Below, piece by piece: positions 1 through 64,000 of a stretch of DNA of 64,000 bases. Source of the stretch: Mytilus trossulus (taxonomy: Eukaryota). The position numbers were made by a program, and so were the translations under genes. Where the stretch lies: NCBI RefSeq assembly GCF_036588685.1, contig NC_086379.1, positions 20,708,001 to 20,772,000 on the forward strand, in the 5' to 3' direction. The number at the start of each line of letters is the position of its first letter. The first letter of the stretch is position 1. Below the pieces are notes generated by a model that saw nothing but the letters and a program-made list of their open reading frames with translations, was not told where the DNA came from and ran no database searches.

Positions 1-718
1 AACAGTAAGCTGGATCCGGAATCAGAGACCCCAATGAGAAGCAGTAGGGTTACGTTTCTTTAACAAAAAATAACGGCGCGTTTTATTCAATTTAACATGC
101 ATTTTGAAGTGACATAACTAGATATGCTTTTTATGTTGTAAAATTAATATATCAAGTTGAATTATTTTAGTCGGAAGTACAAATTCGTTTAACATTTTGT
201 TAGGGGCCTAATAAGTTTTTTCCTGACATGTATAAGTCTAGCTCTTCGCTATCTTTTCGTCTTGATGAAAATTTAATGACCCTGTATATAATGTATGAGG
301 TCACTAGCACGCTGTTCAATTAAAAATATGTTGTATTTTTTTCAAATCCTAAATATACTATAAGTTTGTTTAAGAAGGTATATGAAACATTACATTTGCT
401 GTACAGCTTACTCTTTCCCAAGAGAATCCATATACATCTTCGACGTATAATTGATGTTATAAGTGCTGGGAAGTATTATTATTTGATAAAATATGCAGTT
501 TCCTTATGGAACCTCTGCATGGACCGGAATATACATCTCACAGATTTAAACTGAACATTTTACATCCTGTATAATTGAATGTGAAACTGGAGAAAATATT
601 TTCTCTCGGTTTTAGTTTGTAACCCGGATTTGTTTTTTTCTAAATTGATTTATGACTTATGAAAAGCGGTGTGCTACTGTTGCCTTTATCCATCAGTGTA
701 TGTTGACCCAAACAATAA

Positions 719-782
719 ATGACTATGATTGCCGCCTATTGTTTTATACTACATACCTTTGTTATGAGATATGCAAAAGGAG
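719..782 (+). CDS. Receptor exon 1 (signal peptide-like): (MT)MIAAYCFILHTFVMRYAKG
   Basis: ATG at 719 and 725 in frame, a hydrophobic stretch, and a strong G|GTGAGT phase-1 donor matching exon 2. The link rests on a 16 kb intron, so it is less certain. Confidence 0.55.
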
Positions 783-3700
783 GTGAGTCTTTAGAAATAT
801 TTTTTTATTTATATATTTTATTAGTTGAAACACTTCTTTGTCGACCGGAATTATTATTGATATAATCATAACTGTAAATGAGATGTTAAGAGAAACTAGG
901 GTATGTATAGGGATTGATTAACTTAACTGTATAAGGCAATACATTTCTGTTTCCCACAATGCTCCTGAAAGTTGCTGTTTATTTGGCCTTTTCATCCTTT
1001 TTTTTTGTATTACTGATGAGTCGTTTGTAGATGATACGCATGGATCCAGTTATTCATCTCTCGTTTAAATATAACACTTGGTTAAACATAACCTAGAATA
1101 TTTTTTTTAAATGATGTTTCCTGAAGAAGAGTTTAAATTCTGTTGATTAACTTCTTTTGAACTCATCGTTATGTTACCCATGGACATCTGTCTGGACAAA
1201 TAATATGATCACTTATTAAAACAATATCTTTTTACGCGTCTAAATTCTTTTATGAAAAAAAGTACAAAAACAAAGAAGGGTTGGTCGTAGAATTATATTT
1301 GATGACAGATAAATACATATTTAAAGTAAAATATGTTTAATTTTGTTTATTCAATTTGTGTAAATAGTTTTTAAAGGAACCAGGAAGATGACAGTGTGAA
1401 AACAAATTTTGATTGCAAAATGTCTGTGAGAGAGACACTATAAATGTTAATCTCGATGCAAAAAGAGGGAAGGATCGTAGAACACAAAACTAGTTTTACA
1501 CTACTTTTGGTCTATGATAAAGAAAAAAAATGTATTTTATGAAACATTAATTGATTTGAAACAGGGGGTTGTACTTTTGAATTAAAATTTCCTTGAATTA
1601 CATTTAAATTGGGGTTCAAAGCATTGTTTAATAATAATCTTTGAACGAGGGTTGAACAAAGGTGAAATTAAACAAAAAAATGAACAAACGAAAATGACAT
1701 CATTTGATGAATAAACAAGATGCAGCCGTACAAAATTATAATACTATTGAGTGTATTTAAAATTGTTTCACATAAAGGTCAAATATACTCATACGGACAA
1801 TCTAAAAGTTAGACTATTGTGATAATATAATTATCGAAGCGTATATGGAGCTAGGAAGTATTATTAAACATATATAAATGGATTTTCACAAATAAATATT
1901 AATGTTCTAGAAAACTAGCTAAGAACTGAATGAAATGATTAATTTCAATATGTTTTAAAATCCGAAAGTATGTGGGCTTATCTCTTGATATAGTTTTGAA
2001 CAACATTTTTCAACACTATATCTATAAAGAAATATTTTTACGATTGTGGTTATATAGATGTAAGTTTATATTGCATTTTCGTCGAAAAATAATAACTTCT
2101 TCGTATGAGTATAAATATTCTATAAATGAAAAACGAGTCATAGGCTTCTACATTTCTAAATCTATAATTAAACCAAACTAAATTATCTAATAAAAAAAAT
2201 ATATTACGAAATGGAAACATTTTCTATATGCCTTTGTTATTGTTATGGGTTTAATTTCTGACATGGCTACATTTGTATTCATGACTTTAACGATCCAAAA
2301 CTGACCGAAATGAATATTTTTGGACCAAACATGTGACATAATGATTGTATTATGCGGTATCTGCGGGGATTCGATTTATCCCTTTTTGTAGGTTCTACAG
2401 ATGCTCGTAGTTAAATATGTATTGATTAACGCAAAAGCGGAGACATGAATTAAATCATTTCTGCAATTAAATTTACAAATAAGTTGTAGTATGTATTCCA
2501 ATAGCCACTTTGCAAAAGCAGAGTAGCTCCTTTGTGGTTATTAAAGATTTACATGTATAAATCTTCATAATACAATGAATTAATATTTGTAAAGAGAATG
2601 TCTATAAGTGTCAGAAAAGGAAATAGTCGAGTGTAGGTGTTTGTTGGTCAAGTATCAGGAAGTACTAATACTTCTGGAGTGGTGGGCATTACTGTTGACG
2701 TTTGTGGGGTTCTTGATGCGTATTTCAAGTTTGCATCATGAATACTTGGACTCGCTAATATGATATAAGCCTTAAGTTCCTCTGTCGATATTTAATGACA
2801 TAAATTATAAGCACATTAGAAAAAAAGAAATGTTTTACTTTATTTGTGTGACCATAATTAATTAAATTTTACATGAATACATTCGCTATGTATACAGATA
2901 ATGCTCTACGACACTTTACTTGTTTTTTTTTCAAACTATCTTAATCTGATCTGAGCGTCACTGAATTGTCTTATGAAGACGAAACGCGCGTCTGGTGTAT
3001 TAAAGTATAAGACTGGTACCTTTGAAATCTACTTAAATACTCTCGCTATGTTAAAAAATATAATATAACCTTTTACATTATTAAAACACGCTTCCATTCG
3101 GGATAAAGAAAACATGTCAAACTATATTATAAAAATAAGAAAGTATATAAACAGTATTCTACCGATATTCTTCTGACCCAAAATGCAATCGATTGGGAAT
3201 ATATCACCAAAAGTGAAAAGTTAAAACGTCGGGTATTGTATGACGCGTATGTTTTGTAAATAATTTCTTCAATCAACCAATTTGTTAACGTGGCCGTGAG
3301 TCGAGAATTCTGTAATTTTACTAGAAAACTTATCAATTAAATACTGGTACAAATACTTTTACTTTGATATTCACAACACACATACAAATTTAAAAGTTTT
3401 AACAACTTAAAATGGGTGAAGTAGCCTTCGAGGAATTTGAAATAGACAGCATAGTCATACATTTCCGCAAACAATATAAGGATACTAATCATACACATGT
3501 GACATAAACTAAAGACATATATATTTTGAGACTCGAATGATTCTTCTTCTCCTGATTTATTTTTTGTGTGAAATGGTGACAAATGTGTACATTCTATCAT
3601 CTAATCTCCGTACCATAACATTTACAGTTAAGGCAATCATTTTCATTGGTTCGACATCAATGAAACCGATATAAATCTTCTGTGATGTACGGAAATACAT

Positions 3701-6700
3701 ATATGCAAATCTTCCGTGTTATACAAAATGGCATATGACATACATGCAAATATTCCATGAGGTACAAAAAGGTATACATACAGAATTTTTATTAGGTACG
3801 AAAAGTCTTCCATAAAGTACAAAATGATATACTTGTTAATATTTTATGGGTACCAAATGGTCAATACACAAAAGCGTGATATTCCTGACTAGGTATAGGC
3901 ATTTTCAAATGTAAAAAATTGTGGATTAAACCCGGTTTTATAGCGCTAAACCTCTAACTTTGATGATAGTCTCATATTTACAATGATGCGTGAACTAAAA
4001 GAGAGGCGCATGAGGACATTCAAATTCATAGAAAGAAAATAAAATTATAAAATTGCTAAATTACGAAAATGATAAACAGGCAACCAACATAGGAATGTAA
4101 AGACTGAGGGAAGCAAAAAAAAAACAGGGAATGATCTCAAGTTTTCCGGATAGGTAAAGATATCTTGCTCCGATTCAGAATGATCAAATAAGAGGAAAAG
4201 GGGACGGGATTAAAGTTACTTGTTTGGATTTCTTTACTTTTTTTATCTGAGCGTCACTGGTGTGTCTTATGTAGACAAAACTCACGTATGTCACGTTTTA
4301 TTTGTACTGTAGTCCTGTCATGTAACATTGCCATAAAGCGAAAGGTTTGGCTAGCCGCAAAACCAGATTCAATCCACATTTTTTCTTAAAATGTCCTGTA
4401 CCAAGACAGGAAAATGGCAATTGGTATCTTATAACTCGTTTCTGTGTGTGTTGCATTGTCATTTTGGGGTTTTTTCGCACTTAAGTGTTTCTGTTCTTTC
4501 GTAGTTTTCCTCTTATAGTTGATGTGTTTACCTCATTTTTATTTTGTAACCCGAATTTGTTTTCTCTCAATTGATTGATGACTTTCGAACAGCTGTATAC
4601 TACTGTTGCCTTTATTTACGACAAATGGAAGATATAAGCTATCGTATGTTAACAGAATATTGGCATTTTTGGGAAATTGATTTTTTTTTTAGAATACACG
4701 TTCTTCGAACTAACAAATATGTCCTCAATCAAGAAATGCAGCTTCTCAATAATGTCAGTATCAGAGACAAGATACTTGGAATAACTGTTTCACAGATGAT
4801 ATCGTATATTTTCCTTATCACGTAACAAAAAACCCTTCCCTTTTTCCCAATTTGACCGGGTTTGTAATGACATGAGCAACACGACGAATGCCAAATATGG
4901 AACAGGATCGTCTTACCCCTTCGGAGCACCCGAAGTCACCCCCGTTTTTTTTTGGATGGGTTCGTGTTGCTTAGTCCTAAGTTCTCTATTTTGTATCTTT
5001 TGTACTATTTTTTTGTCTTTTTTGTTAGCCATAGCGTTGTATGTTTATTTTCGATCTTTGAGGTTGACTGTCTCTCTGGTATCATCCGCCCCTCTTTTAT
5101 ATTTAGAGTGACATTCCTTTTTGTTAAATAACACATGACCAACTAATCGAATGTGCCTATCTTAGCTTTGAAGCACGGCATAGATCGCTGGTAACATTAA
5201 TGTTAATAAAGGCGTTAGATGTTTCATGGAGCAGTTCGTAATTCCAGCAATATAACGTTGTTTTGCCAGGACACTTTTGTAGTTTAGGTATTCAATACAG
5301 TAATGGAAGATCCATGTCTTCATCTTTGGTTGACATCTTAAAGGAACATAAAACAGGGCTAATACTTCCTCCTTGGTATGTAATGGTGGGTATGAGTTGA
5401 GTTTCAAAGCGAATTGTCGATACCCAATTCATATGTCAATGTCTGTTAAACACAGATACGATGTCTATCTGCGGAGACTGGACAAAATAGCATTACTTGG
5501 TAGAGAGAAAATGAATTTAAACCATGTACACAAAACCATTCCACTTGCCTTTCTAAACTTGTAGTTCAGTACTTTTGTGATTATACTTTTTCGATAAGAC
5601 AAAAAATTCTTAGCCATGTTGTACACGGAAAAACAACACGCACCTGATTTTGTGTGCAAAGTTAAAATGTCCTTGCTATTTCTGAAATGTTAAGAAGGCA
5701 TCCAAAAAAGGCTATTGGTTGGATATGGGGGCTGAGGAAAAACAAAAAAGTTAGCACATTACATTATGTTACAGGTATTACGTAGAATTGTTAAATACTC
5801 AATATGCCATGCTTGAAACACTATTTGATTATTACTTACTTCACCCCAAAACGATAGTTGGAGAATATTTGATTATTTGAATATTTAATTGTACAACATA
5901 CATAACAATTAAATCAAAATGATCTCAAAATTTTTTTAATGCGCTACTGACGAGTCTTATGTAGACGAATGTAGATGGGGGTAAGTTGACAGAATTTTAA
6001 TATTTACATTTACTATACATGTAGGTTAAAGCACCATCTATATTTTTACTGAGATAGTTCATGTGATAGGTAAATATAAATATGATATCAAATAGGTTTT
6101 ATATCATTTATCTATGTCTTCATACGGACAATCAAATATGAAGCTTCAATTATTATCTTGAAAAGATTAAATTTGGAACAGAGGTATAATAAGAAAATAG
6201 ATATGTTTATAAAATGGAATGTCATATCATGTACGTGATACTTGTACACAACATGGATTTTATTTAAATACGTAATTTTCGGTTTATTTCTAAAGTATTA
6301 CGATCATACTTATACGATAGCAAAAGAGATATATGAAGAAAAGATTCTAAATGTTAAAGCCATTGCAATGTAAGTTTAAAATTTCACAGACGATAGACTA
6401 GGATGTTTCAAATACACACCCTCGAAATTTTCCTGATAAACTTCATATTATCATCATTATATATATATTCAATCTTAAATTGAGAGTAAATTATCTGGCC
6501 TTCCAAATACCGTTTAGATCCCTAACATCACTGAAGAGACATATATTGTCGAAATCTAGATCTGGTGTACTAAAGAAATATTGACACCGAATGTTTGTGG
6601 CACAACATCGTAGCCACTAGTTAACAATTTTTTTTTCTGTGACGTATTAAATTTATATTCAAATTCATTTTGTTACATCTTGTGATCAATTTTATTTGGC

Positions 6701-9700
6701 AATCGTCAATGGCAGTCAGCAGGGTTAAAGAACATCAGTTGTTCGACCTGTTAGTCAAATGCGTTTTGTTTAAATATACTTTTTCACGTTTTTGGTCTTT
6801 TGGAAAATGTTGTTTGTGCTGTTTTTAGATCCTTCTACAACGAAATTTGTTTGACATGCACACGTATAAAAATGGCGGTTTTTATCCAACGCAATAATAG
6901 GTTTGAACGTAGTTTTCAATTTAGACTCGTATATATATATATATATATCCAATAGACAAAACCCCAAGATTTGTCTACTGTATGAATTGAAAACAAAACA
7001 TTTGTTTGGTACTCTTTCGAAATATACTTTCGTGCAATACAAATATTTTGCACAAAAATATCATAATTTATATTGCACAAAAGTATATTTCGAAAGAGTA
7101 CGGATTTAATGATTTCTAATAAAAGTATTTTTCATAAAGTGCATTATTTTAACATCTTACCTTTAATTAGTTTTAGAAACAAAAAATCTACAATGAAATA
7201 TGCAAGTGTTTTTTTTGTCAATACCAACCTCCTTATATAACAATAGTCATGTTATTAAAGTAAAATGACACAATAAACACTTAACTGTCTTTGTTCGTGA
7301 GAAAGTAATAGATGAACCGGAAAAAAGCTTTTGTTACTACACTTCTGTATTCAACTTCCCGTATACTGTATGAAAACATGAGAAACCGGAAGAAATAATT
7401 TGATCATTAAATGTAGCAGTGTAGATAACACACTTCTCCAAAAATGATCGATATATTCGCTATCTTGATTATTTACAGTATTGAATATATATACGCAAAT
7501 GGGGGTAGGTATGCGTTTCACATATTCTATATTAATCTTATATCTTGTTTTTCTTTTGTTTTTCTTAATGAGATTATTTATGTGACAGCTCAACAATAAT
7601 TTAATATCTGGCACGTGGTTTTAAGTTATTTCAAGCCTCATGTATATGATGAGTCCATCTATCTTTATAACTGGATAAACAATGAAACGTTAAGCGTCAG
7701 TTATTGTCCGAAAATTTTTATCTTAAAGTAGTAGATGGAGTCATAAAATTTATATTGGTAAATTAATATAATTGCATATGAATATCTAAATGTCCACGTG
7801 CATATATAATTCGTTAAAGTTAACACCTTTTTAAACAAGTTCTATTTTGTTTTTATTCATAATTCTTTTTCTTACCAGTAAGATAGAGAAAAAAAATATA
7901 TAGTTTCTGCATAATCTGGTCGTTGCGAGTATAAATGGGTACAATGTGAAACATTCATTGTACACATGCATTATCCAGATTTAAGTAGGGTCCTTGTTAC
8001 TTAGGCTTTGGTCTTTTATGTTGTGACATGTGTATTTTATCATTTGTTTGTCATTTAATTTTTAGCCAAGGCGTTGTCAGTTTATTTTCGATCAATGACA
8101 TCAAATGTACCTCTGGTATCTTTTGCCCCTCTTTTTTGAAAAATAGGGGTGGTTTTTGGAAATACACTTTGATTTAATAATTTGTAACGAGACAATAGAT
8201 ATAGGAAGATGAGGTGTGAGTGCCAATTAGGCAATTCTCCATCCAAATAACAATCTATAAAAGTAAACCATTATAGGTCAATATACGGCCTGCAACACGG
8301 AGCCTTGGCTCACACCGACCAAAACGCTATAAAGGGTCTCAAAATAACCAACGGGAAAAAAAGAACAAGACAAGCTTGCAATACCAAATAAACTAGATCC
8401 ATATTAAAACCGTTATGAAATGATTAAAACTTTTATAATGAATTCATTGAACAATTATTGAAGTTGGTCGCATATGTACTACTAAATTTAAGATAAAGCT
8501 TATCATAGGTACATGTACAGTTTCGTCAGCTTCATTATCCTACCTTACTTTCTGACATTGACAGTAAACCTTGGATGTGAACAAACCTTTTCAACAAAAG
8601 GGCTGCCTACAATCAGTTTTCCTGTTGTCATTTTTCAATTTCAGTGCATAATTATTCAAGGCAACGGTATTAAAAGTGTCACTTTATAAAGTCTTAAATA
8701 TCTATTCAGAAAGTTGTTCACAATCAAACTTTCTGACGAAGAGTAGTCAGGAAAAAGACGAAGTTTTCTTTAGCGCATTTACCGGACTCGTTTTTTGGTC
8801 GTTGTTGTAAATCATATGAATGACACATATATTCTTTTTATTTAAACGTTTGTTACAGTAACAAAGCACGTCATTTTCTAGTTATTGATTTGCTGATACA
8901 AAGCAAATTGAAATTGAGAATGGAAATGGGGAATGTGTCAAAGAGAAAACAACCCCACCATAGAATAGACAACAGCAGAAGGTCACTAACAGGTCTTCAA
9001 TGTTTTGTTAGATGGTATTTGCCAATTAGGTGTCAGTAACATCGAGTTTACTCAGTACTAGATTTTTTTTGTTGTTGTAAGGGATGTATATGTATAGATA
9101 CCCTACAATGTCCTGTCTGTTTTTTGTGCTAGATTTTTTTCTGATTTTGTACTGTTAAGCCACTGTTCGTGATTATAGTAGGGTTGGCACCTTTGATATT
9201 TTCTATATGTGCCTGTTCGAATTCAGAATCCTGTAGTTCAGTGTTCGTCGTTAGTTCATGTTTATCGTATTTATTGTTCGTAAATAGTTCGTTATACATT
9301 TTGCCTTAGTTTTCATAATGTCGGGTCATATTAAAGTCTATTCCACGGAACGGGTGTTAGTGATTGTTGATTTTGCTAATTGCCTACATTGGTTGAAAAA
9401 CCACTGCATTTGAACTTAGTTGTTTCCTAGATGTTTTTTTGATGAATGATTTATATGTAAACAGTTATGGTGATAGAATACAATTTATAATAATTACCAA
9501 AGCTGGTGTACGTAGTATTATGCTTATCTATATGTCAAACGTGCATTGCCTTCGAAAACTAAAGTTCCGATGAATTTGACATGAAAACGTTTTGAATTAC
9601 TGCAATATCACTATTGTTTCGGAAATGTAAAATAACGAACATTTTAGCCACTATAATAATATTATTTATAACATTAACGGTACACATTTTCCTGCACCAG

Positions 9701-12700
9701 ATGCGCATTTCGACAATACATGTCTCTTCAGTGATGCTCATGGCCAATATTTTTGAAATCCAAAGCTTATTTAAAAGATGAAGAGCTTTAATCCAAAAGG
9801 TCCAAAAAGTATAACCAAATCCGTGTAAGGAATCAGAGCTTTGCATGAGGGAGATACATTCCTTAATTTATAATAATTTTTAACATTTTGTAACAGGAAA
9901 TTTTATTAACACAAACAAGTCTGTATATTCATGCCAGTACCGAAGTACTGGCTACTTGGCTGGTGAAACCCTCGGGGACTAAAATTCTACCAGCAGAAGC
10001 ATCGACCCAGTGGTAGTAATAATATTAACGGTACCAATTTTCCTGCACCAGATGCACATTCCGACAATACATGTCTCTTCAGTGATGCTCGTGGCCATAA
10101 TATTTGAAATGCCAAGCTTTTATAAAAGATGAAGAGCGTATTGAATTAGATTTAAAGATAATTTTCAGTAAAATCTTAACATTCTTGATTTTCTTGTACT
10201 CAGCTTTGTTGGAATGTTTGCTCATAATTTCTCTTCAAATTTGTATATGATTTCGCATTCGTTCTAATCTGGTTATATACTTACTTACTATTGTATCTAT
10301 GGTGACCATAATGTCTTACAAATGGCGTCAAACAGTAGAAATTTGAAGTTTAAATTTGCTGTCTTTGCTTTTTGATTATATAACCCATAACCCAGATATT
10401 CCAAGAAAGGCATTCTGATTCTTTCACGCAGATACTGCTATTATGATATAAATACACAACTCATATGCATCAAAGCAACCAAACAAGTAAGAATATTTTG
10501 ATATTAGAGTGGAGGTATCTAAGCGTTGGGATCTACTCATTGAATATTATTTGAATTTTAAGGAAAACATTATGGATATTATATTCAAAATGAAACATTA
10601 TAGGATTAAACACATTTTTTCTACAGGTTATTGATGTGTAAACCGGGGCGATTAACTCACAAACTGAATAAAAGTCCGAAGAAAAAATGTGTTCTTTTCC
10701 ACCTTAACTTTATGATTTGATCGTCTTCGATTATTAATTTTTAGAGGAAACGCGTGTAAATGACTTTGGTTATCTTAATTTATCTTTTGTTTAATTGACT
10801 TGACTATGTTATTGCATGCACTTGTGGTCTGTCTCATATAACAGATTGGACAGCCATAGTTAACATTTGACTATCAAAACGTTTTTGAAAGACAGTTTGT
10901 GAATAATGCATTTCTGACACGAAAGAAGAAGACAATTTTACCGTTAAAATCTTTAAATGTGTTTGTTTAAAAATATTAAGCCAGAGTTTTTCTGACGATC
11001 AAAATGAAGAAAACTTTTTAACTTTTTACGATACTTTATTCCTGACATGCATAAAATAATTGTGTAGAACCACTGATACTCCATTATTTGTTAAGATAGC
11101 ATAATTGTACGAAAGGGACAACATTGTCTGATAACTCACAAATAATTTATGGATTTAAAATAAGACTATTATTTGCGATTATGTGATAGCATATTTTCAT
11201 ACTCTGACATTTATTTTTATCTAATAGGTTGACATATTCATAAAAAATACAACAATTCTTTATCATACCTTTGGTCTTTGTTTCATTTCCTTTCTATCTG
11301 CCAATATTTGTGTTATCAAAGTGAAATGACATGAAACGCTTCATTGCATTTGTTCCTGGGAAGGTCAGAGATGGACCGGAAAATACCATTTATAAATAGT
11401 GTGCATACAACTTCCTGGTTGTATGAATTTCTTATTAACCGGACGACATATTTTGATATCTGAATGAGGACTAAACACATGTTTCGATTATGTTTGATGT
11501 TTTCTATTGTGTTATTCTTAACACTATTGTACATAGATTTGTAAATGGGGGTAAGTTGACAGAATTTCAATATTTACATATACTATACATGTAGGTTAAA
11601 GCACCATATATATTTTTACTGAGATAGTTCATGTGATAGGTAAATATAAATATGATATCAAATAGGTTTTATATCATTTATCTATGTCTTCATACGGACA
11701 ATCAAATGTGAAGCTTCAATTATTATCTTGAAAATATTAAATTTAGAAAGGAGATATAATAAGAAAATAGATATGTTTATATAAATAGAATGTCATATCA
11801 TGTACTTGGTGCTTGTATACAACATGGATTTTATTTAAATCCGTAATTTTTGGTTTGTTTTTAAAGTATTACGATCATACTTATACGATAGCAAAAAAGA
11901 TATATGAAGAAAAAAGTCTAAATATCAAAGCCATTGCAATATAAGTTTAAAATTTCACAGACGAAGACTAGGAGGTTTTAAATACACGCCCTCGACATTT
12001 TCCTGATAAACTTTATATTATCATCATTATATTGTTTTTAATGGACAAAACCCAAAGATGTGTCTACTGTATCAATTCAAAACACAACATTTTTTTGGTA
12101 CATTCGAAATATACTTTTGTGCAATACATATATATTGAACAAAAATATTTATATATAGTATTAATGTATATTTCGAAAGAGTATCGATTTAATGATTTGT
12201 TTTGAATTGAAATAGTAGACAAATCAAACTACCATACATACGTTCATTTGATTTCTAATAAAAATATTATTTAGAAAGTGCGTTATTTTAACATCTTACA
12301 TTTAATTAGTTTTAGAACCAAAATATTTACAATGAAATATGCAAGTTTTGGTTTTTTTAAACCAACCTCCTTATATATTAATAGTGATCATATTAAAGTA
12401 AAATGACACAATAAACACTTAACTGTCTTTGTTCGTGAGAAAAAAAAATCTTGCTACTACACTTCTATATTCAACTTCCCGTATACTGTATGAAAACATG
12501 GGAAACCGGAAGAAATAATTTGATCATTAAATGTGGATGACACACATTTCCAAAAATGATTGATGTTTTCTTTATCTTGATCCTAAATATTATTGTATAC
12601 AGATATTCAAATGGGGGTAGGTATGCACTTGACATATTCTACATTAATCTTTTTTGGGGGATTATTTTATAATGTGATAATACATGTGATAGATAAACAA

Positions 12701-15700
12701 TAATTTGATATCAGGTGGTTTTTAATGTTATTTTAAGGCTGATTTATATTATGAGTTTATCTATCTATAAATAACCCGATGAGCAATCAAATGGTAAGCG
12801 TCAGTTTTTGTCCGAAAATGGTTATATTAAAGTAGTAGATGGAATCATAAAACAGACAATGGTATATTAATCAAATGCATAGGCAGATCTAAATGTCCTA
12901 GTGCAGAAGCCTTTCAAAATTAAACTCGACACCTGTTAAACAAGTTCTATTTTGTTTACATTTATAATTCTTTTTTGTTGAACGTATTTTCGATTCAACC
13001 CATAAAATAGAGAGAGAACAAAATATATTAACTGCATAAACGGGTCGTGGCGAGTATGAATGTTTACAATGTGAAACATTTATTGTACATATGAATTATC
13101 CAGATTTAGGTAGGGTCCTTGTTACTTAGTCTTTGGCTGTTTTTTCGTGTCTTGTGTACTATATTATGTGTAAAAAGTAAAATCACAAAAATACTGAACT
13201 CAGAGGAAAATCAATTTGGAAAGTCCATAATCACATGGCAAAATCAAAAAACAAAACGCATCAAAAACGAATGGACAAGAACTGTCATATTCCTGACTTG
13301 GTACAGGCATTTTCAAATGTAGAAAATGGTGGATTAAACCTGGTTCTATAGCGCTAACCCTCTCACTTTAATAACAGTCTCATCAAATTCCGTTACATTT
13401 ACATGATGCGTTAAATAAACAGTCACAATCAATAAAATAGTCAAAATATGGGAACATCAGTCATCATCGTATAACAATTTAACAGGACACAACAACATCT
13501 ACTATCTACGAACACATGGATTGATTTGAGTGTCTGACGTCAGAAAAATTATATACGTCACATAAATTTGTCGTTCAATGTGCATACAATAGTTATCAAA
13601 AGTACCTGGATTATAAACAATTTAAAATTTTACATAGGCAATGAGCGCAGACAGGGTTAAAAAATCAAAAGTATGTAAGAATAAATTACAGAAATCGAAC
13701 TAGTCCAAAAGTTATACATAGAATTTATGAGAATCCAAAACTTTTAAAAGGAACAATTTAAACTATATTATGTGTCCGTTTGTCTTTTAATTTTTAGCCA
13801 TGGCGTTGTCAGTTTATTTTCGACCAATGACATTGAATGTACCTCTGGTATCTTTTGTCCCTCTTTTGTGAAATATTGGTGGTTTGTGGAGAAATACTTT
13901 GATATGATAATTAATAACGAGATAAGCATGCAATACCAAATAAACTAGATCCATAACCGTTATGGAATTATTAAAACTTTTATAATGACGTCATTGAACA
14001 ATTATTGAAGTTGGTCGTATATGTACTACTATAGGTACATGTTCAGTTTCATCAGCTTCATTATCTTGCCTAACTTTCTGCCATTGACAGTGTACCTTGG
14101 ATGTGAACAAACCTTTTCCACAAAAGTGCTGCCTACAATCAGTTTTCCTATTGTCATTTTTCAATTTCAGTGCATTTATATTCAAAGCAAGGGTAAATGA
14201 AGTATAACGTTAACTTCATACATATTCTTGAATATCTATTAAGAATATTGTTCACAATCAAACTTTTTAACGAAGAGTAGTCATGACAAAGTTTCTTTAG
14301 CAAATTTTACGGACTCGATTTTGTTTTTTGGCTGTTGTTGCATATCATATGAATTATACATATATTCTTTTTTGTGTTGTCGTTTATTATAGTTACAAAG
14401 GAGGTCGTTTGCTAGTTATTGATTTACTGATACAACGCACATAGGCACATAATGTTTTTTTTTAGATATTATTGCCTTTCAACTAGTTCAGTGTTTGCCG
14501 TTAGTTCATGACTATCGTATTTACTTTTCGTAAATAGTTCGTTATACATTTTGCCCTTTGTTTTCACAATGTCGGGCCATGTGAGAGCCCATTCTACGGA
14601 ACTGGTGATTTTTGTAATTGCCTATAATTGCTTAAAACCTACTACGTTTGACCTTGGTATTCTTACCACATCTCCATATTTTTATGAAGGATGATTTATA
14701 TGTAAACAGTTATGGTGATAAAATTGAGAATGGAAATGGGGAATGTGTCAAAGAGACAATAACCCGACCAAATAAAAAAACAACAGCAGAAGGTCAACAA
14801 CAGGTCTTCAATGTAGCGAGAAATTCCCGCACCCGGAGGCGTCCTTCAGCTGGCTCCTAAACAAATATATACTAGTTCAGTGATAATGAATGCCATACTA
14901 ATTTCCAAATTGTACACAAGAAACTAAAATTAGAATAATACAAGACTAAAAAAGGCTAGAGGCTCCTGACTTGGGACAGGCGCAAAAATGCGGCGGGGTT
15001 AAACATGTTTGTGAGATCTCAACCCTCCCCTATACCTCTAACCAATGTAGAAAAATAAACGCATAACAATACGCACATTAAAATTCAGTTCAAGAGAAGT
15101 CCGAGTCTGATGTCAGAAGATGTAACCAAAGAAAATAAACAAAATGACAATAATACATAAATAACAACAGACTACTAGCAGTTAACTGACATGCCAGCTC
15201 CAGACTTCAATTAAACTGACTGAAAGGTTATGATTTCATCATATGAACATCAGGCACAATCCTTCCCGTTAGGGGTTTAGTATCATACCATCATAACATA
15301 TATGAGAAGAACATAACCCGTGTCATGCCAACAACTGTTTTTAAAATAAATGTGTTTAGTTCCGACGCAAAGACCTTATCAGTGACTCAATATTAACACC
15401 AAAATATGCAATCTTTAATGACTTGACAACAGTATCGTAATTATATCCCTTCTTAATAAGTCACAATTTATGATTATTATCAAAGCTGTTGTACGTAGAA
15501 AGTTAAATCACAAAAAAACTGAACGTAGTAGAAAATCTAATCGGAAAGTCTACAATCACATGGCAACATCAAATAAAAAAACACATCAAAAACAAACGGA
15601 CAAGAACTGTCATATTCCTGACCTGGAACAGGCATTTTCTAACCCTCTCACTTTGATGACAGTCTCATCAAATTCCGTTATATTAACAATGATGCGTGAA

Positions 15701-18700
15701 CTAAACAGGCATAATAAATACAATAGTCAAAATATGGGTACAGCAGTAATCATCGTGTACAGTCATTGGAAGGTGTAAACTTCCCACTAACACCAAACAC
15801 TATTACACCATACACCTTGTACCATTACACCATACACGTTACACTTTTGCACCATACACCTTACACATTACACCATGCACCATTCCCCATTATATCTTCA
15901 CGATATGAAATTCAAATAATGCAAATTAATTTCAAATATTAAGATTATTATTAATGTTTATGTTTACAATTCGAAAAAATGAAATAAAAAGAACTTCGTT
16001 TTCAGCCAATGAAATGTCGTACACCATCATTCGCACCATTTCAAATCGCACGTTACACAATCACACCATTCCTTGAACACCATAACACCATTCCCCTTAC
16101 ACCATACACCATAGCACCATACACCTTACACTATTGCACCATATAAAATACACCAGAACACCATACACGTTTTATGGGGACGTTTACACCATCTAAGGGA
16201 TGTAACATTTTTAAAAGGAACAAATTAACAGAACACAAACACATCTATCATTGATTTGCGTTGTATTATGTTTAACTATATGGCAGACGTGCAGTACCTT
16301 CGAAAACAAAAGTTCCGATGAGCTTGACATGAACACGATTAAAATTACTTGAATATCCTTATTGTTTCGGAAATGTAAATAACAAACATTCGAGCCACTA
16401 TTATCACAATATTGACATAATATTAAAAGATAAATCTTCATTCAAATCTTAACACTCTAGATTTTCTCGACAGAACTTTGTTGGAAATTTTGCTAATTAC
16501 TTCTTTTCAAATTTGTATTTGATTTTGACTTCCTACTGATCTGATACTTACTTATAATTTTTTTTATCGTTGGTGACCATAGTGTATGACAAATGGTGTC
16601 AAACATAAGAAATTTGTAGTTTTAGTTTGCTTTATGTGATTTTTGATAATATAACCCTGATATTTAAATTAGGTCATTTTGATTCTTTCGGAGAAATATT
16701 GCTATTATGAAAGGAAACACAATTCAAATACATCAAAGAAACGGATAAGTATTAAGAATGTTTAGATCTAACTATTAGACTAACTTTTATTTTGAAGTTA
16801 AATAGTTAACGATACTATGTAAAAAAAGAACATTAAAATATAGTGGAGTTTATAACAGCATGTGAACAAAAATGTTCGCAATTCAAACAGCTTCTTAAAA
16901 TTGTAATTTGGAGTCGTAGGTGTTTTATATTGTATATTGCAAAATTTACATGATATCAATTGTTATTAAAATCTGCATTTGCAATACACATTTACCTAAC
17001 AATACATTTTTTTTTTGCAGATCAACTGAGTCTTGTAGTGAGTGCTGGTCAATCAAAATGGAAAGAAGCTTTTGGTTCCTGTAACGATTCAATCTACTGG
17101 CATCAGCTGTCTAATTACTGTCAGCCTGATTCATGTAATGACTTTAATTTCACAGATACAATCATAAATAAGCCGAAGTTCGGGAGGCAAGAGTATTGGA
17201 TTTATGGATACGTATTAAGATCACCTGTCATCGGAAACATGGGTAATGATTTCATGGTACTTTGTTGGTTGCATCAATACTTTTAAAGCTTCACAAAAGG
17301 ATTATAAGTCTAATATAAGTATACAGATAACATAAGGATATGAGATATGATTGTCTATGATACAACTAACTAAGGTCATAATAAAGTAAAAATAAGCGTT
17401 TTGCCCCCATTCTGATCGAAATAATTTCGTATGTATAGTTGCTATTTATACATTGTGCGTTGTAGTCACTGTGAGTATCTGTGATGAACTGAAAAATCAA
17501 CAATTTCTTGATACTATACTCCATCCGTTATACCGCCAAATATGTCTAAACCCAAAATGGCAATAATCCGTTGTACAACTTCTCTAACCAGTTTTGAATA
17601 TATTTAACTGTATGTAATGCATCGGAAATCCCAAATGTCAAACGAAAAGAGTATATTTATTAAAGTCTCTCTCTGTTAAAGATTTCGATTTAATTAACTT
17701 GTCGCAACAAATAATAGCTATAGTTGGTTTTTTTTCGTTTGCTGGTATGAAATTTTATAAATAACATCAAATAAACAAAACGCAACTTAACCCTTTAGAA
17801 GATAACAATTGCTGTCCAACACCGTATTCATTTGTAAATAAAATTAAAGTCGATTAACAAATATCCTTCTCGTCATTACTTAACAACTGTACTGATATAT
17901 AATATTGCACCGAACCGCAACTCCTTTCAAAGTCGGAAATATTTGTGATATGATGTACAAATTTTATTTTCATTTTTTTGTACTTCCTAAATTTGTCTTT
18001 GTAACAATCTTTTTTTCAACAGAAAAGGCCAATTTGTGGGAAAACTTTGGAGACCGTTACCGATCCGTGTCTGATACGCTTTCGCGCATTCTCAATTGAC
18101 GCACTGCCCGCATGATTTAACTTGATATATAAATGATATAGGATTATGGTATAGATTTAAAATTACACCATTTCAGGCCCTTTTGACACACTGTTTGACA
18201 TGTCATGTCATGATATGATTTTTCATTGTCAGAGGTTGGCAACTACAAATGTGTGTTCAAAGCCACGTTAAAAGATATGATGGTGTTCAAGTCGAATAAA
18301 TGTTAACCCACATTTAAAACATTTTGTAACAGCTTATAGGTTTTGTGGGGCGGCTAAGTACTGATGCAAATGGTTATACAATCATAGGATTTTGCATAAA
18401 CGTTCTTTATGGTGTCCTTAAGCATATCAGAGGGAAAGCCAACATTTTGTTTCACGGTAGCCATCTTGGATTTATAATTGACATAATTTTACTCAATAGT
18501 AGTGATTGAAAAAAGATTTACAACTTGTTTAACGTGATAAAGGTTATTGAAAATTAATAAAGGCAGCAGTAGTATACCGCTGTTCGAAATTCTACAACCG
18601 ATTAAGAAAAAGACAAATCCGTGTTTCAAACTCAAATTGTGGGATTTTAATAATTAAAAAAATGGTGGGTTAAACTTGGTTTTATGGCATGCCAAACCTC

Positions 18701-21700
18701 CCGCTTTTATGCCAATGTTAAATAAAAGATTAAAATGACAACATTACATGACAGGACTACAATAGAAATAAATGGGTGAACCTATAGGACAGAGAAACAC
18801 ACGAATAATAACTAAAAAAAGGTGCCAGGTTTAAATTCTAATAATGCCAGACGAACGTTTCATCCACACAAGACTAACCAGTGACGTTCTGATGAAAAAT
18901 GTTCGAACGCACAAAACAAGCAAAAGGGTACAAAGTTAAAGAGCATTGAGGACAAAAAGTTCTAAAAGGTTAGCCAAATACGGCTTGGGTTTCTGCCTGG
19001 GATGAGAACATCCTTATCATTTAGAATAATTCATACATTTGCAAACAGTATTTTGTTTATAAACTGACCAAATAATAGATAAAAATGATAAAACCGGTGA
19101 ATAACTATAAAATAAAATCTAATAAATAAATAACCTTAACCAGCATATAAAAATTCACAGCCGCGTTAGCCAAATCGATAAACGCACACATTTAAGTGAA
19201 GTCACCTTTGAATTTCTAAAAATTTCCCCAAAATATAGAATAGAATTAGGAAAGAAATCAAGATTAGGTTTGTAATGTAGATATAACATTTATTAATAAC
19301 AATGAAAATTACAATACTAAATAATATCAAATTGTGGTAGTAATAAGTTAATTAATTTATTATTTAGCTATGTCGGAATTTTTTTAAATCAAACTGTTAA
19401 CCAAATAGATCGTATATAAACTATTCAAATACAACTTAAAATTACCTGCAAATATGTAAAAGAGACAGAAATTGAAAAAATAAATTCCCACTTCCGGTTA
19501 CGGTGGTACAGAATCATGCAATCGAGTAATAGAATGGAGGTGAAGATGTGTGATGAAAAAGTCTTTTGAAAGATAGATTATTTTTTAAGATATACAGAGA
19601 GCTCGAATGATGTATTCCTTTTCAATATTGTAATTCGTTCTTACAACTACAGGAACACAATGTTGTACAGTTCAGACCAGCCCTATAACACGTGCATCTT
19701 CAAGAAAAAGTTTTCTAACATCAAAATTGTATACCTCCTGTTGCAGCAATGTCTACTAATTGTTTAAATTGGGTATCCAAAACCCATCTGTTGTCTCCTT
19801 AACAAATCCCACATCCACCCGCTTAGATATTGTTTATGTATGAATACCTGTCCACAAACATGACCAACTTGATGTGCAGCTCGTTAAATGTGCTCAAGCA
19901 GTGACGCTCTGTTAGTTGGAATAGTGCCATACTGTTTAATTCGCGTGCAAGATTTATTGATGTCAAATGTTGTTATAATATCGTACAAAATCACAACAGA
20001 AACCCTATATAAGCTTTACTGACCAAATGCAAATTTCTTTTGCAATCGTCCATACCCCTCGGTTACTTCATCAATTATTTACCATTTCTACTATGCCATG
20101 TATGCTGACTGCTTTCCTTTTTCTTTATCAAGTAATAACAGTGTCACATTCAATCAACATATTGAAAAGGCTAAAATTACTGAGTTAAGACCAGGAGATT
20201 GATCAATTTTGCGAATCAGAAGCCATCGCCATTTTTTTTCAAATGCAACCCAATGTGTTTTTACTTGTAGTGTCTTAAATAGAGATATCACCAAAACCAC
20301 AACATCAGATCTGAGCTGATTTTCAGTTTCGACTCACATCCCCGTCTAGCTGCACTTCTATATGAGAAACATAATTGTGATCGCTTCCTTGTGATTACTC
20401 GGACTACGATTAGCATGGTAGTAATAAGTTAATTAATAGAATTTGTCACAACAATGTGTTCTTGGATTCAGCACCCCTAGCTCTACGGGTTTATGCTTTT
20501 AGGCTAAAGACCATTTAATATTTAATCATGTAATATCTTCACCCGTCAACCGAACCGTATTTAACTTATACTTATTCTGTCAATTCATGATTAAATAGTC
20601 ATTGTTTTGAATGCAAGTTGTTTTAGAAAGATATCCAGGTTTTATGTTCATGAAAACATTAGGAAGTTTAGATTACGTTTTAGATTTTTGTAAACTTGAA
20701 GAGTATATTATTTTACCCTTTTTTACGCCAACATGATTCTTTCATTTGATACTGAGAAATAGAGATTATGGTAAATGAAAGGTGATTTTAGAGATATATT
20801 TAGCTTAGGTTGTGGTCTATGATGTCGACCGCAGCTGTGGTAGGTAAACACTTTGTCTTAAAATAGAAAAAGGCAAACGACATCATTCATTTAACGTTCA
20901 ATTACAGCTTCTTCCAGTTGAGTAACCACAAATATTTCAAGTATCTGATTTTAAGAGATGCACAACACCCATGTTGAATAATGTATCATTAAACTTTCTC
21001 AAAACGTTCTTATGTTGTACTGTTATACCACTGTCCCGGGTTAGGGGGAGTGTTGGGATCCCGCTGACATGTTTAACCCCGCCACATTATGTGCCAAGTC
21101 AGTACCCTGTAATTCAGTTGTTGTCGTTTGTTTACGTGTTATATATTTGTTTTTCATCCATTTTTTTTATATAAATAAGGCCATTAGTTTTCTCGTTTCA
21201 ATTGTTTTACATTGTCATATCGGGTCCTTCTATAGCTGACTATACGGTTTGGGCTTTGATCATTGTTGATGGCCGTACGGTGACCTATAGTTGTTAATGT
21301 TTGTGTCATTTTGGTCTCTTGTGGAAAGTTTTCTCATTGGCAATCATACCACATCTTCTTTTTTTATATTCATGACTTACTACGTTTATAAAATAAAGTG
21401 ATCAACAATATAACCATAGAATGATAACTCAAATATTGTGTGAGTTAAATATCCGAACACTTCTGATAATCAGGCCGAGTGATTATCCTTTTACCAGCTG
21501 TATAACAATTTTTTGTATGTGATACAACTTAATTAAAAGTTTGCTCTCATTTACCAAGATTGTTTATTCAGTATCATTTTATTTCCATGCGATATGTACA
21601 CCATGCAGGTGATCATGCACCTTCTCCTAGGTTCTGTTCACTTGCATTAACACATTCTGTCGACGATTAAAGTACGACTCCATGACTTAAATTAATTACT

Positions 21701-24700
21701 ATCATAGCACTATGATTTCAACAAATGTTAATTATTTATAAAACCGGAAGTAAGTCATCGATCTTAATTTGAACGGAAATGATGTTCTACTACAACAGCC
21801 AGACAAATAAATCTTCATTCACTTCACCTAGTACCTTTCTTATAAATTACAAGCATTATGTATGCAAAATAGACCAAACATTCGATTGTTTTAACTAAAC
21901 AACGGCATTTTGAAAATGATCGAATAGATTTTTTACTTGACTATCCCCTTACTATGATAAAATACACCTAAAGGCATGTTCTTAAAAAGTTTCATGCTTA
22001 TATCACAATTTGCATGATTTGTGTAGTAAGCATCTTAACTAGTCGTATTACATGTTTCACATATTCTATTGAAAATCTGCAATCAAAGTGAATGTAAAAA
22101 TTATGTTAAATTTCATCTAAATTTAACATTGATTGTGCACATTCTTGAGTTAAACATTGTAACATGAGATACAAATTCACTTGAATTTCACACATACCAA
22201 TATTTATTCCATTTTTTCTAATGGCAAAATTGAATAATTTCAAAGATGTCAAGCTTTGTGTCGATATTTAATTTTGAGGTAACTTCTTTTTTTTACAATA
22301 TTTAGGATTTAAAAGAGGATAGAAAAAAAACAGAGGACATTTCAACTCATACGTCGAAAACAAACAGACAACGCCATGGCTAAAACGAAAGAGACCACTA
22401 TACAAACAATGGTAAATAAAACACAACATGGAAAACTAAACACTCAGCAACACGAACCCCATCAAGACTTGGAATGTTTTCATGTGCTCCAGAATGGTAA
22501 GCAGATTCTGCTTCACATATGACATCCGACGTGTTACTCGTGTTATTACAAAAGTTTTATTAGGGAGGTCGCATTCGGGATGATGGCTTCCGTAAAACTA
22601 ACAAAGGAATGACTTCAACTTCACCACTTTGAACTCTTGGTTAAATAGCTAAAAGAGGGACGAAAGATACCAAAGGGACAGTCAAACTCATAAATCTAAA
22701 ACAAACTGACAACGCCATGGCTAAAAATGAAAAGACAAACAGAAAAACAACAGTACACATGACACGACATAGAAAACTAAAGAATAAACAACACGAACCC
22801 CACCAACAACTAGTAGTGATCTCAGGTGCTCCGGAAGGGTAAGCAGATCCTGCTCCATATGCGGCATCCGTCGTGTTGCTTAGCTAACTTGTGACCAGCA
22901 ACCCTCTCTCAAGAAAACCATAATAGGAAAAACAAGGTCTTGAATATCGTGTCAACTGGAAAATATATACTCCGTATACAGGTGCCAATTGGTTGTTGCT
23001 ACATAGAAATGGAAAGTTCACAATTGGGATGTCAAAATCTCTATTGCCATAAAGTTGTCTCTTTTCAAAAAAGTAAAATAACAAACATATTGAGCTCCGC
23101 GCAAAAAAAGTCCCTAATTAAATTGCAAAATCAAAAGCTTAAACAAACGAATAGATAACAACTGTCAAATTCCTGACTTGGGACAGGCATTTGTTTGGTA
23201 AAAAAAGTGGATTGAACCTTGTTTTATATTTAGCTAAACCTCCCAACAACAAATCATTGTAAATTTTTGAATGTGAGTCAAGATATGACTCTTAACTGTA
23301 TTTGTTGTATCTTTGATCTAAATTTCGGTGGATGTACTAGGCCTCGGTGGCCGAGTGGTCTAAGTAATTACTACTGTAATCACTTAGGCTTCCTTCACAA
23401 TACAAAATCGGCCGCCACGATAAAGCCCAAAGGCGGTGCTTACAAATTGCATTAAAACACCAAAAATAAAAATAAATCGAAGGAGGTAGATGCTTTTAAG
23501 TATTGAGCATTTCGAACAAAAGATAGAAACAAATATTTTGGTTATGGAAAGAGTAAACCTTTCTTTTTACAATTTTTTTTCCCTTGCTTTACATTGCTAA
23601 GTGAAAGCTGGCTTATAAAGTATTTAGGACTGGCTATATTTCACCTTTAATTAATACATATAGAAAGAACCTACATCTAAAGGTAATGTTTGACATACAC
23701 ATTTGATAATACGTTAGAAAACTTTTTTTTCAAAATGTCTTCTGTCATCAATAAAATATCGAATCCCATTACTCGAGTAGATACTGCAGGCATTCTAGAG
23801 AAACTTAAAATTGATAATGGAAATGGGAAATGTGACAAAAAGACAACAACCCGACCATAGAGCAGACAACAACAGAAGGTTACCAACATTATTCTATTTT
23901 TCGGTCATTTTGTTCGGTTTGTGTTGCTCAATTACCAATTTGCTGTAACATGGTATCACAAGGTGCTACATTTGTATAATGAAAAAAATCACGATATATA
24001 GAGTTTGAAAATAAGATATATGAACTACTTCCTTTATATAGAATGTTGAAATTAGAATGCAAATACTATTATTAAATTATATTATTGTAGCATGTAACAT
24101 GGAACAGTAAATAGTTATCAAAGGTACCAGGATTATAATTTAGTACGCCAGACGCGCGTTTCGTCTACATAAGACTCATCAGTGACGTTCATATCAAAAT
24201 ATTTATAAAGCCAAACAAGTAAAAAGTTGAAGAGCAAAAATGTATATACTAATCGCGCCTCGCTGATTTGTTTTCATTGACAAAAAATGGCGGATCCGGT
24301 CCACTTTGATTGTTTTCTTTGATCAATCGAGGGAATAGAAAGGCAGACAACGATGGTGATAAGGTTAAATTCTAGGCCAAAACAAGTAGGGCTTTTTATA
24401 GCTGACTATGCGGTATGGCCTTTGTTCATTGGTGATTTGTTTTCATTGACAAAAATGGCGGACCCGGTCAACTTTCGATGTTTTCTTTTATCAATCGGGG
24501 GAATAGAAAGGCAGACAACGATAGTGATAAAGGTAAATTCTAGGCCACACAAGTTGGGCCTTTTATAGCTGACTATGCGGTATGGCCTTTGTTCATTGGT
24601 GACCTATAGTTGTTTATTTCTGTGTTCTTTTGGTCTCTTGTGGAGAGTTGTCCCATTGGCAATATTAACACATCTTCTTTTTTATATATAAAACGAATAG

Positions 24701-27700
24701 TTGTGGTGAAATTGAAAAAAAATCCAAGTGAGGTATATCTCATAAATGAGGGACTCACCATCAGGCAAGGGGTAGCTTTACTGTTGAAGAAAAGATAAAA
24801 AGGGGGGAATCGTTTCAATTGGTACAATTTTTCTAAAAGAGGGTCCCATTATATTTAATGATAAAGCAGATATATACAGGAATAATATATGCTCGATATC
24901 CATATGATGAGGACATACTCTTTTGCCAAATTAAGCTTACATGTCAGTAACTGCTAGCCATCCATTGTTAATTTATGTTTATGATTGGCGTTTTCCTTAG
25001 TTTTTTCTTCATCTATTCTTACATCGGCCTCGGATATCTTTTAAACTTAGTATTAGTCTGCGTATTAATGTGTGCATGTTTATTTCACATTAATAGAGGT
25101 ATACGGTGAGGTTACAAACTCAAAAAACACGTTTAACCCCTTCATTTCCTCCATCCCCCTCCCCATCCCACCCCACCCCCGCATGTTTGCGCCGGTCCCA
25201 AACTCAGGAACCTCTAGCCTTTGTGCTGGTTTATTTTATATGTTATATAAATAAAGTGTGGAATCAATTCCGGTGAACCAGTATACATTATTGTTTAAGA
25301 CCCAGCTGAAGCCCACTATGGTTGCGGCATTATCTGTGTTGAAGACTAATTGATGGCTTTGTGCTGTCTTATATTCTTTGGTCGAGTTGTTGTCTTTTTA
25401 GGTGTCATACCACCAATTACTCCCTCAAATTTAGAACGTATGTGAAAATAGGCCTACTCGGACAAAAAATAGTGCATTTGATGTCATTGTTTTCTTAAAC
25501 TAACCAAAAAATTGGCAGAAATGAAACTTTTGTTGAAAGAACCATTTTGAGCTAAAATTTACTTGTTTATCAGTTTGCATTCAAAATTTAGGATTAATGC
25601 ACTCCATAGTATACTAATTTAAGATTTCCAGAAAACCAGGGGTTATTTTTAGTGGTACCTCTATTCGGAAGACCTTTTCTTTTTTATATGATTTTAAACA
25701 TCTGAAAATTGGCATGTAGAAAGCTGATACATGTACGATTCAGGATATACCTGGATATCTATGAAGTTAAACTTAAGGTAAAATATTTATAAATTTTGAA
25801 AATTGTAAAATTTGATTGAACAGATCGGGACTTTTTAATTGGTGGTATGACACCTTTAGCACATTGGCCGTTTCCTTTACCAATTTTATAGAAATGTTTT
25901 GAATTTGAATTCAACGATATATTTTTTTCTTCTTGTAGGATGCTTCAGTTTGAATACTAGTCTAAAGAGTGGATTTCATCGTGGAAACTTTTCGTTTGGA
26001 GACAATTCCGCCACCAAATGCTCAAGGGCCTGTCCGAATAAAACAGAATATATCTTTATGAGGGTAAGCTACCCAAATTTCAATTGAATCTCAAAATAAT
26101 ATGTTTGTGTTTATTTTTCTGTAGCGTTATGGAATTTTCCATTCGGTCCTACATGATATTTAAGTGCGTAATGCTGCAAGTCATGAATATAATCAATATA
26201 TGTGCTGGTATAGCGTATCTTATAGCGCGTCGGACGCACGACATTTGTACGTTATGTTTTCATTTTTTTCTAACTGTTTACAAAATCGATCTATTATTTG
26301 ATATAATCTTACTTTTCTTTTACATTTTCATATCTATGAATTACAAACCAACGTTTGATTTTTGTTGAGAGAATGAACTTTATCTGAACTGTTATTAGTA
26401 TGTTAATAACTTTAGATTTGGATCCTCAATGCTCTTCAATTTTGTACTTGTTTGGCTTTATAAATATTTTGATATGAGCGTCACTGATGAGTCTTCTGTA
26501 GACGAAACGCGCGTCTGGCGTACTAAATTATAATCCTGGTACCTTTGTTAACTATTTACACCACTGGGTCGATGCCACAGCTGGTGGACGTTTCGTCCCC
26601 GAGGGTAACACCAGCCAAGTAGTTAACATTTCGGTGTTGACATGAATATCAATAATGTGGTCATTTTTAAAAATTTCCTGTTTACCAAACAATGAATTTT
26701 TACGAAAAACTAAGGATTTTCTTATCCCAGGCATAGATTACCTTAGCCATATTTGGCACAACTTTTTGTAGCTTTGGATCCTCAATGCTCTTCAACTTTG
26801 TACTTGTTTGGCTTTATTAATATCTAGATATGAGCGTCACTGATGAGTCTTATGTAGACGAAACGCGCGTCTGGCGTACTAAATTGTAATCCTGGTACCT
26901 TTGATAACTATTAATTATGTGTATACGATTCATTTTAGGATAGAGAATGTCTTTGTATTCCTTTGGTCAATTTTCACCAGCATAACACATATAGTGAAGA
27001 AAATACTGGTGCTTGCAAGAATACTTGCGATGGAAATAGTAGAGACTTGTGTGGCAATGCTACGTCTACTGAAGGAAAGGAGATGTACAGTGTCTATAAA
27101 ATAGTTAGCAGTATGTAATGCATTTAAAATACTCGCAGTTACTGACAGCTAATGTAAAGCCAAAACAATTCATAAAATAATCATGCAACTTACTCTTCCG
27201 GAGCACCTGAGATCACCCCGGTTTTTAGTGGGGTTCGTGTTGCTTAGTCTTTAGTTTTCTATGGTGTGTCTTGTGTACTATTATTTGTCTGGCTGTCTTT
27301 TTATTTTTTACCCATGGTATTTTCAGTTTATTTTCAATCTATGAGTTTGACTGTCCCTTTGGTATATTTCGCCCTTTTTAAGACTAACATATCAATCAGG
27401 ACACACCCAACATCCAAACGATTTCGTTTTAAGACGTATTAAATAGTCAAAGAAAAACATGACCTTGTGTAATGTCAAGATACATGTATCGACAGATTGT
27501 AGAGCCGTGAATGTGCAACAATACTTAGTGTGATTTTAATATGCTGATAACAAAAATTAATACCTATACTTAAAAAAACTAGAGGTTCTAAAGATCCTGT
27601 GTTGCTCGCCTGTATTTACTGATGCTTTGGACATCATGTAAAATGCGATTAAAATCATAATTTATAGTATACGATATCATTAGATACTATAATAATATCT

Positions 27701-30700
27701 AAGATAATAGCAAAAACTCCAAAATTTCCATAAAATTACTAACTCAGGGGCAGCAAAAACAACTGGTTGTCGGATATGTCTGTAAATTTCATTTTCATAC
27801 AAATATGAACGTATGGGAAATGGCAAATTTTCATACTTCAACGAAAACAAAACAATTATGAAACTTTTTGCAAACTAATATTTGCATGTACTATCTTGCA
27901 CAAATGTTAAGTTTTAAAAAATTATGTCAAACTTACAAATTAAACAAACAAAAGACAATAAAGGAAATATGTACATTTTTTTTAACAATTACTGCGATAA
28001 TGATGACGTCAGTATGTACATTAAAGATTTATCCTACCGATTGGACTTAAATAAAGTTAACACTCACACTGCTATCTTTAACAGGAAGCATAATACCAAA
28101 ATGTATGATAAAAGAGATTATTTTTCGTGTCTTATAGTTAATTATATGTTATCAGATGATTACGTTATCTTGTCAACATCTTAAGGGCATACAATACAGT
28201 TTCAGGGGAGGTAATGACGTTGCTAACGTAACTTGTTATTTTCGCGACGTCAAACTGTGACTTATAAGGAAAAGATACAGTTTTCGACTGATTTTAGGTA
28301 TTTCACATCCAATCTTTTATTGTTATATTTGTTTAATTTGTAAGTTTGACATAATTTTTTAAAACTTCGGTTTTCACATGAAAATCTGACCAAACCTTTT
28401 AACAAGGGATATAGTTACGATACTGGTATTAGGTCCATAAAGAAGACATATGTTGGCTTTAATATTGATTCACTTATAGGGTTTTATGATGGTTTAATAC
28501 TAAACCCTTAAGGGGAGGGATTGTGCTTGATTTTCATATGATAAAGACATACTATTTCAATCAGTTTAGTTGAAGTCTGGAGCTGGCATGTCAGTAACTG
28601 CTAGTAGTCCTTTGTTTATTTATGTATCATTGTTATTTTCCTAAATTTATTGTGTTACCTAACATGACATCGGACTCTGTCATCATTTAAACTGAGTTTT
28701 ACTGTGCATATAACAGTGTGTTTCTTTACTCTACATTGGCTAGATGTATAATGTTTCATTTACTGTTATCAGTTTTTTGTCCCTTTTCCATTCCTTGTTA
28801 TCTGTTATAATCCAAATTAATTTGCTGTTTTGCTGCTATTGGAACCCTCATTGCCCCCTTTTTCATCTAAAGTCGCGCTCATGTTGTTTATCATTTAAGT
28901 AATGATTTCCTAACCATCAGTGTTCAATGTCACATTTTATATTATGTTAAGTTATTATTTTTTAGGACGCATTTCAAAAGTGGGGTTTGGAGACACTTGT
29001 ACAAAGACGATTTTGGACGAGAAGAGAATTTACAAATTTATTTACACAACTTGTACTGCCGAACAGAATTATATCTGCGAAAGATTTGATAAATCTAGTA
29101 CGTTAAATTTTATTATGTATTATAAAAAGCCTATGGTGTATTCTGTCTATTTCAGTAGTATTCATAATTATTTTTGTGTCCATAAGAGACAATCTTACAT
29201 TCCATAAATATGCATAGGTACATATGTGCATCAACTAATAAGAAATAAATATCATTGAACTTTTAAAAAAGAATGCAAAATTTTTCGGAGCTTTGAAAAA
29301 TGATACAATATGCAATGCTTTGGTGTGTAATTCTTTAATCAAAGACCGCATTCCAGAACCATACAACACTTTATAAAAGAGTCACGTTTTATGGAAAAAA
29401 AGATAGTGGTTATTAGAAGTTCAAAAATATCTGGTTATTAAACGGAATATATATATTTTCATAAAAGAGAAGACTTATTTTGCCATAACGACATATATCA
29501 TTTATATTGTGTCGTCCCAAAAATACGTTCTTGTCTCATTTTTGTCATTTATAAATATTGCGAGCTAATTTCATTGATAGTGTGTAACAAAAGGCATGTT
29601 TTCATTATACATTTTTTTTTTTTTTTAGCTCAAACTTATCCTGAAACCTGTCATTATGAAACTGTATCATGGAACACTGCTCAAGAAAGTTGCCAGGAAC
29701 AGGGTTTGCATCTTCGGTTACACACTAGCACTACGCCTACATGTTTACAAGGACATAATTTCTGGAGTGGGGATCATATCGTAGATCAAATTGTGTGGGC
29801 AAATGGTATTAACATTTTTGGCCTTTGTTACTATAGCAACATATGCATATGGGAATAAGGTCAAAATTTACAATGTCCTATTCACACTGAATTATAAGAT
29901 ACATTTTACCCATGTTTGCATCAGAGTTAGACACAATACTGAATAGTTTCGTTCGTACTTAGTCTTGCTTTAATGAACGTGACCTGTTGAATTTGATTTT
30001 AAGTTTCATAATATGTTTTACGCTTATAACATACATTAAGGTTTTCACTGGGAGTATATCTGTTTTTGATCAATATTCCTTATATTCCCTTATTTCTTTG
30101 TATATTTTATTATATAGTGTTATAAGTGAGATGTTACTTCTTATAAACTATTTTTTCTTGTTAAATATCCATGTAGATTTTGTTTCCTCAGGAATAGATT
30201 ACCTTTAAGTTAGCTGTATTTGTCAACACTTAAAGGAATTTTTATCTTATATGCTCTTCAACTTCGTACTTTATTTGGCCTTTTTCTTTTTTGGAAACGA
30301 GCGTCACTGATGAGTCTTTTTTAGACGAAATGCACGTCTGGCATTAATACAAAATGTAATTCTGGTATTTGAATTTATTTACAACATCTGGGTTGATGCC
30401 ACTGCTGGTGGAGTTTTAATTCCCGACGATATCACCAGCCCATGCCAGTAGTCAGCACTTTTGTGCTGACATGAATTATCATTGATATGGTCATATTTAT
30501 ATATTAATTGTTTACAAAACTTTGAATTAATGAAATACTAAGGGTTTTCTACCTCAGGAATAGATTACATAAGCTGTATTTGATAAAACTTTTAGCAATT
30601 TCGGTCTGCAGTGCTCTTCAACATCGTACTTTTTTTACCTGTTTTCCTTTTTTTGATTCGAGGGTCACTGATGAGTCTGTGTATCTATGATGAGTTGATT

Positions 30701-33700
30701 TCCTACTTTAGGCTGCAATTAGGAAAGACACAATATCATATATTTAACCTTATTTTGTTATTAATGTCATTTGCTAGAAAGAGGAATACATATAATGCAA
30801 GTTATCGATGGTTTCATATTTATTCAATCATCTTTTTTCACGAATTTGTTCTTATAGTTATCAAAAGTACCAGGATTATAATTTTATACGCCAGACGCGC
30901 GTTTCGTCTACATAAGACTCATCAGTGACGCTCAGATCAAAATAGTTAAAAAGCCAAATAAATACAAAGTTGAAGAGCATTGAGGACCCAAATTTCCGAA
31001 ACGTTGTGCCAAATACGGCTAAGCTAATCTACTCCTGGGGTAAGAAAATCCTTAGTTTTTCGAAAAATTCAAAGTTTTGTAAACAGAAAATTTATAAAAA
31101 TGACCATATAATTGATATTCATGTCAACACCGAAGTGCTGACTACTGGGCTGGTGATACCCTCGGGGACGAAACGGTCTGCTCAATAATATAACTTATCT
31201 TATTTCTATGCCCTCGCTGCTAGGCGTCGGGGCATAAAGTGCTATCCTTGTTCGTCCATCCGTAAGTCCTTTCCGCAATTGGTTTCCGTTCTCTAACTTT
31301 AGTTTGCTCAATCAAATTTTATAAAACCTATCCACAATGCTTATTTCTACAATACACAGATCAAGTTTGAAATTGAGTGGCATTACTTTATCTCTTATTG
31401 AGTAATTTCCTTTTATAAATGAAAAGTTGTAACGTTCATCTAAATAGAATGAAATTATTTTATTAAAAACAACAATATAAAATAGCAAAGAAAATGTATT
31501 TCAGAATATTTATTCCAGTAAAATCTTATATTAAATAAAGATTCACCTATTAAAATCGATGGAAATCCTAGCATATTTGTAAATATACATATTATGCTGG
31601 ATTTGGAAAATATTTGATAACCTCACATATTTGCATGGAATGTGCATGAATGTTACATATATTCCAATGAAAGATATATTATTTTGGGCAAACGAATGAA
31701 GTTGGCCTCAACCGAAAGCGATAAGATTAATACATAATGCCAATTACAATAAAACCAAGATCAAGTTTGAAATCCAGAAACATCACATTATACCGTTTAT
31801 GAGTTATGATTCTATGAATATAAAAAATGCAGTTTTTTTCGTTTCTGTTCTCCTTCTTCAGCTTGTCTCAACTAAATGTTATAAAACTTATACACAAAAC
31901 ACCAAGTTTGGAATTAAGTTGTGTTATTATCCTAGAGTTATGTCCCTCGGTAAACATAAATATTCTTAATCTGTGATGTTCCTTCTCTTGTTGTAGTTTG
32001 CCTCGGCCGAATGTATTTAATCTTTAACACCATGTTTATAGTCACAAGAAAACTGTCAAAATAACGTGAATCTTGCATCTAAATGTGGACGTTGACTCAT
32101 GCATATTTACGAGCTGGGGCATCTGTGACCCATAGACACATTCTGCATTTTTATAACATTCCTTTTGACAATTTTTTAATTGAAGTTTTGAATAGTTTGA
32201 TTTCTCTTTACTCTTGGTAAATTATCTGACATAAATAAATATCTTTCGACTTCGTACGTATATTTTATAGATGAAGAATTACGTTTTTACTTCATTTGCC
32301 CAAGGTATATGAGAAAATCATCGACTTAATATCTTGAACAAAATATCTTAATGAGTTTGATATAACATTATAATAGTAGTACATTTTTCAATATTTCAAA
32401 ATTCGTGAATTATTGAAATCACCTAAAGCCAGCCTTTGCTTGACAGATGCATATCAATTTACTGTGTTTTAGTATTGTTTATGATAACTGCCAAGTATAC
32501 TTATTAAAAGAGTATGATACGTTTCAGTAATTCAAGTAAATCCGACATTTACCTTTGTATCTATCAATTGATTCATACAACTTAGTTATAAAATAATGGT
32601 ATCATTGAAGGACCACAAACATTCTAATTTTTAACAAATTGTAATGGATAATTCTATAAATAATCTTTTTGATACAAAATTTTAGATACCTTACCGACAG
32701 ATGCTTTGTGTCTGAAGTTAGTAATAACTGAATCCGGTTCCAGTTTTGAGACTGAAAATTGCAGCACTTCATTGTATTCATTATGTTGTAAGTACTTTTT
32801 TAACTTTTGTGTATGTTAGTTACAACAGAAAAGTTGCAACATGTAGGCCTCTATTTGTAAATCTTTTATATCAAGTTGTGAAATAAAAGTAAAATAACAA
32901 ATTTAGAGAACTCAAAGGAAAATTCAAAAACAAAAAGCCCATTATCCAAAGGAAAAATTGAAAGGTCAAACGATTGAGTTTATCCGTTCGGTCTTAAAAT
33001 TTAGATATGAAATGATCTATATTTTAATTATAAATATATTGGAATTTATTCAATTCAAAAGCTATATCATGACGTCGGGGGATTTGTATTTGATGTATGC
33101 AGAATTGCCATTCGTTTAATCTATTATCAAATAGATAAACCTCCGACACAAAGCACTTGTAATCTGTATCTGAATAGAATTAAATTGTGAAAAAACACAT
33201 GTATAATCTATACCATTAAACGAGAAGATCTCATTTTATGTGACGCTTCTCTTTGTTCCACAATGAATAAATCATCATGCCTTTGTTTCCTTTAGGTACC
33301 ATGCATAGTCAGATTTGTCATCCTTGCTTATGATTATTCCGTTTGTGTTTTGGGAGAAAACCATAGCAAAGGCGTCCGGATATCGTTTCCGTCATCGGCT
33401 AGACTTTTAAGTAATAGACTAGAATTCGTTTAGAAATTACACATAGTTTTCATTAAGGTCGAAATGGGGGTAACTTCATGACGTAACGGTTAAATTTCTT
33501 GACAATGACGTTGACGGTAATATTTGGTCAGAAAAAAACTTCATTATTAAAATAAATATATTTTTAAAATTTTAATCGGTCAAAATTGCATGATATTCTA
33601 CATTTATATTTATTCAGGTTTGTACGATTAAACAAAAAAAACTTGTTATATCATTAGTACTTACCAAACGAATATAATAATTTACTCAAAAAAGGAATAT

Positions 33701-36700
33701 TAATATGGCCACTCTCGGTGAGTGGAGCCTTTTCGGTCAAATTTGGACGTTAAATCAAATGCCACGCATGATGAAAGTTCCAAGCTCTCTGTCCGTTAGG
33801 AACCCTTGTAACAACTCTTTGAGGTGACCACTGGCGAGGAAAAGTTTCTGTTCCTATCAAGTATATCCTCACGTTCCAGTAGCAGTCCAAATTTCCCCGA
33901 CCGCTATCCCAGTCGACCTCTTTAGCATCACCAAGCATTTATACTTATTCCTGTTTTGAACATGAATGAAATATTTGCCACTGGATGTAGAGCAGTCAAC
34001 AATCAACCCATTAAGGTATAATTGTACAAAAACTTTCTTCCTCAATAACTATTTCATAAACTAATACAATACAAAACAATTTAAAGTTGTAATTATACCC
34101 GACCTACGATAGTAGAGGAGCATTATGTTTTCTGGTATGTGCGTCCGTTCGTCCGTCCGTCCGTCCGTCCGTCTGTTCGTCCGTCTGTCCCGCTTCAGGT
34201 TAAAGTTTTTGGTCAAGGTAGTTTTTGATGAAGTTGAAGTCCAATCGACTTCAAACTTATTATACATGTTCCCTATGATAGGATCTTTTTAATTTTAATG
34301 CCAAATTAGAATGTTTACCCCAATTTCACGGTCCACTGAAAATAGAAAATGATAGTGCGAGTGGGGCATTCATGGTTTTTTTTTTACAAAATAAAACATA
34401 CAGTTGATAAATGCATGATTTGCTGAATTTGTTCGTTAACAAAAAATACGTTAAAAAGATAGGCAGAGGATACCAAAGGAATATTAGTCATACTCATTAG
34501 TCCACAACATAGTGACATTGTCACATTTTAAATGGTACAGGTGCTACCCACATTTACGATTTATTTAAATTGGAACAGATGTTGAATGTCATAATTATAA
34601 AGGTAGCAAAATACTCTATTTCAAAGTCAAAATAGCCATAGAGGTTTACTTTGGTTCTTTAATATCTGATTATATACGTCAAATATATCTTACAGCTAAG
34701 CAACATCACACGTCTAGCAGTAAGAATGATGAGGCTTTCACAACACCATCAACTCAGTCTTACAGTTCAACAGGTTTGTTTATAGTAAGCAGTATACCGT
34801 TGTCGGCAACTGATAGCAATATTCATCATCTGTAAATTGAAAGAAAATAATGTTATCAATTCGAAAAGTGAAACAGTACATAGGACCTTCACGCCTAACC
34901 AAAATAAGCACCACCGGAGATATACCTTCAAGTCAAAATGATAAGGATAAAGGAAAAGGTGTCATATGAAAGTACCTCTTTTTCTTCGTTGGTGTAGTCT
35001 TTTTTAAGGGAAGTTACACCATGCAAACTAATAGCTCGGAAATATGAAAATGCAGGATATCTTGACGTTCAAACTCCGTTTTCAACGACTATTTAAATTG
35101 CCTTAGAACTGTGTATGGTCTGTTGCAATAGAAATTCGTTATACTACCTTACAAAAAAAATTTTAAAAATGTGGTAAGAGAAATCTGCACCAAAACTAAT
35201 TGTAATGCAACATCGTTTGTAACGTTCATTTTGATTTGATAACATCTCTAATTTTTATGACATCAATTCACAATTGATGCTATAAAAATGTACGCACAAG
35301 CGCATAGGACATATGACAGATTTTAAATAAGTCTTTTAACGTTGTTTTTTTATGATTTTCATTAGAATGAAGACAACAATATTGCATGTTAAGCTCCGAC
35401 GGCATCAATTAGTGATTTGATGATTGCAAATATCCGTTTACTGGATACGCTAACGCGTCGCGAGTAAACCATATTTGCGATCATCAAATCACCAATTGAT
35501 ACCGTCGGAGCTTATAATACAATACAGTTATCACCCAAATTACGTTTGTTTTTAGTAAGTAATTATACGTCATCGAGATGCTTTCAACAACGAATAAAAC
35601 CCTTTGCATGAGTAGCAAGCTGTAAAATGCCTCGAAATAATATATGAAAAACAAAATTAATGGCCAAATGATGTTCACGAAGGGCTAGAATTTGCCCTTA
35701 GATTTTGATGTGGGTTTTTTCATACATAAGACCACAGTACTACATATTTCAAATTAAAATACTTGTGACAATACTGTTAAAACAAAAATACATCATTTGG
35801 CATTTTCCTCTAAAGTCTAAAGCTTTTATTGTTTATAAATTACACAAAATCAGCATAGTTTGACAAAATTTTCAAAATGGACTTTTAAGGTTTGGAGAAT
35901 GTTATGTATATTAGCAGAACTGATTTAGTTAGCGTTCAGGTTTTTGCAATAAGCCCCTTTACGAACAAAACTGTGACCTTTTTGGTGTTTTATGATATTT
36001 AATGTTTTATTGCGCCATAAGAATGATAAGTGAATCTTGTAAAATGTATAACCGAAAAACGAATTTATATATAGTAACAAACGAGAACCAGTGAATTAAA
36101 GGCTCCTGATATGGGAAAGTAACACACACAAATAAAGCGGGATTTAACATGTTTAGAGGAGATCATGATCTTTAGCAATGCTTAAATATAAGTATGAACA
36201 GATTGTAAGACCGTAAATGTACGATAGCGTTATTAAATGAGTGTTTTCGTATTGATCCGTGATCATGTATATATTCCAAGTGCAGTCGCATTCAGGAGAA
36301 GAATACTGCATTAGTTCGAGACTTAGCCAAAGGCTATTATAACTGATCGAGACCCAATGCGACTGTTCGGGGTACATACTACAGGATGAACATGAAAACA
36401 CCTTTATAAACGAATGACTTAAGATAACCGCAAAAAACGACTGGGGATAAACACGACTGCAGGACGACTCATAAATGATCAATATGAACTATTTGGGTAT
36501 AATTTTATGCAATAATCCTTAAAATCAATAATGTGTGATTATCGCTCTTTTATTCGACATTGAAAAATAGCCCCTCTCGATTTTAACACGATTTATCTCC
36601 GTTTAATATGACGTCGTTGACGAATGAAATAAAATGGCAACGACAAGGTAAAGAGCACATAGACTAGAGTGAGGACGAAAAGATCATTACGCTTACATAA

Positions 36701-39700
36701 ATCATATCTAAATTTACGGACTCGACAAGAACATCACCGTTAAAAAAGGATAATCTTTACAGTTTGGAGTATTTTTTGTAAGGTCCAGCCATAATTTCAA
36801 ACTTAATCGTTGTATATATGAAAAAATTTAATATGGATTTTAAATAATTTGTGGTAACTATACCCTTGACTTCCATTTTCGTAATAGATACATTGCGTAA
36901 TGTTAATATACATCCTAGGTATATATCTTTGATGTTTATATCAATGCAGCAAAGCCAACCTGAAGAACTATTTTAATAATTAGCAATATTGGTGAACTGA
37001 ATGTCTTATTAATAACAAAATTGAAATACGCAGGAAAGTTTTTCTCATATTAAATTCATTTCTTTATAAATACTATCAAAAACCGAGAATAATCTTACAC
37101 ATCGTCAAAAATGCTTAAAAAGTTAAATCACAAAAATACTGAATTCCGAGGAAAATTCAAAACGGAAAGTTCCTAACCAAATGTCAAAATCAAGAGCTCA
37201 AACACATCAATTGAATAGATAACAACTGTCATATTGCTGACTTGGTAAAGGCATTTTCTTATGTAGATAATGGTGGATTGAGTTAAGTTGGGTTTTTTTT
37301 AAGACTATTAAACTCATTTCTCATCAATGCAATTTATTTCATAAAAAAAATCTCCAGCCGAAGGATGCATTAACTTCACACGAAACAAGATCTTGCAAAG
37401 ACATGTATTACCTACCAAGTGAATCGAAATACACAAAATGTCACGATAAGGTATATAAGATACAACACACGATTGTGTTGATGTAACTAAATGCATTGCT
37501 TTCACGATAAATTCATTCACTCATTGTCCCAAAAAAGAATACTTTCACTTTCAATCTTAACTGAATAACAAAGGCTTGCAGAGTTTGTTATATATTTCAA
37601 GGTCGTAGAACTTATGAGAGTTCAACAAACACAATGTCTGATTTAGTTGAGGATAACACAAAAATGTTCGGTAAAGCTTTAATTTATTCTGCTTTATTTT
37701 TACTTTTGTTCTACTTTTATTTTTTGTACAAAACTTTCGAACAAATAAAACATAAAATAACGAAATTTCATTACGTCTATGCATGAGTATGAGGCTTTTT
37801 CATGAGTATTTGATATTAATTTGTTTGAGTTACGGTGATTATTTCGTTCAAAGTTTTTTTAACAGCAATGCATGCAACCTTCCGAAGCACCTGACATCAG
37901 CCCCAGTTTTTTGTTGAGTTAGCGTTGCTAAGTCTTGAGTTTTCTATGTTGTGTCTTGTGTACCATTATTTGTCTGTAACTGTCCCTCTGGGATTGTTCG
38001 TCCCTTTCTAAGTTTTTACGATAACTTTGACAGTAATATAAGAATTTCTAATATGAATTCTTGCATTGAATAAATTGTCGATGAAGGTCTTTACTTCTAT
38101 ATAAGATGAACATCATTTAGAACCTCAAGCGTTTGTCAGGAACACAGATAAAACCATTTTTTTCTTTTGGGATCTATTTCTATAATATTGTTATATATAT
38201 TATTGTCTCGTTTACAAGAAATACTTCAAAAAAGAAATTAAAGGATATGAAAATAACTAGACGTATTATTGAATGGATAGAATCATAGATTGGTACATAT
38301 TTCATAAAAGTATTGGAGGTATATAATAATCCCTTTCTCTATCCGTTTGTCCCAATCTGCTTAGAATGGGCCTTCTTTATGATATGATGGCAGCCCCTGA
38401 ATTAGTAATTTTAAGAAAATTTAGCTTTTTGTGTTATTATGTAGAATATTATTATAGATAAATATACAAAGAAAGATTTACAAATAAGTCAATTACCAAA
38501 TTTGTCAATTGACCGTTTTACGGAGCTTTTGCCCGTTATAGTCGATATTTAACAATTTTTCGTATTTTTTTTGGTATTTTTTTGTTTGAAATTCATCTCC
38601 TCTGAAACTGAATACTTGGCAACAATCATTAATGTAGCATTTTTTTAAAAATATTCTGATGACCTTGTCTGCCAACCAAGATTGCCAACATTGCCAAAAA
38701 TAGAACAAAGGGGGTTAAATACAAGTTTTGTCTATTAATTTGAAAAGCATTTTAAAGAGATGATCAGCAGAACAAGTTCTACAAATAGGTCAACAATGCC
38801 GAAATCGTTAATCGACTCCTTACAAAAATATATGAGTTATTGCCCTTACATGATGATTTTGACGATTTTTTTGTGTTTTTGACTTATACCTTAAAACTGT
38901 TATAGACAAATACAACCTTAGCTATAAGAAAATTACTAGCAAAACAAAATGTACAATGAAGACAAATTGGACGAAAGATCATTAAATTTTGATTTTTTTT
39001 ATCCTCGTTTGTGCTTTATGCAAAAACTAAAGAAGAGTTTAACTCACCTGGCTTAATGATCAGCACTAAAAGATCAACAAAACAGATTTCTGTAAAAAAA
39101 ATCTATTCTTGTCTACAATGTTTTAGAATGTCCTTTTTTAGTATGCACATATACCAGGGTGAGCAACTATGGCTCTTTAGAGCCTCTAGTTTTTGTTTTT
39201 CGTTCATATCTTGTACATAATTCAGGTCGTTGGCTTTTTCGTTTGAAATGTTTTACGTTTGACATTTTTGATATTTAAAGCTCACTATACGGTATAACCA
39301 TTGTTGAAGGCTGTATGGTGACCTATCGATGTTAATGTCTGTCATTTTGGTCTCTTGTGGAGAATTGTCTCATTGGCAATCGATCCCCATCTTCTGATTT
39401 GTATATCTGTTCACATCAATTCTCATAAATATGAATCGCCTAAATCGGTTGCATGTGTGCATTTTGGTTTGATATTTTAGATGGAACTATTCTTTGTATA
39501 CTATTTAATTCCCAACAGGTAAAGCAACTGACAATATTGTCGTATTATATTAGATTTATTTTACATAATGTTGATATCAATAATAACCAAATATAATACA
39601 TAATGTTTTTACTTGCATCGTTTAGTACCCGAAACTACCTTCATGTGTTGTATCTATATTTTTCATAACTTCATAACATTTTGTGAAATCTTATAGACTT

Positions 39701-42700
39701 GAATAATAGTTTATGTTTGCAAAACAACAAATGAAAGCAGAGAACTTTACTAACCTTTACATACGAATGAGACATGTTTCCTAATAGATTTACAAATAAG
39801 ATAATGAGTCAGTTCTCCTGTCTAAACTGCAATGCAGTGGTTAACTAGAGGAAATTCTTCGTTTTTCAATCTTTAAAAGTACGATGTAGGTGAAAAGACT
39901 TTTAATGCTTTTTATTGATTAATTAATGACTTCACTTCGATGGAAGGACTTACATATTTTTTCATATATTAAGGTCGTACAACGTACGGAAGTTCATTTC
40001 ACACAAAGTCAGATTCAGTTGAACAAAACACAAAACAGTTTGGTAAATATGTATTTTTTTTAGGTTTAATTTTTTTTTTTTACTTTTGTTCTACTCTTAT
40101 TCTCTGTAACGAATTCTCAAACTGAAGTATTTCAATAAATTTAACATAAAATGATGAAATTTGTTTAAGTCTATGCATGAGTATGACGCTTTTCTGTACA
40201 TCATTGTATAGTCGCCGTCACGTAAAATTGGCACCATGATTTTTGTCAAAATTTTCTTAAATATCGATCGCGTTTTCTCGAGATCATGTTTTTCAAATAG
40301 CGGAATAAAAAACCAATCCAAATATATACTACTGTCCTACCTTTTATTGTGTTTGCACAGTATAATCCTGACCTTCACAAAATCCAGGATTATTTTGTAT
40401 GGTGGAATCCGACATTGTTATTACCGGAAGTGTTGCCGTCGAGTCCACGTGCTCTCAATTTTCTTGTGTCTCTCGGAGCTGTGCGTCATCTTTATGTAAA
40501 AAGCGCGGGAAATCGTATCATCAATGACAATGATATAACCGGAGAGTAACGAATGTTATGTAGTAAGGGATCCTCATAGAAACCAAGATGGCGGTTTTAC
40601 AATGAAAACAATCTTGAAAAATGTGAAGGTCAGGATTATACAGTGCAAACAAAATAAAAGGTAGGACAGTAGTATATATTTGGATTGGATATTTATTCCG
40701 TTAATTGAAAAACATGATCTCGAGTAAACGCGATCGATATTTAAGAAAATTTTGACAAATATCATGGTGCCAATTCTACGTGACGGCGACTATAGATCCT
40801 CCAGTATTTTTAAAGTAAAAAGATAAAACACTTTTTTTCTATAATTGATCTATTTCCAATGATAAATTGATATTTTTATTGTCTTCATCGACACAACAAA
40901 TATTTTATTTAATTTGATAACTTTATCATTTGCACAATTTCTTTTGAATTCATCATAAATCCATAACGTATAATAAAAGAAGCTATATATTTCATTCGGT
41001 TAATGTTGATCGAAAGAATTTGCTTTTGATGAATTATCTAGTTTTTTGGTGACATAGTATTTGCAGGAAAAACAAATTCAAGCTGCTTTATATTCTCAAA
41101 CATCAGAAGTGCATTACTCAGTAGCACGCGCATATTTTAGTTTATAATTTTAAATCGAAATATTCTATACATACTAGTTTTAATATATACAAAGTAAAGT
41201 AACTTACAAAAAAATATCAAATGCTAGTTTATCTTACATAATATTGATAATTTCACAATATCATACGTAACTTTTTACTTGCATCTTTTAGCGAATAAAA
41301 CGCCCATCATGTGCTATGTTTATTTTTTTTATAATAATATCGTCTTTTTAAATTTTACAAACTTGAACAAAGTTTATGTTTGCAAAGCAACAAGATAACC
41401 AGATGACCTTATTCAACTATTTAACGATAAGGTAACGATTTCTACGGTAAAAAGGACTAGACATATATCAATGTAAATTATTTATTTGGATACCAAAGGC
41501 TTAAAGTATTTGTAATATATTTTAAGGTCGTATAACAATAAGGAGTCCTGTAAACGCAGAGTCTGGTTCAGATGAGGATAAAACAGATTTCAGTAAGGCT
41601 TTAATTTCGTAGCGCTTTAAATATTTCTTGTTTTTTTCTTTCATACTCTGTGACAAAAGAGGGGCTACATATACGAGAGGAACATTCAAATTCATAAATC
41701 GAAGACTAACTAAGTGATTTTGATGATGTAACATTTCTACTAATTGATTTTGAAAAAAAATGTAAAAAATGTTTAGAACAAAGGAATTGATTTGTTACGA
41801 AATCGAAATAAATTATAATAATTTAAAGATTTACATGTGATGACCTATGCTTTTTACCATAATGGTTTTCATACCTTTTTTTAAAAACATATATCTATTA
41901 AATCATGTATAGTAGTAAACCGCTGTTCGAAAGTCATAAATCGATTGAGATAAAAAAAAAAAATCCGGTGTACAAGCTAAAACCGAGGGAAACTCATCAA
42001 CTACTAGAGAAAAACAACGAAACAACAGAATCTTAGCCCTGTTTTGACAATATAATCTCTTTTTTTTTAGTTCCATTAGTTGCTGGGAGCGTTGGAGGAT
42101 TTGTAGCAATTGTGATTGTTGTAATAGTTGTGTGTATCATTCAGAGAAGGTAAACATTAGCACATAAATTTTTACCAATGATATAAATCCGAACGACCCG
42201 TTTATGTGTCATCAAATAATGATGCATTGCCATGAATAATCATGCATTATTTGTGCATTACTTATCTTAATTCATTTACTCTCTTTAAGATAAAAAAAAA
42301 ATGATAATTTTGTATGCCAGGCGTATATTTTATCTCAATAAGACTCATCAGCGCTGATTGAATCAAAACAGTTGGATAACACGAAATTTTAGATCTTAAT
42401 AAACAAAAATTCCCAAACATTGTGATAAATAAGATCCTGTCAATCTAAACCCTTATACATCAATACATTGCATGTGAAAGGTTTCACATTTTTTGTCGTT
42501 AACTCGTTATATTTTTAATCAATATTCATTCTATTGTGTCTTCTGATATTCAAATGAAAAATAATATAGGAATTTAAAAATTAAATATTAAAAAATACTG
42601 ACCATAAAGGAAAAATCAACACTGAAAGCCCCCAATTCAAATGGCAAAATCAAATTCAAATACTTCAAACGAACGGAAACAACTGTCATATTCCTGACTT

Positions 42701-44618
42701 GGTATATGCATGAAGAAAATGGTGCATAAAACCTGGGTTAAATATGTCAAAGGAGATACGCGATTTCTACATAAAGGCGCGTTTAATGATTCTCCACATC
42801 TCGCTGAAGTCTTCACAAATGTACAAAGATCTTGCAACTTTCAGTTAACAAAGCATAGAACTGCACATTTCGATATACTAGTTGATGTGTAATAAAAAAA
42901 TTCAACACAACGGATACACCGCGTTTTTGTAAGAAGCCCGTGAATTATTATTTTTCTATACAAAATTCAATACCAAAGATATAAAAAAGAAGATGTTGCA
43001 ATGAGAAAACACTCAACAAGAGAACATTTGGCACAATAATTAACATTTATAAGTAACCCTACCTTCTTCAACAATTAACAAAGGTCAATACCGCATAGTA
43101 AGCTATAAAAGGCTCCGAAATGACAATTATAAAATAATTCAAAGAGAAAACTAAGAGCTTCATTTTTAGCCATCGCGTTGTCAGTTTGTTTTAAGAATTA
43201 TGGGTTTGACTGTCCATTTGGTATCTTTCGTCCCTCTTTAGTGTACAAAAAATAAACGAAGAGCATGTATATATAACACATTATCAAACAACAACCATTT
43301 TATTAGAGGCTCTTGACTTGGAACAGTCACATACATACAGAATGTGGCGGGGTTAAACATGTTAGTGGAATACCAATCATCCCCCTAACCTAGGACAGTG
43401 GTGTAACAGTACTAAATAAGAACGAACTATAAAAAATCGGTTGAAAAATACTTAACTCATCGGAAGGATACAAATAGAAGTACATATAACAAAAACACAA
43501 AGTGGACGTGGCCTTGTATATCCCTACAATAAAACGATAGTCCGTCGGAAGGGGACGATAAATGGCTGACCCGTGTTAAGAGAGAGCCATATCTCTTGCA
43601 CGTAAAAGACACCCTTGTAGATTTCGAAAAAGAGTAGGCTAATCCGCTTCAAGGCAGCACTCGCACCCGCAAAGTGGAAAGGGATTAATATAAGTTGCAA
43701 AACTTGTTTCCCAATCCACTATAAATAAATATGTTTAAACTAACAATAAAAAGACACTAAGTTCTGATCTGAGAGTACTCACAGTTACTGACAATAAGAA
43801 AGCCACGAACAGCTAATAAAAAGAATCATGCCTCTAGGACAATCGTTTATTCCACGAATGCATTGAATATATATTTTTTTTTTAATTCAAGATTTGATTC
43901 TGTCGCGATCTTTATATATTTATATTTTAATACAGCTAAACGTAACATTATAAGCTGCGCGAAACACATGCCAAGCACTTTCTCAACATAAGAAAATAGA
44001 AAATAAACTCGCAAGACATTTTACCATAATCCGTATTTTGGATCAAAGTATATTCGCTTACTTTCAAACTATTTAAAACATTGCTTTTGCGTTGTATATT
44101 TCTTGTTCTTTTTTCGTTGGGTTTAAGAGACTGGATTTGTTCTTGGTGCCACGTGTGGATTTTTAATCGAACCGCTTTTTATTAAACTACTTTTTATTTC
44201 AAACAGGAAAAAATCCAACCACAGGAACTTAAATACAGCTGTTGATCATGCAGAGCCTGAAACTTACTCAGAACCAATCAAGAATACCGTTCCAGAAGAA
44301 AGTAGGAAATTAGTAGTCGAGAATACAATTCCAGAAGAAAATTTGAAATTAGTAAACGTTACAGAAGAAGGAATCTATAATCATTTGGGAGACTCAGAAA
44401 AAATGATCGAGATGAAACCACAAGATTCATCAATATATGATGTAACGGGAGATGATGAATACCACGTGTTTACAGGGAATGGAAAACAGACAACAAAAGA
44501 CGATGATGACCTGTATGATCGTGGAGGAGCAGCAAGTGATGTTTACAACACATTAAATGACACAGTAACACCAAACAGACCAGAGTCAGACACGTACAAT
44601 GTAATCAATGCAAAATGA
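719..44618 (+). CDS. Multi-exon gene (13 coding exons) for a type I transmembrane CTL-like/WSC/CTL-like receptor with tyrosine-rich cytoplasmic tail, about 586-588 aa
   Basis: Exons 719/725-782, 17021-17242, 25939-26063, 26939-27110, 28966-29097, 29629-29805, 32686-32787, 34696-34773, 37602-37670, 39974-40042, 41527-41592, 42071-42149 and 44207-44618 join through GT-AG introns with matching phases. They form one stop-free ORF (1761 nt from ATG 725) with a coherent domain order. Confidence 0.85.
5160..5620 (-). mobile_element. Degenerate Penelope-like RT N-terminal fragment
   Basis: KQRYIAGITNCSMKHLTPLLTLMLPAI resembles the PLE RxIAxSxxCSxKxLSxLLT motif. Frameshifted. Confidence 0.55.
6525..6568 (+). 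ncRNA. Minimal type I hammerhead ribozyme (family B, AUC cleavage after 6562)
   Basis: ACATCA-CTGAAGA-GACA tatat TGTC-GAAA-T ctag A-TC|TGGTGT. Core intact, stems I and II pair, palindromic loop 3. Confidence 0.8.
9673..10137 (-). mobile_element. Non-LTR retrozyme-like unit, family B (351-nt period)
   Basis: Direct repeats carry hammerheads at 9694 (intact) and 10045 (GAAA>GGAA). The unit is absent from the paralogous segment near 16400. Confidence 0.8.
9694..9737 (-). ncRNA. Minimal type I hammerhead ribozyme (family B)
   Basis: Reverse complement reads GCATCA-CTGAAGA-GACA tgtat TGTC-GAAA-T gcgc A-TC|TGGTGC. Confidence 0.85.
13170..13760 (+). mobile_element. Interspersed repeat insertion (AAAAGTAAAATCACAAAAATACTGAACTC family)
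   Basis: Absent from duplicate copy 1 near 8035. Shorter relatives at about 15500, 23070, 37120, 42590 and 58360-58485(-). Confidence 0.7.
14721..15460 (+). mobile_element. Interspersed repeat insertion (AAATTGAGAATGGAAATGGGGAATGTGTCAAAGAG family)
   Basis: Empty site at about 9475 in copy 1. The same terminus occurs at about 8910, 23808, 50858-50925(-), 58201 and 59260. Confidence 0.8.
15760..16202. mobile_element. MITE with imperfect TIRs (CAGTCATTGGAAGGTGTAAAC / GTTTACACCATCTAAGGGATG), TA flanks and internal CACCATA repeats
   Basis: Inverted termini and TA dinucleotides on both sides, Tc1/mariner-like. Confidence 0.6.
17021..17242 (+). CDS. Receptor exon 2: N-terminal half of CTL-like domain 1 (DQLSL...KWKEAFGSC...EYWIYG...GNM)
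   Basis: T-rich tract+GCAG acceptor, G|GTAATG donor, 222 nt, phase 1-1. Has WxxAxxxC and WIxG motifs. Confidence 0.85.
18557..19110 (-). mobile_element. PLE/retrozyme-related repeat with decayed hammerhead (relatives at 4240-4615 and 52225-52750)
   Basis: Shared AAAGGCAGCAGTAGTATACCGCTGTTCGAAA end and a degenerate CCAGACG...CAGTGACG motif. Confidence 0.65.
22651..23050 (-). mobile_element. Penelope-like element fragment: RT C-terminal coding remnant plus 3' repeat
   Basis: PIVNFPFLCSNNQLAPVYGVYIFQLTRYSR matches the PLE IVNFPFLSSNIPxxPAYGVYISQLIRY motif. The adjacent AAAAGAGGGACGAAAGATACC repeat recurs at 45791-46125 and 4860-5097. Confidence 0.75.
23340..23478 (+). mobile_element. Internally deleted tRNA-derived SINE
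   Basis: GGCCTCGGTGGCCGAGTGGTCTAAG A-box head and an A-rich tail. No B box. Confidence 0.55.
24145..24188 (-). ncRNA. Minimal type I hammerhead ribozyme (family A), solo copy within fragment 24110-24236
   Basis: Reverse complement reads ACGTCA-CTGATGA-GTCT tatgt AGAC-GAAA-C gcgc G-TC|TGGCGT. Confidence 0.85.
25401..25854. mobile_element. MITE, Kolobok/piggyBac-like (19-bp perfect TIR GGTGTCATACCACCAATTA, TTTA target duplication)
   Basis: TTTA|GGTG...CACC|TTTA. Confidence 0.8.
25939..26063 (+). CDS. Receptor exon 3: WSC domain N-half (GCFSL...NSATKCSRACPNKTEYIFMR)
   Basis: TTGTAG acceptor, AGG|GTAAGC donor, phase 1-0. Has the GCF and CxxxC WSC pattern. Confidence 0.9.
26478..26521 (+). ncRNA. 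Minimal type I hammerhead ribozyme (GUC cleavage after 26515)
   Basis: GCGTCA-CTGATGA-GTCT tctgt AGAC-GAAA-C gcgc G-TC|TGGCGT. Confidence 0.9.
26834..26877 (+). ncRNA. Minimal type I hammerhead ribozyme (GUC cleavage after 26871)
   Basis: GCGTCA-CTGATGA-GTCT tatgt AGAC-GAAA-C gcgc G-TC|TGGCGT. Confidence 0.9.
26939..27110 (+). CDS. Receptor exon 4: WSC domain C-half (DRECLC...CKNTCDGNSRDLCG...YSVY)
   Basis: TTTTAG acceptor, A|GTATGT donor, phase 0-1. CxC, CxxxCxG, CG and SVY complete the 8-Cys WSC signature. Confidence 0.9.
28966..29097 (+). CDS. Receptor exon 5: C-terminal half of CTL-like domain 1 (DTC...FIYTTCTAEQNYICE)
   Basis: TTTTAG acceptor, A|GTACGT donor, 132 nt, phase 1-1. C...C-x7-C(YICE) is a CTLD ending. 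Confidence 0.85.
29629..29805 (+). CDS. Receptor exon 6: N-half of CTL-like domain 2 (VSWNTAQESCQEQG...NFWSG...VWAN)
   Basis: Poly-T AG acceptor, G|GTATTA donor, 177 nt, phase 1-1. Has SWxxAxxxCxxxG and FWSG motifs. Confidence 0.88.
30172..30690 (+). mobile_element. Diverged family A retrozyme-like unit (period about 360 nt)
   Basis: Near-intact hammerhead at 30301-30344 (CTGATGA-GTCT..AGAC-GAAA-TGCACGTC|TGGC) and a truncated second copy at about 30662. Confidence 0.75.
30855..31177 (-). mobile_element. Partial family A retrozyme unit with intact hammerhead at 30888-30931
   Basis: Closely matches the reverse complement of 26585-26910. Confidence 0.82.
31203..32152 (+). mobile_element. Helentron/DINE-1-like non-autonomous element
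   Basis: T-rich flanks, 5' TATGCCC...GGGGCATA inverted repeat, GTCC microsatellite seed, internal degenerate tandem units, 3' GGGGCAT plus short hairpin. Confidence 0.55.
32686..32787 (+). CDS. Receptor exon 7: C-half of CTL-like domain 2 (DALCLKL...FETENCSTSLYSLC)
   Basis: TTTTAG acceptor, T|GTAAGT donor, 102 nt, phase 1-1. C...C-x7-C spacing. Confidence 0.85.
34095..34372 (+). mobile_element. Helentron/DINE-1-like element with (GTCC)n
   Basis: CTACGATAGTAG hairpin, (GTCC)n tract at about 34143-34190, 3' GGGGCATT. Confidence 0.6.
34696..34773 (+). CDS. Receptor exon 8: Ser/Thr-rich stalk (SKQHHTSSS...TTPSTQSYSST)
   Basis: TTACAG acceptor, G|GTTTGT donor, 78 nt, phase 1-1. Confidence 0.8.
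37602..37670 (+). CDS. Receptor exon 9: stalk repeat 1 (GRRTYESSTNTMSDLVEDNTKMF)
   Basis: AAG acceptor, G|GTAAAG donor, 69 nt, phase 1-1. Paralogous to exons 10 and 11. Confidence 0.7.
39974..40042 (+). CDS. Receptor exon 10: stalk repeat 2 (GRTTYGSSFHTKSDSVEQNTKQF)
   Basis: AAG acceptor, G|GTAAAT donor, 69 nt, phase 1-1. Confidence 0.7.
40209..40792. mobile_element. Foldback MITE with 171-bp TIRs and TA target duplication (Tc1/mariner-like)
   Basis: 40209-40379 is a near-perfect reverse complement of 40622-40792. This explains the mirror ORFs 40236+ and 40574-. Confidence 0.9.
41527..41592 (+). CDS. Receptor exon 11: stalk repeat 3 (GRITIRSPVNAESGSDEDKTDF)
   Basis: AAG acceptor, A|GTAAGG donor, 66 nt, phase 1-1. 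Confidence 0.72.
42071..42149 (+). CDS. Receptor exon 12: transmembrane helix (IPLVAGSVGGFVAIVIVVIVVCIIQRR)
   Basis: Poly-T AG acceptor, AG|GTAAAC donor, phase 1-2. About 24 hydrophobic residues followed by a basic stop-transfer sequence. Confidence 0.92.
43535..43742 (+). mobile_element. 5'-truncated SINE with Deu/Nin-like domain and 9-bp TSD ACAATAAAA
   Basis: GTCGGAAGGGGACGATAAA...CACGTAAAAGAC...TTCGAAAAAGAGTAGG resembles the Deu-domain consensus. TSD at 43526-43534 and 43743-43751. Confidence 0.65.
44207..44618 (+). CDS. Receptor exon 13: cytoplasmic tail with 7 Tyr (TYSEP, IYNHL, IYDVT, EYHVF, LYDRG, VYNTL, TYNVI) and stop
   Basis: AACAG acceptor in phase 2, open frame to TGA at 44616-44618. 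Includes track ORF 44343..44618. Confidence 0.9.
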
Positions 44619-45093
44619 TGTGAACTAGCATTACGGTTGCCTGGTCTTCTTGGTTGACCGTGTACGATTTCAAAAGAACCACATTCCTGCATGAACAATG
44701 GAGATGTCTATTCTTCATTTAAGTTCATACGGCTTTAAAGCTTTATAAATCATTCCTCTTTTAATCTTTTTAACTGATATGTGTAAGATAAATCTTTTTA
44801 TTTTATAGAAGATATATAAATGGCAATAAGTATTAATTAAAGGAGATGTACATGTTGGCAGAGACCGGGAACAAATGAAAAGGTGTACTGTATATGTTTA
44901 GTTCATTTTATGCAAATGCACCCCATAAATATTTTCTTTTTACTTTCTTTATTATTTTATACATTTCAAATTTTTTTTATTTATTTTTTACTATAGCATA
45001 TAGATTTCACAATTTTGAAAATGTATATAGAAAATTGTGAAAAAAACTGTTTCATTGTTATTTTCTGTGAAATTATGATGTTAACTGGATGAA

Positions 45094-45099
45094 AATAAA
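45094..45099 (+). terminator. Candidate polyadenylation signal AATAAA of the receptor gene
   Basis: AATAAA about 480 nt after the stop with a T/GT-rich tract at about 45160-45190. The AT-rich background makes this weak. Confidence 0.3.
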
Positions 45100-48074
45100 T
45101 ATCATATCTTGCAAGATCAAATGATTAAAATGGCTTCATTGTGATCTCACAGAAATTAGTTTTTGGTGGGTTTTTTTTGTCTTTTGAATGTATCTTGAAG
45201 GCATGTGGAATATATAATCACTGGGCGCACAACATGCACTTTAAGATTAATACTGATCTTTAACATGTGAAGAAACAACCAAGTTGAAAAGACAAGGGCT
45301 TTACTGTGTTTTTACTCTTCTCGACCTACAATAGACTGACAAAGCCATTTAAGGTCAGTGTAACAACTCTCCATCTAAGTAACAATTCATAAAAGTAAAC
45401 CATTAAAGGCCAAGGTACGGTATTATTCAACACGGAACTTGGCTCACACCGAATAGCAAACTATAAAGGGTCCCCAAAATTACCAGTGTAAAACCATTCA
45501 AACAAGAAACCAAACGTTTTGATCTATATAAACACATATTAACATACATATATGTACTTGACTGGATGACAAATATTCCATTTAACATTGCGTTCTTGAT
45601 TCAATCGAATGGTGTAAATTTAGTGGAAATATCAGTACATTCACTTCTCAAGGTATTTTTCAAAATCTTAATTTTATGTTTTGATAGTTTTAAAAAAAAG
45701 CTTTCAGATAAGTATGATATACACAAGCTTTTACTAGGCATCATGAATTGGTCATAAATTTGACTAAGCTATATAAGTAGCGTTATCTTCAAAAGAGGGA
45801 CGAAAGATACCAAAGGGACAGTCAAACTCATAAATCTAAAACAAACTGACAACTCCATGGCTAAAAATGAAAAAGACAAACAGACAAACAATAGTACACA
45901 TGACACAACACGAACCCGACCAAAGCTAGGTGTGATCTCAGGTGTTCCGAAAGGATAAGCAGATCCTGCTCCACATGTGGCACCCGTCGTGTTGCTAACA
46001 ATGTATGTGATATTTAATCCGGTAAATAGTCCAATTCGAAAGGTCACATTTATGAAGGGGAAGGGGGTTGTAGTTACGACGCAAGGAACATATCCGATAT
46101 TATTTGAGAAACGTTTTTTCCATAACCAAATGTTGGTATAGACAGAGGTTATGATTAATTTTTTAATAACTAATAGAATAGTGAAAAAATAATCTGAATA
46201 CCTCAATGTTTTAGCTCATCTACATTAAACTTTCCTGTGAGATTATAACATTCTTTTATCATAGCAATGCATGATAAGATTGTCCCACCCAAGGGTTCAC
46301 ATTTTCGATGAGAAATGTTGATTAATTTAGAAAAATAGTTAAGAGACAGCTAACTATGCACTTGGTTACAAGATTAGTCCACCATTGTTTGTTGTTGATA
46401 TACTACTTTTACATTTTGATTTTCGAAAGTCGCAGAAAACGAGACTAATATTTATTTATCCGGTGGCAGCGGCGGCGTAAACTCTTTGAATCAAGCTAAA
46501 TACACAGAGTAGAAGACCTGCGTTCTACATATCTTGTATGCCGATACCTTATGTTACAAAGTTTCCAGTTTTTATATGTCCATTGGCTTTGACCTCATTT
46601 TCATCGGTAAGTGATTGCTTGAAAATCTAGAGGCTCTTAAGTGCATGTGCCGCTCATCTTGGTCTATGTACATATTCAACATTAGAAACTCTCCTAAACT
46701 GAAGACAACAAAATGATTCATGACAAAAAAATCAGTTTAGATGAACTTGTATATACTTATCATAAAGCCAGTTTAGTTTCTTTTTAACTTCTTTAACTTT
46801 GCTTAAAACACAAAAGAGGATAAACAAAATCATCATTAAAGGGCAACCACTCCAATAAAGAGTAAGTCTTCATAACTGTATCGTCAAAGTTTGAATTGTT
46901 AGTAGATCTTGACTCATTGGTCACTTTGTGGTTTCAAAATAGATACATTTAGGCTGATTTAGGTCAAATTTGGATAAATTGGACCAAACAGTTTGAGACT
47001 GCAAGATTTTTGTGAAAGCACAGATATATTCACCTGATGAACATGTGTACCCCATGTCAGATTGGCTCTAAATGCTTTAGGTCAGAGGTATCAGTCAAAA
47101 TCTTCATTTTACCACCATGTCCTATTTTTAGCCATTGTGGCCATCAACGTTGATGGTCAGGGTCATCGGATACAATTTCGTCAACTAGGATTAAATTGGC
47201 CCTACAGTCTCAGTGAAGAAGATTTTTGTAAAAGTCTTGAAAGGGCATTCACTCATTATGAGGTCAATTGACAACTTTACTTTGCTGAACAAATTTTGAT
47301 ATTTACAGTTTATCTCCATCTATTATAATGTTCAAGATAATAACCAAAAACTGTAAAATTTCCTTAAAATTACCAATTCAGGGGCAGCAACCCATCAACG
47401 GGTTGTCTGATGCGTGAAAAGTTCAGCACATATAGATCTTCACCCGATGAACAATTTTTCCCCATGTAAGATTTGCTCTAAATGCTTAAGTTTTAGAGAT
47501 ATAAGTAAAAAAAATACATTTTACCCCAATATTCTACTTTTAGCCAGGGCGGCCCGGACATGGTCATCGGACATCATTTTTAAACTGGTAACATTAAGGA
47601 TAATTTAGACGTTACATATCAGAAAAAGTGAGCGATGAGAGATTGGTTTTTAATAAGATTAATGGAATGATTGTACGAAGTGTATTCCCTATCATGATTT
47701 CCTTGAAAGATGGTGACTGTTCACACGAAAGCTATTAAACCAAGAGTTCCAAATGATGAAGTTGAAATCATCACTTCGTAAATTTTACAGACGCCATCAC
47801 GAGTTCGTTGACTGTTATGAATAATAAGGTGATATTGAATGTTTTCTTTATATCCCCTTCCCTTTTCACGAAGGTGACCTAAGAAATTACACTATTTACC
47901 GGGTGTGTATTAACATGAACAATAATACGGGTGCCACATGTTTGTGTTTTCCCCTAAGTTTTATTTTTAGCCATGATTGTCCATGGATCAAAACGTTGGA
48001 TACAATTTATAGACTAGATAACCTAAATTCTTTCTCCAATACATTTGACCAGTGTGTGTCAGCGATATTTTCAG

Positions 48075-49140
48075 TTCCTATGCGTGAACATAAGCTTGAC
48101 GAAATCAGAAAACAAATTATTTTGGGGAATAAATACATTAAATTTGATAACAAATGTCTTTTTTCAAAAATTGGATAAAAGGTAACTTAATTCATATAAA
48201 TGATATTTTAAATGAAAATGGTGAAATTTCACAAGATATAATTTTGCAAAAAATTAAAATAAAACCAACTGGATAGCTGAGTTGACATCTCTAAAAAAAA
48301 AAAAAAAAAAGCAATTCCAAAAGATTGGTTACAATGTCTTAGATCAGAGAATTCAACAAGTATAATCAATGTCAAAAGACAATGTGTGTCAATAAGTGGT
48401 AATTATATTGACATTTCTTTTTTGTCAAATAAGTTATTATATAACAGATTAGTAAAGAAAAAAATGTGAAACCTATTGGTATAAATGTATGGTTCAATGT
48501 ATTACCATTACAGATATAATTTCATTTGAAACCATTGTACAACTTTTTTTTTTACTATTTAGAAGAAAATAAACTGAAGATGAATCGATGGAAACTTTTA
48601 CAAAGCATTTTACCTACTAAAAAGTTATTATTTAGATGGAAGGTAACAGACAATGATTTATGTAACAAATGCTGTACTGAAGAAGATTATCAACATTACT
48701 TTATGCCATGTTCTGTTTTTACACGATTTTTGGAGAAAAATTCATAATTTATTCCAAAAAGTAAATATAGAAAAAGATTTCACATTGAAAGATATTGTTT
48801 TTGGCTATTAAATATCTGATAAATATTACTTTGGCTTTAACTTTTTTATAACTTTTATTGGGTGTTCAATTTATAAATCCTACTATGTATCTGATCAGAA
48901 AATGAAAAGACTTGATGTTTTTTGTCTATTCATTAGAGAATTCACAAAACGAATGCATTATTCAAAGAAGTTAAAAGAAGATTATTTTTTAGTTAATGTT
49001 AAGAAACATTTATTAGATTGATGTTTTATTTATTAATATAATAGAATTGAAATTTATATGTACTTTCACAAGGAGCTTGGACTTGTTGAAGACAATGTAA
49101 CAAGCAACTGATGAAAATAAAGGAATTTTAAAAATAAAAA
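48075..49140 (+). mobile_element. 5'-truncated, frameshifted L1/Tx1-type LINE ORF2 3' end
   Basis: KQIILGNKYIK...W...INDI and RWKLLQSILPT...LCNKC..EED..HYF..C (zf-RVT-like), followed by AATAAA and an A-rich tail. Confidence 0.7.
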
Positions 49141-51602
49141 TGCTTGAGTGGCCTTGTTATCTACGTAACTAACCAAACCATCTGGTCTCACCTTGTTTGA
49201 AGCTAATGCGGGTTTTTTTTTTGTTTGTTTGGTTTTTTTTTTGTTTTTTTTTTTGTTTTTTGTTTTTTTTTATTTAAAATATAAGTGACGAATAGGAGCA
49301 ATAATCATAACAATGTAGACATGTGTCTTTCTGATTTTAGGGATTTTAGGTTGTTTCTGTTTTAATCCTGTTATTTGGTTCCTCATCAATAAATGACGAA
49401 TTATCTGCTATATCCTATTATCCTGATATCATAGATTATGAAAGTCACATATTTTGCATGTTCATTATCTTAAAAATCCGAAAAGGTTGTTGCAAAGTCA
49501 AAACAAAAAAATAACAAAATAATATTATTTTAATTTATTATTTAAGAATTGAATGCTTCTTTTTGTAAATTTATTGGGTGGTAAAAGCGTTGACCGAAGT
49601 ACATTTTGTATGAAGCGCGGAAGCGCTTTATTCTAAAAATGTACGCACGGTCAACGCTTTTACAACCCTATAAAGTTTCAAAAAGAAGTATTCAATACTT
49701 ATAATTACATTTTTTTAGCTAAAATCATGAAAACACGATTTTTATCCAGTTTTACTTAATTCACAGGCTGTGCACTTTTTTGTGGGACCTCGTGTCATCA
49801 TGCAGGATAAATGTTATTGTCTGATGCAATTGTTTACGGAATAACATGTTAGCCAATCAGAATAACGTATTATAATGAAACTTAAATCTAATGTAATTAT
49901 TTTATTGCACAACGCATTCGACAATTCGTCCATTGAAATATTGCGATGACCACATACAGTTCTATGGACAAGTTTTCTGAAAAATTAAAACATGAAAGAG
50001 TTAAGACGAAATATTTTTGCTCAAATAATTACATTACTTTCAAATGCAATAAAATACTCTGTAAACAAAAACAGATTGAAATTTGATTGTACAAAAAAAG
50101 TTGGACTACATAAACAAACATGAACGTAATGGTGAAACAAAACTTCTTAAATAAATAGAAATCATTCGTAACAACAATACTTTATAATTGACGGGTGTCA
50201 CATGATCCGCCTACCCTACAGCTGATATCCTTACTAGTTTAAGGAAGATTTCATGTTGCTTAGCTGTATATATTTTGTAAACTGTTGTTTTGTCTATTGT
50301 TGAATTTAGTTCACCTGATGCCTGTCGTATACAGTCTGTCATCTTTCGTGGTCTTCTAAATAAGTTTCACAGTTTGACGTCACGAGATAACATCTTATGT
50401 TCTCAACGTCACTACCTCCCCTGTAACTGGAGTGTATGCCATTAACTCTGTAGTTATGCCCCCTATAAATTAGATGATTAGTCTGAAATTGTATCCATGA
50501 TTTTGAAAATTGTCAATTATTCATTTCATTCATTCCAATTCCAATTCAATTAAACTCCATCAGGCAAAGTTGACCTTAGATGGATTTTTTTTTTATCTTT
50601 TTAAGCACATTTGGTTAAATAGGTCTTCAACTGGTTTGATTCTTAACCAACGTTTTAATTCAAATATTTGAATGGGGGCTTGATATGCGCTGTCGACGTA
50701 AGCACTTTATAATCGTCGTTTAAATTTGTATAGCACTTCGACGATACTGCATCTGATGCACTGCCTATTATTTTTGTCATAGTTTTGTGAGTTTTTTCTC
50801 GACTTTTTTTTCACAATAAAACATAATTAATAAAAATAAAAGAGCTATTGGTGACATTCTGCTGTTGTCTGTTCTATGGTTGATATGTTGTCTCTTTGGC
50901 ACATTACCCATTTCCATTCTCAATTTTATTAGTACAGCCGAATTGCAATCAAAAATTGTTATTTTCACCAACTCAATGAACATATTCTTCGAAATTGTAA
51001 CTCATGAATAGATAAAGTTATTTCCCAGATTTGGGAATCATAAGTCATTTGCGGATGTAAGGCGGACTACTTCAAAGGGATATTCAAGCCCAGTTATCGA
51101 AGACAAAATGAAAATGCCCTGGCAAAAAAAAACCGAAAACATCTATACGACAAACAACAATTTGGGAATGACTGTTATATTCTTTCTGTCTATGAAGAAA
51201 TAACATAAAAACTGTTGTGCACGGTGTATAACGCGCGTAGCGGGTTAGTTAACAGTGTGCACCACATGTTTTATTTCATTTCGAATAGACAGAAAAAATT
51301 ATTACAGTCATTTCTTATAATTAAATTCTGATTTTCATTTTAATCCGGAGAAAAACATGAAAAAACGTTGCTGACGTCAAGGACACATGACTGAATTATG
51401 TCTATGAGCTGATAAACAAAACGACGTCACCCAATCAGAAGACGCGTTACATCAAAAATTTAATTATCCTACAATAAATAACAGAGAAAAACTACAGACT
51501 TTACTTTCAAGAACGCTACCGAAAACCGTGGGTGATAACAGGTGCCCAATGTTTTGTCCCTTCGTACTAATCATGTATTTAACAAATTCGATGATAAGTC
51601 CC

Positions 51603-52222
51603 ATTCATTGAACACACTGATGATATGTCTAATTCATTGAACTCACTGACGTTATGCCTCATTCATTGAACACACGGACGATACGCCTCATTCATTGAAC
51701 ACATGGACGATATGCTTCATTCATTGAACACACTGATGATATGCCTCCTTCATTGAACACACGGACGATACGCCTCATTCATTGAACACACGGACGATAC
51801 GCCTCATTCAATGAACACACGGACGATACGCCTCATTCATTGAATACACTGATGATATGCCTCATTCATTGAACACACGGACGATACGCCTCATTCATTG
51901 AACACACGGACGGTACGCCTCATGCGTTGAACACACTGATGATATGCCTTATTCATTGAACACACGGACGATACGCCTCATTCATTAAACACACGGTCGA
52001 TACGTCTCATTCATTGAACACACGGACGATACGTTTCATTCATTGAACACACGGACGATACGTCTCACTGATTGAACACACGGACGTCTCATTCATCTAA
52101 CACACTGACGATACGTCTCATTCATTGAACACACTGACGATACGTCTTATTAATTGAACACACTGATGATGTGCCTCATTCATTGAACACACTAATGATA
52201 CGTCTTATTCATTGAACACACT
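51603..52222. repeat. 29-bp minisatellite, about 21 units (ATTCATTGAACACACGGACGATACGCCTC)
   Basis: Head-to-tail units with no spacers. Confidence 0.95.
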
Positions 52223-52718
52223 AAAACTGAGGAAAAAACATCACATATAAGAGGAGAACTACGACATAACAGAATCACAACATTTAAATTTAACACACAC
52301 AGAAACGAACTATAATATAACAATGGCTGTTTTCCTGACTTGGTACCGGACATTTTTAAGAAAATCAATGTTGGGTTGAACCTGGTTTTGTGGTATTCCA
52401 ACCCTCCCGCTTATATGGAAATATTAAATATGACATTATTATGACATCATTACATGACAGGACTATAACACAAATAAATGGGAGAACATATAGGAAAGAG
52501 AAACAAACGGTTAATAGCTAACAAAGGGTACCAGGTTTAAGATTTATTACGCCAGACGCGCTTTTCGTCCACACAAGACTAATAAGTGACGCTCAGATAA
52601 AAAAAGGTCGAAACCCAAAACAAGTACAAAGTTGAAGAGCATTGACGACCAAAGGTTCCCAAAAGTTGTGCCTAATACGGCTAGGATATACTAGAACATC
52701 CTTATTATTTAGAATAAT

Positions 52719-55700
52719 TCATGTTTTTGTAAGCAGTAAATTTTTATAACTACTAACTCTCGGAACTTCGCAAATATATCTATATGTCGTTGAACAGTGT
52801 TCGTCATTCCATGTCGGTTTGTCGGTACCCTCGGAAGATTGAATTCGAATAGTAGTGCAGGCTAGGCTTGAAAATGAAAAAACTGGGAAAATAATTAAAT
52901 AGAAAGATATTTTTTAAGTAAATGCTGTATAATGTACAAATAAAACAAAATGGAAATCATAAAAAAAAAAAAAAAAAGTTCAAATTCAGTAAAATGTTTT
53001 TCTCACATTCTGCAATCGGAGACTTTTATGACACTGTTTTGCGTGTCTGGTAATTTTTTAAATACATTGATAGCATGTAACAAAACTAATATCCAATAGC
53101 TAAGAAAAGAGAAGTGGTAAAGCTGGTTGTTCCAAGATAATATAGGCGATTTGACTCAACAAATAACATTTATAGTTTCTATCTGTCTGCTAGCATTGTT
53201 TTTGGTAAACATAAAACGTAAAAATCCCCCATGTAAGGTCAACCTTTCATTAAAAGGAGGACTTTTGTCATGTGACGTGTTGAAGGATAGTGTTCAACAT
53301 CAGGTTTCATGGTAATGTCATTTTTATTTTCATTCTTTTTTGATAAGTCGAGGTGACAGCCTCAGTTAAAGCAGTTATTGTGTTAGTAGCACATTCCTGA
53401 TCGAGCATGTTCACACTATACTAACGTCGTATGTACGGATTTACTACTTACAAATACACTGCACTAACAGATATGAGGAGGAGCAACTGAAATCGACAAT
53501 ACGTAAGATAACATATCACCATCCCGAATTGGTTGACTGAAACGATATGTCTCTGTTGCAAGTCAACAGCATCATGTTTATGAATTTTTTGTTTCTCGGA
53601 TCACAAGAGATTTGTTTTATATACAATTATACTAATAATGTCTCATTCCAAATTTTGAACGTTTGGTTTAAATGAATTTCGGAACTATTGGTAAATGATG
53701 CATATCAGAAGACGCCTACCTTTTTAAACCCCCGTTCTTGATCCTATTGTTCATTCATGACTTTTTGTGATACCCTTAGTTTTAGTTTGTTATCTTTATT
53801 TGTCTTACTAATCGATAAGCACTGTTTCCTTTATTTGTAGGTATTATGTCGTTATTTATACAAATTGAAATGTGTTGTACTGTTGTTTGTTGTATTTCTC
53901 TGGCGTACCTTTTAAAACTCCTCTAAGATTCACTGGTGGATATAATTTCATATAAAACAAGCTTCTTTTGAATTTTTCTTGAGAAACAATTTAAAACTTC
54001 TAAGGAAGAAGATATTATCATGACTATGTTGACCTCGATTTTTCCTTTTTGGGTTACTGTCACATTGACGTATTTTTCATATCTCTTGTATTCATATATC
54101 TAGAATGGGCACTAAAACCTTATATATTGTATTAAAATATCGCAGTATGTCTTGTAATTGATGTGCTTTCATCAGTTTTAGTTTGTAACTCGGATTTGTT
54201 TTTCCTCAATCGATTTAAGACTTTCGAATAGCGTTATACTACTGTTGACTTTATTTTTGATTACACATACATAATATCAGGAAATTATTATTTTAAACAA
54301 TAAATCTTAAACAACATAAATTACCTATTCATCTTAGAAGTGAACACTTACTCTCACCAAATGGATCATTTGGATAGTACAAAGGGCTATTGGTGACGGC
54401 AAATACATAATTTTCATTATCGTCAGGACTGTATCCACCAGTCCATACGTCAGTTTGTTTCGCTAAAAAGAATTTAAATATGATTAGTATCATATGACAT
54501 GTAGGAAGGTAATTAAAATCTACACAACATAATATTCTACTATCCCCACTTGATTAGTATTGTGATATTTCTGTTCTTCAATAGAAACATGCCTTAGCAA
54601 TCATTGGTCTTTTTTAATACTAGGAAATTTAAGTCGTCTTATCTGAAATATTTCCGAATTTCATTTCTTTTAACCAACAAGAGTGCACACATTGAAATGA
54701 TCATAGTCTAAAATATAAAGCTTTACTTCAACTACCAAATAACTTAACATGATCCAAGAATACGAGGTCAAGTTCTCACAAACCAAACTTGAAATGTGTG
54801 TGTAGCTAACAATCATTTAATACACTTAACATTGATCAGAGAACCATTAAAATGATATCAAGGTCAGATGAACCAGGCTAAGCAGACATGTATAGCTTTC
54901 AGTACCTCCATACAGCAAATGTAATTGGCCCCTAGCTTATAGTTTAAGAAAAACAAAACACAAAAACTAAACACTGAGCAATTAACATGTAAGACAGATA
55001 TGTACATCATTAAATATTTACATACACCAAATAAAGTTGTATCGTTGCATACAGTATTAGAAAAAAGAACAAAACTCAAAAACTTAACTTTGAGAAATGA
55101 ACCATGAAAATGAGTTCAAGGTCAAATGGTAACTACCAGTTGGACAGGTACACCAACAATTATAGAAGACCTATTACTTATAGTGTCTGAACTTTGGACT
55201 TGACCACCAAAACATACTTTGATTTGAGCGTCACTGATGAGTTTTATGCAGACAAAACGCGCGTCTGGCATTCTAAATTAAAATGCTGGTACCTTTGATA
55301 ACTACTTAACCTATTCACTGATCCATTAAATGAAGTCGAGGTCATGTGAAAACTGTCAAACAGGCATGAGTACCTTGCACGCATACCAAATTTAGTTATC
55401 GTATATAAAGAGAGAAATTAAGATTACAAAAAAAGTCTTTTTTGAAGTAGTCACTAAACCATGAAAATGTTTTTAAGAAATAGATTAACGCTGCAGGATC
55501 ACTCATCCTATTTTGAGCTTTCTGCAACAAAAGTCACATGCTCGACAACAAAGGACTTCAGAGCTTCTGGTATACTTTTAATTTGATATGAGTATTTTTT
55601 TCCCGTCACAACTTATTTTACAGTTTAAATGGACTGAAATGTTCACGAATTCTTAATTCATTTACAAATTTTCTAAAGTGCACCAAAGCTTTCAAAAGAA

Positions 55701-58700
55701 AACTATCATTAAGAGATACTTCAGCAAAAAGTCCGTGATATCTCACTCTTTATGGTAGTAAAACTTGGATAAAAATCGAGATACATGTTATTAAACTGAT
55801 CGTTATTTTCTTATTGCATTTCTACTAACTTAAACAGCTGTCTTTCCATAAACAATTTGCTTTTGTTTTTAGATACTATTATAATAAAAAAATTATTCAT
55901 CACTTTTAAATAACTTACGATAATAAAGCTTTGACTTCTTTTTCACTATTTGGTATGAATATGTAGGCTCATGGTGTCATGATACATTTCACCTAGAATT
56001 TAAGTACAAGATGCAGCATTTACATTTAAAACTTTCAATGCTATAACAAATTATACAATTATTGTATACCTTTACAGTCATGACAATGGAGAAGCAGGAA
56101 AAACAACAATGTAGTTCTTTACGTATCGGTACTGCAAGAATTACTAACATCATTTGTCAGGTATTTTTTCTTAAACTAAAAGAATTTTTTTTTAGGTAAC
56201 TGTTGACTTCTTTTTTTTTTGTGTCGTTTTGAAAAAACCCATAATCCATTGATATTTGATTTCATGGCATTGCCAAAGCCTGCTTACAAGCATTAGCAAA
56301 GATTTCGCTTTGTTTAGTATTCAAATTCGATTTTTCCTTTACCACGGAAATCCCATGAATAAAATAATCCATAGTTACTTCTTGTCTTATTGGCGCAAAC
56401 CGGTAACAACGTTTCTAGTTCACATTGCTGAAATTTGCTTGTTTGACGCCTGCAATATCTGAGGGTATAGCAGAACAGTTGTGTATTTGACAGGGATTGG
56501 CACGATTACTGACAAATTTTATCGATTAATAATCGATTACATGAGTGATTTTTGTGCAATCAATTAAAAATCGATTACTCAGATTTTTGTATCTAATCAA
56601 TTGCAATTGATTACTTTATCAAAAGTAATTACATTACTTTTCGATTACTGATAATAACATGCTTTAAAATTGCAACAAAAAAATAAAGTAAGTTCAATAC
56701 AACTTCTTTTCTCAACATTTGTATAGTGAAAGTATAGATCTTAACCAAAACCAGCATTTAAAATATTGTTTCCAAATTATATCATGACAGTCGAAATGGA
56801 ATCTCTTACGTTACTGAGGATCAGAAAAAAAACTTGAAATTTTCACTTTCAATATGAATGAGAGATGACATCGCATTTCATCTAGTATTTATTTGTATTA
56901 AAGGTTTTTTGATAATTTTTGCTTTCATACTTACATGAGTTAGTTTTATTGTATTTACTCATTGAAAACAGGTACATTTTAGAATACATGTCGTTAATTT
57001 CAATGTTGGAAGTTTTCTCTGAAAAAAATATAAAAAGAAGAATAATTATTTTGTTCAGCTAATTTTAAAGATCAAATTTTATAACAAGATGCATAATTTA
57101 ATCCTTTTGTTTGGTGAAAACCCTAATTACAGGTTATAAAATTGCCAATGGAGTACAATGTATAACCTGGTCAAAATAATGTAACCCCCCCTCTTAATTA
57201 CAGTAATTGAAATAAAAACAAAGTCTGTATCTTATTGATAATAAGAAGACTTTGATCATCTGATTAGTAAAGACATGAAGTTTGTTAATATTTTGTTTTC
57301 TCTAATCAAATTATAAACAATATATATTTAAAGTGCCAAAGAGGAATACATGTATCTATTTCTGAAAAGAATTCAATGCATAAGCATAAGTTCATTGTGA
57401 AAAGGGATTTTGTGTACTTTCTCAATCTATATATACACTTATATATCATAAAATTATAAGAAATCAACTGTTTATCCATTCTTAACTTCAATTTCTAACT
57501 CTGATTGAAAATTATGATTTGAGGTATTTTAATAGAATTAAGCTGTATTACCTTACTACCTAAGTGTAGTACAGAACTTAACTGAGGACTCATATCTTAT
57601 TTTAAAATCTATTTTCTCATTTTAGTATAAAGGGTCTTGAATTATTGACAAGCACATGAATCCATTTGTTTTAAAAGCTAGATATATATAAAGTTTCCAT
57701 TGTTGTAGGAGATCTGGTTGAACATAATGCAACTTTGAGACAATAAATAAAAATAAGGCAGATCAGTACATTCTATTCTATTTGCACTTCGACGTAATGA
57801 ATATTGCATACATACATATTTATAGGTTATATGTCATCAAACAATTTTACTAAAGTAATCGAAATGTAATCGAAAAGTAATCGATGATTGCATCATAATT
57901 TTTGCTGTAATCGATTAAATTACGATTACATGTAATCGAAAATGTCTTCGATTACAGATAACTGTCGATTACTGGGGAAAATGTAATCAATTACTATCGA
58001 TTACGATTACAGATTACGATTACCCCATCCCTGGTATTTGATATAATACACGTGTGGAAACTATTCCTGATTTTTTACATTAAAACGTTTTAAGATATGT
58101 TGTATGATATTCATTCATTATTCGAAGCGAAAATTGTTTGAGGTAAATTCATTAACTCCATTTTTTTTTCGCTAAAGCTTCTATTTTATCATCATTAATA
58201 AAATTGAGAATGGAAATGGGGAATATGTCAAAGAGACAACAACCCGAACAAATAAAAAAAACAACAGCAGAAGGTCACCAACAGGTCTTCAATGTAGCGA
58301 GATACTCCCGCACCCGGAATTGATTAATCTTTAGTGCTTTCGATAAAGAAGCATGAATTAGGTCAGGAATATGACAGTTCTTGTCCATTCGTTTTTTATG
58401 CGTTTTGTTATTTGATTTTGCCATGTGATTATGGACTTTCCGAATTTATTTTCCCCTAAGTTCAGTATTTTTGTGATTTTACTTTTTTTTCATAATAAAG
58501 ACTAAGTAAACTATTTTCGTCGAATTGATGCTCGAATGTTTCCGTTTAATGATCTTTTTATGTACATCTTTTTGTTAAGAAACATCAAAGAGATGTGTGC
58601 GTACAAACTATAATTGGAGAATATTACTATTTTTGATATTATATGTAATCTCCTTTTGAACATGATATATCTGTAATACAGGACTTTCTTCACCGAGGTT

Positions 58701-59071
58701 TTGAATTCATCCCCGCACGTGACATATGTATTCTACTCAAATCTTAGTAACCAGGATTATCATCGAAGGTCAATGGTTCTTTCCAGGCACCCGAGGATCC
58801 TCCATTGATACAAAGTATCCATTAAGTAAAAAATACTCAATTGTGTTGAAAGTGGCGCTCAAAACTAACATCAATTAATTAACAATCAATAAAGATTTTT
58901 TAGAGTAAGATGTAATTAAATCTAAAACACTATTAAGCATACTCACCAGAGCACTAGCCCACATTAACCGATCATCATCGTCCTGTTGATTTATAAAGTA
59001 ACAGTTAGAACTAACGGTTTGGTCGTCTAACAACACATATCCATTTGGACAATTTGCGGGAACACACGGGG
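52719..59071 (-). pseudogene. C-type lectin (perlucin-like single CTLD) gene, probably pseudogenised
   Basis: Minus-strand exons: 59071-58947 (PCVPANCPNGYVLL...NCYF...LMWASAL), 55992-55919 (VKCIMTP*AYIFIPNSEKE...), 54462-54352 (TDVWTGGYSPD...PFGE), 52882-52719 (LACTTI...TWNDEHCSTTYRYICEVPR...). In-frame TGA at 55969-55971 and a phase 2/phase 1 mismatch between the second and third exons. The 5' exons were not confidently found. Confidence 0.8.
56491..58033. mobile_element. Non-autonomous hAT transposon (CAGGGAT TIR, 8-bp TSD GTATTTGA, subterminal GATTAC/GTAATC arrays)
   Basis: GTATTTGA|CAGGGATTGG...CCATCCCTG|GTATTTGA. Lies in an intron of the minus-strand lectin gene. Confidence 0.9.
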
Positions 59072-60824
59072 CTATTCATTAGACATACAAAGAGATTAAG
59101 ATATATTACTTTTAAGCAGTAACATCAAGTAAACCGATGCCATAAACAAAGTTCAAATGAACGACATTGACATAATGAAAATTAAATGTATCACTCTAGC
59201 TAAAAGGAATACAATTTCGTCGAATGAATTCCCTAGTAATTTGATACCATACAGATATAAAATTGAGAATGTAAATGGGGAATGTGTCAAAGAGACAACA
59301 ACCCAACCAAATAAAAAAAACGACAGCAGAAGGTCACCAACAGGTCTTCAATGAATTTATATAGATTGGTTGTAATACGAAAGGCAGCTTTTAACAACTA
59401 GATAGGGCAACACTAAATTCGTTTATGTCAGGAAAAAATGAAAATAAGTAAAATGTTTTGTCTATGATATGACACCAATGAGAAAATAACTTGTTTGAAA
59501 TGGAAGATAAGTAATATACTGCATTTTCACAATTTTATAATGATTGTAATGAAGTGAGTATATTTTTAAAAAAATCATGTAAACATACTTTTTTCTCGTT
59601 TCTCGTCTTTTATATAGACCGTTGGTTTTCCCGTTTGAATTGCTTTACACTAGTAATTTCGGCCTTTTATAGCCTTTTGTCCGGTGTGAGCCAAGGCTCC
59701 GTGTTGAAGGCCGTGTATTGACCTATACTGGTTTACTTTTATAAATTGTTATTTGGATGGAGAGTTGTCTCATTGGCACTAACACCACATCTTCCTAGAT
59801 CTATTAATTAATAAAAATGATGTTTTAAGTTGGGTTATCTGAGTTTTTGTACCACAAAATCAGTGTATAGATTTAAGGTGTGTCCAATTAAGAATATACA
59901 CGTCCGTCAATGTAAAACTTAAAACTACAAGCATGACATGAAGTCCAAAGGAGTGTTTCGACAGAATATGCCTGCATGCGAATTCAAACTCATCAAAATG
60001 TTACAATCGGTTTAATTAAAGCTCAAACTATTAAACTTTACTAGGGAAAAAGACAACTACGACTATAATTAAGAGAAAACGCCTTGCTTTCAGTTCAGCA
60101 GCGTTAAAAACTTTTTTTTTTAAACCAATACATCGATAAACCAGTGTTTATTGCATAAATGCAAATTTATACCTCAAAGGGATTAAAGGCATAAATAATC
60201 AACAAAATAATTTTACAATGCATCATAAAAAACAATAAAGAACAAAACACTATATACATAAGTATCTATCATGCAGTTGTTGAGAGACCATGACTTTTAA
60301 CATATGGAGCAGCATACTACATAATTGACGGACACAAAAGACATAAAACCAATTTGTCAAAATCATTTATATTACTTATATCGGAATACAGTTGTTTGGG
60401 AATTTTTAGTAGTGTTCAGTAGATCTACCGATTTTGACATAAAAAAAGTTTGAGCAGATTTATTAGGCTTGTCACCCTTTATTCGCGCTTAGACTATTAT
60501 TATCAGTACATAAATCAATTTTTCAATGATATTGATGTATTTTCATTGAAAATACTTTTGCATTGTTTTAATATCCGAAATGAAATGTGTCATAAAATGC
60601 AAACCTTTAAACAAAAAATCTTAAATAAAAATCGGGTTCTACAATATAAGAACTGTATATATCTTGCTGAATAAAATGTAAACGTCAAATTTCTTTTTTT
60701 TTTTTTAATATCAATCATCTCTGTGTCTGTGACACGTAGATTTTTGAAGTCACAACAAACAAAAGAACTATGTCAATTTACCAAGCTTTGATTCTAAAAC
60801 TCCCCATGATTTTTTATAAGAAAA

Positions 60825-61155
60825 CATTTGTGTTCTTTCTGGAGATTCCGTGTATCGTCAATTCGGAATTCCAATGGGGACTAATTATGCACCACTTATT
60901 GCGAACCTGTTTCTGTATTGTTATGAGTTACAATTCATGACTAAAATCAGCAAAGACTCATTGACACAACACTATCTACTATATAGTATTAATTGTTTAA
61001 CTCAGAGAAATCTGTTATTAAACGAAATTAATGTACTTAATGTCAATTTTACTATTGATTTACTATTGTTTGGTGATGATGCTTTAAGTACTGAAGAAAA
61101 TGAAAATATTTATTTATCTGTTCAAAAGTATGTAAAATATTCCAAACGTTTTTCT
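60825..61155 (+). mobile_element. Penelope-like RT fragment fused to a CR1/L2-like ORF2 C-terminal fragment
   Basis: YRQFGIPMGTNYAPLIANLFL is PLE RT motif B. LLLFGDDALSTEEN..I...VQKYVKYSKRF is a typical LINE ORF2 terminus. Confidence 0.7.
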
Positions 61156-61276
61156 CTGCATTTACAACTTTAATTCTGTTTACAAAACATGTGATTAAAG
61201 ATATTTGTATATACATGGAATGGCAAATATCGAATGATCTTAAGTTTATGCATAACAACTATAATGTTATGTTTTC

Positions 61277-61825
61277 ATTAAGTTCATCATAACAAATAAA
61301 AATATGGCCGTATTTTCACCTCAAAAACTACTCTGTGTACAGACTTACCTGCGCTGTTTGGAAAGCTTTAATACCTAGTATCCACTAGGTATATAAAAGT
61401 TAAATGCATTTTGTGTTTAAAAAAGATAAAATATTTCTTGCTTTTTGATGGGATTTTTTTTTTCCTTTTTGCAGTTGGTGTAAAAATAAACAAACACCGG
61501 CATTACTATGATACTGTCCACTCACTGACTCAGAGAAACTGTTTAACTCACCTAAACAATCAAAACAATACAAACCAGTTTTTTTACCTAAAGGAGCATC
61601 TCATAGTTGTACCAGAACTTAGTTAATTTTCACTCCTTTTGCATGAAGGAAAAAAAATGCCCATCAAAATCAGAGAGAGATTTTATCTTACTGAAACACA
61701 AAATGCATTTAACTTTATTATATCTAGTGAGTGCCAGGCATTAAAACTTTTCCAACTTCACAGGTATGTCTGTTTGGCATGTAAATACAGCCATATTTGT
61801 CCGTTTGTTATGATGAACCTTAATG
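61277..61825. repeat. Diverged inverted duplication (arms about 61277-61490 and 61625-61825)
   Basis: Blocks CCCATCAAAA, TTTTATCTT, AAACACAAAATGCATTTAACTTT, CAG|GTA, AAATACRGCCATATTT and TTGTTATGATGAAC occur in opposite orientations. Confidence 0.85.
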
Positions 61826-62707
61826 CGGTGTTCACACATTGCCGATTATTGCTCCCGTTTGAGATCAGACAGCGATACGAAACGAAAATTGAAAAAGTCG
61901 GATTACTATCCTCAATTATCTGGAATGTCCTATCATTGTCTGAACGCAGTCGTTTATGGCCGTAACAGATTCCTGAAGGTTCCGAATAGTTCGGCGAAGC
62001 ACCCCGACAGTTAGGTGCGTCCCGTAACATGCGGGAAAACTCAGAAGATTTATTCTAGTCGGATTACAATCGTGCCTATGTCGTGACAGATTCTGCTGTA
62101 TCGGATCACAATCCTAACAATGTGCTGTGTATTCTGGACGGTGTTCTGAGGAATGGGAATGATATAGGGATTTTTTCATTGTTTTTTTTCTGCCGATTGA
62201 CTCCAGATTGCATCCAGATCTTGTCGATTGCGAACCGTTTTTTGCCGAAACAGTTCCGAAACAGCTCCGTTATCTGAGACCAGACAAAGCCGTTTGCAAT
62301 GCGATAAAGCGGACCGTGATAGGATTACGTTCCGACAGTACCTGCTGATTCCGATTATGACGACAGTGTTCACTGTCTGGTCACTGTCTGATCTCTGTCG
62401 GATTACATTCGGTAGAAATGGGACGTAGTCATAACAGACTCGGTCGAATTTTACCTGGCGAAAGATAAAAATTGGATTAGAAGCGGATTGAGAACGGGAT
62501 TATCGGGATCAATTCGCTTTGAAACGGTTGAATATCCGACACTTCCTGAACAATATCTTATTGTTGTCGTGATTAAATTATTTGTTTAACAAATTTTGAT
62601 TAAAGTTTGAATTTCCATCCGCGATTTACAGGATCTTGACCAGACTTTTGACAAATTTTAATCAGGAATGGTCCTGTCAAGGACGGCAGTAAATGTGTGA
62701 CCCCAGC
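61825..62707. mobile_element. GC-richer non-autonomous DNA transposon, Harbinger-like imperfect TIRs (GCGGTGTTCACACATT / AATGTGTGACCCCAGC)
   Basis: Inverted termini, TAA-like flanks, and an abrupt composition shift that explains the cluster of spurious ORFs. Confidence 0.6.
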
Positions 62708-63398
62708 TAAAGATTAAGTTTCAAATCTATACTTACGATTGTGAAGTTGACATCCTTTCCTTAAACTTGCATAATACATTAAGATCCCACTCTTTATTAT
62801 GATAAACACACAAAAAGGATTTGCGAATAGGTTACTCTCCTAAAACAATTCGGTGTGTTTGTGTTTTATTTATACTGTAAAAAGATGAACTCGATTAAAA
62901 TCCATTGATTCGCATCAACAAGTTTACTTTTGTTTTCATGTCTTTATTCCTAAATTCTTTCTTTGTATGAAATACTTGATGTGTTCAATAATTAATGTGT
63001 ATATTTTTTGTTGTTTTGGAGAAGACGTTACTAAGTTGATAAACTTGTGTCTGATCCATTTGTCAGTTTTAATACACGTTGTATGACATTGCACGGTAAG
63101 ACTTTATATCCATAAGAGTTAAGAACAAATAGTAGGAAATCTAATATTAACATAGTAGGTTGTATTCAGATTTTTAACCATAATACCACTCGCTATTATA
63201 GTTTCGAAATATAATCGTATTGTAAATATGAATGGGTGCAATATACCTAAAACTGTGTACCTTTATCGGGTACCTGTAATACCTGCAATATAAATACCTC
63301 GTTAAAAGAACTTCAAATTTCTATTTTTAACACAATTGATAACAACTAAACTGCGCAAACATAAATATCTATTTTATTATTAGACATTGAGATCAAAA

Positions 63399-63447
63399 AT
63401 GGCGATTGGTTATTATCTTACCTGGACTGCCGTCTTCGGAGTAATAG
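63399..63447 (+). CDS. Putative signal-peptide exon of a downstream gene (MAIGYYLTWTAVFGVI-G)
   Basis: TTATTAG acceptor at about 63383, AAAATGG Kozak-like start, G|GTAAAG phase-1 donor. No clean continuation within the window. Confidence 0.45.
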
Positions 63448-64000
63448 GTAAAGTTTCCTGTTATCTATTTATTATTTTAATATTTGTTTAATATATTTAT
63501 TCTCTGATGTTATTAATATGCGTTTTCATGCAAAAGAAAGAACTGTTTTTTCGTCTTTTTTGTAAATCCAGGTGCCAATAATAATGTCCAGACTATAATA
63601 TCGATCAGCTGAACATAAAAGTTACCTTACGCGTAATTGAGGACAATTTCTATGGATTTTTAAGATGCATTATCTGTCATATTCATGTTTACTGATTTGA
63701 ATTAAATTATCACATTTGATTTATAAATACTTTTCAAAACGATTATCAAAATTATAAAAAGTCTGAAATAAAAATAAATATAACACATGGTGTATCAAAA
63801 TTTAATGTAAATTTTAGTTTAGAAGTCATCTAATAAACCATCTAGTTGTCCGCCAAAGACTATCGACGGTCATATATCCCGATCTAAACATAAACAAAGA
63901 TATAAATATATAGCAAACGCGAGCAATTCGATTTTTTACCTGTTTTAGCTGACTATGCGGTAAAGGCATTGCTCATTGTCGAAGGCCAAACGATGGTCTA

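Follow-up and report, generated by a model that had tools for sequence, protein, structure and literature searches.

Type I hammerheads in two related repeat families of Mytilus trossulus, likely non-LTR retrozymes with a palindromic helix III

What does a palindromic loop do in a self-cleaving RNA? The question is raised by a 64,000-nt stretch of Mytilus trossulus DNA (contig NC_086379.1, positions 20,708,001 to 20,772,000; hereafter the window). The original prediction described two hammerhead families here that differ in sequence, retain their pairing, and carry a palindromic loop 3, and it read these features as signs of selection for dimeric self-cleavage and possibly of family-specific dimerisation codes. 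Here, we propose, with a probability of roughly 80%, that the type I hammerheads belong to two related families of 350–361 nt Mytilus units (A and B) that are likely non-LTR retrozymes, processed as double hammerheads and re-inserted in a Penelope-type manner. The motifs, compensatory changes, units, A/B homology, host genus, fixed 3′ end, and a strand skew in two RNA runs are observed, and the steps between them are proposed from modeling and analogy.

Hammerhead motifs and their repeat units

A descriptor that imposed no requirement on helix III found six intact type I hammerheads in the window, compared with a mean of 0.02 (maximum 1) in 50 shuffles. All six have the CUGANGA and GAAA-UH core and helices I–III with helix I open; helix I is 6 bp long, helix II 4 bp, and helix III 2 bp with a palindromic tetraloop. 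They are located at 6525–6568 (+), 9694–9737 (−), 24145–24188 (−), 26478–26521 (+), 26834–26877 (+), and 30888–30931 (−), where stems, cores, and loops agree with those originally described. The idea that core changes are confined to N7 holds in 7 of the 14 parsed copies of the window, but the cores of the remainder are broken. With the Rfam Hammerhead_1 model (RF00163; cut-off, 34 bits), only the copy at 24145–24188 exceeded the cut-off (36.1 bits). Four further A-type copies scored 27.9–33 bits, and family B and the copy at 6531 had no hammerhead match at E ≤ 1.

The family A insertion at 26413–26912 (+), 1.4 units of 356 nt, is situated in an intron of a host WSC-domain gene on the same strand and ends 27 nt before an exon. 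It contains two intact hammerheads, at 26478–26521 (octamer ACGCGCGT, predicted cut after 26515) and 26834–26877 (predicted cut after 26871). A solo copy at 24107–24236 (−), extending from −85 to +44 around the cut, and a 5′-truncated copy at 30854–31175 (−) carry the intact hammerheads at 24145–24188 and 30888–30931, respectively. Two family A copies are degenerate and keep the palindrome: a solo copy at 2900–3035 (+; −87 to +43) with a broken core and a copy at 55214–55308 (+; −51 to +43) with a mutated GAAA. Subfamily A2 forms a tandem with 361-nt spacing at 30176–30700 (+); in its hammerhead at 30301–30344 (+), the octamer is not palindromic and one pair of stem I is broken, and the second hammerhead, at 30668 (+), is partially deleted. 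The degenerate subfamily A3 copies at 18815–19081 (−) and 52510–52749 (−), the latter outside the interval originally described, have broken cores and share a 3′ neighbor that is also found at 4217–4290. The family B insertion at 9668–10137 (−), 1.36 units of 351 nt, carries the intact hammerhead at 9694–9737 (−; octamer ATGCGCAT) and another at 10045–10088 (−) with GAAA mutated to GGAA.

The unit spacings are 356, 351, 361, and 350 nt, and each of the four tandems seen is of a single family. Families A and B are 67–68% identical from end to end and their flanks align with a score of 200, compared with 27 ± 5 for shuffles, so they are related 350–361 nt units. As in retrozymes, which carry one type I hammerhead per tandem unit of 150–450 bp at a GC content below 50% and lack an ORF, each unit has one type I hammerhead, at a local GC content of ~0.33. 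No ORF of at least 100 aa was found inside the A or B tandems, whose interior is 230 nt of non-coding sequence. Pfam named none of five ORF pieces. The counts rest on the window and on the 7 of 30 metagenome loci that belong to the same families; viral and GTDB scans gave one unrelated locus each. An anti-hammerhead 9-mer is present in family A only and is absent from B and A2.

A domain at 26559–26643 (+) is 81% identical between A and B, compared with 58–71% in the rest of the unit. It contains an invariant 7-bp stem and a UUCG hairpin with three double-sided changes, and it starts where the terminal copies stop. Rfam gave no second known ribozyme in this domain at E ≤ 1. The domain also carries a B-box-like 11-mer with one mismatch to the consensus. 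A Pol III SINE reading of the unit is disfavored by the four to five runs of four or more T in each unit.

The intact hammerhead at 6525–6568 (+; octamer ATCTAGAT), the 6531 copy, had been assigned to family B with T-CTAG-A as its helix III. Its stems are B-like, but its flanks are unrelated to A or B, with scores of 25–31 against either family, which is the shuffle level. On these scores we also reject a diverged A/B unit, and its position in the MAFFT alignment is a forced one. We call it element C. It is a single copy in the window, located between (TA)n runs near 6460–6469 and 6931–6947.

The hammerhead fold, the palindrome, and the predicted double hammerhead

Between A and B, 9 of 20 variable paired sites differ and all 10 variable pairs are kept (P = 2.4e-4 under a random-change model). 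Across the eight distinct sequences, 97.3% of cells pair, compared with at most 47.9% in slid controls, and double changes are present at 7 of the 14 pairs. The full compensatory covariation originally claimed is thus seen in all variable A/B pairs, but it comes from two independent contrasts, A versus B and B versus the 6531 copy. This sequence pattern supports selection on the hammerhead fold. The original claim of selection for dimeric self-cleavage is thus supported as regards the fold, whereas the dimer is probably not obligatory. Obligate dimeric hammerheads of the newt and axolotl Amex1 type are defined by little activity as monomers and by at most one pair in helix III; all intact copies here have two pairs.

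The self-complementary octamer is present in all six intact copies that the helix III-free descriptor found in the window; a random tetramer is palindromic with a chance of 1 in 16. The loop was said to be always palindromic, which is true of the intact copies but of only six of the nine full-length copies in the interval originally described. The exceptions are at 30307 (ATGCACGT), at 10082 (ATGTGCAT), where GAAA is also broken, and at 18881, where the core is dead. Overall, 8 of 14 parsed copies in the window and 6 of 8 copies of the same families outside it have the palindromic octamer, and the tetraloop itself has changed only once, in the single 6531 copy. The loop GCGC, common to A and B, is the Rfam consensus loop and recurs in two unrelated type I motifs (L003 and L009). 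Among unrelated type I motifs, 8 of 10 are palindromic, with four different loops, whereas none of five motifs without stem I is. In the explanation that we favor, the palindrome is likely a generic switch of canonical type I hammerheads, on in multimers and off in circles.

Folding was modeled with ViennaRNA, which scores neither the catalytic core nor the loop–loop contacts that favor the monomer. The double hammerhead was the cofold minimum for A/A (−29.5 kcal/mol) and B/B (−27.3 kcal/mol), and the C homodimer gave −20.8 kcal/mol. In the natural tandems, it was predicted at −96.8 (A) and −97.0 (B), compared with −79.7 and −84.4, respectively, for two monomer folds. Helix III of the monomer costs +0.8 (A), +3.1 (B), and +3.2 (C) kcal/mol, and the probability of stem I was 0 in the circle folds of all three units. 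The capacity of A and B to form a double hammerhead is thus supported in silico. We suggest that, in tandem transcripts, two hammerheads joined at their palindromic helix III would carry out the cleavage together. The single unit set free in this way would then be circularised, by analogy with the self-cleavage, circles, and RtcB ligation described for a sister species (PMC7229834). In the monomer circle, the hammerhead would be unfolded. For canonical type I hammerheads of metazoans, such a dimer is the textbook view (PMC4209133; PMC3088659, Fig. S8 legend), and the canonical type I switch resembles the double hammerheads of newt satellite 2 and ASBVd described there. Axolotl HHR_Amex1 differs in having, as described, a single helix III pair instead of the two found here.

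Alternatively, the hammerheads may act mainly as monomers through the 2-bp helix III and its tetraloop, with the palindrome inherited or only tuning the rate. We regard this as possible but rather doubtful. A single cloned repeat of M. galloprovincialis self-cleaves at ~0.1/min (PMC7229834), so in vitro the dimer is dispensable. Its authors regard invertebrate motifs as competent in monomer form, and most of these motifs cleave as monomers according to a review from the same group (PMC7229834, PMC7761336). Most insertions have only one hammerhead, and the family A helix III is cheap. However, the palindrome is retained in element C, where the loop has changed completely, and is widespread in the unrelated type I motifs, which would be superfluous for a monomer, and the double hammerhead is 13–17 kcal/mol better in the tandems. 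The published mussel rate is also 8-fold lower than the coral rate. In the double-hammerhead explanation that we prefer, the palindrome is helpful and probably not obligatory. The A/B, B/C, and A/C heterodimers are predicted at −13.4, −7.1, and +3.0 kcal/mol, respectively. A, B, and C may serve as natural, predicted-orthogonal double hammerheads for comparing monomer with dimer cleavage.

Copy ends and a possible Penelope-type re-insertion

Re-insertion of the unit may be carried out by a Penelope-type reverse transcriptase, a partner that we infer from the copy ends. Eighteen of the 23 insertions stop 32–47 nt downstream of the cut, at a homologous spot just before the conserved hairpin domain, and their 5′ ends vary. 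Variable 5′ ends combined with a constant 3′ end past the hammerhead form the pattern of a non-autonomous element mobilised by a Penelope-type element (PLE). This pattern resembles the internal priming of these elements, for which a tail of 30–40 bp (PMC8557442) and internal starts beyond the hammerhead (PMC11167929) have been described. We found no published description of fixed retrozyme copy ends. At the 5′ side, 5 of 17 ends lie between −85 and −89 (uniform null, P = 0.002; exponential nulls, P = 0.03–0.12; L013, L016, and L019, whose contigs end there, are excluded), a clustering that is suggestive only.

The likeness to PLEs includes copies that extend across an uncut hammerhead to a constant endpoint downstream (PMC8557442; PMC11167929; 10.64898/2026.07.22.740005), partial tandems, 5′ truncation, and the lack of clear adjacent target-site duplications. 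No convincing adjacent duplication was found in 10 insertions, and element C is flanked by (TA)n alone on both sides. Unlike PLEs as described in these sources, the mussel copies have no ORF and their hammerhead is canonical, not minimal; the offset is 32–47 nt here, compared with 85–92 nt after the cut in PAc (cut at +26, starts at +111–118). An autonomous PLE has an RT and GIY-YIG ORF between pLTRs, whereas the interior here is the 230-nt non-coding stretch. No autonomous Penelope element was found in the window, where a short RT-like fragment at 60820–60990 has weak support.

A more specific and tentative scheme is that the conserved domain binds a PLE RT that starts 32–47 nt after an uncut hammerhead on a linear RNA template with a fixed start at −85 to −89, which would leave a 127-nt pseudo-LTR. 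If so, each element would be a miniature PLE copied from uncleaved linear RNA and not from a circle. Because the copy ends point to a site of initiation and to a candidate domain for binding, they would allow tests of which reverse transcriptase mobilises animal retrozymes and which form of the RNA it copies.

RNA reads, remaining alternatives, and known retrozymes

In the family A bin of two RNA runs, first mates on the − and + strands numbered 825:223 (X22) and 928:265 (X23), a 3.5–3.7-fold skew. In the family B bin, the + to − ratio was 272:88 (X22) and 167:125 (X23), a 1.3–3.1-fold skew with the low value in X23. Both skews point to the hammerhead strand, provided that library preparation followed the usual stranded scheme. 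Six other high-depth repeat bins were skewed by at most 1.8-fold, and the A3 bin was skewed oppositely, 1.7–2.3-fold. The reads were mostly 85–95% alike to the window copies, and they derive from other copies rather than from expression of the window locus, because depth in the host-gene exon bins was near zero. Among the read ends listed for X22 and X23, none piled up at a predicted cut, and those at 26896 and 9938 do not coincide with cut sites; for circles or fragmented libraries, this absence carries no information. A read across the junction of a circle looks the same as one across the junction of a tandem.

The possibility that the repeat is satellite-like or passively carried, with the hammerhead a relic no longer selected, could appeal to the broken cores of half the parsed window copies and to A3, whose dead-core copies have spread to three places and share a 3′ neighbor. 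It is nevertheless highly improbable, given the retention of all 10 variable A/B pairs (P = 2.4e-4), covariation outside the ribozyme, the probable sense-strand RNA excess, and the retrotransposition pattern of dispersed, 5′-truncated copies with a fixed 3′ end. Equally remote is the suggestion that the helix III octamers are selected family-specific codes preventing cross-family dimers, which the original prediction had raised and which we do not retain. The heterodimers are much weaker than the homodimers, and each of the four tandems is of a single family, but A and B have the same tetraloop, GCGC, which is also the consensus and occurs in L003 and L009, and their octamers pair across families at 6 of 8 positions (−8.9, compared with −13.3 and −10.5). 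No code is needed because the partner hammerhead is present in cis in tandems of one family (4/4). Divergence alone yields cross-incompatibility, and the weaker A/B heterodimer (−13.4 kcal/mol) is expected of any two diverged, covarying ribozymes.

The retrozyme explanation has a close precedent. In M. galloprovincialis, 350–390 bp repeats of two similar families hold ~5000 type I hammerheads and are expressed as circles (PMC7229834). A and B are likely of the same kind, matched by genus, unit length, and the two-family pattern. The tandem arrangement and low GC content are further likenesses, and in some circles of that species, too, the ribozyme is predicted to be blocked. Published biology thus already includes two retrozyme families of Mytilus and a palindromic type I helix III. 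Seen here in M. trossulus are, in addition, the third, unrelated element at 6531 and subfamilies A2 and A3; the fixed copy ends and the conserved hairpin domain are absent from the main text on M. galloprovincialis (PMC7229834). Elsewhere in the window, the exon at 44199–44615 matches the M. trossulus protein LOC134724772 at 100% identity, and its 13 matches are all from Mytilus.

Hammerhead repeats and stem covariation

A descriptor search for type I hammerheads with helix III left unconstrained found six intact motifs in this AT-rich animal DNA; 50 shuffled versions averaged 0.02. They are located at 6531, 26484, and 26840 on the + strand and at 9731, 24182, and 30925 on the − strand, and all six carry a self-complementary octamer (helix III plus tetraloop). 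A model built from the copies gave 16 window matches, the best eight of which were its own training copies. The Rfam cut-off was passed by one window copy, with four further A-type copies scoring just under it; the family B and 6531 hammerheads were missed by the Rfam search. A 29-nt tandem array at 51602–52221 (21.6 copies), in whose unit CTGAYGA is common with no GAAA helix after it, is not a hammerhead. The AT-rich inverted repeat at 7009–7103, with sub-threshold miRNA-precursor scores, is probably a MITE-like hairpin.

The tandems of the retrozyme-like families A and B hold one hammerhead per unit, with spacings of 356, 361, 351, and 350 nt, and the two units are 67–68% identical end to end. 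The accessible text of a study on Mytilus galloprovincialis describes some 5000 type I hammerheads, carried by 350–390 bp repeats of two similar families whose RNA accumulates as circles ligated by RtcB (PMC7229834). Genus, size, and two-family pattern match, as judged by published description rather than by sequence, and the A/B repeats are probably a further instance of already known biology. In two RNA runs, assuming the usual stranded library protocol, the excess of the ribozyme strand was 3.5–3.7-fold in the family A bin and 3.1- and 1.3-fold in the family B bin; the skew did not exceed 1.8-fold in six other high-depth repeat bins, and a low-depth bin of subfamily A3 was skewed 1.7–2.3-fold in the opposite direction. 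The reads derive from other copies, and no pile-up of read ends was observed at the predicted cuts in these runs.

Covariation of the hammerhead stems is real but shallow. Across eight distinct sequences, 97.3% of cells pair (slid controls, ≤47.9%), and double changes occur in 7 of 14 pairs, two dimer loop pairs included. Families A and B have different bases at 9 of their 20 variable paired sites, yet all 10 pairs are kept (P = 2.4e-4 under random change). These counts derive from two contrasts, A versus B and B versus 6531. Because the pair closing helix III is required by monomer and dimer alike, the dimer idea is tested only by the tetraloop, which changed once, in the 6531 copy. That hammerhead (6525–6568, +) had been placed in family B. 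Its stems are B-like, but its flanks are unrelated to the A or B units (scores of 25–31 against shuffle means of 29–31; A versus B, 200 against 27), and it is a third element. This element C (6470–6930) is about 460 nt long, is flanked by (TA)n runs, and has the hammerhead near its 5′ end; no further copy was found in the window or in collection scans.

Palindromic loops and the predicted dimeric fold

The original prediction was mostly right as an observation; its interpretation holds where it repeats known biology and is unsupported where it is new. The loop is not always palindromic: within 6525–30931, six of nine full-length copies pass and those at 30307, 10082, and 18881 fail. The loop is non-palindromic in six of the 14 window copies that could be parsed and, outside the window, in two of eight copies (L025 and the second copy of L017, both metagenome loci). 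As the window copies concerned are otherwise damaged, we read their loop changes as decay after insertion. Among 15 distinct motifs from 25 loci outside the A/B families, a palindromic loop was found in 8 of the 10 with a stem I of at least five pairs (four different loops) and in none of the five without one. The unrelated type I hammerheads of nine metagenome loci with 45–59% GC (L003, L006, L008, L009, L012, L018, L024, L026, and L030) have palindromic GCGC, AGCT, GATC, or ACGT loops, that of L006 being palindromic by wobble.

As to the proposed family-specific dimerization code, there was no sign of selection for discrimination. A and B have a common tetraloop, the Rfam consensus loop is that of family A, the A and B octamers pair at six of eight positions, and the partner hammerhead lies in cis. 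Heterodimers are predicted to be weaker than homodimers because of divergence.

By folding, a lone helix III is unfavorable (+0.8, +3.1, and +3.2 kcal/mol for A, B, and C, respectively), and the predicted cofold minimum for A/A and B/B is a strand-swapped double hammerhead. In natural tandems, the predicted advantage of this structure over two monomers is 17.1 kcal/mol for A and 12.6 kcal/mol for B (L017), and the structure comes within 1.2 (A) and 4.4 (B, L017) kcal/mol of the free minimum; stem I is folded in none of three predicted monomer circles. The predicted folds fit a known switch, in which multimers are cut and the circle remains closed, as stated for canonical metazoan motifs in the accessible parts of PMC4209133 and PMC3088659 (Fig. 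S8 legend). The dimer is nevertheless probably not obligate: a single M. galloprovincialis repeat is described as cleaving at about 0.1/min (PMC7229834, accessible text), invertebrate motifs mostly cleave as monomers according to the available part of a review (PMC7761336), and the energy model leaves out tertiary contacts. Nine nucleotides at 26589–26597, absent from B and subfamily A2, are complementary to the family A stem II–GAAA region and pair with it in the predicted circle.

Fixed copy ends

The 3′ end could be read in 23 insertions and falls at one homologous spot in 18 of them. Of these, 11 are in the window, two being tail-only pieces (near 1358 and 13588), and seven are in outside loci. 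The spot lies 40–47 nt past the cut in A types and 32–33 nt past it in B, where this stretch has lost 7 nt. The exceptions are 4290, 42301, 1039, 5969, and 50556, the last a weak internal piece; two A3 insertions among the 18 with a common neighbor are probably a single event. Since copies ending past the cut span the cut site, the template was either a circle or RNA that had not been cleaved. Conservation within the unit is highest (81%) in a part that begins directly after the fixed end and holds a covarying UUCG hairpin. At the start of this part, a B-box-like 11-mer (26566–26576) folds into a 3-bp stem capped by a loop of 7 nt.

The fixed end parallels the tail of Penelope-like elements (PLEs), as far as the accessible text of PMC8557442 describes it, and internal initiation of an anole PLE, whose main substrate is unprocessed RNA according to the part available of PMC11167929. 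A 2026 preprint, in its accessible part, argues for a PLE origin of animal retrozymes; the words "tail," "initiation," and "Mytilus" are absent from its text. A literature search, with subscription papers mostly outside its coverage, found no publication that treats fixed ends in mussel retrozymes. Among 17 5′ ends, five lie at −85 to −89, with both families represented (P from 0.002 to 0.12 by choice of null); if real, this cluster favors a linear template whose start is fixed. A short reverse transcriptase–like fragment with a GIPMGT motif, which we take to be PLE-type, lies at 60820–60990; Pfam gave no match for it, and the Atlas returned a single cluster in which 13% of members carry RVT_1.

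Host gene and subfamily A3

The exon at 44199–44615 is 100% identical to M. trossulus LOC134724772 (13 of 13 matches Mytilus), a + strand host gene whose exons extend over about 11490–44615. Sense-strand hammerheads at 26413–26912 and 30176–30700 lie within introns of this WSC-domain gene, and the A tandem ends 27 nt from the exon at 26939. Host read-through could feed the retrozyme precursor, and a hammerhead cut could affect the host pre-mRNA.

The cores of the three A3 copies, 4217–4290 (+), 18815–19081 (−), and 52510–52749 (−), are broken differently. All three run on into one common 3′ neighbor, another repeat, which is 79% identical over 202 nt between two of them. A3 is possibly a composite in which the ribozyme came to be carried by another element and then degenerated.

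Follow-up and report, generated by a model that had tools for sequence, protein, structure and literature searches.

A molluscan receptor-like protein with a WSC domain between C-type lectin-like domain halves and a predicted crosswise pairing of these halves

The window analysed here, a stretch of 64,000 nucleotides from Mytilus trossulus, codes for a protein whose ectodomain consists of an N-half of a C-type lectin-like domain (CTLD), a WSC domain, a CTLD C-half, and then another N-half and another C-half. The gene product is likely a cell-surface receptor with a single membrane pass. From a structure model, we give a probability of about 0.6 to the halves pairing crosswise: exons 2 and 7 would form an outer CTLD, and exons 5 and 6 a circularly permuted inner CTLD with the WSC domain in its long loop. 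The CTLD is among the best-studied extracellular folds, and here a whole-domain insert at the long loop is kept across molluscan classes. If the crosswise reading is true, domain scanners read a three-lobed sensor as WSC alone. Lectin counts in bivalves based on Pfam can miss this family of candidate recognition receptors.

Gene structure and identity of the parts

Exons 2 to 7 carry AG/GT ends and join to one open frame, and the exon chain derived from the window is identical to that of the RefSeq Mytilus model P0001 (Table 1). Exon 5 is kept in P0001 and its four sister isoforms, as judged from the RefSeq models.

Table 1. Features of the receptor gene in the window.
Feature	Residues	Position	Strand	Phase	Details
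Signal-peptide first exon of P0001		11490..11550	+		One of four similar first exons; gene model, RefSeq
Exon 2, CTLD N-half N1	21-94	17021..17242	+	1/1	
Exon 3, first half of WSC	95-136	25939..26063	+	1/0	
Exon 4, second half of WSC	137-193	26939..27110	+	0/1	
Exon 5, CTLD C-half C1	194-237	28966..29097	+	1/1	C205, C223, C231
Exon 6, CTLD N-half N2	238-296	29629..29805	+	1/1	C245, C259, C276, W283
Exon 7, CTLD C-half C2	297-330	32686..32787	+	1/1	C305, C322, C330
Exon 8, Ser/Thr-rich stalk		34696..34773	+		Gene model
Optional stalk exon		39974..40042	+		23 codons; missing in some RefSeq isoforms
Optional stalk exon		41527..41592	+		22 codons
Transmembrane exon		42071..42149	+		Gene model, Pfam scan, AlphaFold2 model
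Last coding exon, cytoplasmic tail		44207..44618	+		Disordered, acidic, seven tyrosines

The initial annotation had recognised a full eight-cysteine WSC domain in exons 3 and 4, and this was confirmed by the cysteines (P0001 positions 96, 122, 126, 140, 142, 162, 166 and 174) together with a PAN-like fold. The Pfam WSC model (PF01822) matched P0001 with E=1.6e-5 and 25.5 bits, slightly below the cut-off of 27.8, which was exceeded by P0003 and P0004, and a profile of 30 family sequences matched 7pz2 (E=3.1e-9). Structural alignment of the AlphaFold2 model yielded Z values of 10.6-12.1 for WSC folds, including Kremen1 (Z 11.1, rmsd 2.2, 89 aligned residues) and Wsc1 (Z 10.8). As had been claimed, the cassette lies between phase-1 introns, exon 3 starting and exon 4 ending in phase 1; because 7 of the 9 introns of the ten-exon model are in phase 1, such flanks are nothing special to the WSC cassette. 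In the available text of PMC9024836, the beta1-beta5 topology of WSC domains has both ends side by side, which suits insertion.

The proposed CTLD N-half in exon 2 was likewise borne out: the exon contains beta1, alpha1 with C41, beta2 with WIYG and a conserved S-P89, the two motifs reading W34-x2-A37-x3-C41 and WIYG at 80-83 (P0001 numbering), and the N-half of the clam homolog P0061 matched the CTLD N-halves of 3l9j and 8umo_K (E=0.0014). The same family profile matched CTLD C-halves best over the exon-5 segment (E=3.6e-5 for 1wk1 and E=1.1e-4 for tetranectin 1tn3), so the assignment of exon 5 as a C-half stood, while its motif, previously given as C-x7-YICE, had to be corrected to a C-x7-C ending in YICE. 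When the exon 2+5 profile was compared with the exon 6+7 profile by hhalign (23-24 rows), we obtained a probability of 95% and a score of 45, against a maximum of 13.4 in 60 column shuffles; the same comparison with only 6 sequences was not significant (13.7 vs. a shuffle maximum of 20.2). Two sets of halves show the beta/alpha order, four core cysteines and WIGL-like motif of the CTLD fold, with conserved Cys and Trp in both and an irregular alpha2 in the mussel protein. The introns that follow exons 2 and 6 are located 14 residues beyond W80 and 13 beyond W283, respectively, and thus at equivalent positions in both CTLDs, which agrees with the insertion point originally proposed; the WSC domain sits, also as proposed, between strands beta2 and beta3 in the sequence. 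The spacing from W80 to C96 is 16 residues in 19 of 19 countable rows.

The expectation that scanners would see WSC alone in the ectodomain proved correct for Pfam, since Lectin_C did not match P0001-P0004, nor any of the exons when these were searched singly. The second CTLD of P0054, P0056, P0061 and P0062 scored above the Lectin_C cut-off. A phmmer search with P0003 as sole query returned nothing significant, and neither of the two Atlas searches scored above 0.81; their results are taken as leads only. Proteins of scallop, clam and chiton have the five parts in the same order, and one contig of the Mytilus trossulus genome contains at least six gene-like copies. Alignment A4 leaves out P0017 (model fused to a BTB gene), P0021, P0058 (two repeats), P0069-P0073, P0075 and P0076, as well as sister isoforms, matches shorter than 180 aa and five repeat proteins made up purely of WSC or purely of CTLD.

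Predicted pairing of the halves

The pairing rests on one AlphaFold2 model built from 30 sequences and was read from alignment ranges and the DSSP string; a model from 6 close sequences (pLDDT 32) was not used. The pLDDT values of the model range by block from 59 to 96 over residues 21-330, and a pTM of 0.55 with only ~56% of the chain ordered suggests that the ectodomain is one rigid unit. Among the 50 structural matches listed, all 46 CTLD chains span the model from 1-24 to 332-340, i.e. from exon 2 to exon 7 (Z 6.5-8.1, rmsd 3.0-5.7, 87-115 aligned residues), and none of them aligns to exons 2+5 (~22-236) or 6+7 (240-335); a further structural comparison gave the same span for 4 of 4 CTLD matches. 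These matches are middling, with Z at most 8.1 and rmsd near 4, and Foldseek with the full-length model retrieved only WSC folds, all at E > 0.001, and no CTLD among the top 50. AlphaFold can mis-pair tandem repeats. Tetranectin residues 58..181 fall on model residues 22..335, giving a spacing of 99 residues between the alpha1 and beta5 cysteines, in register with C41 and C330; the tetranectin-variant chain 3l9j_C has the same spacing, and the end registers of E-selectin (C19/C117) and TC14 (C21/C119) agree as well.

In our reading of the DSSP string, E227-232, E235, E240 and E243-250 are compatible with one hairpin over the exon 5/6 junction, whereas residues 282-294 form a strand interrupted at one residue and not a hairpin. 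For exon 6, a spacing of 11 between beta2 and the next Trp was counted in 21 of 26 rows, and Gly is present in 2 of the 26; canonical repeats have 12-14, and Gly in 4 of 7. The corresponding beta2' spacing of exon 2 is 12, inside the canonical range. Segment co-divergence, a measure that ignores relatedness, was 0.47 for N1-C2 vs. 0.10 for N1-C1 (17/17 jackknives, 297/300 subsamples); on the same measure N2 showed no preference (N2-C1 0.25 vs. N2-C2 0.21; 152/300 subsamples), and the 12 most diverse rows gave the opposite order. The crosswise fold would have disulfides C41-C330 and C231-C259 and a beta-hairpin joining the last strand of exon 5 to the first strand of exon 6; a pair of long crossover strands (about 77-100 and 282-294) would hold both lobes together as one rigid unit. 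Linker length was also considered as proof of the hairpin (C231-C259, 22-35 in the family vs. 33-39 in five canonical tandem junctions) and dropped, because the two ranges share values and because a link of only 19 residues occurs in P0058 at another junction, from C2 to the next N1, so that a short C-to-N link is non-diagnostic.

The initial annotation had made its proposal depend on exons 2 and 5 folding together; the model pairs exon 2 with exon 7, which contradicts it at the level of prediction. Such in-order nesting, with exons 2 and 5 forming a CTLD around the WSC domain in its long loop and exons 6 and 7 a separate compact CTLD, would have the simpler history, and we regard it as unlikely. 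Of the canonical CTLD repeats in P0048 and P0059, 7 of 8 (counting a partial fifth P0059 match) are matched over their full length by the exon 2+5 profile, as against 0 of 3 WSC-only controls; exons 6+7 can be aligned as one contiguous stretch to NKG2D, CD94 and CD69. However, sequence profiles cannot discriminate between pairings, since the two N-halves are homologous to each other, as are the two C-halves, and the listed CTLD chains all align across exons 2 to 7 instead. The homolog models P0040 and P0042 stop after N1-WSC-C1, and the close homolog models P0002, P0019 and P0020 have no exon 5, which suits in-order nesting if these gene models are correct; yet truncated homologs may be annotation errors, as the P0069 model is truncated while exons 2-5 were found in its locus DNA. 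The exon-loss patterns are contradictory, P0021 and P0030 keeping N1+C2 and P0040 and P0042 keeping N1+C1, and the gene models are unreliable.

A smaller swap, exchanging only beta1-alpha1 of exons 2 and 6 and leaving beta2 of exon 2 with exon 5 and the WSC domain nested there, seems improbable. The aligner gives end residues only, and about 26+34+39 residues also sum to within the 87-115 aligned; moreover, region 41-70 has the lowest confidence of the ectodomain (59-72), and exon 6 lacks the alpha2 helix in the model. Against this, distant homologs, P0061 among them, have the canonical alpha1-beta1'-alpha2-beta2 order in both halves, leaving little room for a crossover, and the long strands are located at 77-100 and 282-294. 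That the halves flanking the WSC domain are decayed remnants forming no lectin fold, which would leave a WSC domain plus one CTLD, is very improbable and appears largely refuted by conservation: 18 of 30 rows, spanning mussel to chiton, have all four of C41, C231, C259 and C330, exons 2 and 5 carry three cysteines each, an odd number requiring a partner elsewhere, and the model confidence across exon 5 is 77-94. This weighs against the missing Lectin_C matches in P0001-P0004 and the lack of exon 5 in 3 protein models among the 10 closest, both of which would fit decay.

Origin, relatives and possible function

Crosswise pairing could have arisen from a compact, calcium-independent two-exon CTLD that was duplicated, whereupon a phase 1-1 WSC cassette would have entered the middle intron of the first copy and the beta2-beta2' hairpins would have opened to an intramolecular swap. 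Exon borders are common to paralogs, which fits the exon shuffling already suggested by the initial annotation. Somewhat more probably than otherwise, this mollusc-wide family holds a trapped state of 'permutation by duplication', a single-chain, intertwined, three-lobed sensor, in which the loop of the outer CTLD would carry both the WSC domain and the permuted CTLD. We know of no natural circularly permuted CTLD.

The best sequence and structure matches of the lectin lobes are NKG2D, CD94, CD69, LLT1 and CLEC5A, which likewise lack EPN, QPD and WND. Receptors of the NKG2D type have a type II orientation in the membrane and a single contiguous CTLD. The mussel protein, of type I, carries a WSC insert, both of its CTLDs are split, and its beta2-beta3 segment is shorter. 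An eight-Cys WSC fold (Z about 11), a single membrane pass and a Ser/Thr stalk are also features of Kremen1 and yeast Wsc1, but their WSC domain is free-standing and does not interrupt a CTLD. In dimers of snake-venom C-type lectin-like proteins and of mannose receptor CRD4, chains of which occur among the structural matches, a swap in the beta2-beta3 region links the CTLD lobes; two chains exchange the long loop only and the cores stay intact. Collagen IV NC1 swaps a short segment and has no inserted domain, in contrast to the entire C-halves predicted to be exchanged in the mussel protein. Its tandem C-type-lectin-like subdomains are classed as segment-swapped within the chain in the accessible part of PMC3779223. 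Uncharacterised bivalve proteins joining CTL with other domains, WSC among those named, are reported in the portion of PMC10140915 at hand, whose text mentions neither nesting nor cross-pairing and whose architecture figure may include a member drawn as WSC + CTL. A full-text literature search found no description of a whole domain inserted at the CTLD long loop, nor of crosswise halves.

The initial annotation had also suggested that the WSC domain replaced a calcium site. EPN and WND motifs were absent from 18 ectodomains, and the one QPD found (P0001 55-57) lies upstream of beta2 and is unconserved. The distance from W283 to C305 in the second CTLD is 22 residues (22-27 across homologs vs. 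36-44 in six canonical repeats), and the hallmarks of a Ca2+-dependent C-type lectin, i.e. long loop, EPN/QPD and WND on beta4, were not found. Because both CTLDs, including the insert-free second one, lack these calcium and sugar motifs, and the latter also the long loop, the WSC domain is not clearly a replacement and that part of the claim is unsupported. Mapped by cysteine register on the family profile alignment, only 3 of 11 aromatics of the Wsc1 cluster are kept (F114, Y186, Y189), and CGG of the WSC reads CGN in P0001. Binding of beta-glucan by the WSC domain is therefore unsupported and, by its residues, weakly contradicted, since most Wsc1 surface aromatics are absent. The protein is likely a recognition receptor that acts independently of calcium and is carried on a putatively O-glycosylated stalk; we see about even chances for a protein ligand and clearly smaller ones for beta-glucan, other glycans or matrix taking the rest. 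Most of the tail tyrosines are conserved among close Mytilus homologs. At +3, L or I follows three of the seven, as in YxxL/I/V motifs, to which SH2 proteins bind upon phosphorylation; the tails of distant homologs are different or absent. Judged from the sequence, the protein may signal or be endocytosed through its tail tyrosines, which would be phosphorylated.

Gene model and identity of the ectodomain parts

The plus-strand gene in the window, as read from the sequence with splice-site tests, runs from a signal exon through exons 2–7, which encode the ectodomain, to a stalk, a transmembrane exon and the last exon, and the translation of the 10-exon splice-site model contains no internal stop. 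The exon 2 query returned a 100% identical match, P0001, which is annotated as LOC134724772, an uncharacterized Mytilus trossulus protein; its exons 2–7 are those of the model, it contains two additional short stalk exons, and exon 5 is retained in all five of its annotated isoforms. Five relatives each occupy one uninterrupted reading frame on contigs 1,153–3,087 bases long, which we infer to be spliced transcripts. The mussel models P0002, P0019 and P0020 skip exon 5 cleanly and stay in frame; this may be genuine exon skipping, an error of annotation or gene loss.

The window contains four signal-peptide first exons that are homologous to one another; each is open with a phase-1 end, and they possibly mark alternative promoters. 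Two are used by RefSeq models (P0006, P0001), and three lie in tandem duplicated blocks with a remnant donor close by. Two small related stalk exons are present or skipped across RefSeq isoforms, which would alter how far the ectodomain stands off the membrane.

Features of the gene and its surroundings (window positions)
Feature	Position	Strand
Signal-peptide first exons	719–782; 7444–7504; 11490–11550; 12556–12616	
Duplicated blocks	5970–8047; 11540–13171	
Remnant donor	near 5975	
Exon 2 (N-half N1)	17021–17242	+
Exon 5 (C-half C1)	28966–29097	+
Exon 6 (N-half N2)	29629–29805	+
Exon 7 (C-half C2)	32686–32787	+
Small stalk exons	39974–40042; 41527–41592	
Transmembrane exon	42071–42149	+
Last exon	44207–44618	+

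The WSC domain (residues 94–175) is the sole Pfam match in the P0001 ectodomain, as the initial annotation had predicted for domain scanners. When a profile of 30 homologs was searched against solved structures, exons 3–4 matched Wsc1 (E = 3.1e-9) and Kremen1, exons 6–7 matched NKG2D, CD94 and CD69, and exon 5 matched 1wk1 and tetranectin in their C-terminal halves; residues 31–93 of the clam homolog P0061 matched N-halves of C-type-lectin-like domains (CTLDs). The joined profile of exons 2 and 5 aligned to that of exons 6 and 7 with 95% probability and a score of 45 (60 shuffled controls scored 13.4 or less), and C205, C223 and C231 fell on C305, C322 and C330. These matches and this alignment indicate that, at the sequence level, the WSC domain interrupts a CTLD between β2 and β3, and the initially proposed nesting is secure at that level.

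Pairing of the lectin halves

A single structure model built from 30 sequences was confident across the ectodomain. Its structural alignment against 48,161 chains gave 4 WSC and 46 CTLD-like rows among the matches listed, and all CTLD rows among these aligned one complete CTLD chain to a model range of about 20 to about 335, where in-order domains would be expected at about 22–236 or 240–335. The end points place C41 on the α1 cysteine and C330 on the β5 cysteine, which form a conserved disulfide pair in CTLDs. The tetranectin row implies a spacing of 99 residues between these two cysteines, equal to that in the tetranectin-variant chain 3l9j_C. The secondary-structure string of the model is compatible with a hairpin running from the last strand of exon 5 into the first of exon 6, and shows long strands where β2-β2' hairpins usually turn back.

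Based on this model, we favor an intramolecular swap of whole halves (probability about 0.58), in which exons 2 and 7 would form one lobe and exons 5 and 6, in permuted order, the other, inner one, and the WSC domain would sit where the long loop of that inner lobe belongs. The sequence features appear to agree in part with such cross-pairing: the exon 6 hinge is short and glycine-poor, the proline at 89 is conserved, the length from W80 to C96 is constant in 19 of 19 countable rows (a chiton protein outside these rows has an insertion there), and N1 and C2 co-diverge. Counted against it are the lack of a clear preference in the co-divergence test on the N2–C1 side, family linker lengths overlapping canonical ones, truncated homologs supporting both pairings, and middling CTLD structural Z-scores. 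The initial annotation had assigned exons 2 and 5 to one CTLD and exons 6 and 7 to another; the modelled span from exon 2 to exon 7 in the listed CTLD rows speaks against this arrangement, which we consider rather unlikely, and a smaller swap between the lobes appears quite improbable.

The architecture is real and conserved, assembled from known parts, and apparently not yet described, the crosswise fold being a model-based prediction. Neither a WSC domain inside a CTLD nor a circularly permuted CTLD was found in the literature searched, whose coverage left out most subscription papers. In the accessible parts of the sources, WSC is among the extra domains of bivalve CTL proteins (PMC10140915, one searched supplement of which contains no WSC match), collagen IV NC1 is a segment-swapped C-type-lectin-like outlier (PMC3779223), and WSC proteins are merely mentioned (PMC4581086, PMC8242945, 10.1101/2023.01.19.524809).

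Ligand binding and function

A motif search detected no EPN, WND or placed QPD in either lectin lobe, and the uninterrupted exon 6–7 link comprises 22 residues vs. 36–44 in canonical repeats. Because of both features, the parent CTLD was likely calcium-independent already, which disfavors the earlier proposal that the WSC domain replaced a Ca2+ site. According to the accessible part of PMC9024836, some fungal WSC proteins bind glucan, Kremen1 binds a protein, Dkk1, and Wsc1 has no obvious glycan pocket; 3 of the 11 Wsc1 cluster aromatics given there are kept, as mapped by cysteine register. In the protein, a Ser/Thr stalk and a single transmembrane helix are followed by a tail with seven tyrosines, and its role is most likely that of a calcium-independent recognition receptor with phosphotyrosine signalling.

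Spread and paralogs

A profile search gave 44 matches among 1.84 billion representatives. Of the 23 new matches of at least 180 residues, all inspected, five turned out to be repeat proteins with WSC domains alone or CTLDs alone, and the others carry the N1-WSC-C1-N2-C2 order, whole or in part. Ten sources were looked up, among them Mytilus, Mizuhopecten, Tegillarca (C2 is missing from its model), Mercenaria and a chiton, Liolophura. C41, C231, C259 and C330 are all present in 18 of the 30 alignment rows.

Six places on the same contig (C7) of this genome (G000) gave matches, and the exon borders are identical in two paralogs examined at the DNA level. A tandem paralog lies immediately upstream of the window (G000:C7:20664753-20699362; loci L004, L005), with a 27-kb gap between exons 5 and 6; its RefSeq model, P0017, is joined to a BTB-domain gene, likely by annotation error. 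Further paralog clusters were found at G000:C7:4446152-4563131 and 2682791-2723750, and in one of them (L006, L007) the annotation starts at exon 6 (P0069), yet the DNA contains exons 2–5. The homolog P0058 carries the N1-WSC-C1-N2-C2 unit twice, with a very short link between the units and a first N-half without β2. A mostly molluscan Atlas cluster of about 236 amino acids (Lectin_C 96%, PAN_1 51%; score 0.80–0.81, a lead only) may have the same nesting, because PAN is a structural relative of WSC.

What the first reader, a model, noticed from the sequence alone, without database searches (positions are those of the whole stretch)
26417..26938. Intact tandem hammerhead (retrozyme) pair in sense orientation inside the intron splitting the WSC domain
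Seen: two perfect type I hammerheads lie 356 nt apart in the 875-nt intron 3, on the transcribed strand. The second cleavage site (26871) is 67 nt from the 3' splice site, and the element ends about 28 nt before it. Established: minimal hammerheads with a 2-bp stem III and palindromic loop self-cleave as dimers, and metazoan non-LTR retrozymes, including mussel ones, yield circRNAs of about 350-400 nt. Inference: the host pre-mRNA supplies both partners in cis, so it could be cut co-transcriptionally. That would release a 356-nt circle and compete with or retime splicing of a putative immune receptor.
Basis: partly seen in the sequence, partly recalled or inferred. Interest (0 to 1): 0.85.

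Follow-up and report, generated by a model that had tools for sequence, protein, structure and literature searches.

The report
Ordinary mussel retrozyme copy in an intron
The two self-cleaving hammerhead RNA motifs are real, but they belong to one rather old copy of a published mussel mobile element present in thousands of copies, sitting in an intron that is still spliced normally, so the finding is ordinary.

Summary
Observation confirmed. Two type I hammerheads lie on the + strand at 26478-26521 and 26834-26877. The predicted cuts fall after C26515 and C26871, 356 nt apart.

They sit in a 500-bp element (26413-26912) bounded by 144-bp direct repeats that are 94% identical. This is a 1.4-unit copy of the non-LTR retrozyme family published for Mytilus galloprovincialis (PMC7229834). 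The assembly holds 18,401 exact copies of this hammerhead core.

The host gene is on the + strand. A 970-nt contig of run X1 joins exons 25939-26063, 26939-27110 and 28966-29097. Intron 26064-26938 (875 nt, GT..AG) is therefore real, and it is removed correctly with the element inside it.

A paralogue 67 kb upstream has an intron at the same codon position and no retrozyme, so the element is a secondary insertion. It has 15 private differences in 356 nt, so it is not young. I found no sign that selection keeps its hammerheads intact.

The transcript probably yields a few 356-nt circles. The claim that cleavage competes with splicing has no support here. The tested mussel hammerhead is slow, and slow intronic hammerheads did not block splicing in earlier experiments.

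This scan's unchecked notes list other intronic retrozymes in this genome. Verdict: already known, low interest.

The parts
26413..26912 (+). Retrozyme insertion of 500 bp. It covers monomer positions 254-356, one full 356-nt monomer, then positions 1-41 (a 1.4-mer). The 5' edge is uncertain by about 10 nt (26403-26417).
   Evidence: blastn of the monomer against the window; 144-nt direct repeats; GC 38%, longest stop-free stretch 61 aa
26413..26556 (+). Upstream 144-nt direct repeat carrying hammerhead 1
   Evidence: family D1; 8 differences from the downstream repeat
26769..26912 (+). Downstream 144-nt direct repeat carrying hammerhead 2
   Evidence: 94% identical to the upstream repeat
26478..26521 (+). 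Hammerhead 1 (type I), loop 2 UUCUGUA, predicted cut after C26515
   Evidence: Rfam RF00163, 32.5 bits, E 3.3e-4; exact core
26834..26877 (+). Hammerhead 2 (type I), loop 2 UUAUGUA, predicted cut after C26871. It is identical to the commonest hammerhead of the family sample (24 of 52 monomers).
   Evidence: Rfam 33.0 bits, E 2.4e-4
26516..26871 (+). The 356-nt unit that double cleavage would release, the predicted precursor of the circle. It has 15 private differences from the family majority.
   Evidence: circular fold -77.2 kcal/mol, 60% paired, z -1.06
26589..26597 (+). Anti-hammerhead segment (within GGACGUUUCGUCC). It pairs with the helix II / GAAA part of the hammerhead in the MFE folds.
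   Evidence: MFE pairing 26589-26597 with 26857-26865; the matching helix appears in the circular monomer fold
26064..26938 (+). Host intron, 875 nt, GT..AG, phase 0, holding the element
   Evidence: a spliced contig of run X1 joins 26062/26063 to 26938/26939 (table 8, record 1); ends read
25939..26063 (+). Upstream exon, putative first half of a WSC-like domain
   Evidence: record 1; open frame; no Pfam hit alone
26939..27110 (+). Downstream exon, putative second half of a WSC-like domain
   Evidence: record 1; Pfam WSC PF01822, E 0.02, profile 49-81
28966..29097 (+). Next exon of the same transcript. The reading frame continues across the junction.
   Evidence: record 1

Best explanation
This is one dispersed, fairly old copy of the known Mytilus non-LTR retrozyme family. 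It inserted as a 5'-truncated 1.4-mer into an intron that already existed, in a + strand gene for a putative WSC-like membrane protein.

Shown:
- The two hammerheads are intact and tandem, and they lie on the transcribed strand.
- The element has the family's standard insertion shape.
- The gene is expressed, and the intron is removed precisely.

Inferred:
- The family has no known promoter of its own, so the element is transcribed passively as part of the host pre-mRNA.
- A fraction of pre-mRNA or excised intron is cut after C26515 and C26871, either by two single hammerheads or by a double hammerhead.
- That adds a tiny share to the cell's retrozyme circRNA pool.
- The cut is slow relative to spliceosome assembly, so host mRNA output is little or not at all affected.
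- The copy is decaying neutrally.
For: Identity of the element:
- Hammerheads.
- Family size: the 356-nt monomer finds 170 scored matches out of 3914 first-look candidates in the same genome, the best at 95%. There are 18,401 exact hammerhead cores in the assembly and 0 for the reversed control.
- The published M. galloprovincialis genomic clone has the same hammerhead apart from loop 2, and alignable flanks (one search compared by eye).
- The paper reports about 5000 hammerheads, repeats of 350-390 bp, kobs about 0.1 per min, abundant circRNAs and ligation by RtcB.

Insertion shape:
- In the sampled insertions the 3' end is nearly always fixed at monomer position 39-46 and the 5' end varies. 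This copy runs 254..41.

Host gene:
- Intron and strand: a spliced 970-nt contig covers three exons in one open frame, with GT..AG ends.
- Secondary insertion: the paralogue in L032 has its intron at the same codon position and gives no retrozyme match.

Age and lack of selection:
- 15 private differences in 356 nt, and mean identity of 93.7% to the other copies, against 96.0% between those copies.
- The two repeats differ at 8 of 144 positions, one of them inside a hammerhead. P = 0.24 for one or fewer by chance.
- 40 of 52 sampled family monomers have intact hammerheads.
- An older sense copy at 30176-30678 in a downstream intron has decayed.

Literature:
- Retrozymes seem to lack promoters and are thought to be read through (PMC7761336).
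- Hammerhead-cut introns still splice (PMC2995048).
Against: - No locus-specific RNA evidence. The runs were available only as contigs, and the retrozyme bins are swamped by other family members. Cleavage or a circle from this copy is therefore neither shown nor excluded.
- In the full-length fold neither hammerhead form is the MFE. The MFE is -118.7 kcal/mol, the double hammerhead -111.1 and two single hammerheads -103.4. Activity would depend on folding during transcription.
- An intronic ribozyme can lower host expression: the CPEB3 ribozyme does (PMC10919898). An effect cannot be ruled out.
- In Xenopus, retrozymes are somewhat depleted from introns (preprint 10.64898/2026.07.22.740005). 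That hints that genic copies are not always harmless.
Confidence: 0.82

Rival explanations
1. Co-transcriptional cleavage at the two hammerheads breaks the pre-mRNA 67 nt before the 3' splice site. It competes measurably with splicing, so the element throttles or retimes expression of the host receptor.
For: - Sense orientation, intact tandem hammerheads, and nearness to the 3' splice site.
- The double-hammerhead fold is favoured over two single ones.
- Precedent: inhibiting the intronic CPEB3 ribozyme raises CPEB3 mRNA and protein (PMC10919898).
- Retrozymes are modestly depleted from Xenopus introns.
Against: - The correctly spliced product is seen.
- The tested mussel hammerhead is slow and lacks most of the loop-loop contacts.
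- Hammerhead-cut introns were spliced as well as intact ones, and only a fast ribozyme aborted splicing.
- No sign of selection on this copy.
- The paralogue lacks the element.
- This genome holds thousands of such copies.
Confidence: 0.1
2. Inert relic. The motifs are intact on paper but do not cleave at this locus in vivo. They are trapped in alternative pairings, such as the anti-hammerhead segment and flanking intron sequence, or the intron is removed and degraded first. No circle ever comes from this copy.
For: - The MFE of the 546-nt context holds neither hammerhead fold. Hammerhead 2 pairs with 26589-26597, and hammerhead 1 pairs with 26919-26934.
- An isolated single hammerhead fold scores -3.4 kcal/mol, against -10.8 (hammerhead 1) and -9.2 (hammerhead 2) for their alternative folds.
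- Host transcript depth is low: contig depth 13 in X1.
Against: - A near-identical hammerhead in its natural monomer context cleaved during transcription in vitro. The same alternative pairings exist in all active family members.
- Hammerhead 2 is identical to the commonest family variant.
Confidence: 0.07
3. Chance motifs or an assembly artefact, not a real element.
For: Both Rfam scores are just under the gathering score.
Against: - No match to the core pattern in 100 shuffles.
- The whole 356-nt unit is 92-95% identical to the great majority of the full-length copies listed from the same genome.
- The spacing and direct repeats match the family architecture exactly.
Confidence: 0.01

Closest known systems
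Metazoan non-LTR retrozymes of Mytilus galloprovincialis (Cervera and de la Pena 2020, PMC7229834)
   Same: - The same type I hammerhead. It is identical to the cloned genomic retrozyme outside loop 2.
- The same monomer size class: 356 nt here against 350-390 bp published.
- Low GC, no coding capacity, and tandem hammerheads.
- Thousands of copies.
- Predicted circRNA of about 350 nt.
   Different: Nothing essential. This copy belongs to the loop-2 UUAUGUA / UUCUGUA variants, not the UUUUGUA of the published clone. It is a single 1.4-mer, not a long array, and it lies in an intron.
Double hammerheads of newt satellite 2 and axolotl retrozymes
   Same: A weak helix III with a palindromic loop. 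The two motifs co-fold into an 8-bp intermolecular helix III with swapped helices I.
   Different: Helix III here has 2 bp. The literature reports that invertebrate hammerheads of this type cleave as single motifs, so a dimer is possible but not required.
Domesticated intronic ribozymes: the CPEB3 HDV-like ribozyme and the amniote intronic hammerheads (de la Pena and Garcia-Robles 2010; Chen et al. 2024, PMC10919898)
   Same: A self-cleaving RNA on the sense strand of an intron, upstream of the next exon. In principle it can compete with splicing.
   Different: Those are single-copy, conserved across species and, for CPEB3, shown to affect host expression. This one is a decaying copy of a mobile family with over 18,000 hammerhead cores. 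It is absent from the paralogue, and conservation and effect were not tested.
Penelope-like elements and their terminal repeats (PMC8557442; preprint 10.64898/2026.07.22.740005)
   Same: - Type I hammerheads.
- Tandem arrangement.
- 5'-truncated insertions.
- They are the proposed autonomous partner and origin of animal retrozymes.
   Different: No reverse transcriptase or GIY-YIG endonuclease ORF lies in or next to this element, so it is non-autonomous.

Membership tests
Metazoan non-LTR retrozyme | Type I hammerhead with the complete catalytic core | tested here: met
   Rfam RF00163 at 32.5 and 33.0 bits. Exact core with no match in 100 shuffles. All core positions read.
Metazoan non-LTR retrozyme | Two or more hammerheads in direct orientation, one repeat unit apart (about 170-400 nt; mussel 350-390) | tested here: met
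   356 nt between cleavage sites, both on the + strand.
Metazoan non-LTR retrozyme | No LTR/PBS/PPT, no protein-coding capacity, low GC | tested here: met
   GC 38%, and the longest stop-free stretch is 61 aa across six frames. The repeats are simply the overlap of a 1.4-mer. PBS and PPT motifs were not searched for specifically.
Metazoan non-LTR retrozyme | Multi-copy family, dispersed and in tandem arrays in the same genome | tested here: met
   3914 first-look candidates, 170 scored matches on many chromosomes, arrays of up to 8 or more units. 18,401 exact hammerhead cores.
Metazoan non-LTR retrozyme | Sequence homology to a published member | tested here: met
   The published M. galloprovincialis clone in the supplement shares the hammerhead, apart from loop 2, and flanking blocks with 26440-26620.
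Metazoan non-LTR retrozyme | Self-cleavage of the RNA | not testable with these tools
   Only by homology: the near-identical hammerhead cleaves at about 0.1 per min in vitro.
Metazoan non-LTR retrozyme | Expression as circular RNA | tested here: inconclusive
   Family k-mers are very deep in run X1, which also holds the spliced mRNA contig. Contigs cannot show circles or assign them to this copy. Circles are shown for the family in the literature.
Domesticated intronic regulatory ribozyme (CPEB3 / amniote intronic hammerhead type) | Conserved at the same intronic site in related genes or species | tested here: not met
   The only comparator available, the paralogue 67 kb upstream, has the intron but no retrozyme. 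Orthologues in other species could not be examined.
Domesticated intronic regulatory ribozyme (CPEB3 / amniote intronic hammerhead type) | Ribozyme preserved by selection relative to flanking sequence | tested here: not met
   1 of the 8 differences between the repeats falls in the hammerhead, P = 0.24. In the family sample the hammerhead columns are no more conserved than the rest.
Domesticated intronic regulatory ribozyme (CPEB3 / amniote intronic hammerhead type) | Measurable effect on host mRNA | not testable with these tools
   Only the presence of the correctly spliced form is seen.
Double (dimeric) hammerhead | Palindromic helix III region that lets two motifs form a joint extended helix III | tested here: met
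   The co-fold MFE of the two motifs is the double hammerhead, -29.5 kcal/mol. In context it scores -111.1, against -103.4 for two single hammerheads.
Double (dimeric) hammerhead | Cleavage depends on the dimer | not testable with these tools
   The literature says invertebrate motifs of this kind cleave as monomers.

The most novel reading that the evidence does not exclude
Sense-oriented retrozyme copies in the introns of expressed genes, such as this one, may be a main source of the cell's retrozyme circRNAs, because the family has no known promoter. They may also impose a small, selectable cost on their host genes through pre-mRNA cleavage. This copy carries 15 private bases and sits 26 nt from a 3' splice site, so it would be a SNP-tagged test case for both ideas.
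Probability: 0.1. Interest if true: 0.5.

Novelty: already known. Interest (0 to 1): 0.15.

Why it matters
Little for this locus on its own: it is one of many thousands of copies of a published element.

The broader question is still open. Where does transcription of promoter-less retrozymes come from, and do genic sense copies harm their hosts? Loci like this one make it testable, because the private bases allow locus-specific assays and a correctly spliced mRNA is available as a read-out.

A small by-product is the family's insertion shape, with a 3' end fixed about 41 nt past the cleavage site and variable 5' truncation. This points to reverse transcription of a multimeric template from a defined start, which fits mobilisation of the non-LTR, Penelope-like kind.

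Tried and rejected
- Locus-specific circle. I laid four public runs on 25300-29200. All were contigs only. The retrozyme bins hold thousands of short contigs from other copies, so the many back-joints and skips listed there cannot be assigned to this locus. No conclusion. The run search listed no holder on record as RNA. X1 is taken as RNA only because it holds a spliced contig.
- Empty-site allele or haplotig. Searches of the same genome with the unique flanks 25860-26412 and 26913-27160 found only the locus itself, one old paralogue and two short, probably unrelated matches. No allele without the insertion was seen.
- Target-site duplication. There is none convincing for this copy. A shared TATGT in both flanks does not abut the element. 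No long duplications stood out in the other insertions either.
- Unusual stability of the circle. The circular fold of the monomer is not more stable than shuffles, z = -1.06. I therefore make no claim that it is highly self-paired.
- Pfam on single exons for the C-type-lectin parts of the host gene gave nothing.
- Selection on the hammerheads: not significant.
- Orientation bias of retrozymes within genes across the genome could not be tested, because no gene annotation is available here.

Full report
**What is there**

Rfam's type I hammerhead model matches 26478-26521 (32.5 bits, E 3.3e-4) and 26834-26877 (33.0 bits, E 2.4e-4). Both are on the + strand and just under the gathering score of 34. 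The core pattern CTGATGAGTC-N7-GACGAAAC matches both sites exactly, and 100 shuffles of the window gave no match.

All conserved positions are present. Helix I has 6 bp and helix II has 3 bp with a 7-nt loop. Helix III is 2 bp with a GCGC loop inside the 8-nt palindrome ACGCGCGU. The predicted cuts fall after C26515 and C26871, 356 nt apart. The two motifs differ only in loop 2, at 26496 (C in one, A in the other).

**The element**

The hammerheads lie in 144-nt direct repeats, 26413-26556 and 26769-26912, which are 94% identical (8 differences). Measured against the 356-nt unit between the cleavage sites, the element covers positions 254-356, then 1-356, then 1-41. It is therefore a 500-bp 1.4-mer. 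Its GC content is 38% and it has no meaningful ORF.

**The family**

The 356-nt unit has 3914 first-look candidates in the window's own 1.3-Gb assembly. All but two of the listed full-length matches are 92-95% identical, and they lie on many chromosomes, as single units and as arrays. The exact hammerhead core occurs 18,401 times, and its reversed control occurs 0 times.

The supplement of Cervera and de la Pena 2020 prints a cloned M. galloprovincialis genomic retrozyme. Compared by eye, its hammerhead equals these two outside loop 2, and its flanks are visibly homologous. That paper reports the following:
- about 5000 hammerheads in repeats of 350-390 bp;
- co-transcriptional self-cleavage at about 0.1 per min;
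- abundant circRNAs in mussel tissues;
- circularisation by RtcB, not by the ribozyme.

So this is a copy of a published family.

**Insertion shape (a by-product)**

I sampled 22 non-overlapping insertions from other loci, plus the window's copies. The 3' end nearly always falls at monomer position 39-46 (...TTGATAACTAT). The 5' end falls anywhere from position 1 to 325, with 0 to 8 full units in between. This looks like 5'-truncated reverse transcripts of a multimeric template started at a defined site, which is non-LTR behaviour. The 2020 paper does not mention truncation. I found no convincing target-site duplication for this copy.

**The host gene and the intron**

A 970-nt contig of run X1 lies on the window as three abutting pieces: 25938-26062, 26938-27110 and 28966-29097, with 1 to 2 mismatches each (table 8, record 1). 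The true exon edges are 25939-26063, 26939-27110 and 28966-29097, because one G at the junction is ambiguous.

Both introns have GT..AG ends on the + strand, and the reading frame runs through all three exons. The gene is therefore on the + strand, and the 875-nt intron 26064-26938 is real. It is removed correctly even though the element ends only 26 nt before the acceptor.

The WSC assignment is only weakly supported. Exon 26939-27110 hits Pfam WSC at E 0.02. The paralogue's equivalent exon hits at E 0.008. Both match the second half of the profile and both are under the cut-off. The upstream exon gives no hit alone. The number 'intron 3' was not checked.

**Secondary insertion and age**

A paralogue 67 kb upstream (L032) has exons that are 57% and 47% identical in protein. 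An intron of about 1 kb separates them at the same codon position, and it gives no retrozyme match. So the intron came first and the element arrived later.

The copy has 15 private differences in 356 nt. Its mean identity to the other sampled copies is 93.7%, while those copies share 96.0% between loci and 98.2% within arrays. It is therefore older than the sampled bulk of the family.

Nothing indicates selection on its hammerheads:
- One of the 8 differences between the repeats lies in a hammerhead (P = 0.24).
- Hammerhead columns are no better conserved than the rest of the unit.
- 40 of 52 sampled units have intact hammerheads anyway.
- An older sense copy in a downstream intron, 30176-30678 at 73% identity, has decayed.

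**How it most likely works**

Reviews state that retrozymes seem to lack promoters and are probably transcribed by read-through (PMC7761336). Here the host pre-mRNA supplies that transcription.

Folding gives these results:
- Each isolated hammerhead fold is weak, -3.4 kcal/mol, against -10.8 and -9.2 for the two motifs' alternative folds.
- The two motifs together have the double hammerhead as their MFE, -29.5 kcal/mol.
- In the 546-nt context the MFE is -118.7, the double hammerhead -111.1 and two single hammerheads -103.4.

The active forms must therefore be caught during transcription, and the double form is the cheaper one. The segment 26589-26597 pairs with the hammerhead core in the MFE folds. 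This is the usual anti-hammerhead strand of a viroid-like circle, and it explains the scan's separate note on 26561-26622.

My inference is that some pre-mRNA or excised intron is cut at both sites. The 356-nt product is then ligated into a circle and adds a minute share to the retrozyme pool.

**Does it affect the host?**

- The correctly spliced form exists.
- The tested mussel ribozyme is slow and lacks most loop-loop contacts.
- As summarised in PMC2995048, Dye et al. 2006 found hammerhead-cut introns spliced as efficiently as intact ones. Fong et al. 2009 found that only a fast ribozyme aborts splicing.

Two points argue the other way. Inhibiting the intronic CPEB3 ribozyme raises host expression (PMC10919898). 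A 2026 preprint finds 42-44% of Xenopus retrozymes in introns, with a modest depletion relative to intergenic DNA. A small cost is therefore possible, and I give it about 0.1.

**What could not be done**

All four runs were available only as contigs, and the retrozyme bins are flooded by other family members. No locus-specific circle, RNA end or expression level can be read from them. No allele without the insertion was found in the assembly. Orientation bias across the genome needs a gene annotation.

**Comparison and verdict**

The element meets every defining feature of the metazoan non-LTR retrozyme that could be tested, and it matches the published mussel family. It fails the two testable features of a domesticated intronic ribozyme, namely positional conservation and selective preservation.

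The scan's own unchecked notes list 29 entries on hammerhead retrozymes and introns in this genome, and several of the eight shown call the copy sense-oriented. That fits the copy number, but I did not test those notes.

The element is already known, and interest is low.

Noticed in passing
window 24107-24236 (-): A solo retrozyme fragment (monomer positions 271-356 plus 1-44) antisense to the host gene. It carries the best-scoring hammerhead of the window, at 24145-24188 (36.1 bits, above Rfam's gathering score).
   Followed up: partly
window 30854-31175 (-) and 30176-30678 (+): Two more retrozyme insertions in a downstream intron of the same gene. One is an antisense 0.9-mer with an intact hammerhead at 30888-30931. 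The other is an older sense 1.4-mer, 73% identical, with one weakened hammerhead (30301-30344, 27.9 bits) and one truncated hammerhead.
   Followed up: partly
window 2900-2992, 4217-4287, 9700-10036, 18850-19081, 52555-52749, 55221-55308: Six further diverged fragments of the same or related retrozyme families, 70-91% identical. That makes about ten retrozyme-derived pieces in 64 kb.
   Followed up: no
loci L002-L030 and the window copies: Family-wide insertion shape. The 3' end is fixed at monomer position 39-46 after the cleavage site, the 5' truncation point varies, and 0 to 8 full units lie between. Units within an array are 98.2% identical and units at different loci are 96.0% identical.
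   Followed up: partly
window 26589-26597 (within 26561-26622): This segment is complementary to the hammerhead core and pairs with it in the MFE folds of the circle and of the intron context. It is probably the anti-hammerhead strand of the rod, not a relic ribozyme on the other strand.
   Followed up: partly
L032 (G000:C7:20665250-20668403), 67 kb upstream of the locus: A paralogue of the host gene with the same intron position between the two WSC-like exons (L032 1515-1640 and 2657-2827) and no retrozyme in the intron.
   Followed up: partly
window 26875-26914: The retrozyme's 3' end carries branch-point-like motifs: UACUAAA at about 26877-26883, UUGAU at about 26901-26905, and UUAAU at the element's edge. 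The 26 nt left before the acceptor hold no well-placed consensus branch point. The element may now supply the branch site of this intron.
   Followed up: no
window 7010-7100: A near-perfect 91-nt palindromic hairpin. It hits plant miRNA models on both strands far below their gathering scores. It is probably an inverted-repeat (MITE-like) element.
   Followed up: no
window 24283-24602: Tandem repeat with a period of about 168 bp, two to three units, 85-96% identical.
   Followed up: no
window 25300-25823, 27134-27395, 28182-28312, 28444-28705: These intronic stretches have very high summed k-mer depth in all four public runs. They are other high-copy repeats of this genome.
   Followed up: no
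window 15240-15304 (-): SECIS_1 match at 32.3 bits, under the gathering score of 35, E 0.017. Probably chance.
   Followed up: no
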